64,000 bases of DNA. Origin: an uncultured Candidatus Rokubacteria bacterium (GTDB lineage Bacteria > Methylomirabilota > Methylomirabilia > Rokubacteriales > CSP1-6). Under the pieces are notes generated by a model, which was not told the origin of the DNA, searched no databases, and saw nothing but the letters and a program-made list of their open reading frames with translations. Position numbers and translations under genes: made by a program. The stretch is from assembly GCA_963758635.1 (NCBI GenBank), contig CAVWWD010000003.1, positions 1-64,000 of the forward strand, read 5' to 3'. Positions 1 through 64,000 of the stretch are shown here, piece after piece (positions within the stretch are counted from its first letter, which is position 1; each line of letters opens with the position of its first letter).

Positions 1-210
1 CCTGACCGGGAAGCGCCGGCACATGAGCGCCAGGGCCAGGGTTCACCAGAAGCAGGGCCGTCAACGTGTCGGCAAGCGTGGACGAGTTGGCGGCGGGAGG
101 TCGGTGAACACGACATGAGACCCGACTCAGACGTTCTGCCCTTCCGGAGCCGTAGAGACAGCCCCGGGCCCGGCGTCCGCCACTGCCCCTCTGTGATCGC
201 GCCCGAGCCG

Positions 211-1582
211 ATGGACCGCTTCTATGCGCTCGTGAGGGCCATCGCGCGATTCTGGATATGGTTCTTCGAGCGCGTCGAGGTCCGGCACCCGGAGCGAGTG
301 CCCCTGGCGGGGCCCGTGCTCCTCTGCGTCAACCATCCGAACAACCTGATCGACTCGCTGCTGGTGGGGTCGGTGTTCCCGCGGAAGGTGCACTATCTCG
401 TGACCGCCGCCCTCTTTTGAAAACCGCTCGTCGCGCGGTTCCTCGTCGCATCCGGTGTGATCCCCGTCTACCGGAAAGAGGACGATCCCGACACGATGGA
501 TCGGAACATGCAAACGTTCGCGGCGTGCCATCAGGCCTTCGACGGCGGCGGGCTCGTCGCCATCTATCCCGAAGGCACCACCCACGCGAAGGCGCGCGTG
601 CAACGGATCAAGACGGGCGCGGCACGGATCGCGCTCAGCTACGAGGCGCAGGCGCCGGGATGCCTCATGGTCGTGCCGGTGGGGCAGGCTCACCTTCGAG
701 GCGCGCAAGAGATTCCGGGGGGCGCGTCCTCGTCTCCTTCGGCGAGGCTGTTCCCATCTCGCCGTACCTTACCGTCTACCGCGAGCAGCCGGCGAAGGCG
801 CTCCACGCGCTCACGACCGCGGTCCAGGGGGCGATGGAGCGCGAGCTTGTCCATATCGAGAGCATCGATCCGGAGCGGCTCGCGGGCACCGTGGAGGAAG
901 CTCTGCCACGTGGTGCTGGAGCGTGAGCTGTGGGCGGAGCGCGGCCTCCCGGGACCGCAGATCGACCCGTTCCGCCTCTCGCGGTCGATCGGGGACGCCG
1001 TCGCGTACTTCCGCCAGCGGGACCCCGAGCGCGGCGGGCGGCTCTGGCAGCGGATCCAGGGCTACCGCGCTCTCCTCGCCGCCTACCGACTCCGCGACGA
1101 GGCCGCACGGTCGCGCCTCGAGCACGCGCCCCCGCGCCGCCGGGTGGCGCGGTCGTGGCAGGCGATCGCGGGCTTTCCGCTCTTCGCCTATGGCGCGGTC
1201 GTGAACTTCCTTCCCTACTATCTGCCCCGGTGGCTCGCGCCGCGGCTGGCCCGCCGGGAGACAGACGACGCGACGATCCGGCTCCTCGCGAGCGCTGTCG
1301 CCTTCCCGGTGTTCTGGGCGCTCGAGACGCTCCTCGTCGGGTGGGCGGCTGGCCTCGGCTGGGCGCTCGCTTTCCTCCTGTCGCTCCCGCTCGGCGGGCT
1401 GATCGCGTATCGTCATCTGGGCGGCACCGGACGGCTCCTCCGACAGCTCCGGTTCGGCGCACTCCTCCTCACCCGCGCTCGAGGAGGGGCGGCGCCTCCT
1501 CGCGGAGCGCCGCGAGATCATCGACGAGCTGGAGCGCGCCACGCGCGACGGCCGCGCCGCCACGAAAGGATTCTCAATGTTA
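211..1582 (+). CDS. PlsC-family (lyso)phospholipid/glycerol-3-phosphate acyltransferase with C-terminal membrane region, frameshifted at several positions
   Basis: ATG at 211 (MDRFYALVRAIARFW); NHPNNLID (NHxxxxD motif), IPVYRKED and IYPEGTTH motifs spread over ORFs 115..420 and 457..1626; hydrophobic C-terminal helices; end approximate. Confidence 0.75.
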
Positions 1583-2401
1583 GCCAGTCGGCCCGCAACA
1601 ACAGCGCATCGTCCGCTCGCGCTTGACGCGCCGAGGCCAGGGCGCGATCGATCTGCCCACAACCTGGAGCACTCGATCGCCAACGCCGGCCTGCCGAACA
1701 TCGTCCTGGTCGGGGCCTGCCCCGCCGAGGGGGCCGCGCTGACCCGCCTGATGCGGAGGGTGGACGTTATCGTCTGCTTCACCTCGGCGGCCGAGCACGT
1801 GCGAGGGCTCGCGGGCCCCGCCGTCCAGGTGTTGATCGACGACCGAGCCCTCGACCCGCGGGCGATCGAGATGCTCGCGGCCATCCTCGTGGGACACAAC
1901 GGTGGCAGGGCGGCGGCCGTCCCGCCCGCCCCTCGGAGCGCTCCGAGCCCGGGCTCGATCAAACGGGTGCGCGATCCTGACCGCGGGGCGGCCACGTCGC
2001 GCAGGTGAGCCGTAATCGGAGTGAAGGAGGACGAGTCATGAGTGTGGCACGAGGAGACGGTCTGCTTGGGCCTGTCGATCAGAGGTCAGCGACAAGGGGA
2101 ACGGTGCGCTCGTTCGCATGGCGAGCACGGGCATCGACCTGCTGAGCGGCGTCTGGCGCGATCTTCAGCGGCTCGCGCGTCGCGCCGCAGGCGAGGGGCC
2201 GACGCTCCGCGGGGCGCTCTCGAAGGCCCTGACGGAGTACGCGGCGGAAGCTGGAGATCTCGCCCGGATCGCGAGCCGCGCGCGACCAGATGAGCGTCAT
2301 TGCCCGCTGTCCGGATTCGCTCGCCGAGCGCGAAGGATGCGCCGAGGAGCGGCGGCGCGCCATTCGCTGGCATCGGGGGGGGGGGCGGAAAGGAGCACTG
2401 C

Positions 2402-2608
2402 ATGGCCATGCGGTACATGGGCATGATCGTTCCTGCCCTGGTCCTTCTCCTCTCGCTCGCCGCGGCGCAACCGGTCGAGAGCCAGGTCCCCCGCGCATCC
2501 GACTATGCCCCTGCAACAGAGAAAGCGCCCCAGTTGGCCAAGGCAGGACTTACTCACCGACCAGGGGCGATGACGTCCGGGCCGATCGCGAACGCGCTGG
2601 CGCCGTGA
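2402..2608 (+). CDS. small putative secreted protein
   Basis: AAGGAG RBS upstream; MAMRYMGMIVPALVLLLSLAAAQP resembles a signal peptide. Confidence 0.35.
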   Translation: MAMRYMGMIVPALVLLLSLAAAQPVESQVPRASDYAPATEKAPQLAKAGLTHRPGAMTSGPIANALAP

Positions 2609-2939
2609 CGACGAGTCCACAGAGTTCATGGGCAAGGCCATCGAGTCGTCCGATCACAGATCCACGCACGGAAGCTGAAGGAGGAAGGACGCCACGTATC
2701 AGGCGGCCGATCGTAGCCTGTATCAGACGGAAGGGCTTCTAGACGGTCCTGCCTGTCGGCGGGAACTGCAGCGAGTGAATGGGCCCACCCGCCCAGGCGC
2801 TATCGCTTTCACAAGTCTTGTGTTCTGTCGCCTCCTGGAGCCGCCGTCGTCGTTCGCGCTCCTCCTCGTTCTTTCGGTTTGCTACTTCGCCGCTTCCGGG
2901 CCCTTGACGACGCCTGATTGCCGATGCAGATCCACTGGC

Positions 2940-3400
2940 TCCGCGCGCGCGCGCGGGCCCGATCATGGCCAGCGTGACCTCCACGACGCGGAGCCTTCCA
3001 GGCCGGGCGCCGCCGGCTCGCCGCCGTGGGCGACGCGCGGTGGAAGTCCTTGATCTCGGCCACGTAGTTCGGTAGCAGTGTTCCGGGTAGTCGGGGTCTG
3101 TTGACGGCGTCGCCCGCGATCTCAAGCGGCCGTTGTGCGCTTCCCACATGGAGTGGTGCCGGTGATGACCGGTGATCCGGAACACGCGAAGTTGTTGCGC
3201 GAGCTGGAAGCAGGCCGCTCGCGGCCGACTGGCCGAGCGTGCCGGTGCCGAAGTGCAGCGTGAGGCAGGCGAGCTGCCCGAGCGGGCGCGGCCGTCTGCC
3301 GTCGGTGACGGCCTGATAACGTCGACCTCGGCGCCGAGCATGAAGCGAAGGTCGGCCACGGCGAATCGCCGGCGCGATCCTCGAGGTCGGGATGCTCGCC
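2940..3400 (-). pseudogene. degenerate C-terminal part of a Gfo/Idh/MocA oxidoreductase
   Basis: pieces across frames: DLRFMLGAEV, QLACLTLHFGTGTLG, NYVAEIKDFHRA, LRVVEVTLAMI; multiple frameshifts; boundaries approximate. Confidence 0.45.
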
Positions 3401-3454
3401 CGTGCTGACGCGCCGATCAAGGCTACACTACCGTCGAAACTGAACACGGCGGCC

Positions 3455-3905
3455 GTCCCTGTTTTCGTGTCCTCGACCTTTTCCGATCCTGGAGAAGTTC
3501 CGCGAGGCGGTGCGTCCATGATCCTCTGGCTCGGCGTGACTGACGTCGCGATGAGAGCTTCGGTCCTGCGACGCCTGCCCGCTGAACGAGTGCCACGTAT
3601 CATCTGTGCGGAGAGCGATATCTTCGTCGGCCTTGATGCGCGCCGATACGGCTTCGTGCCGCGCGGTCAGAAGCGGTCCATCATCTTCAGCGAATACGAA
3701 GCGGTGCGGAAGTCCCGGCTGCCCATCCTCGCCTACCTCCTCGACGACAGTGGCGGTCGCCGGCACTTTGATCGATCGCGCAGACGCCAGCAAGCGCCGA
3801 GCCGACTTCCGATCGGACCTGAAGAAATGTCACATCGGGAGTTACTTTACCCGCGTCGAGGAGCTGGCGGCGACGGCGGGTGCGGAACTCGGCCGGCACC
3901 TTAGC
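3455..3905 (+). pseudogene. DUF4062 (TIR-like fold) domain gene, degenerate
   Basis: VFVSSTFSD N-terminal motif, ESDIFVGLDARRYGFVP, SIIFSEYEAV..LPILAYL. Confidence 0.6.
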
Positions 3906-4854
3906 CAGGGCCGCCAGCGCGTCACGCGGCTCCGACACTGTCGGGAGAGAGCCGGCGCGCGAGCAGCGGCGGCTCGACGCGCCGCCCACGGGAGAAGAGA
4001 GCGAGCGCGAGCGAGCGGCATCGGCCCTCAGCTCCCTCTGTCGGCTGCTAGCGTGCCGATGCTCGTGAACTGATGCTAGGACGGGACGAAGATCTCGCGG
4101 ACACGGCGGTCAAGGCGCGGCAATGGACGTGGCGGTGGGCGAAGGGCCGCTGTGTCCTGATGCCGAGGTGCGGTACTGGGCGGCGTTCCGCATCGGCGAG
4201 ACGCGCTGCAAAGCCATGAACAGGGGCTTGAGCACGCGGTTGCGCTCGTCAAGCTTCCGCGCGCAAGTCGGTACCCATCGGCGCCATCAGTAGGCGCCCG
4301 CTCGCCCGCCAAGATCGGCGCGGCACCGCCACGAGGCATCTCCTCAGCCTACCGAGCAGCCGGCACGCCGCCGAGGTCGTGCCGACCGCGATTGCCTCCC
4401 CGACGCGGTTCTGGACCCACGGGATGTTCTGCGTCGTCTGCTTCCACCACCTGGTCCCGATGTTCAGGTCGAAGGCCCTGGCGATCATCGACGACTGGCC
4501 GCCAGAGGCCTGCGCCCGGGTCGCGAGCCATCGTCGTTCGCGATCTGCAACACGTCTTTCAGTCGCGGACCATGCGCTGCGATGTCTACGGCGCGGTTAC
4601 GTCGGCTGGGGCCGGCGCGAAATCCCTGTGATGGGCGGCCGCCGGGCGCGGCCCTGATGACTCTGCCGCGGCCTCGGCGCCACGGCTCGACGGGGTCGAT
4701 CTTCACGCTCCGGCGCGTGCGCGCAGATGATTATTGCAAGCGTGAACTCCACTACGTGAGCCCGTCCAGGCCGGCCGCCGCCGGCGGGCGACCGGTGGCG
4801 ACCGCGTGCCGACTTTCGTCAGATCACGCCCAATATCGGGCCCTTCGACATGTA

Positions 4855-5353
4855 GCGGCTTCTGATGCAGTCGCCGCTCTCTTCGAGAAGATCGGACCGG
4901 GCTCCCCGCGAACACACGAAGGCGGTGGCGTCTGTTGGTTTACCGTAATCAAGAGTTTCAAATGTCGGGGCGATCGTGTCTATGGCGAGGAGTAATCGTC
5001 CGTCCTGAAGGCGAAGTGCCCTCAACGATGCCAAGCGCTGCGGGGCCTCTGGGAGCCGTTGCGTCCCGATGTCGGAATGATGACGTTTGACGAAGATTCC
5101 GATCGTCATCTTCTACGGCGACTGCATCCCCCCGCAAGAAACAGTGGTCCAGGGATTGGATCAATGGCGCGTACGCCTGGCGATGGCCGAACTGTGGGCG
5201 CGAGCCGTGAACCGTCACGGCGGCGATGTCACCGTTGTCGTTCTGCCTGAGATCGGCATTCGCGGAAATACGCACTTCCCCTTCTCCGACCTGAACAACA
5301 TCCAGATCGCGGATGAAATGTCCAGGTTCCTGGCAACGAAAGGGCTGGATTGA
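4855..5353 (+). pseudogene. alpha/beta-hydrolase C-terminal fragment
   Basis: VAALFEKIGPG, then TKIPIVIFYGD...LPEIGIRGNTHFPFSDLNNIQIADEMSRFL; N-terminus missing. Confidence 0.7.
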
Positions 5354-5384
5354 TCCATCAGCCCAACTCGTGGCCGCGATTGAC

Positions 5385-5480
5385 GTGCAGGACCAGCTCG
5401 GCCACCACTCGATCAAGGTGACAGTGGATGTCAACGGCCACCTGGTGCCTCGGGCGAACAAGGCGGCGGTGGACCGGCTG
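5385..5480 (+). pseudogene. tyrosine integrase C-terminal stub (module 4)
   Basis: QDQLGHHSIKVTVDVNGHLVPRANKAAVDRL = LGH..T..Y.H box II; the catalytic Tyr position reads Asn; near-identical to the 32951 stub. Confidence 0.8.
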
Positions 5481-5593
5481 ATCAGACACGGACGTTCCGG
5501 AGACCTGGCGGGAGCGTCTCGTGGCGTCCGGCGGGCCTACCGATGGTGGCGCTGAACGGCACCCCCGCGGCACCAACGGGCCTCCGAAGCGAA

Positions 5594-5647
5594 ACGCGGG
5601 GCCACGGGGCGGCCCGTAACCCGCGTCAAGAATTGGTGGAGCTGAGG
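5594..5647 (-). repeat. att site 4: 14-bp copy of tRNA-Ala 3' end (5634-5647) with adjacent terminator-like hairpin
   Basis: TGGTGGAGCTGAGG identical to 33217-33230; preceded on + by CGCGGGGCCACGGG..CCCGTAACCCGCG hairpin. Confidence 0.8.
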
Positions 5648-5964
5648 CGTGCCGAACTTGACCGGTGTTCTGCAAGTACCACAGAAGATCGGAATTCTGA
5701 CATTGCCGTCCTCGGCTCGTGGTGGTCGTCGGTGAATTTCACCAGCGATCGCGGTCGAGGGCCAGCCCGGCGAGGAGTTCCTGGAGGCGGTGCTCGAGCC
5801 CGGGTCGTGTTCTTGTGGTCCTGTCGCTCGTGGCGGCCCTGGTCGAGACGCTCGCGGCGAGGCGGGAGGAGGATTGAGTCCGGCAGCCCTCGCGGCGTGA
5901 GTTGCGCTACTCTCTGCGCACCGTTCCGATCTCGACCGCCCCGACCGCTTGGGAGACTTCCGGC

Positions 5965-8900
5965 ATGACGTGTCCCCGGTGCCAGGTGGAGAATGAGGCG
6001 GGCGCGCGCTTCTGCGAAGACTGCGGCGCCCGGCTTGAGGCGGCCTGCCCGAGCTGTGGCACCCCAGTCACGCCGGGCAAGAAGTTCTGCCGGTCATGCG
6101 GCGCCGCGCTCAGCACTGAGCCAGGGGGCCGCTTCGCCAGCCCCGAGTCGTACACTCCCGCGCACCTCGCCGAGAAGATCCTTACCTCGAAGAGCGCCCT
6201 CGAAGGCGAGCGCAAGCAGGTCACGGTCCTCTTCGCTGATCTGAAGGGCTCCATGGAGCTGCTCGCCGATCGTGACCCCGAGGAGGCGCGCAAGCTGCTC
6301 GACCCCGTGCTCGAACGGATGATGGAGGCCGTCCACCGTTACGAGGGCACGGTGAATCAAGTCATGGGCGACGGCATCATGGCGCTCTTCGGTGCTCCGC
6401 TGGCTCACGAGGACCACGCCGCACGCGCCTGTTACGCCGCGCTGCGCATGCAGGAGTCAGTGGCGCAGTACGCGGAGGGGGTCTTCCGCTCGCACGGGGT
6501 ACCCGTCCAGATCCGCGTGGGGCTCAATTCCGGTGAGGTGGTCGTCCGCGCCATCGGGTCAGATCTACACATGGACTACACGGCGGTCGGTCAGACGACC
6601 CACCTGGCCGCTCGTATGGAGCAGATGGCGACACCCGGCACAATCCTCCTCGCCCCCGCGACCCTTCAGCTCGCCGAGGGCTATGTGCAGGTCGCGGCTC
6701 GGGGACCGGTCGCGGTCAAAGGCCTGCCGGACCCGGTGGAGATCTACGCGCTCACCGGAGCGACCGCGCAGCGGACCCGGCTCCACGCGGCCGCCGCGCG
6801 GGGATTGACGCGGTTCGTCGGCCGCGACGCCGAGATCGAGCAGATGCGCCGGGCGCTCGCCCTCGCGCACGATGGGCGCGGCCAGCTTGTCTCCGTTGTG
6901 GGGGAGCCCGGCGTGGGGAAGTCACGCCTCGTCTACGAGTTCACCCACTCCCACCGCACCCAGGACTGGCTCGTTCTGGAGTCGGGCTCGGTGTCCTACG
7001 GCAAGGCGACCAACTACCTGCCGGCCATCGATCTCCTCAAGGCCTACTTCAACGTGCACGACCGCGAGACCCACCGCGAGGTACGCGAGAAGGTCACCGG
7101 CAAGCTCCTCACGCTGGACCGGACTCTCGAGCCCACCGTGCCCGCCCTGCTGGCCTTGCTGGACGTGCCCGTCGAGGACACCGAGTGGCAGGGCCTCGAT
7201 CCGCCGCAACGCCGCCGGAGAACCCTCGATGCCGTCAAGCGCCTCCTACTGCGCGAGTGCCAGCGGCAGCCCCTCCTTGTGATCTTCGAGGATCTCCACT
7301 GGATCGACTCCGAGACGCAGGCGCTCCTGGACAGCTTGGTCGAGAGTCTGCCGACGGCAAGACTGCTCCTCCTCGTCAACTACCGACCGGAGTACCGCCA
7401 CGGCTGGGGGAGCAAGACCTACTACACCCAGCTCCGTCTCGACGCCCTTCCTCCCGAGAGCGCGTACGAGCTGCTCCTGGCTTTGCTGGGCACCGACGCC
7501 ACCGTCGAGATGCTCAAGCCCGCTCTCATCGCCCGGACTGGCGGCAATCCCCTCTTCCTCGAGGAGAGCGTGCGGACGCTGGTCGAGACGCGCGCCCTTA
7601 CTGGCAAGGGCGGGGCCCATCGACTCGCCCGGCCCCTCGACACGATCGACGTGCCCGCCACCGTGCAGACGATCCTCGCCGCGCGGATCGATCGGCTGGA
7701 TCTTCAAGACAAGCAACTCCTCCAGACCGCCGCCGTCATCGGCAAGGACGTGCCGTTCGCCCTCCTGCTCGCCATTGCCGAGCTTGGCGAGGAGGACCTG
7801 CGCCACGGGCTCGCCCGCCTCCAGGCCGCTGAGTTCCTCTACGAAACGAGCCTCTTCCCCGACCTCGAATACACCTTCAAGCACGCGCTGACCCACGAAG
7901 TCACCTACGGCACCCTGCTCCAGGACCGACGTAAGGTGTTGCACGCCGGGATCGTCGAGCGCCATCGAGACGCTGCTATCCGGACCGGCTGATCGAGCAC
8001 GTCGAGCGCCTGGCCTACCATGCCGTGCGGGGCGAGATGTGGGAGCACGCGGTCACATACCTCCGGCAGGCCGGTGCCAAGGCGTTCGCGCGCTGGGCCC
8101 ATCAGGAGGCCGTGACGTGCTTTGAGCAGGCGCTCGACGGCCTTGTCGCATCTGCCTGAGACCCGCGAGAGGCTGGAGCAGGCCATTGATCTGCGCTTTG
8201 ACCTGAGAACGTCGCTCTTTCCGTTTGGACAATTCGAGCGGATCTTGGGCCGTCTCCGCGAAGCTGAAGCCCTGGCGAGGACGCTCGAGGATCAACGGCG
8301 ACTCGGTCAGACGTTCGTTCATATGTGCCTCAACGTCTGGATGACTGGTCATCCGCAGGAAGCGGCCGCGTTCGGCCAGAGCGCCCAGGCTCTTGCCGGG
8401 ACGCTTGAAGATGTTCCGCTCCAGATCACGGGAAACCTCTACTTCGGCGTGGCTTACCTCGGTACGGGCGACTATCGACGGGCCGAGGAGCTTCTCCTGC
8501 AAGCCCTGCACTTGCTCGAAGGTGATCGGAGCAGGGAGCGATTTGGCCTCGCCTCATTTGTGACCGCGACCGCCAGCGCCTCGCGCTCTCCCCACAGCGC
8601 GGCCCGGATGTTCTTGACGTGGGTTCTCGCCGACCAGGGAAGGTTCAAAGAAGGAACCGCCCACGGCCAGGAAGCCATTCGCCTCGGCGAGGCGCTTGGT
8701 AACCCCTTCACCCTGGCCAACGTTAGTTGGCATCTCGCCAATCTCGAGATCATCAGAGGAGAGCTCAGCCACGCCGTCCGCCTGCTGGAACGCGGGTCGG
8801 CGCTGAGCCGCGAGTGGAACTTGCCCTTCTGTACAGTGGACGCGACAGGGAGTCTGGGCTACGCCTACGCGCTCTCGGGGCAGGTTGCTGAGGGCATCTC

Positions 8901-9345
8901 GTTGCTGGAGCACGCGGTCACCGCCAGTGAGACCATGCAATACGGAGCTGTCCAGCCACTCTACCTCTGCTATCTGGGCGAGGCGTATGTCCTCGCCGAT
9001 CGGACCGAGGACGCTCTCGCATTCGCCGGGCGAGCCCTGACCCTTGCCCGTGAGCGCGGTCAACGCCCCTACGAGGCGCGGGCCCTCCGCCTCCTCGGCC
9101 AGGCCACCGCCCGCCTCGATCACTCGGAGCACGCTGACGATCATTACCGTGACGCGCTCGCGCTCGCCGAGAGCCTCGGGATGCGCCCCCTCATCGCTCA
9201 CTGCCACCTCGGCCTCGGCAAACTCCACCGACGCACAGGCCAGCAGGAGCAGGCGCGCGAGCACGTCACCACCGCGACGACGATGTACCGCGAGATGGGG
9301 ATGACGTACTGGCTGGAGCAGGCGGAGGCGGAGAGGGGAGCGTGA
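5965..9345 (+). CDS. double zinc ribbon + class III adenylate/guanylate cyclase + AAA ATPase + TPR protein, frameshifted near 7960-8140
   Basis: CPRC..CEDC..CPSC..CRSC; ERKQVTVLFADLKGS, GDGIMALFGAP; Walker A GEPGVGKS; FEDLHW; GGNPLFLEE; TPR-like C-terminus in ORF 8122..9345. Confidence 0.9.
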
Positions 9346-9657
9346 CCGCGAAGCCCAGACCCCGCAGGAGGCAGGCGATCGCAAACAAGTACAGCGTGAC
9401 GCTCCTGGACGGGAGCACGCAGCGAGTCGCGGTCGTGCGGAACGAGAGCGTAAGGTGTCATTCACGAGGCGGTTGGGGGGTGGTCCGCGCCTTGACTGGC
9501 GGCCGGGAGGGCTCGACCTTGACGTAACGCTCGGAGTCGGCCGCCGGCCGCCCAGGCGCCCGATGCCGCGGCGTCTGCGTTTGACAAGCTCGCGCCCGCT
9601 GTGGTTCATGTGACGCACTCTCAGCATCGAGTCGAAGGCCCGCCGAGGAGGAATCCC

Positions 9658-11238
9658 ATGATGCTGCGCCGCCTGCTGATCGTCTCCCTGGCCCTGGCAG
9701 CCATCGTCGTGGCGAGCGTGCCCGTGCACGCGCAGACGACGCTTCGGGTCGTCATGCACTCCGACCTGAAGATCATCGACCCCGTCTGGACGACGGCCTA
9801 CATCGTCCGCAACCACGGCTACATGGTCTACGACACGCTCTTCGCCATGGACGCGAAGGGCGAGATCAAGCCGCAGATGGTCGACAAGTACGACGTCAGC
9901 GCCGACAAGCTGACCTACACGCTCACGCTGCGCGACGGGCTTCTGTGGCACGACGGCAAGCCCGTCACCTCCGAGGACTGCGTCGCCTCCATCAAGCGGT
10001 GGGCGGCCAAGGACTCGCTGGGTCAGAAGCTGATGACCTTCGTCAAGGAGCTGCAGGTCGTCAGCCCGAAGACGTTCAAGATCCTGCTCAAGGAGCCCAC
10101 GGGGCTCGTGCTCAGCGGCCTCGGCAAGCCGAGCTCGAATGTGCCGTTCATGATGCCCAAGCGCGTGGCCGAGACCGATCCCAACACGCAGATCTCGGAG
10201 ACCATCGGGTCCGGCCCCTTCATCTTCAAGAAGGAAGAGTGGAAGCCCGGCGACAAGGCCGTCTACGTGAAGAACCCGCAGTACAAGCCGCGCAGCGAGC
10301 CGGCGTCGGGCCTGACGGGCGGCAAGGTCGTGAAGGTCGATCGCGTGGAGTGGAAGTGGATCCCCGATCAGCAGACCGCGATCAACGCGCTGCTCGCCGG
10401 CGAGATCGACTACATGGAAGCGCCGCAGCACGACCTGCTGCCGGTGGTGAAGAAGGACGCGAACCTCAAGCTCGTCGACTACAACCCCCTCGGGAACCAA
10501 TACACGTTCCGTTACAACGTGCTGCACAAGCCGTTCGACAACGCGAAGATCCGCCAGGCCGTCCTCTACGCCTTCAACCAGGAAGACTTCCTGAAGGCGA
10601 CGATCGGCGATCCCGCGTACTACAAGACGTGTCGGTCCTTCTATCCGTGCGGCGGGCCGTTCGAGACGACGAAGGGCCTGGAAGGCATGCTCGAGTCGAA
10701 CTTCGCCAAGTCGCAGGCGCTCCTGAAGGAGGCGGGCTACGACGGCACGCCCGTGGTGCTGATGCAGTCCACGGACCTTGCCGTGCTTGCCAACCTGGCG
10801 CCGGTCGCGAAGTCGCTGCTCGAGAAGGGCGGCTTCAAGGTGGATCTGGTCGCGATGGACTGGCAGACCCTCGTCGCGCGGCGCGCGAAGAAGGATCCGC
10901 CGAATGCCGGTGGCTGGAACGCGTTTCTCACGGGGTGGGTCGCCGCGGACATTCTCGACCCCGTGATGATGGGATTCATGAACGCGGGCTGCGACAAGGC
11001 GATGTTCGGCTGGCCGTGCGACAAGGAGATCGAGGCGCTCCGTGATCAGTTCGCGCGCGAGACCGTCCCCGCCAAGCAGAAGGCCATCGCGGAGGCGGTG
11101 CAGGTTCGCGAGACGCAGTATCCGACGCACATCCCACTCGGTCACTTCTTCGTCCCGCTCGCCGTGCGCAAGAGCACGGATGGCTACGTGCAGGCGCCCG
11201 TGCCGGTGTTCTGGAACGTCACGAAATCGGGGAAGTAG
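9658..11238 (+). CDS. ABC transporter substrate-binding protein, family 5 (peptide/nickel)
   Basis: GAGGAGG RBS, signal peptide, DPVWTTAYIVRNHGYMVYDTLF, LRDGLLWHDG, GSGPF. Confidence 0.92.
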   Translation: MMLRRLLIVSLALAAIVVASVPVHAQTTLRVVMHSDLKIIDPVWTTAYIVRNHGYMVYDTLFAMDAKGEIKPQMVDKYDVSADKLTYTLTLRDGLLWHDGKPVTSEDCVASIKRWAAKDSLGQKLMTFVKELQVVSPKTFKILLKEPTGLVLSGLGKPSSNVPFMMPKRVAETDPNTQISETIGSGPFIFKKEEWKPGDKAVYVKNPQYKPRSEPASGLTGGKVVKVDRVEWKWIPDQQTAINALLAGEIDYMEAPQHDLLPVVKKDANLKLVDYNPLGNQYTFRYNVLHKPFDNAKIRQAVLYAFNQEDFLKATIGDPAYYKTCRSFYPCGGPFETTKGLEGMLESNFAKSQALLKEAGYDGTPVVLMQSTDLAVLANLAPVAKSLLEKGGFKVDLVAMDWQTLVARRAKKDPPNAGGWNAFLTGWVAADILDPVMMGFMNAGCDKAMFGWPCDKEIEALRDQFARETVPAKQKAIAEAVQVRETQYPTHIPLGHFFVPLAVRKSTDGYVQAPVPVFWNVTKSGK

Positions 11239-11303
11239 CGGCGGTCCTTGAGGGCGAGCGGCACGCGGGGCCGGCGGTCTTCGTAGATCTCGTCAGGCGT
11301 CTG

Positions 11304-12245
11304 ATGCTGGTCTACGTCGTCAAACGGCTGCTCGCCACCATCCCCGTCATGCTCGTCGTCGCGGTGGTCGTGTTCTCCATGCTGAGGCTGACCGCTGGGG
11401 ATCCGGCGGCCATCATCGCGGGGGACAACGCCACCAGCCAGGACATCGCCGCGATCCGGGCCAAGCTCGGCCTCGAACGGCCGATCGTCGAGCAGTTCGG
11501 GATCTGGATCAGCAAGGTCGTGCGCGGCGATTTCGGTGAGTCGTTCTTCTTCAAGCGGACGGTGGCGTCGCTGATCGCCGAGCGGATCGAGCCCACGCTC
11601 GCGCTCGCCATCCTCACGCTCATCCTCACCGTGTGCATGGCGGTGCCGCTCGGGGTCGTCGCGGCCTGGCGGCGCGGCACCTGGATCGATCGCGGTGTGA
11701 TGAGCCTGTCGGTGCTCGGCTTCTCCGTGCCCGTGTTCGTCATCGGCTACGCGTTCATCTACCTGTTCGCGATCCAACTCGCGTGGCTGCCGGTGCAAGG
11801 GTATCAGCGGCTCAGCGAAGGCATCGGCGGGTTCCTCGAGCGGCTGATCCTGCCGAGCGTCACACTCTCGGTCATCTACGTCGCGCTCATCGCGCGCACC
11901 ACGCGGGCCAGTGTGCTCGAGGTGCTTGACGCCGATCACGTGCGCACCGCGCGCGCGAAGGGGCTCGGCGAGCTGCCGGTGCTGATCCGCCACGTGCTGC
12001 GCAACGCCTCCGTGCCGATCGTCACCGTCATCGGCTTTGGCGTCGCGCTACTGATCGGGGGCGTCGTGGTGACGGAGTCCGTCTACGCGATTCCCGGGCT
12101 CGGGCGGCTCACCGTCGACGCGGTGCTCGCCCGTGACTATCCGACGGTGCAGGCGGTCATCCTGCTGTTCTCGGTCGCCTACGTGCTCATCAACCTCCTC
12201 GTCGATCTCACGTACACGCTCCTCGACCCGAGGATCCGATATTGA
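11304..12245 (+). CDS. peptide ABC transporter permease (DppB/OppB-like)
   Basis: GDPAAII, RTARAKGL, VVTESVYAIPGLGRL, LDPRIRY. Confidence 0.93.
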   Translation: MLVYVVKRLLATIPVMLVVAVVVFSMLRLTAGDPAAIIAGDNATSQDIAAIRAKLGLERPIVEQFGIWISKVVRGDFGESFFFKRTVASLIAERIEPTLALAILTLILTVCMAVPLGVVAAWRRGTWIDRGVMSLSVLGFSVPVFVIGYAFIYLFAIQLAWLPVQGYQRLSEGIGGFLERLILPSVTLSVIYVALIARTTRASVLEVLDADHVRTARAKGLGELPVLIRHVLRNASVPIVTVIGFGVALLIGGVVVTESVYAIPGLGRLTVDAVLARDYPTVQAVILLFSVAYVLINLLVDLTYTLLDPRIRY

Positions 12246-13174
12246 AGACGGTCGCGGAACCGACCCCGGTCGCCCTGGTCGACGCGGCGGCGCCCGGCGT
12301 GCCCCAGGCGAGGGGCCGCATGCGTCGTCATCGCAGCATCGTCATCGGGGGCGCGATCCTCGGCGCGATGGTCCTCATGGCCCTCCTTGCGCCGGCCCTC
12401 GGCACCGTCGATCCCGCGCAGATCGATCCGGTCGCGCGCAACCGGCGGCCCGGCGCCGAGCGCACCGTGCGCAACGCCGATGGGACGCAGAGCACGCTCA
12501 AGCACTGGATGGGCACGGACAGCCTCGGCCGCGACGTTTACAGCCGCGTCGTGTACGGCGCACGCGTCTCGCTGATCGTCGGGGCCACGGTGGCCCTGAT
12601 CAGCAGCCTGGTCGGGCTCGTGATCGGCATCCTGGCCGGCTACCTGCGGTGGCTCGACAACCTCGTGATGCGGATCATGGACGGGCTCATGTCGATTCCC
12701 GCGGTCCTGCTCGCGATCGGGCTCGTCTCGGTCTCACGCGCGGGCCTGCACAGCGTGATCCTCGCCATCGTCATTCCCGAGGTCCCGCGTGTCGTCCGCC
12801 TCGTGCGCTCGGTCGTGCTCTCGGTGCGCGAGGAGCCGTACGTCGAGGCGGCGATCGCGCTCGGAGCGCGGCTGCCGCGGCTGCTCGTCTTCCACGTCAT
12901 GCCGCGGACGATCGCGCCGCTGATCGTCCAGGCGACCTTCGTCTGCGCGTCCGCCATCATCGTCGAGGCGATCCTGAGCTTCCTCGGTGTCGGCATTCCG
13001 CCGGAGACGCCGACGTGGGGCAACATCATGGCGGAGGGCCGCGCGCTGTTCCGCATCTTCCCGCACAACATCCTCTTCCCCGGCATCTTCCTCGCCGTCA
13101 CCGTGCTGGCCGTCAACATGCTCGGCGACGGGCTGCGCGACACGCTCGATCCACGGGTCCGGAAGCGGCGCTGA
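12242..13174 (+). CDS. peptide ABC transporter permease (DppC/OppC-like)
   Basis: HWMGTDSLGRDVYSRVVYGARVSL, EAILSFLGVG, GDGLRDTLDPR; overlaps upstream stop. Confidence 0.93.
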   Translation: MKTVAEPTPVALVDAAAPGVPQARGRMRRHRSIVIGGAILGAMVLMALLAPALGTVDPAQIDPVARNRRPGAERTVRNADGTQSTLKHWMGTDSLGRDVYSRVVYGARVSLIVGATVALISSLVGLVIGILAGYLRWLDNLVMRIMDGLMSIPAVLLAIGLVSVSRAGLHSVILAIVIPEVPRVVRLVRSVVLSVREEPYVEAAIALGARLPRLLVFHVMPRTIAPLIVQATFVCASAIIVEAILSFLGVGIPPETPTWGNIMAEGRALFRIFPHNILFPGIFLAVTVLAVNMLGDGLRDTLDPRVRKRR

Positions 13175-13296
13175 GCTCACGAGCACGCTTGCGGCCTGCG
13201 TCGGCGGCGGTTGAAGCCGCCTTCAGTAGGCGGTTGCTCAGGAAGAAGGCGATGGTCGCCCCACGGAGCCTGACCGAGGCGCCGTGGATCTCGTGG

Positions 13297-15180
13297 TCAT
13301 GATGGTGCCGCGTCCGGACGGCCGGCTATGTCGGCCAGCGCGCGATCCAGCGCTTCCGGGTCGAGCTGCGCGGCCTGCGCGTGGAGCACCTCAACCGCGA
13401 GCTGGGCCACGGTACGCCCCTCCAGGAGATGCACCACCGGCGGCTCGACGCTGCACGCCTCGACGATCCGCCCAAGAATGCGGGATGCCCGCAGCGAGTC
13501 CCCTCCGAGGTCGAGGAAGTCGTCCTCGACCCCGACGCCCTCGATCTCCAGCACCTCTTCCCACACCCGGGCGATCCGTGCCTCTGTCGGATTCCGCGGC
13601 GCCACGAACGGCTGGTCGAGCGCGGGGCGGACGCACGGTGGAGGCGGGAGCGCCGGCCGATCGACCTTGCCGCTGAGCGTGCGGGGGAGCGTATCGACGA
13701 GCACAAACGCACGCGGCACCATGTAGACGGGCAGCGTCCGCGCGAGCGCCGCGCGGAGGGCGCTCACCGTCGGCGTGGGGCGGCCCGTCGCGACGACGTA
13801 CGCTACCAGGCTGCCCTCGCCCGTCTGCCCGCGGTCCGCCGCGACGAACGCGTCCGCTACCTCCGCAAGGGCCAGGAGCGCCATCTCCACCTCTGCCGTC
13901 TCGACACGGTAGCCCCGGATCTTCACCTGCGCGTCCTTCCGCCCCAGGTGGACGAGGCACCCGTCCTCGCGCTGCCGGCCGACGTCCCCCGTGAGGTAGA
14001 TCCGCGCGCTCCCACCCGTGGGATCCGGAAGGAACACGGCGTCGGTCAGCTCCGGCTTCCGCCAGTAGCCCGGGGAGAGGTACTCGCTCTGCACCGCGAT
14101 CTCGCCGGCCTCGCCGGGCGGCACGGAGCGGCGCTCTTCGTCCAGGATCAGCACCGTCTTGCCGACGACGGGATGGCCGACGGGCACGGTGGCGCCGTCC
14201 AGCGCGGTGTGCCGGTCCACGAAATACTGCGCGATCATCCGCGCCTCCGTGCACCCCATCGCGTTCTGCAGCACGCAGCCGGGCGAGAAATGCTCGCGGA
14301 AGAGGTCCACGTCGCGCCGCGTGATCACCTCGCCGCCGAGCATGACGAGCCGCATCGCCGGCAGCGCATCGGCGGCGGAGAGCATCGCGGCGACCTGCCG
14401 GAAGGCCGAGACGCTGAAATCGCAAAGGGTGATCGCGCGCTCGTCGAGCCAGCGCGGCAGGCCGGCGAGCCCGTTCGCCCGGATGTCGAACAGCCAGACG
14501 GACGCGGCGTTGAGCAAGGCCCCGAAGATCGAGGACACGGACGCGCTGGAACTGCACGAGAACAGGAGCCCGTAGCGATCGTCGGCGTGGACTCCCAGGT
14601 CCTGCGCGTGGCGCCCGACGTCGACAACCACATTCCGGTGGCGATGCGGGACGCCCTTGGGCTCGCCGGTGGACCCCGAGGTGTACAGGAGGTAGCAGAG
14701 CGCGTCCGCCGGTATGGGCATGGCGGGTGCGGGCGCCGGCGCACCGCTCGCGAGCGCGTCGAGGTCGATGATGTCGGGTCGCGGCGTCGCCAGCGAGGCC
14801 AGGCGCGGCGCGTGACGGACATCGGTCACGATCGCCCGCGCCTGCGCGTCATCGAGCAGGTGAGCGATCCGCTCCTCGGGCAGCGCCGAGTCGAGCGGCA
14901 CGTAGATCTTCCCCGCCTTCAGCACGCCCCAGATGGCGGCGATCATCCTCGCCTCGTGCCCGAGCAGCAGGCCCACGGTCTCCTGGCGTTCCGGGCTCAC
15001 CGCGAGGAGCGCGCGGGCAATGTGATTCGCCTCGCGGTCGAGCTGGGCGTACGTGAGGGTGCGGGCTGCGTCGCCGACGGCCACGCGGTCGGGGCCGCGC
15101 GCGACGAGGCGCTCGAATCGGTCGACCAGCGACCCGTCGGGCTCGCGCGCGTCGAACGACAAAGGGGCCATCCCGCTCAT
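13297..15180 (-). CDS. stand-alone NRPS-like adenylation + carrier (A-PCP) didomain protein
   Basis: A3 YLLYTSGSTGEPKG, A7 YLTGD, A8 GRKDAQVKIRGYRVE, A10 SGKVDR; PCP DFLDLGGDSL; no C or TE domain. Confidence 0.9.
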   Translation of the reverse strand: MSGMAPLSFDAREPDGSLVDRFERLVARGPDRVAVGDAARTLTYAQLDREANHIARALLAVSPERQETVGLLLGHEARMIAAIWGVLKAGKIYVPLDSALPEERIAHLLDDAQARAIVTDVRHAPRLASLATPRPDIIDLDALASGAPAPAPAMPIPADALCYLLYTSGSTGEPKGVPHRHRNVVVDVGRHAQDLGVHADDRYGLLFSCSSSASVSSIFGALLNAASVWLFDIRANGLAGLPRWLDERAITLCDFSVSAFRQVAAMLSAADALPAMRLVMLGGEVITRRDVDLFREHFSPGCVLQNAMGCTEARMIAQYFVDRHTALDGATVPVGHPVVGKTVLILDEERRSVPPGEAGEIAVQSEYLSPGYWRKPELTDAVFLPDPTGGSARIYLTGDVGRQREDGCLVHLGRKDAQVKIRGYRVETAEVEMALLALAEVADAFVAADRGQTGEGSLVAYVVATGRPTPTVSALRAALARTLPVYMVPRAFVLVDTLPRTLSGKVDRPALPPPPCVRPALDQPFVAPRNPTEARIARVWEEVLEIEGVGVEDDFLDLGGDSLRASRILGRIVEACSVEPPVVHLLEGRTVAQLAVEVLHAQAAQLDPEALDRALADIAGRPDAAPS

Positions 15181-15372
15181 CGCCTCACCCGAGAGGCTGG
15201 GTCATGAAGGTGCGGCTGACGCCCGGCGGACTGCACGGACGGGTTCGGAACACGCAGCGCCCGTAGCGCTCGCAAAGCGCGGGCCTGAAGCGCTTCCGCT
15301 GTCAACCTCTAGCATCGATGCGATGCGCATCCTGGCTGGCCAGAGCGGAGTCCCTCGGCTCAGCGGGGTCAC

Positions 15373-15393
15373 GCTAGCTTAGCTTAAGCTAGC
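15373..15393. promoter_or_regulatory. palindrome, candidate operator between divergent A-PCP and VOC genes
   Basis: GCTAGCTTA-GCT-TAAGCTAGC, perfect 9-bp arms, AT-rich relative to surroundings. Confidence 0.35.
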
Positions 15394-15498
15394 CCGGGCG
15401 GAATTTCTCGGCCCCGGGCTGCGAAGGGGCTCGGGCTCGCGATCGGTGCTGGCGCAGGGGGACGAGTTCATCCAGTGAACGATCATGTGGAGGTGTCC

Positions 15499-15900
15499 AT
15501 GGATCCGATCGAGGTGAAGCAGGTCAAGGAGATCATCCTGGTGAGCGACGATGTGCACGCGAGCCGCCGCCTGTACCGCGACGTGCTCGGGCTCGCCATG
15601 CCGGCGGCGCCGGACCGGCTCAACCTGGGACGTGTCGGATCGCAGTACCTGGGCGTGTCGCAGGTCGGAACGATGACTCATCCCGGGTTCGCCGGCCGTG
15701 TCCACCTGGGCCTGGAGATCGCGCCGGCCGACTTCGAGCGGGCGGTCGACCACCTGCGGCGCCACGGCATTCAGGTGTCGATCCGCGCTCAGCAGCCGGG
15801 GTACATGGACACGCCCGAGGGCGTGGGCGCCTACTTCCTGGACCCCGACGCGAACCTGATCGAGCTCTGGGCGCCGCGGTCCGCGCCGGCATCGACGTGA
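15499..15900 (+). CDS. VOC/glyoxalase family protein
   Basis: GGAGG RBS; LYRDVLGL, HLGLEI, YFLDPDANLIEL. Confidence 0.85.
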   Translation: MDPIEVKQVKEIILVSDDVHASRRLYRDVLGLAMPAAPDRLNLGRVGSQYLGVSQVGTMTHPGFAGRVHLGLEIAPADFERAVDHLRRHGIQVSIRAQQPGYMDTPEGVGAYFLDPDANLIELWAPRSAPAST

Positions 15901-15924
15901 GGCGGCCTTGATCTCCAGGCTTGC

Positions 15925-17244
15925 TCAGAACTCGCGCAGGTGCTCGCGCAACGTCGTCCCGGTGTACTCCGTGCGGACGACCCCGCGCTTCTGGAGCAGC
16001 GGGATGACCTGCTCCACGAACGGGCGAACGTAGCCCGGCCAGATGCCCTGGCGAATCGCGAAGCCGTCGCCGCCGACGGCGTCGATCGTCTCCGCGAGCT
16101 CGTCGGCGACGCGCTCCGGCGTTCCGATGTACGGCTTCGAGTCGATGCTGACCTTGCGCGTGGCGATGTCGCGCAGCGTCGGCGTCCGCCCCGACAGGTA
16201 GAAACGGTCGAGCTGGCTGCGGATTCCCTGGATCGCGCGCGTCTCGATGGCGCCGGGCAGGGGCTTGTCGAGGTCGAACGTCGACAGGTCAGTCTGCAGC
16301 ATGGTCGAGAGCGCCGCGAGGCCCGCCTCGACGGGCGCGCTCGCATACAACTCGTCCGCCCGCCGCCGGGCCGCCTCGTCGGTCTCGCCGATGATCGGCT
16401 TGGTCAAGAAGAACACCTTGCAGTCGTCCGGGTCCCGCCCCTGCTGACGGACACGCGCCTTGAACTGGTCGTAGTACTGCTTCATCTCGCCCGTGGTCTC
16501 CCGCGAGACGATCACGGCCTCGGCGTGGCGGGCGGCGAAATCCTGCCCGCGATCGGACGCGCCGGCCTGGATGATGACCGGCCGGCCCTGCGGCGACGGC
16601 GTGGCGTTCAAGGGACCGCGAGACCGGTAGTAGGTGCCGTCGAAGTCGATCGGCCGCACCTTGGACGCGTCCGCGAACGTGTTCGTGCGCGTGTCCATCA
16701 CCACGGCGTCGGGGTCCCAGCTCGACCAGAGCTTGTAGCACAGCTCCATGTACTCGTCCGCGCGATCGTACCGTTGGTCGTGATCGAGCAGTTCCTGGTA
16801 CCCGAAGTTCAGCGCCTCCTCGACCTTGTACAACGTCACGACGTTCCAGGCGATGCGCCCACGGCTCAAGTGATCGAGCGTCGTCATCAACCGCGCGAGC
16901 AGGAATGGCGGATAGAACGTCGTCGACAGCGTGGCCGCGAGGCCAATCCGGCGCGTCACCGCGGCCATGATCGCCACGAGCGGGCCCGGATCGTGAAACG
17001 GCGCGTGCTCGGCGTAGCGGAGATAGGCGTCCATCCGCCCCTGGTATGTCGCGGGCACGGCGAGGCTGTCGCCAAGCATGATCAGGTCGAACTTGGCGCG
17101 CTCGAGCGCGACGGCCATGTCTTGCCAGAGCTCCGGCCGGTTCCACTCGTATCCGGTGCCTGTCCGCGGACCGGCCCAGCCGTCGAGGCCGAAGCCCGCG
17201 TGCGGGCTGAACGCGCAGAACCACATCAAGTGCATTTTCGTCAT
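15925..17244 (-). CDS. NtaA/DmoA/DszA-family FMN-dependent monooxygenase (LLM class)
   Basis: LERAKFDLIMLGDSL, TLDHLSRGRIAWNVVT, PSPQGRPVIIQAGASDRGQDFAARHAE, EYTGTTLREHL. Confidence 0.92.
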   Translation of the reverse strand: MTKMHLMWFCAFSPHAGFGLDGWAGPRTGTGYEWNRPELWQDMAVALERAKFDLIMLGDSLAVPATYQGRMDAYLRYAEHAPFHDPGPLVAIMAAVTRRIGLAATLSTTFYPPFLLARLMTTLDHLSRGRIAWNVVTLYKVEEALNFGYQELLDHDQRYDRADEYMELCYKLWSSWDPDAVVMDTRTNTFADASKVRPIDFDGTYYRSRGPLNATPSPQGRPVIIQAGASDRGQDFAARHAEAVIVSRETTGEMKQYYDQFKARVRQQGRDPDDCKVFFLTKPIIGETDEAARRRADELYASAPVEAGLAALSTMLQTDLSTFDLDKPLPGAIETRAIQGIRSQLDRFYLSGRTPTLRDIATRKVSIDSKPYIGTPERVADELAETIDAVGGDGFAIRQGIWPGYVRPFVEQVIPLLQKRGVVRTEYTGTTLREHLREF

Positions 17245-17308
17245 GGTCGCTGCGGGCTAAGGCCACGCTCCGGTGAGAAGGGCTCGTGGGCGAACGGACT
17301 CGGAGCCC

Positions 17309-18253
17309 TCAGCCGGCTGCAGCTGTGAGCTCCGTCTCGACCGCCAAGATGGGCTCCCCTTTGATGGCGAGCGAGGGGCGACCATCCACCCCTACGGGCA
17401 CGTCCCCCACGAGCGTGATCCGGTAGAGCTGGCGATCGAAGTCCGAATCGAAGATGTCGGTCGGCGCCAGGTGCGACGTCGCGCGGTTGTCCCACATGGC
17501 GATGTCGCCTGCCTCCCACTTGAACCGCACCGTGTACTCGGGGCGCACGACATGCTCCCAGAGCAGCTCGAGCATCATCTCGCTCTCGCGGGCAGTGAGG
17601 CCGACGATCGCCTTCAGGAAAGACGGACTGACGTACAGGACACGCTCGCCCGTCTCGGGATGCACGCGCACGATCGGGTGCTCGGTCTCCATCTCCCGGC
17701 GGCGAACGCTCTCGTCGTAGGCCTGGCTCTTGGTGGTCCCGGCGGGCGCCTGGAATCGATGGACACCGCGTAGCCCGTCGACGATGCCACGCATCGTCTC
17801 CGAGAGGCCCTGGTAGGCCACCGCGAGATTGGTCCAGAACGTGTCGCCGCCGTAGGGCGGAATGGTCACGCCGCGCAGGATGGAAGCCTTGGGAGGATTC
17901 AACGCGGCGGTGATGTCCGTATGCCAACCTGTCCACGGTCGCTGCGGGCGCGCGCCACGATTGGTCTGAGCCGTGCGGAACTTGGCGACCGAGTAGATCT
18001 CGGGGAAATCCTCGATATGGCCGAACACAGCGTGTCCGATGGTCGGCTGGCCCATCTGGCGCGCAAAGGCGACGTGGCCCTGGTGATCGAGGTGCTGGCT
18101 CCGGAAGAACACGACCTTCCAGCGCAAGAGGGCGTCATTGACTGCCTTCCGCGTCGCCGCGTCGAGCGGCCGACCGAGATCGACACCCGAGATGTCGGCA
18201 CCGATGTGCAGCGCGAGAGGCTTCACCTCGATCGTGCGCGTCAGGTCAGCCAT
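17309..18253 (-). CDS. TauD/TfdA family Fe(II)/2-oxoglutarate dioxygenase
   Basis: GAGGAG RBS before ATG 18253; WHTDIT (HxD), GGDTFW, HPIVRVHPETGE, WDNRATSH. Confidence 0.93.
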   Translation of the reverse strand: MADLTRTIEVKPLALHIGADISGVDLGRPLDAATRKAVNDALLRWKVVFFRSQHLDHQGHVAFARQMGQPTIGHAVFGHIEDFPEIYSVAKFRTAQTNRGARPQRPWTGWHTDITAALNPPKASILRGVTIPPYGGDTFWTNLAVAYQGLSETMRGIVDGLRGVHRFQAPAGTTKSQAYDESVRRREMETEHPIVRVHPETGERVLYVSPSFLKAIVGLTARESEMMLELLWEHVVRPEYTVRFKWEAGDIAMWDNRATSHLAPTDIFDSDFDRQLYRITLVGDVPVGVDGRPSLAIKGEPILAVETELTAAAG

Positions 18254-18354
18254 GGTTCGACTCCTCGACGGTATGTTGTGAGGGCGCACTCCAGATCCGC
18301 TCCCTACTAACGGCGCGGACAATCGTCGTGTCAAGGGGATTTTCCCCGGGACGC

Positions 18355-18450
18355 GAGCGCACGAGCTTCTTCGATGAACTGGCAGGTGGCGAGATCGAAG
18401 ATCTGGGCCTTGTCGAGCTCTGGGTAGAAGCTGGAGCCGAAGCCCTTCGC
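18355..18450 (-). pseudogene. IS21-family IstB ATPase fragment
   Basis: FYPELDKAQIFDLATCQFIEEAR resembles the IstB segment before Walker A. Confidence 0.5.
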
Positions 18451-18520
18451 CGCAAACAGCGACGCCCTGGCGGCCCCGCGGATCCACATCGATTGCGCGC
18501 CGTACGCTCGATGAGCTGTT

Positions 18521-18714
18521 CACCGGCTCGACGAGCAGGCGCAGGCGCTCGAAGCGACGATGGGGCAGGGGGACGCGGGGGTGGTTCAGGCGGCAGGGGC
18601 GCCGATCGAGCGCAACCCGACGCAACCCCCGCGCAACCAGGGGCCCCCTGAAAAGCAACGCGGGGTCACGAGTCGCCCCGTAACCCCGCGGAAGAAAATG
18701 GTGGAGCTGAGGGG
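18521..18714. repeat. att module 3: integrase tail, three CGCAACC boxes, hairpin, 16-bp tRNA-Ala 3' end copy (18699-18714)
   Basis: RLDEQAQALEATMGQG matches tail of the 32951 integrase stub; CGCAACC at 18611, 18621, 18632; TGGTGGAGCTGAGGGG. Confidence 0.85.
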
Positions 18715-18899
18715 AGTTGGACTTGAGAGAACACCCGTAAGTACCACCGAACACGAGGTTCTCCCTCTTCCGCCCTCTGGGCGGGGCCGCAGGAGTGGGA
18801 GCTGACAACCTGCCATAGGCTGTGACAACATCAGCCGTCTTCGTGATCGTCGAATTGTCGTGTGTTGAGGTCGTCCTGGGTGTCGGTGGTGTGGTCCTG

Positions 18900-20310
18900 G
18901 GGGCTTCTCTTTTAAAAAGAGGATCGATCATGAAGGGGTGGGGGGTGTGGAGGGGGAGTGGGGGTGGGAGGGGGGGGGATGAGGAGGAAGGGGGTGGTGG
19001 GTAGGTAGATAGGTGGTGGAGAGGGGTGGGGTGGGAGGTGTGAGTTGGAGCTGGGGGAGATGTAGGGAGGAGTGAGTGCTGAGGGTGGGTAGTGAGGTGG
19101 CACGACAGAGGGCGACTCGTTGAGCTCGGCAGGGTCTTCTCTGGGGGCGCAAGATGAAGGGTAGAGGGGGGAGATAGGGTGAGGTGGTGCGAGGGGGTGT
19201 AGTGGGTGTGGGGTGTAAGGTGAGCTGGAGTTTGGGGTTGTGGGGAGTGTGGGTAGATATAGGGAGCGCAGGTATGGGGATGTAAGTATGGAGAAGGGTG
19301 ATAGGGCGATGGGAGCAGCGCTGCGCGGGGGAGTGCGAGGGAGCAGCGTAGCGATTGATGGGTAGTGGCGCGCGCGGGGGAGCAGGGCGCAGTGCGTGGA
19401 GAAGGGGGTATGCGGACTAGCGGCAGCGCGGGAAGCGGGGCGGAGGGTGATGATGCGCAGAAAGGGCGCTTGCTTGGAGTGTGGAATTGCGGGGGGTTGA
19501 GCGCAGGATGTGGGGTTGGGAGATGGCGAGCAGGGGATAGTAGCTGGGGTTTGCGATGATGGGATTGAAGCGCGAAGGCAGGGAGCTGCGCGGTGCGCGA
19601 GGTGCGTGAATGATGTAGCGCGGGAGGGGGGATGGGTGGTGAAGGTGTGGTGAGCTGGAAGCGGAGCAGGGTGGTGGGTAAACTGCGGAGCAGTTGCATG
19701 TGCGGGGGTGGGGATGCGCACACAGAAGCGCGCGATAGCGGATGCTGGAGATAGCGCAGGTGCTCAGCCGGGGCGCGTGTAGAGCAGCGCAGCAAGCAGG
19801 GGAGCGGACGTATCACGGTGCGGCACAGGGGCAGCGGCTCGGCACTCGCTGTGCAGGTAGCGGCGGAGCAACTAACGCTGAACGAGTAGCGCTTGGTCAC
19901 GAACTGAGTGCAGCTTTGAGATCGGTGCAGGCTCGCTACGTTCAAACGCATCAGGGCGGCTCTGTGTGGGGGAGTAGCGTTGGTGCGTTTCTCCTTTCGA
20001 TCGCACAGGGGGCGTTCTGTTTCACGCAACGTCTCGATTCTTCATGCCTCAGTTATTTTCGGATTGGGGTTTAAAGGGTCGTGCTCACCAGTGGGTGTAG
20101 ACCGATCTGTGCGGCAGGCCTTCGAACGTCGACGTGCTGGCGTGCCTGGGCTGCGGTGGCCGGCTGCGGTTATCACCACGGTCGAGGACCCCGACGCGAT
20201 TCAGGTAATCCTGGACGCGGTTGCTGGGTCGCGAGAACTGGTAGGTCGCGCACGCCCGTTCGCGTCGTCGGCGATGAACCCCAGCCACGGGACGGCGGTC
20301 CGAGCCTGAG
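18900..20310 (+). mobile_element. IS91/ISCR-like (Y2 HUH) transposase remnant; most of it heavily corrupted
   Basis: readable C-terminus at ~20120-20230 (VDVLACLGCGGRLRL..TVEDPDAIQVIL) typical of IS91-like transposases; upstream ~1.2 kb is C-poor, G-rich and has only faint traces (GGRKM ~ GGRRM). Confidence 0.55.
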
Positions 20311-20830
20311 TCGCTTCTCGCACGCCGCGGCCGCACAGGCCTGTTCGCCCGTGCCGGCCACGATTCGATCACTCGGTGCGGTGTCAGAAATCCCTTGACT
20401 CTCTCGTTGTCCGCGCTGTACCTGGAGGAGGAACCGGGGGACTGGCAGCGCTAAGCTCGGTAGCTTGAGGCAGATCAGCGTTATCCGTGGGCACGATATT
20501 TCTCTGCTATCGTCGCGCCGACGCCGGCGGCTATGCCGGCAGGATTTTCGATCGATTGCGTGCGGAGTTCGGCACCGATGGCGTATTTCGCGATGTCGAT
20601 GTCATCGCGAGCGGCACGCATTTTCCCGAAGCGATTGCACGCGAGCTGCAGAGTTGTCGCGTCTTCATCCCGGTCGTCGGTCCAGGTTGGACGCGTGCGA
20701 CCGACGAGACGGGCGCACGCCGACTGGGCAACCCTCAGGATTGGGTGCGCACGGAAATCGCCAAGGCTTTGGAGCGCAAGGTCTGTGTTGTGCCGGTCAC
20801 GGTGGGCGGGGCGTCCGTGCCTTCGCCTAG

Positions 20831-22309
20831 TACTACCTGTGTTAGAAACCATCAACCCGTCCTCGGCTCGTGTCCGCACCATTGGCACGGCGTGGAGGCG
20901 AGCAGGGAGCGGGCGAGGAGGGCGTAGGCGGTGGTGATGGAGGTAGGCACATGGCGTTCAGGCCGCACCGGGAGCGCCCCGCGGCTTGAAACCTTTGGGA
21001 AGGGGAGCGGGGCGGAGGAAGGCCAGAGGCTCCGGGGGGGAAAGCCTCGCGCGCTCGGCGGCGAGGAAGGCATAGGCCGCGATGCATAAGGCGCCATGGT
21101 GATGGAAGCCGCGCCAGCCCGCCCCTCGAAGTGATCCAGTCCCAGCTCGTCCTTGAGTTCTTGGTAGTCGCGCTCGATCCGCCACCGCAGCTTGGCGAGG
21201 CGAATGAGGTCGACGAATGCGACGGTCTCCGGCAGCGTGGAGAGCCAGTATTTCGTCGGCGCGGGTTCGCCGCGCGGCCACTCGATGAGGAGCCATTCTT
21301 CGGGGCGCGGCGCCGTTCGATTCACGTCGCGATGCGCGGGCCGCACGCGCAACCGGGCGAAGCGGGAGCGCATGGCCCCGCGGCTGCCTTCCCGCCAGGT
21401 CAGCGTGCGCCAGGCCGTGGCCGGGAGCGCGGCGGCCAGCCGCTGATGACTCTGGGGCGCATGGCGCGGGGTGCGCCGCACGCGCGTCGGCGGCCGGCCG
21501 CGGCCGGCCCAGCGCTTCGGGGGCAAGGGGCCCGTGCCCGGCGGCCACGCCGTGGTCTCGCCCTTCACCCCGACGATGTACGCCAGCCCGGCGGCCGTCA
21601 GGGCCTCCCGAAACGCGGTGGTGTCGCCATAGCCGGCGTCGGCCACGACCGGCGCCGGCGCCAGCCCCGCCGCCTGCAGGGCGCGGATCTGATCGAGCGC
21701 GATCTGCCATTTGGGCTGAAACGCCACGGCGTCCGGCACACCCACCGCCCGCCGGCGGCGGCGATCTCGCGCCCAGGCTCTCCGGCAGGTAGAGTTGATA
21801 GGCGACCGGCAGACTCACGGTGTCGTTGGCCAGCGACACGCTCACCGCCACCTGGCAATTCTCCTGCTTGCCCAGCACCCCGCAGTACTGGCGGGCGACC
21901 CCCACCGAGTGCTGCCCCTTCTTCGGGAAGGCGGTGTCGTCCACGATCCACGCGGCCACGGGCCCATGGCGGGCCATGGGCTCTAGCACCCACTCGCGCG
22001 CGACCCGCAGCACTGCGGCGGCCTCCCAGGGCGCGTCGGCGATAAAGTGATGCATCGACTGGTGGCGGGACCGGACATGGCGTGGGTCCACCCGGGCGGC
22101 CATGGGCTCGATGCTCTTGCGGTCCCCCGGCAAACACAGGCCGGTGACATAGGCTCGGAGGGGATCATGCCGATCCTGGTGGCCGAGGGCACTGGCCAGC
22201 TGCTTCACATACGCGGCAAAGCGGTGGGCGCGAGCCGGCTCGGATGTGTGCATACGCCGAGACTGCCAGCGTACCCCATGATTCCCCTAACTTTTCTAAC
22301 ACAGTAGTA
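20831..22309 (-). mobile_element. IS701-family insertion sequence with terminal inverted repeats and CTAG target duplication
   Basis: CTAG at 20827-20830 and 22310-22313; ends TACTACCTGTGTTAGAAA and TTTCTAACACAGTAGTA; transposase motifs RKSIEPMA, IVDDTAFPKKG.HSVGVARQYCG.LGK..NCQ, VVADAGYG, RWRIERDYQELK. Confidence 0.93.
20958..22253 (-). CDS. IS701-family DDE transposase (two frameshifts in this sequence)
   Basis: N- and C-terminal parts in ORF 20958..22253, middle in ORF 20852..21745. Confidence 0.88.
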   Translation of the reverse strand: MHTSEPARAHRFAAYVKQLASALGHQDRHDPLRAYVTGLCLPGDRKSIEPMAARVDPRHVRSRHQSMHHFIADAPWEAAAVLRVAREWVLEPMARHGPVAAWIVDDTAFPKKGQHSVGVARQYCGVLGKQENCQVAVSVSLANDTVSLPVAYQLYLPESLGARSPPPAGGGCAGRRGVSAQMADRARSDPRPAGGGAGAGAGRGRRRLWRHHRVSGGPDGRRAGVHRRGEGRDHGVAAGHGPLAPEALGRPRPAADARAAHPAPCAPESSAAGRRAPGHGLAHADLAGRQPRGHALPLRPVARAARASRRESNGAAPRRMAPHRVAARRTRADEILALHAAGDRRIRRPHSPRQAAVADRARLPRTQGRAGTGSLRGAGWRGFHHHGALCIAAYAFLAAERARLSPPEPLAFLRPAPLPKGFKPRGAPGAA

Positions 22310-22964
22310 CTAGCGAGCTACCGGAAAACCTACGCGAGCTTGCGCTCCTTCAATGGCGCGATCTCCGCGACGGTGACACGTGGCAAGGGGATCTCGATCT
22401 GCTGGTGCGACGCGTCGCAAAAGAGGTGGGTGGCGTGTCGCTGCTGCGCAGACGGCGGATTCTCGCCGGTGGAGCAGGATTACTCGCGCTCGGAGTGGGT
22501 GGCTGGGCCGTGATTGGATACGTATGGCAGCCGAAGCCCGACCTTTCCACGGAGCCTATAGTGATCTTCGAAAGCGGCAACGACATAGACGTGACACAAC
22601 GTGTGGGGGGCCCACCCGAACCGACCGTCTTCGTCACTACGCAATCGTACTTCGTCAGCCACATCCACACCTATCACTGGAACGGGGGTCAGGGTGCTAC
22701 GCCCGATCGAGTCAGGCTCCGCCGGTCGGACGGGAAGGTCTACGGTCCATGGGAGGTGAGGGCCTATCCGGGACATAAGAACGCGCCCAACGTGAATTGG
22801 GTCGTGGAACCAAAGTTTGTTCTACCGCCAGGGACCTATACCGTGGTCGATTCAAAACCGGATACCTGGTCGTTCAACGCGACCTCCGGTAACCGAGGCT
22901 TCGCCATCATCAAAGGACGTGCGCTGAAGTAACGTACCGAGCGCCTCAGCCTCGCTCGGCTGCG

Positions 22965-23804
22965 TTACTCGCTAGACGGGCGTCCTCGGATGCGGTGTGA
23001 CAGCCGGACGAGGGCGTACGACACGAGGCCCGAAGTCAGCATGAGTGCCGCGGACGGTCCGGGCACGCCGATCGGCGGTCCCCCATCTGGCGCCCGGTTG
23101 ACGACGCCCTCCGCCACGATGACGCGGAAATCCTCCCGGTCCGCGAAGCGGGGGTCGATCTCGATGAACGGATCGGCGATGGCGTGGAGCCCCTGGCCCG
23201 CTCCCTGGATGATCACGGCGAGCTGGAGACTGTCAACGTCCTCATCGGCGACCAGCGCCAGCGGAATGACCACGTGCCCTTCCCTGTCACTGCAGCCCGC
23301 GAAGGGGCCCCCAGGGATGCAGGCACTCAGCGTGACGGTCCTCCCGCCAACGCCTATCCAGGCCGTGAGATCCCGGACTGTGCTCGCGGAGCCGTCGAAC
23401 TCCACGAGCAGCAGCGCGTGGATGAGCAGGGGCACATCGACGCCCACCCCCTCGGGAAGCAGCGCGCCGACCCCGAACCGGTAGTTGACGATCGCGCTCA
23501 CCGTTCCCCCATCCGTCGACGAGAGCACGGCCTCGGCGGACGGCGGCGAGCCGCCCGGCAAGAGCGCACCGGTTCCGCTCGTTTCGGCCCGGCCGTGACA
23601 GCCGCCCACATCCACGACGATGCGCTCGGCGACGAGAGGATCCGTGCCGAAGAGCGTGGTACCCGGACAGGTAACCCGCTCTGTGAATCGGGCGTGGGGA
23701 ACCTCCGGGAGTGCGCTCGCCGTCGTTCGCCCTCCCACGACGAGCCCAAGGACGGTGCACACGATCACGGTCGCGCATCGAGGCGCCGCACGGTAGCCGA
23801 TCAT
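22965..23804 (-). CDS. secreted protein with PEP-CTERM-like (VPGP) sorting tail
   Basis: N-terminal signal; C-terminus GVPGPSAALMLTSGLVSYALVRLSHRIRGR = motif + TM + basic tail. Confidence 0.65.
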   Translation of the reverse strand: MIGYRAAPRCATVIVCTVLGLVVGGRTTASALPEVPHARFTERVTCPGTTLFGTDPLVAERIVVDVGGCHGRAETSGTGALLPGGSPPSAEAVLSSTDGGTVSAIVNYRFGVGALLPEGVGVDVPLLIHALLLVEFDGSASTVRDLTAWIGVGGRTVTLSACIPGGPFAGCSDREGHVVIPLALVADEDVDSLQLAVIIQGAGQGLHAIADPFIEIDPRFADREDFRVIVAEGVVNRAPDGGPPIGVPGPSAALMLTSGLVSYALVRLSHRIRGRPSSE

Positions 23805-23850
23805 GGGATCGCGCCCTCCCTTCCGTCGCCAGCGCAATGACTCAGGACCG

Positions 23851-24453
23851 TCACGGGAGGTCCACCAGGTGGCCCGAGACGGTGAAGACCGCAGTGACCT
23901 GACCGTCGCTCGCGCTGCGCTCGACGACCGCGAAGCCGGAGCCGAGGCCGCCCCCCAGCGTGTAGAGGCGGATCGGCTGGCTGGTCACCCAGTGGCCGAA
24001 GCTCTGGGAGGTGAGGACGAGGGCGTGCTCAACGTCGCTGCCGGCCTTGATGCGCGCCAGCACCCGCTGGCCAACCGGCACTACCGCGTCGACGGTGACG
24101 TGCTCGATCACCAGCCGCTTGCCCTCGGGCGCCGGCGGGATGATGCTCTGCTGCGCTCCGGTTCCCTCCGGGATCACCATGACCACCTCGGCCTGGAAGG
24201 GCTGAAAGGCCGGGTTCTGCGCGTCGCGGACGAACGCCGCGTTGTTCGCGCGGTTGACCACCGTCACCTTCGCGTTGTTCACCACATTCACGTCGGTGGC
24301 CGCGGCCGCCGGCGATGACCACCAGAGGACGCCCGACGCGGCGAGGAGGCCCGCCGCCCCCACGCGCCAGAGGCGCCGGAGCCTCCGCGACGCGGGCGCT
24401 GCTCCGGGGGTCGGGACGCCGAGACGGTTGGCGATTCGCACGGTCGTTGTCAT
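23851..24453 (-). CDS. secreted hypothetical protein
   Basis: GAGAGGAG RBS; signal ending SPAAAA; DVNVVN..VRDAQNPAFQPFQ..PEGKRLVIEHV..SGHLVDLP beta-rich domain. Confidence 0.7.
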   Translation of the reverse strand: MTTTVRIANRLGVPTPGAAPASRRLRRLWRVGAAGLLAASGVLWWSSPAAAATDVNVVNNAKVTVVNRANNAAFVRDAQNPAFQPFQAEVVMVIPEGTGAQQSIIPPAPEGKRLVIEHVTVDAVVPVGQRVLARIKAGSDVEHALVLTSQSFGHWVTSQPIRLYTLGGGLGSGFAVVERSASDGQVTAVFTVSGHLVDLP

Positions 24454-24623
24454 GGATTCTCCTCTCAGAGCGCGGGTCGGGTTGCTCTCCCAAGCCTCGC
24501 GTGGGGGCGTCATCGCAGCGTCATCGCAGCCGTCATCGGCGCCCCGGGCGCCTTGACCCTCGGCGAGCGCGATTGATACAGTCGGCTCGGGCTTGCGGCG
24601 CCGCTCGGCTACCCGCGACGGTC

Positions 24624-27600
24624 ATGGAATCGCTGACGGTCAGGCTCTTCGGAAAGTTCGAGCTTCGGGGCGCCGGTGAGCGACCGCTCGCGCTTCCCTC
24701 GAGGAAGGCCCAGGCCCTGCTGGCCTATCTCGCGATGCGCCCAGGTCAGCGCCACGCGCGCGAGCAGATCACCGCGCTCCTTTGGCCCGAGACTGACGAC
24801 GGCCGGGCGCATCACAGCCTTCGCCAGGTGCTCTTCGTGACGCGGAGGGCGCTGGCCCCGGCCGACCCGCTCCTCACCGCCGACGCGCTGGTCCTCGATC
24901 CCGCGGTGGTGGACGTGGACACCGTGGCGTTCGAGCAGCTGAGCGCCGCGGGGACCCCCGAGGCACTGGAGCGGGCGGTCGCGCTCTACCGGGCGGATCT
25001 GCTCGAGGGCTTCCCGCATGCGTCGGCGCCATACGAGGAGTGGCTCTGCACCGAGCGCGAGCGCCTCCGGGAGCTCGCGGGCGACGCGCTGGCCAAGCTC
25101 CTCGCGCACCAATCGAGCGCGTGCGAGACGGAGCCCGCCATCCGGACCGCGCTCAAGCTCCTCGCCCTGGATCCGTTGCAGGAGCCGGTCCATCGGGCGC
25201 TCATGAGCCTGTACGCCCGGCAAGGACGGCGCGCGACCGCGCTCCGCCAGTACCAGATCTGCGTGGTCACCCTCAGGCGGGAGCTCGGCGTCGAGCCCGA
25301 GGCCGAAACGCGCGCCCTGTACCGGGAGATCCTGCCCCGCTCGGGCCCGAGCCTCGGGCCCGGGGTCGACGGCCTGGCCGGGCCTTCCCGGCTCCTCCGG
25401 CGACGGGACGAATCCGAGGCCCCGCTGGTCGGCCGCGACGCCGAGATGCGGCAGCTTCGTGCCGCGCTGGGCGAGGCCTGGTCGGCGGAGGCGCGCACGA
25501 TCGTTATCGGGGGCGAGGCGGGGATCGGGAAGAGCCGGCTGGCCGCCGCGCTGGCCGAGGAGGCGATCGCCCGGGGTGGGCGCGCCCTGCTGGCCCGGGC
25601 CTGGGAGTCCGAGCAGCTTCCCTTCCAGCTCTGGATCGACGCAGTGCGGGACGCCGGCGTCCTGCTGGACCGCGACCTGGTCGAGGCCCTGCCCGCGCGG
25701 GTCCGCTCCGAGCTCGCGCGGCTCTTCTCGGAGCTGGGAGGGCCCGCGGCGCCGCGGGCGTCCGGCGGAGCGGGCGCGACGCTCCTGTTCGACGCGATGC
25801 GCGAGCTGCTCGCGCGGCTCGCCGAGCGCCAGCCTCTCGTCCTGGTCCTCGACGACGTCCACTGGGCCGACGAGATGAGCCTGCAGCTCCTGTCCTTCCT
25901 GGCCCGCCGGCTGCGTGGCACGCTCGTGGTGGCGACGGCCAGGGACGAGCAGCTCGACGACGCGACCGGGCTTCGGGGCCTCGTCGACGACCTGGAGCGA
26001 GAGGGGCGGGCGCGGCCGCTCCGCCTCGCCGGCCTCTCCCGGGGCGAAACGGAGGTGCTCGTCCGCGCCCTCGCCCGTACCGGCGCGGAGCCGTACTGGC
26101 TGGCCCTGGCCGGCGACCGGGTCTGGACGCTCAGCGAGGGCAACCCGTTCGTGATCGTGGAGTGCATGCGGACCTTGCCCCGCGCCGGAGCGGACGAGAA
26201 CGTCTCGCTGCCGCCGCGCATCCGCGACCTGATCACGGCGCGCGTGGACCGGCTGAGCGAGGCGGGCCGGCAGCTGGCGGCGGTGGCTGGCGTGATCGGA
26301 CGCGAGTTCGCCTTCGGCGTCGCTCAGCAGGCCGCGGGCCTCTCCCCCGAGGCCGCCGCCGAGGCCGCCGAGGAGCTGGTCCGCCGCCGGGTCCTCGACG
26401 CCGCAGGCGAGCGGTTCCGGCTCACCCACGACCGCATCCGTCGGGTGCTCTACGAGCGACTGCTCGCGCCGCGCCGGCGCCTCCTCCACGAGCGCGTGGC
26501 TGAGGCCCTGGAGGCGGAGCACGCGGGGCGCCTCGACGAGGTCGCCGACCAGCTCGCGCACCACTACGCGCAGGCGGGCGTGGCGGAGCGCGCGGTGGCC
26601 TGGCTGGGCGTGCTCGTGCGCACCGCGCTGCAGCGCTACGCCTTCGCGGAGGCCGAGCGCTGGATTGATCACGCCCTCGCGCTCACCGAGCAGGTGCCCC
26701 CGCTCCTGCGCGACCGCCTGTACCTGCCGCTCGTCATCCGCCGGAAGGCCTACTCGCTGTCGCTGCGCGGCTGCTCGCGGGAGGTGCTCGACCTCCTGCA
26801 GCCGCTCCAGGACCGCGTGCAGGCCGTTGGGGAGCCGGGCCTGGCTGGCTGGTACTTCCTCCGGTTGGCGTACGCCCACAACTACCTGGGCTCGCCCGAC
26901 GAGACCCGCGCGACGGCGACGCGCGCGCTCGACGAGGCCCGCCGGAGCGGAGACCCGGAACTGATCGCGTGCGCTCACTGCGCGCTCGCGATGAGCCAGT
27001 ACTGCATGGGGGAGCCGCGCGTCGGCGCCGATCACGCCCGCGAGGCCATCGCGGCGCTCAGCGCCCGGCCGCCCGTCGTCTGGCTCGGCTATGCCCATGC
27101 CTACCTCGCCGGCAACCTCTACTTGCTCGGCGAGCTCAGGGCCGCGCTGGCGTCGGCCGAGACCGCGGCGACGATCGGGGCGAGCATCGGCGAGACTGTC
27201 GTCCAGGTCGAGGCGGGCCTGGCCGCGGGCCGCATCCGCGTGGCCTGCGGCGACTGGGAGCACGTGGCCGAGGACTGCCGCGTCGCGCTCGAGAGCCAGT
27301 CGGAGCTGAGCCGGGCCGCGGGGACGGCTCTCCTGGGCTACGCGCGCCTCGATCGCGGGGAGGCCGCGGAGGCGCTCCCCTTGCTCCGGGGCTCGGTCGA
27401 GCAGCTCACCCGCCTGGGGCTACGCTACCTCGCGGGCCGCTTCATGCCTGCGCTGGCCGAGGCCTGGCTCGCCGTGGGCGATCGCGCACAGGCGCGCTCG
27501 TGGGCCGAGCAGGCATGCGCGCTCAACGGGCAGATCCGGTCACGCTGGGCGCTGGGCCTCGGCCAGCGCGCGCTCGCCCGGGTGGCGTGGGCCGACGGCG

Positions 27601-27845
27601 CGCTCGCCGAGGCGGGCCGCGAGGTCCGCCGCGCGCTGGCGACGTTCGCCGAGGTCCCGATGCCGTACGAGCTCGCCCTGACCCATCAGCTCCTGGGCGA
27701 GCTGGCTGCGGTCACCGGCGAGCCGAGCGACGCCGCGGCGAGCTTCCGCCAGGCGCGGTCCCTGCTGCGGAGCCTGGACCTGCCGAAGCGCGTGGCCGAC
27801 GTGGAGCGGCGGGCCCGAGCGCTCGCGCTACCACTCGAGAGCTGA
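24624..27845 (+). CDS. SARP/BTAD transcriptional regulator fused to AAA ATPase and TPR repeats
   Basis: SRKAQALLAYLA, LDPLQEPVHRALMSLY (BTAD), Walker A GEAGIGKS, LDDVHWAD, EGNPF. Confidence 0.9.
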   Translation: MESLTVRLFGKFELRGAGERPLALPSRKAQALLAYLAMRPGQRHAREQITALLWPETDDGRAHHSLRQVLFVTRRALAPADPLLTADALVLDPAVVDVDTVAFEQLSAAGTPEALERAVALYRADLLEGFPHASAPYEEWLCTERERLRELAGDALAKLLAHQSSACETEPAIRTALKLLALDPLQEPVHRALMSLYARQGRRATALRQYQICVVTLRRELGVEPEAETRALYREILPRSGPSLGPGVDGLAGPSRLLRRRDESEAPLVGRDAEMRQLRAALGEAWSAEARTIVIGGEAGIGKSRLAAALAEEAIARGGRALLARAWESEQLPFQLWIDAVRDAGVLLDRDLVEALPARVRSELARLFSELGGPAAPRASGGAGATLLFDAMRELLARLAERQPLVLVLDDVHWADEMSLQLLSFLARRLRGTLVVATARDEQLDDATGLRGLVDDLEREGRARPLRLAGLSRGETEVLVRALARTGAEPYWLALAGDRVWTLSEGNPFVIVECMRTLPRAGADENVSLPPRIRDLITARVDRLSEAGRQLAAVAGVIGREFAFGVAQQAAGLSPEAAAEAAEELVRRRVLDAAGERFRLTHDRIRRVLYERLLAPRRRLLHERVAEALEAEHAGRLDEVADQLAHHYAQAGVAERAVAWLGVLVRTALQRYAFAEAERWIDHALALTEQVPPLLRDRLYLPLVIRRKAYSLSLRGCSREVLDLLQPLQDRVQAVGEPGLAGWYFLRLAYAHNYLGSPDETRATATRALDEARRSGDPELIACAHCALAMSQYCMGEPRVGADHAREAIAALSARPPVVWLGYAHAYLAGNLYLLGELRAALASAETAATIGASIGETVVQVEAGLAAGRIRVACGDWEHVAEDCRVALESQSELSRAAGTALLGYARLDRGEAAEALPLLRGSVEQLTRLGLRYLAGRFMPALAEAWLAVGDRAQARSWAEQACALNGQIRSRWALGLGQRALARVAWADGALAEAGREVRRALATFAEVPMPYELALTHQLLGELAAVTGEPSDAAASFRQARSLLRSLDLPKRVADVERRARALALPLES

Positions 27846-28029
27846 CGCAGGGCCCTCGGGGCGTGGGCGAACATGAAGGGCCCAGGCGATTCCCAGCCTA
27901 CCCCTCGCGCTGGGGCGCTGTCCTCAGAGCAGGCGCGCCAGCACCTCCGGGGGACGTGGCGGCGAAGCGCGGGAAACGCCTCCAGCAGCCGGGCGATGTG
28001 GCTCACGACGGCCTCAGCGTACGCGTTAC

Positions 28030-28226
28030 GGGCGCTTGAGGCGGCGATGGTCAGGGTGAGGTCGGGCAGGTCGGCCGAGAGGAGACCGGCGGAGCGAAAC
28101 CCGACGCAACCCCGCGCAACCAGAGCGCTGCCGAAACGCAGCGCGGGGCTACGGATCGCTCCGTAACCCCGCGTCAAGAATTGGTGGAGCTGAGGGGGCT
28201 CGAACCCCTGACCCCAAGACTGCCAG
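28030..28226. repeat. att module 2: integrase tail, three arm-like boxes, hairpin, 45-bp tRNA-Ala 3' half copy (28182-28226)
   Basis: 28182-28226 identical to 33217-33261 and stops in the anticodon loop; CGAAACC/CGCAACC/CGCAACC at 28095, 28105, 28115. Confidence 0.92.
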
Positions 28227-28499
28227 AGCGCGAAGAAGATCATAAGTCATCGATAGATAAGAAGCGCCGCTCGGCAAAACGCGGCAAAAAGTAGCACCGG
28301 ACGCCACCCAGACGGCACCCGCTACGTGATCGCGAACCGCTGGGGCCGGGCGCGGCGGCGCGGTCGCCCCCGAAGCCTGCCCGGTTAGCCATGGTGCGCC
28401 GGCCAGGATCTTTGTTGGCGGCTAGGCGGCCCCGCGCACGTCGGCGCCGAGGGTGCAGCACGAGCTTTCCGCGGATGCCGAGGCGGGCCCCGCGGCAGC

Positions 28500-29240
28500 A
28501 CGAGTGGGCGCGGGCGACGTGCGTGTCCGTCTCCGTGGCCTCCATCGCGATGCCGCAGGCGAAGTCACCGGCCGGGTCCCGGTCGTCGGCGATTGCAGGA
28601 TGACGTACGACGCGCACGCGCCGCGCCCGAAGCGGACCTGCCCCGACTTCGTCCTCCGAGCCCAGCTTGTATCGCACGTAGCTGTACAGGCCGCGGCGGC
28701 TCTGCTCGTTGGCGGCCTTGTTGAACCGCGCCTGCTGCTGGTCGGCGACCAGCGCCCACTGCACGGCGTCCAGGATGTTGCGGTCGAGGATCTTCAGCTC
28801 GCGCAACATGTCGAGCGTGTTGCGGCGGGCCTCGCTGAGGGACACGCCGGGCCGGGCCGCAAACACCTCCGGCCGCAGCAGCGACGCGATGGAGTGAGCG
28901 TAGCCCTGGAACAGAGGCTGCTCGTCCCGGGCCACACGTACGAGGGCCTCAAGGATGCGCGCGCCATACGGGTAGAAGTTGAGCACCTCGCCGATGGCGC
29001 TGCGGTACTCGAAATGGAACCAGCCGGCGGCCTCGAGCCGGCCGACGAGCCGGCGGAGGTGGCCCGCAGCTGGGCCGCCTCGTCGGGTGATGCCTCTCCG
29101 GCGTCGTCGGAATCCACGGCCAGCGCCAGCAGCTCATCACGACGGTCCGACCACGCCGGCGACTCCCGGACCAGCTCCTCGGTCGTGTCGACGACGACGC
29201 TCCGGAGCAGGAAGAACGGCTCGCGCTCGAACTCGTAAGA
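28500..29240 (-). pseudogene. Wadjet remnant: internal jetA (DUF5716-type) fragment fused to an N-terminal jetC (SMC-like) fragment
   Basis: RLEAAGWFHFEY..VLNFYPYGARILEAL..FQGYAHSIASLL..NTLDMLRELKILDRN, then ILDAVQWALVADQQQARFNKAANEQSRRGLYSYVRYKLGSEDE; recognised from family memory. Confidence 0.65.
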
Positions 29241-29422
29241 CCCTACCGCACGCCTGATCGGTTGGCTACTTGGCGGCCGTCGGCGGCAGAGACGAGGGCT
29301 CCCTTTCGCCTGCGCCTCTCCCATGGAACTGCCACCGGGAATGAGGTCCCGAAGTCGCGCTGCACGCGACGCTGATTCGGCGTGACCGGTGAGCTGGCGG
29401 TCCCTCATCGTGCCCGACCGAT

Positions 29423-29452
29423 CCCGTAAACCGTAAATATGGCAATATGGGA
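29423..29452 (+). promoter_or_regulatory. candidate antitoxin autoregulatory operator
   Basis: CCGTAAA CCGTAAA TATGGCAA TATGGGA: tandem half-sites in inverted arrangement directly before the antitoxin start. Confidence 0.4.
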
Positions 29453-29455
29453 TCG

Positions 29456-29854
29456 ATGAAGACGACCATCGAGATCCCTGATCGGCTGTTTCGCAAGGCC
29501 AAGTCGAAGGCCGCTGAGCGCGGTCAGACGCTCAAGGAACTCTTGACGGAAGCCTTGCAGGAAAAGCTCGCGCTCAGTGCGGGCCGAGCTGGTCGCGGTG
29601 AGCCCGGGTGGATGGGCGGGTTCGGCAAGCTCCGCCGTCTCCGCAAGGAGACGAAGCGCATCCAGGCTCGGATCGACGAAGCGTTCGAGGTCATCGAGCT
29701 CGAGGATGTCCGGGTTGGGCTCAAGCGAACAGGTCGACCGATCCCGGCAAACGATGCCTGGATCGCTGCTCTCGCGCTACAGCATGGGCTGCCGGTCCTG
29801 AGTCGAGACCGGCACTTTGACGCAGTGCCGGGCCTCGAGCGCGCGGGATGGTAG
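29456..29854 (+). pseudogene. RHH-type antitoxin (VapB-like) fused in frame to the C-terminal part of a PIN toxin (VapC-like)
   Basis: MKTTIEIPDRLFRKAKSKAAERGQTLKELL, then GRPIPANDAWIAALALQHGLPVLSRDRHF; PIN N-terminal (LDTN) part absent. Confidence 0.75.
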
Positions 29855-29899
29855 CAGAACACTGGCGGGATCGGCTGGCGTGACCCGGCGTGGCCCCCG

Positions 29900-30050
29900 T
29901 GTGACCAAGCGGTCGTTGCAGTCGGCGTACCCCAAGACCAGTCCGAACAGGCGCTGACGCACCAACTGCAACCCCGACATGCTGGACTTTGCCCGGGTGG
30001 CGGCCATCCCGCAGGCAGCGGGCGACGGCCGCCGTGACCCCGGCTGCCGA
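29900..30050 (-). mobile_element. IS1380-family transposase fragment
   Basis: LRDGRHPGKVQH + LVRQRLFGLVLGYADCND across a frameshift. Confidence 0.65.
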
Positions 30051-30056
30051 TCGACG

Positions 30057-30097
30057 GCCTTGAGCAGTCACGCATGAAGCCTTGAGCAGTCACGCAT
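30057..30097 (+). repeat. 19-bp direct repeat with 22-bp period
   Basis: GCCTTGAGCAGTCACGCAT at 30057-30075 and 30079-30097. Confidence 0.9.
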
Positions 30098-30191
30098 TGA
30101 AGCGGGTCGAATAGCGCGTACGGTATCTACTCGGATGCCGACGAACGCTCTCATTGAATAAGCGGAAGTAAGAAGTAAGAGGAGTAGGGAA

Positions 30192-30716
30192 ATGATCAGA
30201 ACGAGCGTGATTGCAGCTTGCTTGCTCTTGGGTCTAAGCGCGGGGGCACAAGCGACGCCTGTTTCAGAAGTCGAGCCCAACGATACGTTCTCAACTGGCC
30301 AGAACGTCGGACCACACGACGGAAGCCTTAGCATCACCGGCTTTCGCGAAGATGGCGACGTCGACTTTTTCCGGTTTCAGGGAACCTCAGGGGATGTAAT
30401 CACCTTGGAAACTTTCGACTTGGGCGGCGGAACATTTTTCGATTCCGTGATTGTGCTGTGGGACCCATCGGGGGCTGAGATTGCCTTCGATGACGACAGT
30501 GGCGCTTGTCTTTTTTGTTCAAGGCTTGATTTCACGCTAGTAGGTTCCGGCCTTTTCGAGGTCTCCGTGTCAGGCTTCTTCTCCAGCGACACGTTCAACT
30601 ATCGCCTTGACATAAGCGGCTTGACGCCAGTGAGTGCCGTTCCCGGGCCAGGCACGTTAGCCCTTCTCGGACTCGGTTTTGCCGGTTTTGCGGCGACGCG
30701 TCGCCGCAAGCAGTAA
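30192..30716 (+). CDS. secreted PPC-like (pre-peptidase C-terminal) domain protein with PEP-CTERM-like VPGP tail
   Basis: signal peptide ending AQA; EVEPNDT, DVDFFRF, DSVIVLWDPSG..FDDDSG; VPGPGTLALLGLGFAGFAATRRRKQ; lower GC than flanks. Confidence 0.8.
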   Translation: MIRTSVIAACLLLGLSAGAQATPVSEVEPNDTFSTGQNVGPHDGSLSITGFREDGDVDFFRFQGTSGDVITLETFDLGGGTFFDSVIVLWDPSGAEIAFDDDSGACLFCSRLDFTLVGSGLFEVSVSGFFSSDTFNYRLDISGLTPVSAVPGPGTLALLGLGFAGFAATRRRKQ

Positions 30717-30739
30717 GCATCTTTCTCTTCTACAGGGAC

Positions 30740-30935
30740 CCATGTCCAACGTACCCCCGGGGATCCATGCGGACCGACAAGCCGCCCTTCAATGACGCGC
30801 GTGTGCATCGCGCCAGCTCTCATGCCGTCGACCGTCAGGCCATCAACGATTCCGTCTTCCTCAGGGGGAAGCGCAGTCCGGGTGCCTCTCGCGGCCTGCC
30901 CGAATGGATCTCCTCGCATCGACCAGCTGGAGCTA
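30740..30935 (+). pseudogene. internal fragment of a family-5 ABC substrate-binding protein
   Basis: MRTDKPPFNDARVHRASSHAVDRQAI resembles the PF.D.RVR.A...AIDR motif. Confidence 0.55.
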
Positions 30936-31181
30936 GCCAGCCCAAGAGCCCAGCCGCCCCGTCGGCCGGCTTACACGACTCACGGTCTCCCTGAGGCCGA
31001 ACCGTGAAGTGTCCCGGCTAGCCGCCGACGACCGAGCGCCGGCGCGGGAGCACGCGATACCGGTGCCATGATCGGACCGAGGCCCGGCCCCGGTCAACAG
31101 TGGCCCGGGATCGACGCCGAGGCTGGTGGGCGCGGAAGCCCTCGCGCTAGAATCCGGCCGGGAGGGCGCGCGCAGACCCCC

Positions 31182-32108
31182 ATGAGCCACGAGCGAGCGG
31201 TGACCGTCGAGGAGATCGTGGGTCTCGTCGACGCGTGGCGCGGCCGGCCGGTGTCCATCCAGCGGCTCACCAACGGGCTCACCAACGCGAACTACCGGGT
31301 CGACGTCGACGGCGAGGCGTTCGTCGTGCGGATCCCGGGCGCGTCGACGGAGCTCCTGGCCATCGACCGGGCGAACGAGCTCCACAATGCCCGGATCGCG
31401 GCCGGGCTCGGCATCGGCCCCGCCGTGCTCCACCACTTCCCGGAGAACGGTGCGACCGTCGGGGAGTTTCTGCACGGCCGGCCCATGACGAACGCCCGCT
31501 TCGGGGAGTCCGGCATGCCCGCCCGGATCGCCGCGACGCTCCGAGACATCCACGGCGGCCCGCGCTTCCTCCGTGACTTCGACATGCTGAGCCTGGCCGC
31601 GCGGTACGAGGGCGTCTTGGAGGCGCGGGGCTTTCCCTTCCCCTCCGGGTACCGGGCGCGGCGGCCCACGATCCAGGCGATCGGCAGAGTGCTCGCCGCG
31701 CGCCCGCTTCCCGCCGTGCCCTGCCACAACGACCTCCTGGCCGACAACTTCATCGACCAGGACGGGAGGCTCCGGCTGCTGGACTGGGAGTACAGCGGCA
31801 ACGGCGATCCGGCGTTCGAGCTCGGGAACAACTGCCGCGAGCTGGACTACGGCGAGGGTCAGGTGGAGGAGCTCTGCGGCGCGTACTTCGGCGGCGCGCA
31901 GGCGCCGCTGGTGGCGCGGGTTCTTCTCCACATGATCGTGTCCGACGTCGGCTGGTCGCTCTGGGCGGCGATCCAGCGGGCGATCTCCCGGATCGCGTTC
32001 GACTTCGAGGCCTACGGCGCCGCTCGCTGGACCCGGGCCGAGGCGGCGATGGACGCTGCCGACTTCCCGTGGTGGCTCGAGGCGGTCACGGAGGCGGCGC
32101 GCCGCTGA
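31182..32108 (+). CDS. choline/ethanolamine kinase-like phosphotransferase (APH family)
   Basis: GLTNANY, RIPG, Brenner motif CHNDLLADN, LLDWEYSG. Confidence 0.88.
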   Translation: MSHERAVTVEEIVGLVDAWRGRPVSIQRLTNGLTNANYRVDVDGEAFVVRIPGASTELLAIDRANELHNARIAAGLGIGPAVLHHFPENGATVGEFLHGRPMTNARFGESGMPARIAATLRDIHGGPRFLRDFDMLSLAARYEGVLEARGFPFPSGYRARRPTIQAIGRVLAARPLPAVPCHNDLLADNFIDQDGRLRLLDWEYSGNGDPAFELGNNCRELDYGEGQVEELCGAYFGGAQAPLVARVLLHMIVSDVGWSLWAAIQRAISRIAFDFEAYGAARWTRAEAAMDAADFPWWLEAVTEAARR

Positions 32109-32173
32109 TCGAGGCGCGGAGGCCTTTCAGCGCGCTGCCGGCACCACGCCGCGCCCCGTCCCGAGGCGGCGGC

Positions 32174-32400
32174 TCACGCCTGGAGCTTCCGGACGACCTT
32201 CCCGCTCGTGTCGGTGAGCCGGAACGCCCGGCCCTGGTGCCGGTACGTGAGCTTCATGTGGTCGAGCCCCATCAGGTCGAGGATCGTCGCGTGCAGGTCG
32301 TGGACGTGGACCGGGTCCTCCGTGATGCCGTACCCGAGCTCGTCCGTCGCGCCGACCAGGGTGCCGGCGGCGATGCCCCCCGCCCGCCATCCACATGGTG
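32174..32400 (-). pseudogene. DUF1501 family C-terminal fragment
   Basis: [54 protein letters not shown]. Confidence 0.75.
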
Positions 32401-32519
32401 AGCGTCAAAGACGCGATCGTTATCGGCCGTGAGGTGGCTGAGTTCCGGTTATCCTGGATCGAGGATCCGATTCCTGCGAACGACCATGACGGACTCCGGC
32501 AGATCACCGAGGCGTTGGA

Positions 32520-32881
32520 GACACCCGGTCTGCGCCGGAGAGACCTTCCACCAAGCAATCGAATTCCGTAGCGTCCTGGACCGCCGCGCAGTAGACATCA
32601 TCATGCTCTGTTTGGAGGTGGGAGGCATCACACAGTTTCTCAGGATCGCCCACATCGTTGAGGCATACGGAGTTCCGCTGACCTACCACGTAACCATGGA
32701 GGCGGCGGCACATGCGCTCGCTGCGGTTACCGGCCGCATCGCCCCGGGCGCCTATCTTCCTTGGGCTGCGCCGCTGTTCACGGAGAAGCTACCAATCCGG
32801 AATGGCCGGCTTGCCTTGTTCGAGCGGCCGGGCCTAGGCTTGGATCTGGATCCGGCAGCGCTGAAGACGTTCGCGGTGTGA
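32520..32881 (+). pseudogene. mandelate racemase/enolase superfamily C-terminal fragment
   Basis: PVCAGE, VGGITQFLRIAH, ERPGLGLDLD; N-terminal domain absent. Confidence 0.7.
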
Positions 32882-32950
32882 CGGAGCCGACGACGTGTTG
32901 GATGGACAGTTGACGACGAGCTTCGGGCCATTGGCTGGCATGGCTTAGTC

Positions 32951-33125
32951 GCAAGCGACCAGCTTGGCCACCACTCGATCAAGGTGACCGTCGATGTCTA
33001 TGGCCACTTGGTGCCCGGCGCGAACAAGACCGCGGTGGACCGGCTGGATGAGCAGGCGCAGGCACTCGAGGCGGCGATCGGGCAGGGGAATGGCGGCGAG
33101 GATCAGGCGGGAGGGGAGCTGATCG
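32951..33125 (+). pseudogene. tyrosine integrase C-terminal stub (module 1), convergent on tRNA-Ala
   Basis: DQLGHHSIKVTVDVYGHLVPGANKTAVDRLDEQAQALEAA with box II His and catalytic Tyr; rest of gene missing. Confidence 0.85.
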
Positions 33126-33127
33126 AG

Positions 33128-33155
33128 CGCAACCCGGCGCAACCCCCGAGCAACC
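33128..33155 (+). repeat. three helically phased (C/A)GCAACC boxes, candidate integrase arm-type sites
   Basis: boxes at 33128, 33138, 33149; same triplet in att modules 2 and 3. Confidence 0.6.
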
Positions 33156-33167
33156 AAAGGCCCACCG

Positions 33168-33207
33168 AAAAGCAACGCGGGGTCACGGATCGCTCCGTAA
33201 CCCCGCG
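33168..33207 (-). terminator. intrinsic terminator downstream of tRNA-Ala
   Basis: minus strand CGCGGGGTTACGGA-GCGA-TCCGTGACCCCGCG followed by TTGCTTTT. Confidence 0.75.
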
Positions 33208-33216
33208 AGAAGAAAA

Positions 33217-33292
33217 TGGTGGAGCTGAGGGGGCTCGAACCCCTGACCCCAAGACTGCCAGCCTTGTGCTCTCCCAACTGAGCTACAGCCCC
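33217..33292 (-). tRNA. tRNA-Ala(GGC)
   Basis: GGGGCTGTAGCTCAGTTGGGAGAGCACAAGGCTGGCAGTCTTGGGGTCAGGGGTTCGAGCCCCCTCAGCTCCACCA: 76 nt, G3:U70 pair, GGC anticodon, encoded CCA. Confidence 0.97.
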
Positions 33293-33304
33293 ACCGCGCC
33301 GGCA

Positions 33305-33334
33305 AGGATACCCTCGGCCGCGCGAAGGTGTCAA
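33305..33334 (-). promoter_or_regulatory. sigma70-type promoter of tRNA-Ala
   Basis: TTGACA-N18-TATCCT, ending 12 nt upstream of the tRNA. Confidence 0.7.
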
Positions 33335-33389
33335 GGATGGCCGCTATTTGGCGCGCAGTGGACCGCCGCTCGCCGCGCCATCCCCCACG

Positions 33390-34383
33390 TCAGCGCGGGT
33401 CGTCGCCCATCCGGTACTCGCAGGTGAGCTCGTCCAGGCGGGCCTTCACGTCGGCGGGAAGCTCGACGGCGGCCGCGGGGAGCACGTCGGCGAGCTGCTC
33501 CGGGCGGCTGGCCCCGACGATCGGCAACGTCACCGCCGGATGCGAGAGGACCCACGCGACGGCCAGGCGCGCGAGCGGCATGCCTGCTTCCTTCGCCACG
33601 CCGCGAAGATCCTCGACGGTGGCAAACTCGCGCTCGTGCCAGTACCGATCCTGGTAGCGAGTCCCCGCGGTGCCGAGCGTGAAGCGCGTGCCCGGCGTTG
33701 GCGCGCCCTCCGCGCGATGCTTTCCGCTGAGGAAGCCGCCGGCCAGCGGGTTGTACGGAATCACGCCCACGCCGTCCTCGAGGCACAGGGGAAGCAGCTC
33801 GCGCTCGATCTGGCGGAACAGCAGGTTGTAGCGCGGCTGGACGGAGTCGAATCGCGCCAGGCCCAGGAGCTCCGAGCGGCCGAGGGCGCGGGCCACCTGG
33901 TACGCGTGATAGTTCGAGCAGCCGACATAGCGAGCCTTGCCCGAGCGCACCACGTCGTCCAGCGCGCGGAGCGTCTCGTCCATCGGCGTCTCCGGGTCGG
34001 GGTGGTGGATCTGGTAGAGGTCCACGTAGTCGGTGCCCAGACGCGAGAGTGACGCGTCGATGGCGTCGAGCACGTGCTTGCGCGACGTGCCCCGATCCCA
34101 CGGCCGGCGGCCGGTGGCGCCCGAGCACTTGGTGGCCACGATGAAGTCGGCGCGTCGGCCCTTGAGCCATCGGCCCACGATCTCCTCGGTCCGGCCCACC
34201 GTCTCCGGCGTTCCGCCGATCGGATAGAACGTCGGCCGTGTCGAGAAAGCTCACGCCGCCGTCGGCGGCGCGGTCGAGGATGGCGAACGACGTGGGCTCG
34301 TCGCACTGCAGCCCGAACGTCATGGTGCCGAGGCAGAGACGCGAGACGCGGAGACCGGTGCGGCCGAGGCGGACGTGGCGCAT
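33390..34383 (-). CDS. aldo/keto reductase, frameshift near 34225
   Basis: [55 protein letters not shown]. Confidence 0.92.
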
Positions 34384-34495
34384 GGGCCCGAGGGTAACGT
34401 CGGGGTCACGCCGGGGCAAGCGACGGCCGCGTCGGTGGGCCGACACTCGACGGGTCCGGACGGTCCCGTGGCGACGGCTGCTATCATCCCGGGCG

Positions 34496-34842
34496 ATGCC
34501 CATGCTCGTCGTCCGCGTGCCGCTGCCCCTTGCCGACGTCCGGCGAATGGCCGCCGAGCAGTTCGGGGACTTCGTGAAGGCGGTGGTCGATATCGAGCGC
34601 GAGGTGATGGCCATCGGCGGCGAACTGCACGCCGATGGGAGGCCCTCCTCATCGAGGATGGCAGCCGTCAGGCCGACCTGTGGGGCATCAATCTCTATCC
34701 GGACCTTCCGACGGAGCAGCTGGTGGAGTTCGACTCCATGATCAACGTGCGGCCGTCGCAGGGCAATCGATCGCGAGGTGTGGACGACCCGGATCGGCGC
34801 CGCCGGATCGAGGCGGTCGTCCGGCGTCTCATCGTGCCGTGA
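34496..34842 (+). CDS. DUF5674-like protein, frameshift near 34638
   Basis: [21 protein letters not shown] / [40 protein letters not shown]. Confidence 0.75.
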
Positions 34843-35171
34843 TGGAGCCCGTGTACCGGCACCGAGAGCTTGCCAGCGGGCGGTGGCACGTCCTGTCCCT
34901 GGCCGAGCAGCTCGCCAACGTGGGCAGCGAGGTTGGACGGATGCGCCGCGCCCGCGACGAGGCCCTCAGGACGCGTGCCTTCGAGCGTGCCCTCGAGCTC
35001 CTCGATCTCACCCTGGCCGACCCGCGCTGGCGCACTCGCCTGCGGGAGGTCGCCCGCGCCCGGGAGCTGCTCTGCGACGCGGCGACGGGGGGCGCCGAGT
35101 ACAGCACGACCCTCGAGGATCTGGACGCGTACTTCCTCGCGTTCGCGATCGCCGCCCGGCGCAACCGCTGA
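34842..35171 (+). CDS. small helical hypothetical protein translationally coupled to the DUF5674-like gene
   Basis: TGATG overlap; [41 protein letters not shown]. Confidence 0.75.
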
Positions 35172-35315
35172 GCGCGTCGGGCTGAGACAAGACCTGGGCG
35201 TTCGTGCGCGGGCGGTGCTCCCGCCCGTCGGGTCACACCGGGGCAAGCGGCGGCCGCGTCGGTGGGGCCGCTGGCGTCGGCGACGGGCCGGCCGCCGCCC
35301 CGGCTGCCCAGGCGT

Positions 35316-35627
35316 CTACCTCGTCTGCGCGTCGTGCTTCTGGCGGAAGATGCGGCGGCTCTGCACGTCCTGCGCGCGCTCGATGCGCGTCTTTTCCCTG
35401 CCCGTCACGATGCCGTCGAACTGGGCGCGCGTCTCGATGTTCTCGACGTGGTTCTGGCCGTGCTCGAGCCTCCGGGTCTCGCGTCCGGTGAGCTGGCCGG
35501 ACTGGACGCCCTGGTCGATGCGCTGCTCCTGGCGGAGCTGGCGGCGGTCGGCCCGCGTCTCGGCGAGGGCGGGGGCGGCGAGGATCAGAAGCGCGAGCGA
35601 GGTGACGACGATCAGTGCCGGTTGCAT
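35316..35627 (-). CDS. small secreted protein with internal helical repeats
   Basis: GGAGG RBS, signal ending ALA; RQEQRIDQGVQSGQLTGRE..DGIVTGREK..IFRQKHD. Confidence 0.75.
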   Translation of the reverse strand: MQPALIVVTSLALLILAAPALAETRADRRQLRQEQRIDQGVQSGQLTGRETRRLEHGQNHVENIETRAQFDGIVTGREKTRIERAQDVQSRRIFRQKHDAQTR

Positions 35628-35870
35628 GTCGGCCTCCCTGGGAGCGTGGGTTCGTTCCTCGGGTGATGCTGGCCGATCTGACGCGCGGTCGCGTACGGGC
35701 GTTTACGTGGCGGCGCGAGCACGCGCGCGGCTGTTCACGTCCGCCGGAACAGCGCGGGCCGTCAGCTGCGCCTACCTGTATCCGAACTGGCGACATTGTT
35801 GGCTCTTCGACGAGCGGGGATGCTGGTGACGTGACCGATCGCCCGCGCCGGCGCGCCGGTCCCGCTCGAC

Positions 35871-36690
35871 GTGTCGATCGACGCCGACCTGCTCCGGCGA
35901 CTCTACCTGGAAGAGCGCCTGACGATGTCGCGTATCGCGGGTGCGATGGGGTGCGGGGAAACCACGATCTTCCGCCTCCTGCGTCGGTTCTCGATCGCCG
36001 CTCGGCCCCGAGGGCCCATCGCCTCGGCGCCGGCTCGCGTCCTGGCCACGTCGGCTGGAACGCCAACGTGGCGTACGCGGTCGGCTTGATGGCGACCGAC
36101 GGGAACCTGTCTCGCGACGACGGATCGATGTCCTTCGTGTCGAAGGACCTCGAGCAAGTAGAGACGCTCCGGCGCTGTCTGGCGCTGAACGCGCCGGTGT
36201 CGTCGGTCACGAACGGGTCGGGGTCGACGCTATCCAAGAGTCCAATGGAGCGACGCGGCGCTGTACGAATGGTTTCTCGAGGATCGGCCTCACGCCGGCG
36301 AAGAGCCTCACGCTCGGAGCTCTCGCAGGTGCCGGACGAGTACTTCGCCGATTTCTTCCGCGGCTGTGTCGACGGCGACGGGTCGGTATCGTGTACACGG
36401 ACCGCTATCACACCTCCAAGAAGCGAGCGTACGTGTACCAGCGCTCTACGTGATCGCTCGTCTCCGCGAGCGGGTCGGTTCCTCTCGTGGATGCGGGAGA
36501 CGTGATTCGGCAGCCAGGTTGGTGGCCGAGGAACGATCCAGGTATTCCGGTCGCCGGGACGCGCGACGTCTGGCGGCTCCGCTACGCGAAGCGTGAGTCA
36601 GTCTCGTGCTGCTCCGCTGGATGTACCGATCCCGCGACGTTCCCAGCCTGGCGCCGCAAGCGCGATATTGCCTGTCGGTCCTTCATCCGC
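35871..36690 (+). CDS. HTH + two-motif LAGLIDADG domain protein, several frameshifts
   Basis: N-terminal LLRRLYLEERLTMSRIAGAMGCGETTI; AYAVGLMATDGNL; IGLTPAKSL; FADFFRGCVDGDGSV; end approximate. Confidence 0.75.
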
Positions 36691-36744
36691 TAGCGGCGCG
36701 CCGATCGGGTCCGGGCGGCCGATGTACATACGCTGCTCGCCGGT

Positions 36745-36833
36745 GCCGGGGTGGCGGAACTGGAAGACGCTGCGGACTCAAAATCCGTGTGCCCGCAAGG
36801 GCTGTGGGGGTTCGAATCCCGCCCCCGGCACCA
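36745..36833 (+). tRNA. tRNA-Leu(CAA)
   Basis: acceptor GCCGGGG/CCCCGGC + ACCA; anticodon arm GCGGA-CTCAAAA-TCCGT; long variable arm GCCC-GCAA-GGGC; TTCGAAT loop; one G-G mismatch in T stem. Confidence 0.93.
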
Positions 36834-37066
36834 AGCTCCTGACGCTGTCCGTGGGTGCCCACCCGATGCCCTGAGGTGCGCTCGATGCTTCGGGCAGAAC
36901 ACCCATGACGCGCGTTCGGTCTCAGGCAAGCCTCCGCGCCTCCTCCGGCACGCGCCTCGAAGCTCAGCGATTCTGGGCGACTCCCGATTGGCCCGGATCC
37001 TGCCTACGCATCAAGCATTCGGGCAGGGCAGCGGGCGCGAGCCCCGCTGGCCGGGGAGGGGTCGCC

Positions 37067-37279
37067 ATGGCGCTCGAGACGACGGTCGCGTACCTTGTGG
37101 CGGTGGGTTTGCCCCTGTGGCTCGTGGTCGAGCAGCTCATGTCGTGGTGGATGTTCAGGCGACAGGAGCCGACGGGGACCCGGGCCGGGTCGGACGATCC
37201 GGTCGCAGTCGAATCAGAGAGAACGATGACGCCTCGCGCGCCCTACGGGCCGCCGGGCGATGCCCGCCGCGCCGCCTGA
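37067..37279 (+). CDS. small membrane protein
   Basis: GGAGG RBS; MALETTVAYLVAVGLPLWLVVEQLMSWW hydrophobic N-terminus. Confidence 0.5.
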   Translation: MALETTVAYLVAVGLPLWLVVEQLMSWWMFRRQEPTGTRAGSDDPVAVESERTMTPRAPYGPPGDARRAA

Positions 37280-37329
37280 CCCGGTTCGGGCGGCGCGGCG
37301 CTCAACCGTCAGACAGGAGATCGCCGCCG

Positions 37330-37824
37330 ATGCCCGAAGCGCCCGCGCCGTCCTCGCCGACGCCGACGATCATCTCCATCACCCAGCTCGCCACCCACCC
37401 GATTCCGCCGGACGCCGCCAACGCCACGTGGCCCAACGTGCTGCACACGCGCGTGGCCGACGTGGTGGCGTCGATGGGCCGGCCACCGTGGGCGAAGCGC
37501 ATCATCGCCGACGAGCGGCAGCTCGTGACCTTGATCGCCACGCCCCCCGGCGGGGGCAACCGCCCGCACTGGCATCGCGACTTCGACGAGTGGTGGGTGG
37601 TGCTGGGAGGGCGGCTCGAGTGGGAGCTGACCGGCGGCACGCGGATCCAGGCGGGGCTGGGCGACATCGTCTGGGTGCCGCGCGGCACCGTGCACCACAT
37701 CATGACCCTCGGCGACGAGGTCTCGATGCGGCTGGCCGTGGCGATGCCTCCCGCGTGGCACTACTACAGCCCGTGCGAGCAGTGCGGCTTCGCCGACGAC
37801 GGGCCGAAGGCGTGGCACGCCTGA
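37330..37824 (+). CDS. cupin domain protein
   Basis: PHWHRDFDEWWVVLGG and GDIVWVPRGTVHHI cupin motifs; C-terminal CEQC. Confidence 0.85.
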   Translation: MPEAPAPSSPTPTIISITQLATHPIPPDAANATWPNVLHTRVADVVASMGRPPWAKRIIADERQLVTLIATPPGGGNRPHWHRDFDEWWVVLGGRLEWELTGGTRIQAGLGDIVWVPRGTVHHIMTLGDEVSMRLAVAMPPAWHYYSPCEQCGFADDGPKAWHA

Positions 37825-37853
37825 CCGCGGGTGCTCAGGAGGTAGCGCGGCCG

Positions 37854-37891
37854 ACCCTCACCCCGGCCCTCTCCCTGAGAGGGAGAGGGGG
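37854..37891. repeat. REP-like palindromic element between convergent genes
   Basis: CCCTCACCCCGGCCCTCTCCCTGAGAGGGAGAGGG, hairpin CCCTCTCCCT/AGGGAGAGGG. Confidence 0.6.
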
Positions 37892-37910
37892 CAGGGCCGG
37901 CCCCTCGCGG

Positions 37911-38957
37911 TCACGCCGGCAAGCTGACGCGCTGGCCCGTCGCCGCCGACTGGAGCGCGGCGCCCAGCACCTCCTGCGCGTCGCGTCCGACCTCGGGCGT
38001 GCAGAGGGGATCGAACGGCCGGCCGTCGCGCAGGCGCGCGAGGAAATGCGTCACGCCGTCGCGCTCGTCGTCCGCGAGCGCGGGCGGCTCGACGAACGTG
38101 CTGTCCGCTCCCTTCACCACCTGCACGCGTCCAGGGCCGGTCTTCTGGCCCTCGCGCACGGCCCGCGGCTGGTGCACGATCAGCGTTCCGCGATCGCCGT
38201 GCACGATCATGGCGAAGCCCGGCTCTCCTGCCATCTGCGTCCAGCTCGCCTCGAGCAGCCCCAGCGCCCGCGCATGGCGCAAGACGACGACCGCGTTGTC
38301 CTCGGCGGGGAGGTCTTCCTTCCGGAGGCGCGCCGAGACCGCCGTCACGTCGAGCGGGCGGCCGAGGAGGAACCGGCAGAGGATGGCGCCGTAGCCGCAG
38401 TAGTCCACGAGCGCGCCGCCCCCGTTCCGGGCCGGGTCGTAGAGCCACGCGCAGAACTCGGCGGAGCAGCCGTACTCACGCGGACCCGCGTGACCGCCCC
38501 GGTGCGAGACCTGGACGGGCTCGCCCACCTCGCCCGCGCGCGCCAGCGCGAGGCCGTGACGGAGCGCGGGTCGCCACACGGTGGGCCAGTTGATCATGAG
38601 CGGGCGTCCCGACGCGCGGGCGGCGGCGAGGAGGGCGTCCGCTCCCGCGAGGTCCGCGGCCATCGGCTTCTCGACCATGGCGGGGAGACCGCGCCGGAGC
38701 GCGCGGGCGCCCAGCTCGGCGGAGGCGCGGTTGTCGCTGAAGACGAGCACCGCGTCCAGGTCGCGGCGCTCGATGAGCGCGTCGAACGTGGCGTGCGTCT
38801 CCACCCCGCCGTGGGCGCGCGTCGCCCGCTCGCACAGACGCGGGTCGGGATCCGCCACCGCGGCCAGGTGGCCGAGGTCGCCGGCGGCGATCGCCTGGAG
38901 ATTGCTCCACACGTGGTCGTGGCTGAGGCCGAGCACACCCACCCGGAGTCGCGTCAT
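37911..38957 (-). CDS. Gfo/Idh/MocA family oxidoreductase
   Basis: LRVGVLGLSHDH, MVEKPMA, GGGALVDYCGYG. Confidence 0.9.
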   Translation of the reverse strand: MTRLRVGVLGLSHDHVWSNLQAIAAGDLGHLAAVADPDPRLCERATRAHGGVETHATFDALIERRDLDAVLVFSDNRASAELGARALRRGLPAMVEKPMAADLAGADALLAAARASGRPLMINWPTVWRPALRHGLALARAGEVGEPVQVSHRGGHAGPREYGCSAEFCAWLYDPARNGGGALVDYCGYGAILCRFLLGRPLDVTAVSARLRKEDLPAEDNAVVVLRHARALGLLEASWTQMAGEPGFAMIVHGDRGTLIVHQPRAVREGQKTGPGRVQVVKGADSTFVEPPALADDERDGVTHFLARLRDGRPFDPLCTPEVGRDAQEVLGAALQSAATGQRVSLPA

Positions 38958-39148
38958 CGTCGAGGTTCCTCCCGCCGGACAATCTAGCAGCACGAAGGGC
39001 TCGTTCAAGGCGCGCGAGCGGTCTTCGCGCATCGCCCCGGTTCGCCCGTGTGCGGGCGCGTCCTGCCTGCTAAGATCGCCTCGCGCATCGACCTCGCGTC
39101 GCGCATCGACCAGCAGCCGCACGAGCGACGCCCGGAGGAGGGTTCCCC

Positions 39149-40432
39149 ATGGCAGCAGAGCCAGTGCCGAGCGGCACCGATCCGCAGCACCGCTGGGAGC
39201 GGCCGATCCAGGCTCCCGGCCGCATGCAGGTGGACTTCGAGGAGCGCGTGGACTTCCGGCGCCTGCACGCCTACCGGCTCGGCCGCACCCGCGAGGCCCT
39301 CGCGCGCTCGGGGCTCGGCGCGCTGCTCGTGTTCGATCAGCACAACATCCGCTACATCTCGGGCACGGTGATCGGCGAGTGGGCGCGGGACAAGCTGATT
39401 CGCTACTGCCTGCTCACCGGCAACGGCCAGCCCTGGGTGTGGGACTTCGGCTCGGCTGCCCGCCACCATCGCCTCTACGCGCCCTGGCTGGACGCCACGC
39501 ACTGCCTGGCCGGCATGGTCGGCATGCGCGGCGCGGTGTCGCCGAAGGCCGGCCTGTTCGAGCGCGCGGCGCAGGAGATCAAGGAGATCCTCGTCCGCGA
39601 GGGCGTGGCCGGCATGCCGCTCGGCATCGACGTGGTCGAGCCGCCGTTCATGTTCGCCCTGCGGGACGCCGGCGTCGAGGTCCGCGACGGCCAGCAGGTG
39701 ATGCTGGAGGCGCGGGCGATCAAGAACGTGGACGAGCTCACGCTCCTCAACATGGCGGCGGCCATGGGCGACGGCGTGTACCAGGACATCTTCGAGGCGC
39801 TCAAGCCGGGCGCGCGCGAGAACGAGATCGTGGCGCTCGCCAACAAGCGGCTCTACGAGATGGGCTCGGACTGCGTGGAGGCGATCAACGCGATCTCCGG
39901 CGAGCGCTGCTCGCCGCACCCGCACAACTTCACCGACCGGCTGATCCGGCCCGGCGACCAGGCGTACTTCGACATCATCCAGTCGTTCGTGGGCTACCGC
40001 ACCTGCTACTACCGCACGTTCGCGGTGGGCCGCGCCACCGGCGTCCAGGTCAGCGCCTACCGCCGCGCGCGCGAGTGGATGGACAGCGCGATCGCCCTCA
40101 TCAAGCCCGGCGTGGGCACGGACCGCATCGCCGAGTGCTTCCCGCGCGCGGAGGAGATCGGCTTCGAGAGCGAGATGGCCGCGTTCGGGCTGAACTTCTG
40201 CCACGGCCTCGGGCTCGGGCTGCACGAGCGGCCGATCATCTCGCGGCTGAACTCCTTCGAGGAGCCCATGGAGCTCCAGGCCGGCATGGTGTTCGCGGTG
40301 GAGACGTACTGCCCGGCCGAGGATGGCATCTCCGCCGCGCGGATCGAGGAGGAGGTCATCGTCACGCCGCGGGGCGCGCAGATCATCACGCTGTTCCCGG
40401 CCGAGGAGCTGCCGATCGCGAACCGCTACTGA
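39149..40432 (+). CDS. M24 family metallopeptidase (Xaa-Pro peptidase/creatinase-like)
   Basis: GGAGGAG RBS; ARAIKNVDE, HGLGLGLHERP, GMVFAVET, RIEEEVIVT. Confidence 0.9.
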   Translation: MAAEPVPSGTDPQHRWERPIQAPGRMQVDFEERVDFRRLHAYRLGRTREALARSGLGALLVFDQHNIRYISGTVIGEWARDKLIRYCLLTGNGQPWVWDFGSAARHHRLYAPWLDATHCLAGMVGMRGAVSPKAGLFERAAQEIKEILVREGVAGMPLGIDVVEPPFMFALRDAGVEVRDGQQVMLEARAIKNVDELTLLNMAAAMGDGVYQDIFEALKPGARENEIVALANKRLYEMGSDCVEAINAISGERCSPHPHNFTDRLIRPGDQAYFDIIQSFVGYRTCYYRTFAVGRATGVQVSAYRRAREWMDSAIALIKPGVGTDRIAECFPRAEEIGFESEMAAFGLNFCHGLGLGLHERPIISRLNSFEEPMELQAGMVFAVETYCPAEDGISAARIEEEVIVTPRGAQIITLFPAEELPIANRY

Positions 40433-40449
40433 GCGGTGAGCGTCCTCCC

Positions 40450-41745
40450 GTGACGATCCTCGCGAGAGCCGCCCTCGCCCTCGGGCCGCTCGCCGCCGCG
40501 TGCCTCCTCGCCCTCGCCGGGTGCGCGGAGCGCCCGGCGCCGCCGGGCCCGGTCACGCTGGTCTTCAAGCACGCCAAGATCCTCGGCCCGATGGATCCCG
40601 TGCCCGGGCTCATCGCCGAGTTCGAGGCCGCGCACCCGGGGGTCCGCGTGAAGGCCGAGACGCTGCCGTGGAGCTCGGACGAGCAGCGGCAGTTCCTGGT
40701 CATCAACCTCGAGGGCGGCCGCCCGGGTTTCGACGTGATGATGCTGGACTGCATCTGGGTGCCGGAGTTCGCGCGCGCGGGCTGGCTCGCCGACCTGTCG
40801 GCCGCGGTCGGCCGCGACGAGCTGAACGCTTATTTCCCCTCCGCGGTGGATGCGGGCACGTTCGCGGGCCGCGTCTGGGCGCTTCCGTGGATGATGAACG
40901 TGGGCCTCCTCTACTACCGCTCCGACCTCCTCGCGCGCCACGGCTTCGGCCCGCCGGAGACGTACGACCAGATGGTCACGCAGATCCGCGTCATCAGGGA
41001 GCGGGAACGGGCGCCGCGCCTGGACGGCTACCTGTGGCAAGGCAAGCAGTACGAGGGGCTGACCGTGAACGCACTCGAGGCGCTCTGGGCCGCGGGCACC
41101 ACGGTGATCGACGAGAGCGGCCGGGTGTTCCCGGACCCCGAGCGCGCCGTCCGCGCGCTGGGCTTTCTCCGCATGCTGATCGAGACGGGGCTCTCGCCGG
41201 CCTGGGTCACCGCGGCCGACGAGGAGAGCACGCGCCGCGCCTTCGGCAACGGCGAGGCCGTGTTCCTGCGGAGCTGGCCCTACGCCGCCGATCTCTTCGA
41301 GCTGCCGGGCTCCGCGGTGCGCGGGAAGGTGGGCATCGCCCGGCTGCCGCGTCACGCCGGAGGCGACCGCGGCTGGGGATCGACGGGCGGCTCGCACCTC
41401 GCGGTGAGCCGAGGCACGCGCCATCCGACGGAGGCGGCGGCGCTGGCGCGCTTCCTCACCGGCGAGCGGGCGCAGCGGGCCATGACGGAGACGGGCGCGA
41501 TCAAGCCCACGTGGCGGTCGCTCTACCACGATCCGGCTCTGGTCGCCCGGTTCCCGAAGCTGCCGCTCATCCACGACCTCACGCTCGCGGGACGGCCGCG
41601 GCCGGTGACGCCCTTCTACGTGATGCTCTCGGTCTCCCTCCAGCCCGAGCTGTCCGCCGCGCTCGTCGGCGTGAAGACGCCGGCCCGGAGCGTGGCCGAT
41701 GCGCGGCGCCGGCTCGAGTTCCTGCTCCGGGGGGTGAGCGGATGA
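40450..41745 (+). CDS. carbohydrate ABC transporter substrate-binding lipoprotein
   Basis: lipobox LAGC; DVMMLDCIWVPEFA, GLLYYRSDLL, QGKQYEGL, RPRPVTPFY. Confidence 0.88.
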   Translation: MTILARAALALGPLAAACLLALAGCAERPAPPGPVTLVFKHAKILGPMDPVPGLIAEFEAAHPGVRVKAETLPWSSDEQRQFLVINLEGGRPGFDVMMLDCIWVPEFARAGWLADLSAAVGRDELNAYFPSAVDAGTFAGRVWALPWMMNVGLLYYRSDLLARHGFGPPETYDQMVTQIRVIRERERAPRLDGYLWQGKQYEGLTVNALEALWAAGTTVIDESGRVFPDPERAVRALGFLRMLIETGLSPAWVTAADEESTRRAFGNGEAVFLRSWPYAADLFELPGSAVRGKVGIARLPRHAGGDRGWGSTGGSHLAVSRGTRHPTEAAALARFLTGERAQRAMTETGAIKPTWRSLYHDPALVARFPKLPLIHDLTLAGRPRPVTPFYVMLSVSLQPELSAALVGVKTPARSVADARRRLEFLLRGVSG

Positions 41746-42602
41746 CCGCCCGGCGCGCCGAGGGCGTGTGGCTGGTCGCCCCCGCGCTGCTCGTGCTCGG
41801 CGCGCTCACCGCTTATCCGACCGTCTGGGTCCTGTGGCTCTCCCTGCAGCGCCGCGTGCCCATCTTCGGGATCGATCGCTTCGAGGGGCTCGGCAACTTC
41901 CGCTTCCTTCTCGAGGACACGCGCTTCTGGAACGCCGCGGCCGTCACGCTGATCTACACCGCCGCGTCGATCGCGCTGGAGCTGGCGGGCGGCCTCCTCG
42001 TGGCCCTGGCGCTCCGCGAGCAGCGGACGGGGCGGCGGCTCGCGCTCTCGCTGCTGCTCCTGGCGTGGGCGCTGCCCGCGGTGGTGACGGCGAAGCTCTT
42101 CGAGTGGCTCTACAACCCCTCGGCGGGGCTCGTGAACTACGCGCTCGGCGGAGCGGCCCTCAACTGGCTGGGCGATCCGCGTCTGGCCCTGCCCGGCGTG
42201 GTCCTCGCCGACGTGTGGCGCACGCTGCCCTTCGTGGCGCTGCTCTGCTACGCGAGGCTGGCGTCGATTCCCGCCGAGCTCTACGAGGCGGCGGCCATCG
42301 ACGGGGCCGGCCGGCTCGCCGGGTTCTGGCGCATCACGCTGCCGCTGACCCGCCAGATCCTGCTGATCGCGCTCCTGTTCCGCTCCCTCGACGCGCTCCG
42401 CGCCTTCGATCTGCCGTTCGTCCTGACCGGCGGCGGGCCGGCGGGCACCACGGAGACGCTCACGGTCTACGCCTACCGGAGCCTCTTCCAGACGCTCCAG
42501 CTCGGGCTGGGCTCGGCGGTGGGCGTGGTGGTGTTCGCGCTCGTGATGCTCGTGGCGTGGGGCTACCTGCGCGTGCTGCGCCGCGAGGGCCTGGCGGCGT
42601 GA
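41742..42602 (+). CDS. carbohydrate ABC transporter permease 1
   Basis: ATGA overlap; ADVWRTLPF, IPAELYEAAAIDGA, LTGGGPAGTTE. Confidence 0.9.
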   Translation: MTARRAEGVWLVAPALLVLGALTAYPTVWVLWLSLQRRVPIFGIDRFEGLGNFRFLLEDTRFWNAAAVTLIYTAASIALELAGGLLVALALREQRTGRRLALSLLLLAWALPAVVTAKLFEWLYNPSAGLVNYALGGAALNWLGDPRLALPGVVLADVWRTLPFVALLCYARLASIPAELYEAAAIDGAGRLAGFWRITLPLTRQILLIALLFRSLDALRAFDLPFVLTGGGPAGTTETLTVYAYRSLFQTLQLGLGSAVGVVVFALVMLVAWGYLRVLRREGLAA

Positions 42603-43455
42603 GGCGGCGGCCGGGCCTGGTCGCGTGACCTCGCCGTGCTGGCGGGCCTCGCCGTCTACGCCATGCCGTTCTTCTGGCAGGTCCTGACCTCGCTCAAGCC
42701 CGAGGCCGAGCTGATGGTGCTGCCGCCGCTCTTCCCGAGCCGGCTCACCCTCGAGCACTACCAGGTGGTGCTCGAGAAGAGCGTGATGCTCCGCGCGATG
42801 GTGAACAGCCTCGGCGTCGGCGCCCTCACCACGGCATTCGCGCTCGCGCTCGGCGTCGCCGCGGCGTACGGGCTCGCGCGCTTACCACGTGCCCGCCAAG
42901 GGGCTCATCCTGCTCGTGGTGGTCGCCGGCACCGCCTTCCCGCAGATCGCCACCGTGAGCCCGCTCTACCTCCTGATGCGCGCGCTCGGGCTGCGCGACA
43001 CGTGGCTCGCCCTCGTCCTGGCCAACACGTCGTTCGCGCTGCCCCTGGTCATCTGGCTCCTGGTGGGCTTCATCCGCGAGATCCCGGTGGAGCTCGAGCA
43101 GGCCGCGGCGGTGGACGGCGCGGGACGCGGACAGACGTTCCGCTGGGTGACGCTGCCGCTGCTGGCGCCCGGCCTCGGCTCGGCCGCGCTGCTCACGTTC
43201 CTCTTCTCGTGGAACGAGTTCCTGTTCGCCTACACGTTCACGGCCACGGAGGCCAGCCGCACCGTTCCCGTCGCCCTCGCGCTCTTCCCCGGCGTGTTCG
43301 AGGTGCCGTGGGGCGACATCGCGGCCGCGTCGATCCTGGCGAGCCTGCCGCCGGTGGCGCTCGTGGTGGGGCTGCAGCGCTACCTCGTCCGGGACTCCTG
43401 GCGGGGCGCTCCGCGAGTAGAGGCGCGCGAGCGCGGCGCGTGCGCGCGACGGTGA
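42599..43455 (+). CDS. carbohydrate ABC transporter permease 2, frameshifted
   Basis: PFFWQVLTSLKPE; IPVELEQAAAVDGA, FSWNEFLFA, PWGDIAAAS; ends approximate. Confidence 0.85.
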
Positions 43456-43578
43456 CGGCGCGGCCACGCTTGACTGGCGTCCGGCCTGGGCCCGGCACGA
43501 ATCCGGATGGGCGTACCGGATGAGTCCGCCGCCCGACGAGTCCGTCCTTCATTCCCACCGAGCCATAGGAGGAAGCCA

Positions 43579-44059
43579 ATGGGTGCCCGAGGAGAAGCGC
43601 TTGCCAAGCAGTTCGAGGCCAAGGCGGCGGAGTTCACCGCCGCGATCGAGAAGCTGTCCGACGCGGACTGGAAGAAGGTGACCACGGCCGAGAAGTGGTC
43701 GGTCGGCGTGACCGCGCACCACGTGGCCGGGGCGCACGAGCCCATCTCGAACATCGTGAAGACCCTCTCGGCGGGGCAGTCGATCCCCGGGTTCACGATG
43801 CCGATGCTCGATGAGATGAACGCCAAGCACGCGAAGGACTTCGCCAACGTCACGAAGGCGGAGACGCTCGACATCCACAAGAAGGGCGTCGCCACCGCGG
43901 CGGCCGTTGTGCGCGGGATCGCCGATGCAGACTTCGACAAGAGCGGGAGTGGCGCTCACCGGCATGCCGCCGCTGTCCGCCCAGCAGGCCGTCGAGGGCA
44001 TCCTCGTCAACCACATCAACGAGCACCTGGGCAGCATCCGCGCCACGGTCGGGAGCTGA
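43579..44059 (+). CDS. DinB/YfiT-like four-helix protein, frameshift near 43950
   Basis: AGGAGG RBS; WSVGVTAHHVA..; NHINEHLGSIRA in the second frame. Confidence 0.75.
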
Positions 44060-44065
44060 GCCGAC

Positions 44066-44972
44066 ATGACCACGACCGCCCGGGTGGGGTTCATCGGGCT
44101 CGGCACCATGGGCATGCCCATGGCCACGAACCTCGCCCGGGCGGGCGTCGCGCTGTCGGTGCACGATGCGAGCCCGGCTGCCCAGGCCGCGGCGGGCCAA
44201 CTGTCCGGCGCGCGCGTGGCCGGCTCGCCGAGCCAGGTCGCGGGCGAGTCCGACGTGGTCTTCACCTGCCTGCCCAACGACGACATCGTCCGACGCGTGT
44301 ACCTGGGGGCGGACGGGCTCGGGGCGGCGGGCGCGGCCAGGGCTCGTGACCTGCGACTGCTCCACGGTGAGCCCCGAGGCCACGGTCGAGGTGGCGGCGG
44401 GCATGCGCGAGCGCGGCTCCGTGCACATGGACACGCCGATGCTCGGCTCGGAGCCCCAGGCCGTGTCGGGCGAGATCTTCTTCATCGTGGGCGGCGACGC
44501 CTCCGCGCTGCCGGCCATCGCGCCGTATCTCTCGATCATGGGGCGACTCCACATGTTCGTGGGCGGCCCCGGCATGGCGAACCGCGTGAAGCTCCTCCAC
44601 AACGGGCTCGCCGCCGTCACCTCCGTGGCGGTGGCCGAGGCGCTCGGCGTGTGCGTGCAGTCCGGCGTGGATCCCACCACGTTCTACGAGGTGGTGCGAA
44701 ACGGCGGCGGCATGGCGTTCGGCACGTACTTCGACCGGCGGGTCAAGCGCATGATCGACGGGGAATGGTCGCCCACGTTCATGCTCGAGCTGATGCGCAA
44801 GGACGCCACGCTCGCCCTGGCCCTCGCGCGCTCCGTGAAGGTGCCGGTGCCCATCCTGGAGGAGACCAAGCGCACGTACGACGAGGCGGTGGACAAGGGA
44901 TGGGGCAAGCAGGACTTCTCCGCCGTCACCCACGTGGTGGAGTCGCGCATCGGGCGCCCGCTGTCGGGATGA
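44066..44972 (+). CDS. 3-hydroxyisobutyrate dehydrogenase-like NAD(P)-dependent oxidoreductase, frameshift near 44330
   Basis: VGFIGLGTMGMPMA.NL, DCSTVSP, VKLLHN, F.LELMRKD, QDFSAV. Confidence 0.9.
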
Positions 44973-45044
44973 CGCGCGTCGTCCGTCGGGTGGCGCGTCG
45001 CCGTGGCCGTCCGCGATGATGCGTCCCGGCGTGGTCCGGCGGGC

Positions 45045-46037
45045 ATGACCCGCATCGGCGTGGCGTTCACCGGCGGCCTCACGCCGGGCAACGTCGTCGA
45101 GTGCGTCCGTCTCGCCGAGGAGCTGGGCTACGAGTCGGCGTGGGTGGCCGAGGGGCACGGCGGCGACCAGTTCGCCATCCTCGCCGCATGCGCCACCGCC
45201 ACGTCGCGGATCCGCCTCGGCACCGCCATCTCCAGCGTGTTCGTGCGCAGCGCGCCCACCATCGCCATGGCCGCCGCCACCGTGGATCACCTCTCCGGCG
45301 GCCGGTTCGTGCTGGGCCTCGGCTCGAGCCACCGCGTGCAGGTGGAGCCCGAGCACGGGATCCCGTTCGAGCGGCCCATCGAGCGGCTGCGCGAGACCGT
45401 CGACGTGGTGCGGGCCCTCCTGCGCGACGGCACGGTGTCCCACGTCGGCGCCGCCGTCACCATCGAGCGCTTCGACTTCTGGTTCCCTCCGCTCCGGCGG
45501 GAGATCCCGATCTACCTCGCCGCGCTGTTCCCGCCGCTCCTGCAGGCGGCGGGAGAGCTCGCGCAGGGCGTGCTGCTCACGTGGAGCACGCTCGAGGCCG
45601 GGCGGCGCGCGCGCGATAACGTCGCCATCGGCGCGCGGCGCGCGGGACGGAAGCCGGAGGACGTGGACATCGCCTCGCTCCTGCCCTGCCACGTGGCGGC
45701 GAGCCGTGAGGAGGCGGTGGCGCGCCTGCGCCCGTCGGTGGCCCTCTACGGCGGGTTCTTCCCGCGCTACAACCGGCTGCTCGCGGAGAACGGCTTCCCC
45801 GAGGCCGCGCGCGCCATCCGCGCGGCGTGGGAGCGCGGCGACCGCGAGGCCGCGGCGCGCGCGGTCCCCGACGAGATGGTCGAGGCCGTCGCGGTCGTGG
45901 GGACGGCCGCCGAGTGTCGCGCGCGCGTGGAGGCGTATCGCGCCGCCGGCCTCGATCTGCCGATCCTGAGCCCGCGAGTGAGCGGTTCCGACGGCAAGGC
46001 CTCGGTCATGGCCGCCATTCGCGCCTGCGCCCCGTAG
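45045..46037 (+). CDS. LLM class flavin/F420-dependent oxidoreductase
   Basis: AEELGYESAWVAE, TSRIRLGTAI, LSGGRFVLGLG. Confidence 0.9.
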   Translation: MTRIGVAFTGGLTPGNVVECVRLAEELGYESAWVAEGHGGDQFAILAACATATSRIRLGTAISSVFVRSAPTIAMAAATVDHLSGGRFVLGLGSSHRVQVEPEHGIPFERPIERLRETVDVVRALLRDGTVSHVGAAVTIERFDFWFPPLRREIPIYLAALFPPLLQAAGELAQGVLLTWSTLEAGRRARDNVAIGARRAGRKPEDVDIASLLPCHVAASREEAVARLRPSVALYGGFFPRYNRLLAENGFPEAARAIRAAWERGDREAAARAVPDEMVEAVAVVGTAAECRARVEAYRAAGLDLPILSPRVSGSDGKASVMAAIRACAP

Positions 46038-46049
46038 TCCCCACGACCT

Positions 46050-46176
46050 GCAGGCTGCCGAGAAGGGTCCAGCTGCGAGGCGGCGCCCGAGGACCGCACG
46101 CGAGGCGTAGTCTCTCTACGTTGAGCGTGCGGCCGAGGGCGCCAACGAAGCAGATGGGCCCTTATCGGCAGCCTGC
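46050..46176. mobile_element. 127-bp palindromic MITE/REP-like element between convergent genes
   Basis: ends GCAGGCTGCCGAGAAGGGTCCAGCTGC and GCAGATGGGCCCTTATCGGCAGCCTGC are imperfect inverted repeats; interior also self-complementary; abuts the SDR stop codon. Confidence 0.65.
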
Positions 46177-46943
46177 TAGAGCGCGATGGACAGGCCGGCG
46201 TCCACCGTGATGACCTGCCCGGTGATGTAGGAGGCGGCGTCCGAGGCCAGGAAGATGGCCGCGCCCACCAGCTCGTCGGGCCGGCCGAAGCGCTGGAGCG
46301 GGATGCGCCGGGCCAGGTCCTGCGCGCGAGGCTCGGCGAAGAACCCGGCGTTGATCTCGGTCCGGATGAAGCCGGGGGCGATGGCGTTCGCGGCGATGCC
46401 GCTGGGACCGAGCTCCACGGCGAGCGCACGCACCAGCGCCTCGAGTCCGCCCTTCGACGCGACGTACGCCGGATCGCCCTGGAACGACTGCTGGCCCACC
46501 ATGGACGAGATGAACACGAGACGGCCCTGACCGCGCGCCGTCATGTGCCGCGCAGCCAGACGGGACAGCTCGTACTGCGCGACCAGGTTGGTCTCGATGA
46601 GCCGCCGGAACGCGTCGGCGGTGATGTCGGCCAGCGGGCGCCGGTCCCGCACCCCCGCGTTGCCGACCAGGCAGTCCAGGCGGCCGTGGCGTGTGGCGAT
46701 CGTGTCGATGGCCGCCGCGGCGGCGGCGAGGTCGGTGATGTCGAACGCGGCCGGGAAGGCGCCGGGGATCGCGCCCGCGACCTCGGCGACGCGCTCGGCG
46801 TTGCGCCCGTTGATGCCCACGATGGCGCCGGCCGCCGCCATCCCGCGCGCGATCTCGAGCCCGAGGCCGCGCGTGGCCCCGGTGACGAGCGCGACGCGCC
46901 CGGCGAGCGAGAAGCGCGCGAGGCCCGCGGCGGTCACTTCCAC
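46176..46943 (-). CDS. short-chain dehydrogenase/reductase (gluconate 5-dehydrogenase-like)
   Basis: ALVTGATRGLG, GNAG, YVASKGG, NAIAPG; start approximate. Confidence 0.9.
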   Translation of the reverse strand: MEVTAAGLARFSLAGRVALVTGATRGLGLEIARGMAAAGAIVGINGRNAERVAEVAGAIPGAFPAAFDITDLAAAAAAIDTIATRHGRLDCLVGNAGVRDRRPLADITADAFRRLIETNLVAQYELSRLAARHMTARGQGRLVFISSMVGQQSFQGDPAYVASKGGLEALVRALAVELGPSGIAANAIAPGFIRTEINAGFFAEPRAQDLARRIPLQRFGRPDELVGAAIFLASDAASYITGQVITVDAGLSIAL

Positions 46944-47067
46944 TGGCGCGCCCGGAGGGGCGCGAGCGCGACATTGAAGCCGGTCCGCTTGATTGACGCT
47001 TCGCCCACGATTCCCGGACAATAGACCACCGTTCCACCCGGCGAAAGGCAGAAATCCAGGAGGCACC

Positions 47068-48384
47068 ATGGCCACGCGCGCGCGCAAGGACTTCCCGGTC
47101 TTCGATTGCGACAGCCACGTCGTCGAGCCGCCGGCCATCTGGGACGAGTACGTGCCGGCCCGGAGCCGCGCGTGGGTGAAGACCCAGTTCTGCTTCCACA
47201 CCGACAGCGACCTGCTGTACATCAACGGCCGCGTCGTTCCCGCCGCGCGCGAGCGGTCGAACGCCGCCGAGGTGGGCTGGGCCCGGTGGGACAAGAAGGA
47301 GGTCGGCAAGCTCACCCCGGGAACGCCGGAGTGGCAGGAGCGGTTCGGCCGGCTGCTCGGCTGCCGCGACCCCCACGCGCGCCTCGCCGACATGAACGCG
47401 CTGGGCACCGACCAGGTGATGCTGTTCCCCACGTGGTTCGTGCGCCTCGCGCTCCTCCGGAACGCCGAGGCGGCGACGATCCTGGCCCGGGCCTACAACG
47501 ACTGGGTGCTCGACTACTGCGCGGCCGACCGGGAACGTCTCTTCCCCTGCGCCGTCCTGCCGCTCCAGAGCGTGGAGGCGTCGATCGCCGAGCTCACGCG
47601 GGTGGCGAAGCTCGGGTTCAAGGCCGCGGCCGTCCGCCCGTGCTTCTGGAACGGCCGGTATCCGACGCTGCCCGAGTTCGATCGGCTGTGGCGGGAGTTC
47701 GAGGACACCGGGGTCGTGCTCGCCATGCACACGTTCCCGTCCCGGGAGGCCCTCACGCCCGACTGGGGCGAGCGGATGGCCCAGGCACGCGGCCACTCCG
47801 GCCAGGGGCTGCTCTTTACCGACGAGGCCGTCGTGTACTCGCCCGGGCAGTTCGTGTCGAACATCACCGCGGCCATGGACCCCGCCATCGACGCCTCGGA
47901 GACGCTCGGTTTCCTCATGGAGGCCATGACGTGGGTGACGGTGGTGCTGCAGACGGGGTGGCTCGATCGGTTCCCGCGCCTCAAGGCCGCGGTGCTCGAG
48001 TCGAACGCCTCGTGGCTCCCCCTGGTCCTCGCGCGGTGCTCGAACTTCTCGAACCTCTTCGCGTTCCAGCGCGACAACCGCGTCATCCGCGATCCCGTCG
48101 AGGCCTTCCACGCGCGCTGCTTCATCGGCTTCGAGTCGGACGAGACGCTGGTGTACCGGCTGTGGGACGTGTTCCAGGACGTGGCGATCTGGTCCTCGGA
48201 CTATCCGCACCACGACGCGGAGGACGCGTGGGAGGGCCTCGCCCACATGGCGGAGGTGGGGGTGCCCGAGGCCGCGCAGCGGAAGCTGCTGGGCGAGAAC
48301 GCGCGCCGGCTGTACGGCATCGAGCCCCTGATGGTGGTGGGGGAGCGCATCGAGTCGCACGAGCCGGCGATCCTGCCGTGGTAG
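47068..48384 (+). CDS. amidohydrolase family 2 protein
   Basis: AGGAGG RBS; DCDSHVVEP, ARAYNDW, WSSDYPHHD, LGENARRLY. Confidence 0.9.
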   Translation: MATRARKDFPVFDCDSHVVEPPAIWDEYVPARSRAWVKTQFCFHTDSDLLYINGRVVPAARERSNAAEVGWARWDKKEVGKLTPGTPEWQERFGRLLGCRDPHARLADMNALGTDQVMLFPTWFVRLALLRNAEAATILARAYNDWVLDYCAADRERLFPCAVLPLQSVEASIAELTRVAKLGFKAAAVRPCFWNGRYPTLPEFDRLWREFEDTGVVLAMHTFPSREALTPDWGERMAQARGHSGQGLLFTDEAVVYSPGQFVSNITAAMDPAIDASETLGFLMEAMTWVTVVLQTGWLDRFPRLKAAVLESNASWLPLVLARCSNFSNLFAFQRDNRVIRDPVEAFHARCFIGFESDETLVYRLWDVFQDVAIWSSDYPHHDAEDAWEGLAHMAEVGVPEAAQRKLLGENARRLYGIEPLMVVGERIESHEPAILPW

Positions 48385-48642
48385 GGGGCTCGGCCGGGCG
48401 GGCCGCCCGCCCCGGCGCTTGGCCTCCTTGCTAGAATGGCCGGCAGGCGACAGGTGGGTGTCCCGACCTTCGCCCTGTCCGTGCCGGAGACGCTGCGGGC
48501 GATGGATCTCCTCGCCACCCACCAAGGGGCCATGTGATGACGCGAACGCTCGACCTCAGCCCGAACCGGGCCGGCCGCCGGATGGCGACGGACCCGCGCA
48601 CTCCCTGCCGCCCCGCTCAGGGCCCGGAGGCCCGCTAGGACG

Positions 48643-49347
48643 ATGCTCGAGCTCATCGCCGACCCGGAGTTCCTCGCCCGCCTCGGCACGATCATCGTCA
48701 TCGACCTGCTGCTCGCGGGCGACAACGCGCTGGTGATCGCGCTCGCCGTGCGCTCGCTGCCCCCGCGGCAGCAGTTCTACGGGCGCATCTTCGGCACGGC
48801 AGGCGCCGTCGTCCTCCGCATCGGGCTCATCACCATCACCACCATCCTGCTCGGCGTCCCGTTCCTCAAGTTCGTGGGTGGGGTCCTGCTGATCTGGATC
48901 GCGCTCAAGCTCGTGCGGCCCGACGCCGACGAGGGAGAGCACGTCAGGCAGGGCACGTCGCTCAAGAGCGCCATCTGGATCATCATGGTCGCGGACCTCG
49001 TGATGAGCCTCGACAACGTCCTCGGCGTGGCCGCGGCCGCGCACGGCGACATGAAGCTCGTCGTTCTGGGCATCGCCATCTCGATCCCGATCGTCGTCTG
49101 GGGCAGCGGCATCCTCGCGCGGCTGATGTCGCGGTTCAGGTGGATCATCTGGCTGGGCGGAGGCGTGCTCGGCTACGTGGCGGGCGAGATGGCGCTCAGC
49201 GACGACGCCGTGCGGCCCTGGGTCGGCGACGTGATCCACCGGGTCGTGCCGATCCTGCTCGGCGTCCTGCTGACCGGGCTCGGCTGGTGGCTCGCGCGCA
49301 GCCGGCCCCGCGAGGAGTCCGAGGACCGGGCCATCGCCCGGGACTGA
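48643..49347 (+). CDS. TerC/YjbE family membrane protein
   Basis: IDLLLAGDNALVIALA, ADLVMSLDNVLGVA. Confidence 0.92.
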   Translation: MLELIADPEFLARLGTIIVIDLLLAGDNALVIALAVRSLPPRQQFYGRIFGTAGAVVLRIGLITITTILLGVPFLKFVGGVLLIWIALKLVRPDADEGEHVRQGTSLKSAIWIIMVADLVMSLDNVLGVAAAAHGDMKLVVLGIAISIPIVVWGSGILARLMSRFRWIIWLGGGVLGYVAGEMALSDDAVRPWVGDVIHRVVPILLGVLLTGLGWWLARSRPREESEDRAIARD

Positions 49348-49395
49348 TCGCCCGGCTCACCCGGGCGTGGGGACGGCGCGCTACAATCGCCGATC

Positions 49396-49885
49396 ATGCG
49401 CGAGTACCACTACCGCGCCGACGCCGACGGACGCATCTTCCACGACGGCACCGAGATCGTCGATCCGGCCACGCTCCGCTTCTTCGTCCTCGCCATGCAG
49501 CAGGCGCCGGACGGCCGGTACCTGGCGCTGTGCCAGGGGGAGCGCAACTGGTTCGAGCCCGCGCTGGGCGAGGGTGACACGCCGCTGGTGGTGCAGCGGC
49601 TGCGGCTCGCCGTCGACGGACGGGCGGCTCGCCGGCGCCGAGGTCGGCCTGCCCGGCGACCACTGGGAGGCCCTCGACGCCGGCTCCCTCGAGTCCGAGC
49701 AGGGCCGGCTCTACTGCCGCGTGCGCCGCGGCGCCCTGCGGGCGCGCCTCGGTCGCGTGGCCCTCTCGCAGCTCGCGCCCTTCCTGAACGGTGACGAGGG
49801 CGCGGCGGCGCTCGCCATGGGCGGCGCGCGCCACGCCATCGTCGAGCGCGCGTCCGTGCCCGGGCGCGCGCCCGTTCCCCTCTGA
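49396..49885 (+). CDS. DUF1285-like hypothetical protein, frameshift near 49625
   Basis: ADGRIFHDGTEI..YLALCQGERNWF..DTPLVV; second frame WEALDAGSL..GRLYCRVR..ARLGR. Confidence 0.6.
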
Positions 49886-49900
49886 GGCGGGAGGCGTTCC

Positions 49901-52133
49901 CTGACGCCGCGCGCCCCGGTCCGCCACGACCTCCTGCTGGTCGGCGGCGGTCACACGCACGTCCAGGTGCTCCGGAGCTGGGCCATGATGCCGGTGCCCG
50001 GCGTGCGCCTCACCGTGGTCGTCGATCGGCCCGTCGCCGTGTACTCGGGCATGGTCCCGGGCTTCGTGGCCGGACAGTACCGGCGCGAGGAGCTCGAGAT
50101 CGACGTGCGGCCGCTCGCGATGCGCGCGGGGGCGCGATTCGTGGTGGCGGCCGCGGTGGGCATCGACCCCGCGGAGCGGCGCGTCCGCGTGGCGGGCCGG
50201 CCGCCCATCCCCTACGACACCGCGTCGTTCGACGTGGGCTCCACGGTGGCCGGCCTCGACCTGCCCGGCGTGCGCGAGCACACGCTGCCCACGCGGCCCA
50301 TCGGCCGGTTCGTGGAGCGCGTGGACGAGCTCGTCGCGGGGGCGCGCGCGCGGGGCGCGGCGCGCGTGGTGGTGGTGGGCGCGGGAGCGGGCGGCGTGGA
50401 GCTCGCCTTCGCGCTCCGTGCCCGGCTCGCGCGCGAGGGCGTGGCGCCGGCCGAGATCACGCTCCTCGAGGGCGGGAGCCGCGTGCTGCCGGGCTATCCC
50501 CGGACGACAGCGCGGCGCATCGAGCGCCACGCCGCCGCGCGCGACATCGTGGTGCGCCTGGGCGCGCGCGTGGCCGAGGTGCGCCCGGACCACGTGCGCC
50601 TCGAGAGTGGCGAGACCATCGGCTGCGACGCGCTCGTGTGGGTGGCGGGCGCGGCGAGCCTCGGCCTCTTCCGCGAGGCCGGCCTCCCGACCGACCGTCA
50701 CGGGTTCGTCCGCGTGCGCTCCACGCTCCAGGTCGAGGGACACGACGAGCTGTTCGCGGTGGGCGACTGCGCGTGCCTGATCGGCGCGCCGACCCTGGCC
50801 AAGGCCGGGGTGTACGCCGTGCGCCAGGGGCCGCCGCTGATCGCGAACCTGCGCGCCCGTCTCACCGGCGGCCCCCTCACGACCTACTTCCCCCAGCGCG
50901 ACTTCCTCTCGCTGCTGAACCTGGGCGACGGGACCGCGGTGGCGTCGAAGTGGGGCATCTCCGCCGACGGCGGCTGGGTGTTCACGCTGAAGGACCGGAT
51001 CGACCGGCGCTTCATGGAGCGCTTCCAGGTGCTGGGCCCCGCCGGCGACGTGACGCCGGAGTTCTCCGCCCCGCCCGCCATGGCCCAGGACATGGTATGC
51101 GGCGGGTGCGCGGCGAAGGTGGGCGAGTCCGTGCTGTCGCGCGCGCTCGCGCGGCTCGGGGCGCCCACGGATCCCGATGTCGTCATGGGCCTCGCCGAGC
51201 CGGACGACGCCGCCGCCGTCGTTACGCCGCGGGGCGAGGTGATCGTCGTCCACCGTGGACGCGTTCCGCGCCTTCACCGACGACGCCTACCTGGTGGGCC
51301 GCGTGGCCGCGGTGAACGCGGCCAGCGACCTCTGGGCCAAGGGCGTGTCGCCGCGCTTCGCCCTCGCCCAGGTCGAGGTGCCCGACGCCGACCCGGAGCG
51401 CGCGGAGGAGACGCTCTTCCAGGCTCTGGCGGGCGCCCGCGCCGTCCTCGACGCGGAGGGCATCACGCTGCTGGGCGGCCACACCACCAACGGCGACGAC
51501 CTCGCCGTGGGCTTCACCATGTTCGGCACCGCGGAGTCCGCCTCCGGCCTGCTTCGCATCGGCGGCCTCGCGCCGGGCGACCGTCTCGTCCTCACCAAGC
51601 CCGTGGGGACCGGCGTCCTCTTCTTCGCCGACGCGCGCGGCCTGGCGCGCGGCGCGTGGATGGAGGCGGCGCTGGCGTCGATGCTGCGCACCAACGCCGC
51701 GGCCTCGCGCGTGGCCAGGTCGATGGGCGCCACCGCGTGCACGGACGTGAGCGGCTTCGGCCTCGCCGGCCACCTCGGCGAGATGCTGCGCGCGAGCAAG
51801 GCCGGCGCGGTGGTGGACCTCGCCGCGGTGCCGCTCCTGCCCGGCGCGGGCGCGCTGCTCGCGCGGGGCCTGCGCAGCACCTTCCACCCGGAGAACGCGC
51901 GCGCGCGGCGGGCGCTCCGCATCGGGCCGGCGGCGGCGGCGCGGCCCGCGCTCGACGCGCTCTTCGACCCGCAGACCTCGGGCGGCCTGCTCTTCGGTGT
52001 GCCCGCGGCGCGGGCCGCCGAGGCCGTGGCCGCGCTTCGCGCCGGCGGCGACCTGCACGCCGCGGTGATCGGCGAGGTGACGCCCCCCCGGGAGGACCTC
52101 GCCCTCTTCGAGGTGACGGTGTCGGGCGCCTGA
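49901..52133 (+). CDS. selD: FAD-dependent oxidoreductase (NDH-2-like) fused to selenophosphate synthetase, frameshift near 51250
   Basis: LLLVGGGHTH, YSGMVPG, VVGAGAGGVEL, FAVGDCA; MVCGGCAAKVG, DDAAAV, NAASDLWAKG, GGHT, LTKPVGTG, TDVSGFGLAGHL, DPQTSGGLL; only a CTG start is available after GGAGG. Confidence 0.88.
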
Positions 52134-52238
52134 GCTTCAGGCGCCGCGGAGAGGGAGTTGATGAATGGGAGACGGCACTCCGCGTGTACGCAGAATCGCG
52201 GTGTTGGCCCGCCCGCCGAGGTCAGAATCCGCGTTCGT

Positions 52239-52847
52239 TCACAACCTCAACCGGTAGACGCAGCCCTGCCGGAGCTTCTGGATCCCCGCACGATCGAGGG
52301 TCGCGGTGCGCGTTCCCAGCTCGCCGCGCGCGTTCCGCCGGAAGTCGGCCTGCGCGACCTCGGCGAGGTAGACCTCGGTGAAGGTCATCGGCCGCCGGTC
52401 CATGGCCGGCTCGGTGACGCGATCCACCTCGTAGACGAACACGCAGAGCCACTGGTCGCGCGCGCCGTGGGTGTCCACCGCGCCGCCGCCCTTGCGCGTG
52501 GTCTTGATCTCCACGCCCTCCGTGCCCGCGCGGACCGCGTTGTCCGGGTAGCGCCCGCGCACGACGAGGTCGGGATGGCCGTTGTGGTAGCGGTTCTCGG
52601 TGAGGGCCCGGGCGTGCTTCGCCAGGCTCGCGGTGAGCATGTCGGAGAGCAGGCCGGACATGATGGCGGGACGCAGGAAGTCGTCCAGGCGCTCGAGGCC
52701 CTTGCCCTGCAGGAAGGCGTTCACGTCGAAGAAGAAGTCGTACACGTCCTGCATGGCGATGGCGAAGTCGTCGATGCGGAGCTCGTAGGGCAGGGGCAGC
52801 GCGGCGTTGAGCCGGTCGCGGTCTATCTGATTCTTGCCGAGTGGCAT
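52239..52847 (-). CDS. putative type II restriction endonuclease (PD-(D/E)xK)
   Basis: HPDL...GVEIKTT motif; divergent from a DNA methyltransferase. Confidence 0.65.
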   Translation of the reverse strand: MPLGKNQIDRDRLNAALPLPYELRIDDFAIAMQDVYDFFFDVNAFLQGKGLERLDDFLRPAIMSGLLSDMLTASLAKHARALTENRYHNGHPDLVVRGRYPDNAVRAGTEGVEIKTTRKGGGAVDTHGARDQWLCVFVYEVDRVTEPAMDRRPMTFTEVYLAEVAQADFRRNARGELGTRTATLDRAGIQKLRQGCVYRLRL

Positions 52848-52912
52848 GTCGCCGCGATGGTACTCCGCGGCCGCGGGCGGGCGGGGAAGCGAATGACTTA
52901 CAATCTCCGCTG

Positions 52913-53803
52913 ATGTCGAAGGCGCTCACGTCGAAGCCGGTCTTCACGCACGGGCGGGCGCGGCTCTATCGCGCCGACTGCCTCCGCTGGCTCGCCGGCG
53001 AGCCGCCCGCGAGCATCCACGCGGTGGTGACCGACCCGCCGTACGGCCTGGTCGAGTACACCCGGAAGGAGCAGGCGAAGCTCCGGCGCGGCCGAGGCGG
53101 CGTGTGGCGGATCCCGCCCTCGTTCGACGGTCACCAGCGATCGCCGCTGCCGCGCTTCACCACGCTCACCGACGCGGACCTGAGCGCGCTCGACTCCTTC
53201 TTCTTCGCCTGGGCCAAGGCCCTGACGCCGGTCCTCGTGCCCGGCGCCCACGTCGTCGTCGCCTCCAACCCCCTCGTCTCGTACGTGGTGGCGAGCGCGA
53301 TCGCGCGGACCGGGCTCGAGCGCCGGGGCGACGTCGTCCGGCTCGTGATGACCATGCGCGGCGGCGACCGCCCGAAGAACGCGCACCGCGAGTTCGCGGG
53401 CGTGACCGTGATGCCGCGCTCGATGTGGGAGCCGTGGCTCCTGTTCCGCAAGCCCGTGGAGGGCCGCGTCCAGGACAACCTCAGGAAGTGGAACACGGGA
53501 GGGTTGCGGCGGCTGTCCGACCGGCAGCCGTTCGGCGACGTGGTGTCGTCACACCCGACGCGCCCGGCCGAGCGCGCGATCGCCCCGCACCCGAGCCTCA
53601 AGCCGCAGGCCTTCCTGCGTCACATCGTGCGCGCGGTGCTTCCGCTGGGCGAGGGCGTCGTGCTCGATCCCTTCGCGGGCTCGGGCTCGACGCTGGCCGC
53701 CGCCGAGTCGGTCGGGTACGAGAGCGTGGGCGTGGAGATCGATCCGCACTACGTGGCGATGGCCCGCCGCGCCATCCCCCGCCTCGCCGCGCTCGAGCCC
53801 TGA
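52913..53803 (+). CDS. beta-class N6-adenine/N4-cytosine DNA methyltransferase
   Basis: motif IV VVTDPPY precedes HPSLKP and motif I VLDPFAGSGST. Confidence 0.92.
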   Translation: MSKALTSKPVFTHGRARLYRADCLRWLAGEPPASIHAVVTDPPYGLVEYTRKEQAKLRRGRGGVWRIPPSFDGHQRSPLPRFTTLTDADLSALDSFFFAWAKALTPVLVPGAHVVVASNPLVSYVVASAIARTGLERRGDVVRLVMTMRGGDRPKNAHREFAGVTVMPRSMWEPWLLFRKPVEGRVQDNLRKWNTGGLRRLSDRQPFGDVVSSHPTRPAERAIAPHPSLKPQAFLRHIVRAVLPLGEGVVLDPFAGSGSTLAAAESVGYESVGVEIDPHYVAMARRAIPRLAALEP

Positions 53804-53848
53804 CCTTCCCTGACCGTTCGGAACGATTCGCAAGTCAACGCGCGAGAT

Positions 53849-54018
53849 CGGGGTCGCGCGGGGCGCGGGGAGGCACCTGGGGTCGCCGGGGCCCTTCCCC
53901 TCCATCGGTTAGCGGACCGAGCCCGCCCGGATGGAGCCCAGCCGCAGCAGCGGGGCAGCGGACGCGTGCGGCGTGGTCCCGGGACCCCAGGTGCCTCCCC
54001 GCGCCCCGCGCGACCCCG
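53849..54018. repeat. 170-bp element bounded by a perfect 36-bp inverted repeat
   Basis: 53849-53884 CGGGGTCGCGCGGGGCGCGGGGAGGCACCTGGGGTC is the exact reverse complement of 53983-54018. Confidence 0.9.
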
Positions 54019-54028
54019 CCTCGACCGG

Positions 54029-55159
54029 TCAGCCGGCGGTTGCGGGCTGGAAGCGGTCGCGGACCTCCACCGACAGCGCGCCCTGGCGGCAGGTGGCGAG
54101 GGTGTAGGTGGCGTAGGCGGAGCGGCACGGCGAGCCCTTCGCGACGGAGAGCTCCCGCGCGGTCAGGTCGCCGATCAGCGAGGCCACGGTCTGGAGGTTG
54201 CGTCCCGGGAACGGGTGCGCGCACACGCTGTGGGGCGCGTTCGCGTGGTCGCGGTAGAAGGCCTGGACGTCGCTCACCGTGATCGGGGCGGTGGCGGTCT
54301 CGAAGAGCTCGGTCAGGCGCGCGCGACGATGGCAGGAGTTCTCCGGCGCGGTCTCGTAGCCGGCGAACTCCGGCGCCTCCAGGTGGTTGGCGTGCACGAG
54401 GAGATCGTCCGTGCCGCGCAGCACCGCGACCTCCTTGCGCAGCACCTCGGCGTCCAGGAACACGCCGCCGGCGTCGGCGATCAGGAGGTTGCGCGAGGCC
54501 GCGCGGGGCGGCGCGAGCGCCGCGGCGAGCGCGCGCTCGGCGCTGTCCGCGCGCATGGCGAGGCGGGACAGCAGGTAGCGGGGCAGGCCCTCGCCCCACC
54601 CCGACGGGTCGTTGATGAAGTTGGCGCAGATGCCCACGCCCGCCTCGTTCAGGCCGTTGTGTCCCAGGAGGCCCGCGGTGGTGTAGAGGAGCGTGGCCGG
54701 CGCGTCCTTCGGATACTGCCGGATCACCACGCCGTACTCCTGGATGAACGGGACCAGGTCGACGTTCTGGCCGAAGATCACGCTCCCGCCCGCGGTGCGG
54801 CGGCCGCCCACCGCGAACGTCGTGCACTCGAGCGCGGGCGGCGGCGTGCGGTCCTTCTGGGTCCGCATCACCTCGGCACGGGCCTGGAGCAGCAGGAGAT
54901 GGTCGAGCGGAAGGCCGGAGCCGCGCGCCATGCCCTCGAGCTCCTCCCAGAGGAAGGGCGCGTGCGCCTGGATGGCGGGCGCGTAGGACGTCGCGGTGGC
55001 GAGGGCGGCCTCGCGCGTGCAGCCCGTCTCCGCGCGGACGTGGCCCAGCCACGCCTCGACGTGACGATCGATCAGGGGCGCCAGCATCTGGCCGACCTGC
55101 TGCCCCATGTCGCCCCAGCTCCCCTGCACGTGGATGAAGGGAAGGATCTCCGTCGCCAT
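54029..55159 (-). CDS. C45 family peptidase / acyl-CoA:6-APA acyltransferase-like Ntn hydrolase
   Basis: ECTTFAV autoproteolytic Cys, GQNVD, GLNEAGV, VHANH. Confidence 0.88.
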   Translation of the reverse strand: MATEILPFIHVQGSWGDMGQQVGQMLAPLIDRHVEAWLGHVRAETGCTREAALATATSYAPAIQAHAPFLWEELEGMARGSGLPLDHLLLLQARAEVMRTQKDRTPPPALECTTFAVGGRRTAGGSVIFGQNVDLVPFIQEYGVVIRQYPKDAPATLLYTTAGLLGHNGLNEAGVGICANFINDPSGWGEGLPRYLLSRLAMRADSAERALAAALAPPRAASRNLLIADAGGVFLDAEVLRKEVAVLRGTDDLLVHANHLEAPEFAGYETAPENSCHRRARLTELFETATAPITVSDVQAFYRDHANAPHSVCAHPFPGRNLQTVASLIGDLTARELSVAKGSPCRSAYATYTLATCRQGALSVEVRDRFQPATAG

Positions 55160-55193
55160 CGCGCGTCCTCCTCCGGTTGTCGACGCCGAAGCG

Positions 55194-55733
55194 TCAGCGG
55201 TTGTACGGGAGCTTCAGCAGGAGCGCGGCCATGCCGCAGTGCCCGGTGCTCCCCGCGAAGACGAGCCCGGCGCCGACGAACCCGCTGAGCAGCAGGAACC
55301 ACGGCGAGACGAGCGCGCCGAGCACGGTGCCCGCCACGACGAGCGACCCGGCGACGATCTGCACCTGGCGGATGACCGGCAGCGGCGCTCCCCGCGTGGA
55401 CTCCACGGGCAGGCCGGCCTGCTTCCACGCCGAGATCCCGCCCTCCAGGTTGTAGACCTCGCCGCGGCCGGCGCCGGCGAGGCGCTGGGCGGCCTTGCCG
55501 GAGGCGACACCGATCTCGCAGTGCAGGACGAGCCGCTGGCCGGCGCCCACCGGCAGGCGCGCGGAGTCGATCGTGGCGTCCGGGACGGACACGGCGCCGG
55601 CGATCCGCTCGGCGGCGTGCATGCCCGGGGGCCGCACGTCGATCAGCGCGGCCTCGCCCGCGGCCAGCCACCCGTGGAGCGTCTTCGCGTCCACGCTCTT
55701 CACTCCGCCCTGCGTCGTCGCCGTTGCCGGCAT
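55194..55733 (-). CDS. rhodanese + DUF2892 membrane protein (YgaP-like)
   Basis: LIDVRP, LHCEIG, LEGGISAW, RQVQIVAGSL, GFVGAGLVFAG.TG.CGMA. Confidence 0.9.
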   Translation of the reverse strand: MPATATTQGGVKSVDAKTLHGWLAAGEAALIDVRPPGMHAAERIAGAVSVPDATIDSARLPVGAGQRLVLHCEIGVASGKAAQRLAGAGRGEVYNLEGGISAWKQAGLPVESTRGAPLPVIRQVQIVAGSLVVAGTVLGALVSPWFLLLSGFVGAGLVFAGSTGHCGMAALLLKLPYNR

Positions 55734-55763
55734 GCGCGTCTCCTTCCCGAAAGGGCGGGCCGC

Positions 55764-56886
55764 TCAGCCCGCCGACTTGAGGCCGATCACGTTGAAGGCG
55801 GTGACGGGGCGCTGGAACCCCTTGAGGGTCAGCTCGCCCACCGCCTCGAGGTCGACCGCGTTGTCGGCGACGGTGGCGATCACGCGCCGCGGACGAGGAT
55901 CTGTCCGGCGCGCGCCTCCCCGCACAGCCGGGCGGCGAGGTTCGTCACGTTGCCGATGGCGCCGTAGTCCATGCGGCCCTCGAAGCCGATGGCCCCGATG
56001 GTGGCATAGCCCTGGGCGATGCCCACGCCGGCGTCCAGGTTGTAGCCCATCCGATCCCATCGTGCACACAGCCCGGCCACGCGCTCGCGCATGGCCAGCG
56101 CCATGCGGACCGCGCGCTCGGCGGGATTGGGCACCGGGACGGGATCGTTGAAGAAGATCATCATGCCGTCGCCGGTGAAGCGCTCGAGCGTGCCCTCGTG
56201 CTCGACGATGAGCTGGCCCATGGCCGCGTGGTACTCGCGGAGCACGCTCATCACCTCCTCGGGCTCGGCCGTCTCCGCGAAGGCGGTCCAGCCGCGCAGG
56301 TCCACGAAGACGACGGTGATCTCGCGGCGATGGCTCTTCAGGGGGTCTTCGGCGTCGCCGGTCAGGATCATGTCGGCGAGCTGGGGCGAGAAGAACCGCT
56401 TGAGGCGGCCCATGCGATCGAGCTGGTTCACCTGGTCCTGCACGCGCTGCTCCAGGTTCTTGTTCACTCCGCGAGCTGGCCGGCCTGGAGCTGCACGGTG
56501 TCGTAGAGCTGCTTCACGCGCACGAGGGAGCGGACACGGGCGAGCAGCTCGGCGTGGTTCACCGGCTTGGTGAGGAAGTCGTCGGCTCCCGCCTCCAGGC
56601 CCTTGATGCGCTCCTGCGAGGGGTCGAGCGCCGTCACCATGACCACGGGCAGGATGCCGGTGGCGGGGTTGTCGCGGATGCGCTTGCAGACCTCGTAGCC
56701 GCTCATCTGCGGCATCATCACGTCGAGCAGCACGATGTCCGGCCGCTCGGCCTCCACCTTGTCCAGGGCCTCGGGCCCCGACGCGGCGGTCACCACGGCG
56801 TAGCCCTTCACCGACAGCAGGTCGGCGAGCAGCTTGACGTTCTGGGGCGTGTCGTCGACGACCAGGACCTTGGCGGGGGCGGTCAC
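55764..56886 (-). CDS. response regulator receiver + class III adenylate/guanylate cyclase, frameshifted
   Basis: VLVVDD, LLDVMMP, GADDFLTKP; HRREITVVFVDLRG, TGDGMM, DYGAIGNVTNLAARLC, LKGF. Confidence 0.88.
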
Positions 56887-57274
56887 GAGCCGCCTCCGCG
56901 GCCGGCGCGCGAGCATCGCGGCCACCGCCTCCACGAAGCCCTTCACGTTGATCGGCTTGGCCTGGTAGGCGTCGAAGCCGGCGGCGAGGATCTTCTGGCG
57001 ATCGTGGGTCATGGCCGACGCGGTGACCGCCATGACCGGGATGTCGCGCGTCCGCGGATCGGCGCGCAGGTGACCGAGCGCGTCGATCCCGCTCATGCCC
57101 GGGAGCTGGATGTCCATGAGGATCAGCGCGGGCGGCGACTCCTGGGCCATGCGGATCGCCCTCCTCCGCCGTCTCGGACTCCATGGTCTGGTACCCCTTG
57201 AACTGGAGCACGTCGCGCACCAGCTTCCGGTTCTTCTCGTTGTCCTCGACGATCAGGATCAGCTCGCTCGGCAT
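56883..57274 (-). CDS. single-domain response regulator (DivK/CheY-like), frameshifted
   Basis: ILIVEDNEKN, LMDIQLPGMSG, AVTASAM, KPI; GTGA overlap with next gene. Confidence 0.85.
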
Positions 57275-57346
57275 GGGATCAACCAGTCTGCTCCGGGAGC
57301 GTGAGAGTGGAGATCGCGCCGGTGGCCGCGTCGCTCCCGATCCGCC

Positions 57347-60298
57347 TCACGCCGGCGTCTCCGCCGGGCGCGCCAGGGGGAGCGTGAACGTGAAGGTCGA
57401 CCCGCGGCCCAGCTCGCTCTTCACCCAGACCGTGCCGCCGTGGAGCTCGACGAGGCGGCGCGTGAGGGACAGGCCGAGCCCGGTGCCTTCGCGCTTGCGC
57501 GCGTAGTCGCTGCCGACCTGCCGGAACTCCTCGAAGATCGCCTCCTGGTCCTCGGGGGCGATGCCGATCCCCGTGTCCGACACCGCGACCTCGATCGAGC
57601 CGTTCACCGCCTCCGCCCGGACCTCGACGCGGCCGCCCTCCGGCGTGAACTTCACCGCGTTGGAGAGGAGGTTCAGGAGGATCTGCTTCACCTTGCGCTC
57701 GTCGGCGTTCACGGCGCCCACGTCCTTGCCCACCGTCTGCGCGATGTGGATGCCGTGGGTGGTGGCGCGCTCGCGCACCAGCGTGAGGGCGTTGTCGATG
57801 GCCGCGGGCAGATCGAACGTCGCGAGCTCCAGCTCCATCCGGCCCGCTTCCACCTTGGACAGGTCGAGGATGTCGTTGATCAGGGACAGCAGGTGGCGGC
57901 CGGAGGACAGCACGTCCTGAAGGTACTCCTCCTGCTTGGGGTTCACGTCGCCGAACATGCGGTCGATCAGCACCTCCGAGAAGCCGATGATGGCGTTCAG
58001 CGGCGTGCGGAGCTCGTGCGACATGTTGGCGAGGAACTCCGACTTGTGCCGGTTGGCGACCTCGAGCTGCCGGCCCTTGTCCTCGATCTCCCCGAAGAGC
58101 CGCGCGTTCTGGAGCGCGAGCGCGGACTGGGTGGCGAAGGTCTGCAGGAGCTGCACCGTGTCGGGCGGGAACTCGCCCGCCGTCTTCCGGTTGACCACGA
58201 GGCCGCCGATGATCCGGCCCTCGGAGAGGAGCGGCACGGCGAGGAGGCTCCGCACGCCCACCCGGAGGAGCGCATCGCGCAGACGTCCCGCGTAGGCGCC
58301 TTCCTGCGTGATGTCGGGGACCTGGACGGGCTCCCGGGTGTCCGCGAGCCGCCCGACCGCGCCCTCCCCGCGCCTGAGATGCCCCTCGCGCCTGGCGACG
58401 CCGAGCACGCCCTCGATGCCCTGCTCGGCGCGGAGGAGGAACACCTCGCGCTCCTCGTCGTACTCGTAGATGGCGCCGCCGTCGGTGCCCGCGAGCTGAC
58501 AGGCGCGGAACACGATCGTCGTGAGCACGGTGTCCAGGTCGAGCGTGGAGCTGACGGCGCGCCCGACGTCGCTCAGCGCCGTGAGCTGCTGCACCGAGCG
58601 GGTCAGGTCGCTGGTGCGCGCCTGGAGCTCACCGAACAGCCGCACGTTCTCGATGGCGATGACGGCCTGGTCGGCGAAGGTCTGCAGCAGGGCGACCTGC
58701 TTCTCCGAGAAAAACCCTGTCTCGCTCCGGGCCAGCACGATCCCCCCGATCGCGTGCCCCTCTCGCAGCATGGGGAGCGCGATCGTGCTCCGTGGCCGCT
58801 CGCTCTCGACGACCCAGGGCACGCCGACGGGCTGCGCCGCGTAGTCCGGGACCTGCGTGACACGCCGGTCGCGGATGGCCTGCGCGACGAGGCTTCCGTC
58901 GCCGGGCGGCATTGGGAAGTGCCGGCGGACCACGGCGAGCTGGGCCTCGGGCCACCGGTACGCCGTCACGAAGTGCACCAGCTCGCCGTCGAAGTGAAAG
59001 ACTCCGCCGAAGCGGGCGGCGTCGCAGAGACGGACCGCGCGCTCGAGGATCGCCTCGAAAACGGGCCGCGCGTCGGTGGGCGAGCTGGAGATCACCCGCA
59101 GGATGTCCGCGGTCGCCGTCTGCTGCTCGAGCGCCTCGGAGAGCTCGCGCGTGCGGTCCTCCACCTTGTGCTCGAGGTTGGCGTAGGACTCCTGGAGCTG
59201 CGCCGCCGTGCGGTTGAACTGGTCGGCCAGGCTCTCGAGCTCGTCGCCCGTGCGCACCTCGATGCGATGGCCGAGGTCGCCCGCGCCGATGCGCGCGGCG
59301 CCCGTGCCGAGGGCCTGGATCGGGGTGACCATGCGGCGGGCGAGGAAGAGGCTCGCCACCCAGGCGAGCACGATGCCCACGGCGAGGAGGCCGAGGGTCC
59401 GCTGGGCGGAGCCGTAGAGGGGCGCGAGCGCCTCGCCCACCGGGAGCTCGACGAACACCGTCCAGCCGAGCGGCTGGACGCGCGCCGACGCGGTCAGCAC
59501 CTGGCGGCCCTCCGGGTCCGTGGCGATCGTGATGGGCTCGCCCGGCGCGGCCCCGGGCGCGGCGATGGCCGCCCGCACCTGGGGGAGCCGCGAGAGGTCG
59601 CTCTTCTGGAGGACGAGGCTCATGTCGGGATGGGCCACGAGGTGCCCGCGGTCGTCCACCACGTAGGCGCGGCCCGCCTTGCCCACCTTGATCTGCGACA
59701 CCACGTCCCAGATGAACTTGAGGTTCAGCTCGGCCACGGTCACGCCGGGATCGCGGCCCGCCACGGCCAGGCGCATGTACGGCTCGGAGTCCTTCCGGAA
59801 GTACACCGGGCTGTAGTACGGGCGCGCCACCGGCGGCTGCGCGCTGGCGCCGCTCCGCGGCACCGTGAAGCGCGGATCCTGCGAGTAGTCGGTGTCGCCG
59901 CCGATCACGTCCATGGCCAGGCGGGACACGCGGAGCTGCTCGCGCCCCCGGGCGTCGAGATAGCTCGACTCGGTGATGGCGAGGACGCGGAGCTGCAGCC
60001 GCACGAAGTCGAAGCGCCGCTGCTCGATGACGCTGCCGGTGGGCGCCAGCACCGGCTCCGTCGTCCACGCGAGCTGCCGCTCCACCTCCTTCACGAACTG
60101 CTCGATGCGGGAGGCGACGCCGAGGGCCTTCTCCTCCTGGAGCGCGACGAGGGCGGCCCGGCTCTCCTTGTAGGAGAAGTAGATCTCGATGAGGCCGCTC
60201 GTCAGGAGGGCCCCGCTGACGAGCAGGACGAAGAGGACGACGTACTTCCGAACAAGCCGCCGCCGCGGATTCCGCAGGGCCACCGCGGGAGCCTCCAC
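57347..60298 (-). CDS. membrane sensor histidine kinase (Cache, HAMP, two GAF, HisKA, HATPase)
   Basis: two TM helices, YVVD..G.LVAHPD, TGDELESLA..FN, two GAF repeats, FLANMSHELRTPLN, NLLSNAVKFT, DTGIGI, GTGLGL. Confidence 0.93.
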   Translation of the reverse strand: MEAPAVALRNPRRRLVRKYVVLFVLLVSGALLTSGLIEIYFSYKESRAALVALQEEKALGVASRIEQFVKEVERQLAWTTEPVLAPTGSVIEQRRFDFVRLQLRVLAITESSYLDARGREQLRVSRLAMDVIGGDTDYSQDPRFTVPRSGASAQPPVARPYYSPVYFRKDSEPYMRLAVAGRDPGVTVAELNLKFIWDVVSQIKVGKAGRAYVVDDRGHLVAHPDMSLVLQKSDLSRLPQVRAAIAAPGAAPGEPITIATDPEGRQVLTASARVQPLGWTVFVELPVGEALAPLYGSAQRTLGLLAVGIVLAWVASLFLARRMVTPIQALGTGAARIGAGDLGHRIEVRTGDELESLADQFNRTAAQLQESYANLEHKVEDRTRELSEALEQQTATADILRVISSSPTDARPVFEAILERAVRLCDAARFGGVFHFDGELVHFVTAYRWPEAQLAVVRRHFPMPPGDGSLVAQAIRDRRVTQVPDYAAQPVGVPWVVESERPRSTIALPMLREGHAIGGIVLARSETGFFSEKQVALLQTFADQAVIAIENVRLFGELQARTSDLTRSVQQLTALSDVGRAVSSTLDLDTVLTTIVFRACQLAGTDGGAIYEYDEEREVFLLRAEQGIEGVLGVARREGHLRRGEGAVGRLADTREPVQVPDITQEGAYAGRLRDALLRVGVRSLLAVPLLSEGRIIGGLVVNRKTAGEFPPDTVQLLQTFATQSALALQNARLFGEIEDKGRQLEVANRHKSEFLANMSHELRTPLNAIIGFSEVLIDRMFGDVNPKQEEYLQDVLSSGRHLLSLINDILDLSKVEAGRMELELATFDLPAAIDNALTLVRERATTHGIHIAQTVGKDVGAVNADERKVKQILLNLLSNAVKFTPEGGRVEVRAEAVNGSIEVAVSDTGIGIAPEDQEAIFEEFRQVGSDYARKREGTGLGLSLTRRLVELHGGTVWVKSELGRGSTFTFTLPLARPAETPA

Positions 60299-60332
60299 GC
60301 CGGGGACTACTCCGGCCGCGCGGGGGCGGTGG

Positions 60333-60710
60333 TCACGAACGTCCGCGCCGCGCCAGCACCGCCTGGATCTTGGCCACGAGGCCGGGGAAGTCCACCGGCT
60401 TCTCCTCGAAGTCGTCGCAGCCCGCGGTCATCGCCTGCTCCCGGTGCTTGGGATCGGCGTGGGAGCTGAGCGCGATGATCGGGATCTCCTTGGTCTCGGG
60501 CTGGGCCTTGAGGCGGCGGGTGGCCTCCCAGCCGTCGAGGACGGGAAGGTTCAGGTCCATCAGGATGAGGTCGGGACGGTCCTGGGTCGCCATGGTGACG
60601 CCTTCGGCCCCGTTGCGCGCCACGCTCACGTCGAAGCCGGCCTGGGTGAGCCGCCGGTGGGCGATGAACATGTTGTCGTCGTTGTCCTCGACGTAGAGGA
60701 TGGTCGCCAT
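60333..60710 (-). CDS. single-domain response regulator
   Basis: ILYVEDNDDN, LMDLNLPVLDGW, EKPV. Confidence 0.9.
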   Translation of the reverse strand: MATILYVEDNDDNMFIAHRRLTQAGFDVSVARNGAEGVTMATQDRPDLILMDLNLPVLDGWEATRRLKAQPETKEIPIIALSSHADPKHREQAMTAGCDDFEEKPVDFPGLVAKIQAVLARRGRS

Positions 60711-60762
60711 GGCCGCTCTCCCCCGACGCGCGTCGCGACGGGCCCGACGGCCCGCGCGCTCC

Positions 60763-61542
60763 TCAATCGAGGATGACGCCGCCGTCCACGTTATAGGACT
60801 GGCCCGTGATGTTGCGGGCGCCCGGGGAGGCGAGGAAGACGGCAAGGGCCGCCACGTCCTCCGGGTCGTTGGGGCGACCCAGGGGAATGGCGGCATTGCG
60901 GCGCCGCTCCATCTCTTCCACCGCCACGCCGTGCTGCTGGGCCCGCGTGCGCAGGTTGTCCTGCGACAGCGCCGTCACCGTGGTGCCCGGACAGATCGCG
61001 TTGACCCGGATGTCGTGCGGGGCGAGCTGCAGCGCGGCGATCTTCGTGAGGCTGATGACCGCGCCCTTGCTCGCCGCGTAGATGGCGTTGGAGGTGCCCG
61101 CGAAGCCCTTGCCGGCGATCGAGGCGACGTTGACGATGACGCCGCGGCGGCGCGGGATCATCTCGCGCGCCACCCGCTGGAGGCAGAAGAACACGCCCTT
61201 GGCGTTGATCCGGAAGATGCGGTCCCAGTCGGCCTCGTCGAGGTCCATGATGTCGGCGCGACGCGTGACGCCGGCGTTGTTGACGAGGACGTCGACCTGC
61301 CCGAAGGTCTCCACGGTGCGGCGGACCATCGCATCGATGGCGGCGAGGTCGCCCACGTCGACGGCGAGGGCCAGGCCCTTCTTGCCCGCCTTCGTGACCG
61401 CGGCCGCGCACGCCTCGGCTCCGGCGGCGTCGATGTCCACCGCCACCACGTGAGCGCCGGCCCGGGCCAGGGCCTCGGCGGTCGCCCGCCCGATCCCGTT
61501 GGCCGCCCCCGTCACGATCGCGACGCGCTCGGTCTGGTCCAT
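60763..61542 (-). CDS. short-chain dehydrogenase/reductase
   Basis: IVTGAANGIG, VNNAG, YAASKG, VNAICPG, NVDGG. Confidence 0.92.
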   Translation of the reverse strand: MDQTERVAIVTGAANGIGRATAEALARAGAHVVAVDIDAAGAEACAAAVTKAGKKGLALAVDVGDLAAIDAMVRRTVETFGQVDVLVNNAGVTRRADIMDLDEADWDRIFRINAKGVFFCLQRVAREMIPRRRGVIVNVASIAGKGFAGTSNAIYAASKGAVISLTKIAALQLAPHDIRVNAICPGTTVTALSQDNLRTRAQQHGVAVEEMERRRNAAIPLGRPNDPEDVAALAVFLASPGARNITGQSYNVDGGVILD

Positions 61543-61583
61543 GGCGGGGACGATAGCGCGGCCCCTCTGAGCCGTCAACCAGG

Positions 61584-62459
61584 CTAGGCCAGGTGCGACA
61601 ACCCCTCCTGCGCGACGGTGGCGACCAGCCTGCCGGCCCCGTCGAAGACCCGGCCCTGGACGAGGGCCCGGCCGCCCGCCATGCGCTGGGCCGCCTGCGA
61701 GTAGAGGAGCCAGTCGTCGGCCTTGATCGCGCGGTGGAACCACATGGCGTGGTCGAGGCTCGCCTGCTCGACGCGCCGGTCGATCCAGGCGATCCCGCGC
61801 GGCTGGCACGCGATGTCGAGCAGCGTCAGGTCGGAGGCATAGGCGAGGACGGCGGCGTGGAGCAGCGGGTCCTCGGGCAGGGGGCCGGTGGCCCGGATCC
61901 AGGTGTCCGCGGTGGGGGGCACGGCCGGCGGCGAGATGAGCGGCACCGGGCGGGCCTGGCGCACCTCGACGGCGCGCGGGCCGAGGAGCCAGGCGCGCTG
62001 CTCCGGCGGCAGGTCGCCCGCCACGGCGAGCCGCTCGTCGAGCTCGGAGGCGAGCCCCTCCGGCCCCGGCACGCGCGGCATCGGGTCCGACTGGTAGTCG
62101 AGCGGATCGTCGAGCTCGCTGGCGAACGACGCGACCATGACCGAGGTCTCGCGCCCGCCCTGCCACGACGACACGTGCCGCTGGGCGAACCGGCGGCCGT
62201 CGCGGAGGCGGCGCACCCGGTGCTCGATGGGCCGCGTGGGATCGGCGGGCGAGAGGAAGTGCGCGTGGAGCGCGCGGCACGCCTTGCCGGAGACGGTGCG
62301 GCCGGCCGCCACCAGGCCCTGCGCGAGCAGCTCGCCGCCGAAGGCCCGCGGGCGCGCGCGCTCCACGCAGGACGCCTCGAAGCGATCCTCGCCGCGCGAG
62401 CGGATGTCCCAGGAGTCGAGGAGGGCGGACAGCGGATCCGAGGCCATGGCGCCAGGCAT
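61584..62459 (-). CDS. tesB: acyl-CoA thioesterase II family
   Basis: FGGELLAQ, LHAHFL, RDGRRF, LAYASD, SLDHAMWFHR, VAQEGL. Confidence 0.85.
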   Translation of the reverse strand: MPGAMASDPLSALLDSWDIRSRGEDRFEASCVERARPRAFGGELLAQGLVAAGRTVSGKACRALHAHFLSPADPTRPIEHRVRRLRDGRRFAQRHVSSWQGGRETSVMVASFASELDDPLDYQSDPMPRVPGPEGLASELDERLAVAGDLPPEQRAWLLGPRAVEVRQARPVPLISPPAVPPTADTWIRATGPLPEDPLLHAAVLAYASDLTLLDIACQPRGIAWIDRRVEQASLDHAMWFHRAIKADDWLLYSQAAQRMAGGRALVQGRVFDGAGRLVATVAQEGLSHLA

Positions 62460-62499
62460 GTGATCCGGCCGTCCCGCCGTCAGGATGATGCGCGAGCAG

Positions 62500-63459
62500 T
62501 CATTCGATCACTTCGTCGGCACGAGCGAGCAGCGACGGCGACAGGGTCAGGCCAAGTGCCTTGGCGGTGCTCAGGTTGATGACGAACTCGAACTTTGTCG
62601 GCCGTTCCACCGGCAGATCGCCTGGCTTGGCGCCTTGCAGGATCTTCTGCACGTATTCCGCCGCCCGCCTGTAGAGGTCGCCGTAATCAGGTCCATACGT
62701 CATGAGGCCGCCCGTCTGCACCATGTCGCGGTGACCGTACATCGTCGGCAGCCGGTGCTTGACCGCGAGCTCGGCGATCCTGGCCCTATGAGTCGTGAAC
62801 ACGGTGTCATCCACGACGAGGAGCGCCCCCGCACCCCGCGCCGTGGAGATCGCCCTTTCGAGCTCACCGTGGTCGCGCGCTGCAACGACCTGCAGGCGCA
62901 CTCCCAGGGCTCCTGCGGCACGCTCCGCCTGCTTCGTGTGTTCCGCCGTCGCCGGACTGCCGGCGCGCACCAGGAAAGCGACACTGGCAAGACCGGGAAT
63001 GAGCTGCTGCAGCAGTTGCAGTCGCTTTCCATTGAGCTCCTCGGCGAGGGCGGTGATGCCGGTGATCCGTCCGCCGGGCCGCGCGAGACTCGTGACCAGC
63101 CCCATCGCCACCGGGTCCACGGCGGCCACGAATACCACCGGGATCGTCACGTCCCGAGTCAGTAGCACCGACGAGGTCCCGGAAGCCAATAGCACGTCGA
63201 CCTTCAGACGCTTCAACTCGGCGAGAGCATCGGGAAGTCGAGCCACGCTCTCCGCGAGGGCCCACTCGATCACCAGGTTCCTACCCTCGGTCAGCCCGTG
63301 CTCGCGCAACCCTTGGCGAAAGCCGGCGAGGAACTGCTGAGGCGGCGGGCCGACCCGCAGGAAGCCGATTCGCTTCACCTGCTGAGCGATACCGTGGCGG
63401 GGCCGGAGGACTGCCGACACGGTGGTCCCGACAACGACGACGAACTCTCGCCGCTTCAC
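62500..63459 (-). CDS. ABC transporter substrate-binding protein (DUF534, Trp/Tyr-like)
   Basis: MKRREF, SLARPGGRITG, GGLMTYGPD, GAKPGDLPVERPTKFEFVINL.TAKALGL, ADEVIE; no cognate permease nearby. Confidence 0.92.
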   Translation of the reverse strand: MKRREFVVVVGTTVSAVLRPRHGIAQQVKRIGFLRVGPPPQQFLAGFRQGLREHGLTEGRNLVIEWALAESVARLPDALAELKRLKVDVLLASGTSSVLLTRDVTIPVVFVAAVDPVAMGLVTSLARPGGRITGITALAEELNGKRLQLLQQLIPGLASVAFLVRAGSPATAEHTKQAERAAGALGVRLQVVAARDHGELERAISTARGAGALLVVDDTVFTTHRARIAELAVKHRLPTMYGHRDMVQTGGLMTYGPDYGDLYRRAAEYVQKILQGAKPGDLPVERPTKFEFVINLSTAKALGLTLSPSLLARADEVIE

Positions 63460-63657
63460 TCGATCACCTCATCGCCACGCTCGATCGGCGTGGCCGTCTC
63501 GGGACGTGCGATCCGGCGCCATCTGCCTCCCTGCTCCACGATGCGCGTGAGGATCTGGCGAAAGAGGGACCCTGTCAAGGAGCTTCAGGCGAGCGACAGG
63601 TTGACGTCCAGCTCTCAAAACGAAAATGCGGGATGATACCTCCGTGACGGGACCCCC

Positions 63658-64000
63658 ATGGCGCCGCCTCCCCAGGTGATCGACGCGATCGACGGGTTCG
63701 TGCCGCCGCTCCTCGGCGCGCTCGAGCGCATCGGATGGGTGCAGCGCCACCTGCACCCGCCGCTCGCCGAGCGGCTGGCCGCGGCGCTCTCCCCGCACGC
63801 GACCGCGGTGGCCGGGCCGCTCGGCGCGCTGACCGAGACGGCGTGGCCGGACGAGCTCTCCTTCCTGAAGGACCGGCTCGCCGGCGTCGGGCGCCAGACG
63901 GTGGAGCTGATCGAGGCCTTCGTGGACGCCTCGCGGACGCAGGGCGACCTGATCGGCCTCTACCGGGCGATCCGTCGGTTCGCGCCGATCCAGGAGGCGC
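63658..64000 (+). CDS. N-terminal part of a conserved protein (possibly phospholipase/carboxylesterase), runs off the window
   Basis: open frame from ATG 63658: PPLLGALERIGWVQRHLHPP..LYRAIRRF..QEA. Confidence 0.5.
   Translation, partial: MAPPPQVIDAIDGFVPPLLGALERIGWVQRHLHPPLAERLAAALSPHATAVAGPLGALTETAWPDELSFLKDRLAGVGRQTVELIEAFVDASRTQGDLIGLYRAIRRFAPIQEA

Follow-up and report, generated by a model that had tools for sequence, protein, structure and literature searches.

Stacked remnants of islands behind tRNA-Ala(GGC) in a Rokubacteria genome, probably inserted by recombinases of two classes

In a 64,000-nucleotide stretch of an uncultured Candidatus Rokubacteria genome (contig CAVWWD010000003.1, positions 1 to 64,000; hereafter the window), a tRNA-Ala(GGC) gene is followed by a stack of decayed islands. 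We consider it about 75% probable that the stack arose by at least six successive site-specific insertions of two unrelated element families, followed by deletion; most likely, it is a commonplace insertion hotspot in decay and does not represent a new integron-like cassette system. The tRNA gene (33217..33292, minus strand) is the restored target and the attL of the youngest unit. Exact copies of its 3' end occur at 28182 (45 bp), 18699 (16 bp) and 5634 (14 bp), as a preliminary description of this DNA had claimed; 0.01 copies were expected by chance, and four were reached in none of 100 shuffles. An intact tDNA and a displaced fragment in the same orientation, the pattern used by Islander, are both found in the window. 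The tandem accretion at the tRNA 3' end and the loss of integrases proposed in the preliminary description were supported. In that description, a module preceded each copy and the tRNA itself. There are indeed four homologous modules but, because the tRNA lies on the minus strand, they all follow its 3' end. The block found 3' of the tRNA in many family members is located mid-contig on C9 in this genome.

The last 90 bp of the modules showed 64-80 identical positions over 91-95 columns in an alignment of the four copies. By sequence, each module is the 3'-terminal part of a gene for a tyrosine integrase (family A) that is intact in relatives, and we refer to the modules as family-A left ends (all on the plus strand). 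Left end 1 (32945..33216) contains an integrase remnant with the last ~33 recognisable tyrosine-integrase codons (32957-33052), a C-terminal extension, CGCAACC boxes (33128-33155) and a hairpin with a 14-bp stem (33176-33207). A short-read contig from a different run (X1 record 7, 32289-33205) contains its truncation junction. Left end 2 (28031..28181) has boxes and hairpin without a catalytic-domain remnant; left end 3 (18515..18698) has the C-terminal extension, boxes and hairpin; left end 4 (5379..5633) retains ~32 integrase codons, GGCACC boxes and a weakened hairpin (z -0.86). The presumed integrase tail in every module was recognisable as a peptide at 32945-33052 and at 5379-5480, where the catalytic-region Tyr of other copies is changed to Asn, but not at 18.7 and 28.2 kb; the latter two modules keep only the post-catalytic extension and, at about 180 and 150 bp, are shorter than the 200-270 bp originally assigned to all four. 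The integrase tails of the window matched that of locus L166 at 83-85%.

The spacing of the CGCAACC boxes (10 and 11 bp) and the hairpin after them were confirmed. The boxes at 5.56 kb, previously called degenerate, carry a natural variant, GGCACC, that also occurs beside an intact integrase (L172), and the two junction subtypes thought to alternate along the stack are common spacer variants: 28 variants were present in the 80 metagenome sites listed, and both subtypes adjoin intact integrases. The module hairpin has a folding energy of -27.4 (tRNA strand) versus -17.8 kcal/mol, with compensatory changes in 7 of 13 pairs among 29 hand-picked copies; two of the four window copies lack a clean U-tract. 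A phage origin of the module was rejected, the module pattern having no match in viral contigs.

One family-A right end was identified (28182..28320, plus strand). It consists of the 45-bp displaced tRNA fragment, which stops at the anticodon loop, and a ~95-bp conserved arm with a GCACC-type doublet, and it was recovered with an E value of 1.8e-19 by a model built without that copy. This end is pristine: the fragment is identical to the tRNA at 45 of 45 bp, and the profile score (71.7) equals those of the best relatives. In 9 of 14 copies the arm has a stop codon at the same position; a coding role was not adopted, as variation is not concentrated at third positions. Intact family-A integrases were found in the same module at the same tRNA at L166, L169 and L172; genome G159 carries a full-length copy, part of which looks frameshifted, and in G005 a near-intact copy lies in an island of 4.2 kb that has both ends. 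An integrase gene, which Islander also requires, is thus available in these five relatives but reduced to ~33-codon remnants in the window.

The DNA to the right of the two short tRNA copies is of a different kind. At 18699..18805 (plus strand), a 16-bp tRNA fragment is joined to an att arm encoding the severed tail of a recombinase, with its stop codon at 18803-18805; at 5634..5713 (plus strand), a 14-bp fragment is joined to a similar arm whose tail frame is broken by a frameshift. The shared ACTTGA..AAGTACCAC noticed earlier is present at 5657 and 18722, its only two occurrences in the genome, and is the family-B att arm, which encodes the enzyme's severed tail. The enzyme was recognised in relatives. 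In G142, a 532-aa large serine recombinase (Resolvase, Recombinase and Zn-ribbon domains) is intact and abuts the tRNA; its ORF runs into the tRNA, so the gene overlaps the att site. Such a gene beside the RNA gene is absent from the window and was not found in this genome. Homologs with at least 53% identity lie beside the tRNA-Ala core in 6 of 7 genomes (a related-locus search with the recombinase returned its own record only), and left and right family-B ends are paired on one contig in G142, G159 and G060. An IS91-type origin of the GAACTTGA sides was also considered and was dropped after the serine recombinase was found.

Comparison of 6 family-B left arms with 9 right arms gave a single inverted-symmetry peak of 0.62, with other registers at or below 0.34; the family-A left arms of the window scored 0.30. 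Among the right arms, the 9 indel-free copies of 17 varied by codon position as 0.40/0.24/0.52, a coding-like pattern, and a conserved in-frame tail is present. Because the family-A right arm lacks a coding signature, tail swapping is supported for family B only. These data bear on the notion that a single tyrosine-integrase family made all units, the short copies being eroded or derived from crossover in the T-loop. A family-A module does lie left of all four copies, and the likeness of the short fragments to the tRNA extends to the T-loop; but the DNA to their right matches ends that, in relatives, are paired with a gene for a serine recombinase. It is also symmetric with the family-B left arm, encodes the family-B tail and is unlike the family-A arm. 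The single-family origin is largely refuted, and we regard it as very improbable.

Employing profiles built without the window's own copies, we classified the unit ends as four A left ends, one A right end (28231-28320), and two B right ends (5649 and 18714). A B left end was detected nowhere in this genome, nor was a second A right end in the window. By these profiles, units 2 and 3 have mismatched ends. Of the islands of about 5, 9.5, 13 and >5.6 kb proposed earlier, the 5-kb unit does have matching ends, but the 14- and 16-bp copies are right ends of large-serine-recombinase elements. Every unit has lost its integrase as stated, but cognate ends are kept in unit 1 only.

Unit 1 (28227..33216; 4,990 bp) is the only unit with matched family-A ends and is CIME-like; it carries a JetA fragment, weak antitoxin/PIN fragments, a PEP-CTERM protein, a choline-kinase/APH-family gene and an enolase-superfamily fragment. 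Its pristine right end and largely fragmentary cargo are also expected under selection for mobilisation. Unit 2 (18715..28181; ~9.5 kb), with an A left end and a B right end, carries a BTAD-ATPase regulator (24624-27845), small unknown ORFs and a TIR_2 gene interrupted by a DDE_5 transposase element (20490-22253). Unit 3 (5648..18698; ~13 kb) has the same combination of ends and contains a split adenylate-cyclase-ATPase-TPR gene, a peptide ABC transporter, an adenylation/PCP protein, glyoxalase, luciferase-like monooxygenase and TauD. The contig starts inside unit 4, whose interior (1..5378) holds decayed ORFs (acyltransferase and DUF4062 fragments); the end profiles found no right end of unit 4 in the window before the contig start. 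Much of the cargo in the window is fragmentary. A Pfam scan of 56 selected ORFs (1-37.8 kb) showed no recombinase, relaxase or T4SS families, and no conjugation genes were seen in the window. Hidden junctions within units 2 and 3 were sought and none was found at E<0.05 (1-34 kb).

Could the stack have been produced by assembly, with long reads of different strains joined at the repeated modules or at an IS1380-like patch, so that no cell has all four units? The region 18900..20070 is a low-quality, G-skewed consensus of an IS1380-like transposase copy, a multi-copy IS with near-zero short-read support (depth 0-0.6 at 18670-19336 in 3 of 4 runs); no listed contig bridges a whole junction, and other junk patches and frameshifts are present in the assembly. 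Against a chimera, some depth was recorded in 30 of 30 bins in runs X1, X4 and X20, and the cargo of units 1-3 is covered by near-identical contigs in the same runs. Moreover, three exact cores are stacked on single contigs in G142 and G159, the latter with a fourth, eroded junction, and each junction type has exact counterparts in relatives. We consider a chimera quite unlikely. The junk patch had also been considered as a hidden junction and is explained by the IS1380-like copy.

From the end types, the recombinases of relatives and the erosion pattern, we infer the following crossover points and order of events for the two-family stack. For family A, crossover would take place at the anticodon loop and leave the 45-bp copies and the conserved right arm; the box-and-hairpin module, in which its integrase gene terminates, is all that is left of it in the window. 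Family B would recombine 11-12 bases from the 3' end of the tRNA, at a GA dinucleotide. As its gene runs across the att site, integration would leave the last ~30 codons at the far end, which would be the sides seen at 5.6 and 18.7 kb. With each newcomer, the older DNA would come to lie farther from the tRNA. Loss of the recombinase genes would follow. The tRNA-proximal stub would persist, probably because its hairpin terminates the tRNA transcript or forms its 3' trailer. An internal junction (A right end, fragment and B left end) was likely deleted from units 2 and 3, which would be fixed, whereas unit 1, with matched A ends, could be excised by a visiting family-A integrase. The two deletions fusing A left ends to B right ends are unseen in the window; intermediates were found in G159 only, where one junction is half eroded and the undeleted intermediate is also present. 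Polar stacking is seen in related strains. L207/L208 share one decayed stub, found once at the intact tRNA and once displaced by a family-B insertion.

Erosion of the integrase was examined in metagenome sites (79 of at least 121 loci analysed, near-duplicate strains included). Among the 42 module sites listed with at least 1.5 kb of flank, a full-length family-A integrase was present in 3 and a different integrase in 1; 14 held a partial one and 24 held none. The 14 partial integrases begin at points between residues ~152 and ~361; in relatives, truncation points are scattered and erosion stops at no set position.

This pattern bears on whether the units are active non-autonomous cassettes, kept without integrase, moved in trans by a helper and exchanged between strains. 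The absence of a full-length integrase from 38 of the 42 modules would suit such a system, as would the well-preserved ends of unit 1, the intact helper recombinases circulating in the lineage, and, in several relatives, small units that have matched A ends but lack a complete integrase (2.6 kb in G150, 3.1 kb in G016, 2.5 kb in G048 and 7.9 kb in G145). The scattered truncation points, the mismatched ends of units 2 and 3 and the fragmentary state of much of the cargo argue against it. The four flanks of the window had no match among 83 flanks compared, and unit cargo matched other loci only through multi-copy gene families (64-77%). No cognate enzyme was found in G000. In the assembly, tblastn and profile searches yielded no cognate family-A integrase (best other tyrosine recombinase 26-40% over partial lengths), and the sole serine recombinase match was 27% over 203 aa with no tRNA called nearby; the assembly, which is 87% complete and whose contig opens within unit 4, could lack a helper recombinase. 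No att-to-att joint, whether of a circle or an empty site, was among the 15 joints listed (71 more unlisted; four runs, 14001-34000) in a check that covered assembled contigs, which drop rare circles, and a stretch that stops short of the 5.6-kb junction.

The integron-like platform proposed in the preliminary description gains nothing from these three checks. The IntI-type gene of the genome is on another contig (C6, TIGR02249 above cut-off), the remnants beside the array belong to family A and not to an integron integrase, and instead of uniform shuffled cassettes there are 5-13 kb units with mixed ends and no shared flank. Att sites derived from the tRNA account for the ends of the units. 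Trans-mobilised cassettes are in our estimate unlikely; by its end sequences, only the youngest unit may be mobilised in trans. It is doubtful, if slightly less so, that tRNA-Ala(GGC) is an order-wide Rokubacteria platform for a tyrosine integrase and a self-splitting serine recombinase, from which units like unit 1 are routinely excised and spread as cargo cassettes by visiting cognate enzymes.

The decaying stack itself obeys published rules of accretion and decay and is of a known kind. It locates a hotspot of variable genes in a soil lineage that is widespread and uncultured; none of the papers listed in a literature search mentioned Rokubacteria. It also adds two recombinase/att pairs that are new and have predicted crossover points; one comprises a tRNA-targeting serine recombinase that appears to split its own gene. 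According to a report on Dehalococcoides (PMC3146451), islands there are arranged in tandem behind one RNA gene, ssrA, with ~20-bp 3' repeats; DsiB, a ~540-aa serine recombinase, overlaps the att site and was suggested to be complete perhaps on the circle only, and 15 units without integration module were proposed to be cis-mobilisable or fixed. The Rokubacteria stack shares the tandem islands, the 3' repeats and, in family B, a recombinase gene over the att site. Unlike the DsiB islands at ssrA (tmRNA), its target is tRNA-Ala(GGC), a tyrosine-integrase family uses another subsite of the same gene, and no cognate recombinase was found in the genome.

In the model of CIMEs and accretion (PMC5704250), an element integrates, decays to one bearing attL and attR, and a newcomer integrates; internal att sites of the arrays are chimeric, and neighbours are usually decayed. 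Integration and transfer genes are lost throughout our stack, but cognate attL and attR are found in unit 1 only, the ends of units 2 and 3 belonging to two recombinase classes. In the tRNA islands that tycheposons build in Prochlorococcus (bioRxiv 10.1101/2020.12.28.424599), recombinases of both the tyrosine and the serine class occur; older elements are pushed into the island by newcomers, fragmented integrases and partial tRNAs lie scattered there, and active elements are a small minority. The present stack is from another phylum and has no replication or PICI-like modules, and here one tRNA is demonstrably shared by two enzyme classes.

Islander (PMC4383910) relies on a restored tRNA with a displaced 3' fragment, distinguishes subsites at the anticodon (A) and at the T-stem/acceptor junction (J), and reports tandems of at least two in 125 cases and of at least three in 4. 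An integrase is required for each unit; about 9 in 10 of the modules listed here lack a full one, and most units at sites of this kind escape island finders that rely on the integrase. Nor do repeated tRNA ends have to stem from one enzyme: serine recombinases were said there not to be known to target tRNA genes, whereas present evidence indicates that family B targets tRNA-Ala.

The tRNA-Ala(GGC) gene occupies positions 33217-33292 on the minus strand, and the islands lie wholly downstream of its 3' end. The host is presumably a soil Rokubacterium, as most of the stretch is contained in runs from soil metagenomes; in its assembly (G000; 6.17 Mb in 12 contigs, 87% complete), contig C3 begins with the window (64 kb). 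The 14-nt core of the tRNA 3' end was present in four copies (5634, 18699, 28182 and 33217), relative to 0.01 expected, and the three displaced copies matched the tRNA over 14, 16 and 45 bp, respectively, in agreement with the preliminary description. Among 183 genomes, G000 had the most exact cores; five others had three, two of these on one contig. As also described, a box-and-hairpin module lay on the left of every copy, but the integrase peptide attributed to each was readable only at 32945-33052 and 5379-5480. The two junction subtypes thought to alternate along the array were 2 of 28 spacer variants among at least 80 metagenome sites. Between tRNA-Ala and a divergent tRNA-Leu(CAA) there is a region of about 3.4 kb (33331-36745) with an aldo/keto reductase and small ORFs; unlike the window, the relatives G005 and G025 have another tRNA-like gene about 100 bp or less from tRNA-Ala. 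Two intergenic repeats, each with two copies and absent from the rest of the genome, were seen at 34398-34466/35226-35293 (77% over 64 bp) and 2938-3039/4707-4806 (75% over 102 bp).

The module is what remains of the 3' part of the gene for a tyrosine integrase (family A). Scanning metagenomes for the hairpin plus core, we analysed at least 79 loci with 80 sites, near-duplicate strains among them, and restricted the integrase census to those of the matches listed whose flank reached 1.5 kb or more (42 sites). Among these, three carried a full family-A integrase (L166, L169 and L172), and the other 39 carried an unrelated integrase (1), a partial gene (14) or nothing (24). The partial genes start at scattered residues, with GTDB relatives equally spread; the integrase tails of the window were 83-85% identical to L166. 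The family-A right end consists of a 45-47-bp tRNA fragment stopping at the anticodon loop and a conserved arm of about 95 bp, and in G005 both ends flank a near-intact integrase within 4.2 kb. The arm is in frame with the integrase, and 9 of its 14 copies share a stop; a third-position excess of variation was looked for in it and not found, so that we treat it as probably conserved at the DNA level, as arm sites. We likewise take the boxes to be integrase arm sites, from general knowledge of tyrosine integrases, and the GCAACC-type box seems general to the family-A-like integrase group.

Elsewhere in G000, GCAACC doublets occur at both ends of two other probable islands (C3:388176-412693 and C5:735395-737307), one doublet coming after an integrase remnant. 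A second island site (L297, C8:635.7-640.3 kb) lies at the 3' end of a protein-coding gene, where a 164-bp repeat, with copies 4.3 kb apart, flanks a frameshifted tyrosine integrase; its arms resemble the family-A right arm, and the site is also copied at C4:374.0-374.4 kb, near the C4 end. An integron integrase (L298, C6:379915-380484; TIGR02249 above cut-off) has a broken look-alike at C8:161786-161935.

The right sides of the short tRNA copies at 5.6 and 18.7 kb differ from family A and are common to seven aligned relatives. The shared ACTTGA..AAGTACCAC noted earlier on these two sides is indeed part of this arm, the right arm of a second family (B). In G142, a 532-aa large serine recombinase adjoins the tRNA, with a family-B right end 28 kb off; left and right ends are also paired in G159 (1.0 kb apart) and G060 (7.5 kb apart). 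Homologs with at least 53% identity were found in 7 of 183 genomes of the order, six of them adjoining the tRNA-Ala core. When six B left arms were set against nine right arms, two of them window copies, a single inverted-symmetry peak of 0.62 emerged, with its centre at a GA dinucleotide that lies 11-12 bases inside the tRNA end, versus at most 0.34 in other registers and 0.30 with window left arms. The attP of serine integrases shows such inverted symmetry around its centre. Read in the recombinase frame, the right arm reaches a stop after 28-35 codons in 10 of 17 copies; in the nine indel-free copies (the eight omitted include the frameshifted one at 5.6 kb), variation was lowest at the second codon position (0.24) and highest at the third (0.52). 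The sequences suggest that the B right arm encodes the tail of the serine recombinase, which would thus be self-splitting. At L196 (169-750), the usual family-B layout is reversed: to the right of a 14-bp tRNA-Ala fragment lies the truncated N-terminus of a serine recombinase, oriented towards the fragment.

End profiles built without the window copies matched four A left ends, one A right end (28231-28320) and two B right ends (5649 and 18714) in the window; a profile search of the whole G000 assembly found no B left end. Based on these end types, unit 1 (28227-33216; 4,990 bp) is an element whose ends match but which lacks an integrase. Units 2 (18715-28181; 9.5 kb) and 3 (5648-18698; 13 kb) are A-left/B-right chimeras, and unit 4 (interior 1-5378) extends past the contig end. 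The simplest history would comprise six insertions, from old to new A, B, A, B, A and A, and two deletions, each taking out an internal A-right/fragment/B-left junction. G159, whose tRNA is adjoined by a full-length family-A integrase, has such a junction behind that gene in intact form and once in a half-eroded one. Direct evidence for polar stacking comes from L207 and L208, which have a common decayed A stub: one locus has it next to the intact tRNA, and in the other a B insertion has displaced it.

The segment at 18.9-20.07 kb, with a strong G skew, is bad consensus rather than biology, covering a degraded IS1380-like copy: its first 670 bp are almost without short-read support in three of four runs, and it matches IS1380-like transposase copies elsewhere in G000 at 67-88%. 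Another strongly skewed, low-quality patch lies at C8:32200-33300. At 20490-22310, a TIR_2-domain gene is split by a frameshifted DDE_5 transposase element. Transposase-like fragments, presumably IS91-family look-alikes, occur near island right ends at 20095-20310, in L106 (right of 17982) and in L075. An adenylate-cyclase-ATPase-TPR gene (5902-9345) has kin of 68-73% identity close to the ends of tRNA-Ala islands at eight further loci (L064, L091, L104, L106, L112, L117, L119 and L127); as the family has many paralogs in G000, this recurrence need not mean enrichment at island ends.

The preliminary description read the array as an integron-like platform of non-autonomous cargo cassettes mobilised in trans. 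This is unlikely, and with units 2 and 3 mismatched it could apply to unit 1 only, whose ends are pristine. Also in its favour, small matched-end units without a complete integrase occur in G016, G048, G145 and G150, helper recombinases are in circulation within the lineage, and the assembly lacks 13% of the genome. However, the cognate enzymes sought in the rest of that assembly were not found: a family-A-like integrase (E<=1e-40) is present in 28 of 183 genomes but not in G000, whose other tyrosine recombinases match family A at 26-40% over partial lengths, and the single serine recombinase match (27% identity over 203 aa) left family B without a cognate. Circular or empty-site forms fared no better, with no att-to-att joint among the 15 joints listed (71 more exist) in contigs of four runs, which lose rare forms. 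Nor was there a sign of swapped cargo: the four module flanks of the window matched none of the others in a set of 83 flanks, and unit cargo, much of it fragmentary, matched only multi-copy gene families (64-77%). The stack is real and unusually deep, yet an ordinary decayed island stack.

Its interest lies in two recombinase classes using one tRNA and in the self-splitting serine recombinase. A review (PMC5704250) covers the accretion of elements in tandem and their decay to CIMEs, and other reports describe similar arrays: Dehalococcoides ssrA islands with units in tandem, others that are module-less, and a serine recombinase that overlaps its own att site (PMC3146451), and Prochlorococcus islands with older elements pushed in, fragmented integrases and partial tRNAs (bioRxiv 10.1101/2020.12.28.424599). 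The Islander study tallied 125 tandems and noted, in 2014, that no tRNA-targeting serine recombinases were known (PMC4383910). PMC12884075 contributed no specific point. Our literature search, mostly of papers outside subscription, found no description of this locus, nor of a tRNA at which two recombinase classes alternate.

In both families, the hairpin at the tRNA end is the last piece lost. The family-A consensus (29 hand-picked copies) folds at -27.4 kcal/mol on the tRNA strand versus -17.8 on the other, gaining G-U pairs where the other strand has C-A mismatches, and two-sided changes were seen at 7 of 13 pairs in these copies. Three of the four window hairpins folded far better than shuffles, but the oldest did not. 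The persistence of the stubs would be explained if, as predicted, the hairpin serves as a terminator or 3' trailer for the tRNA transcript.
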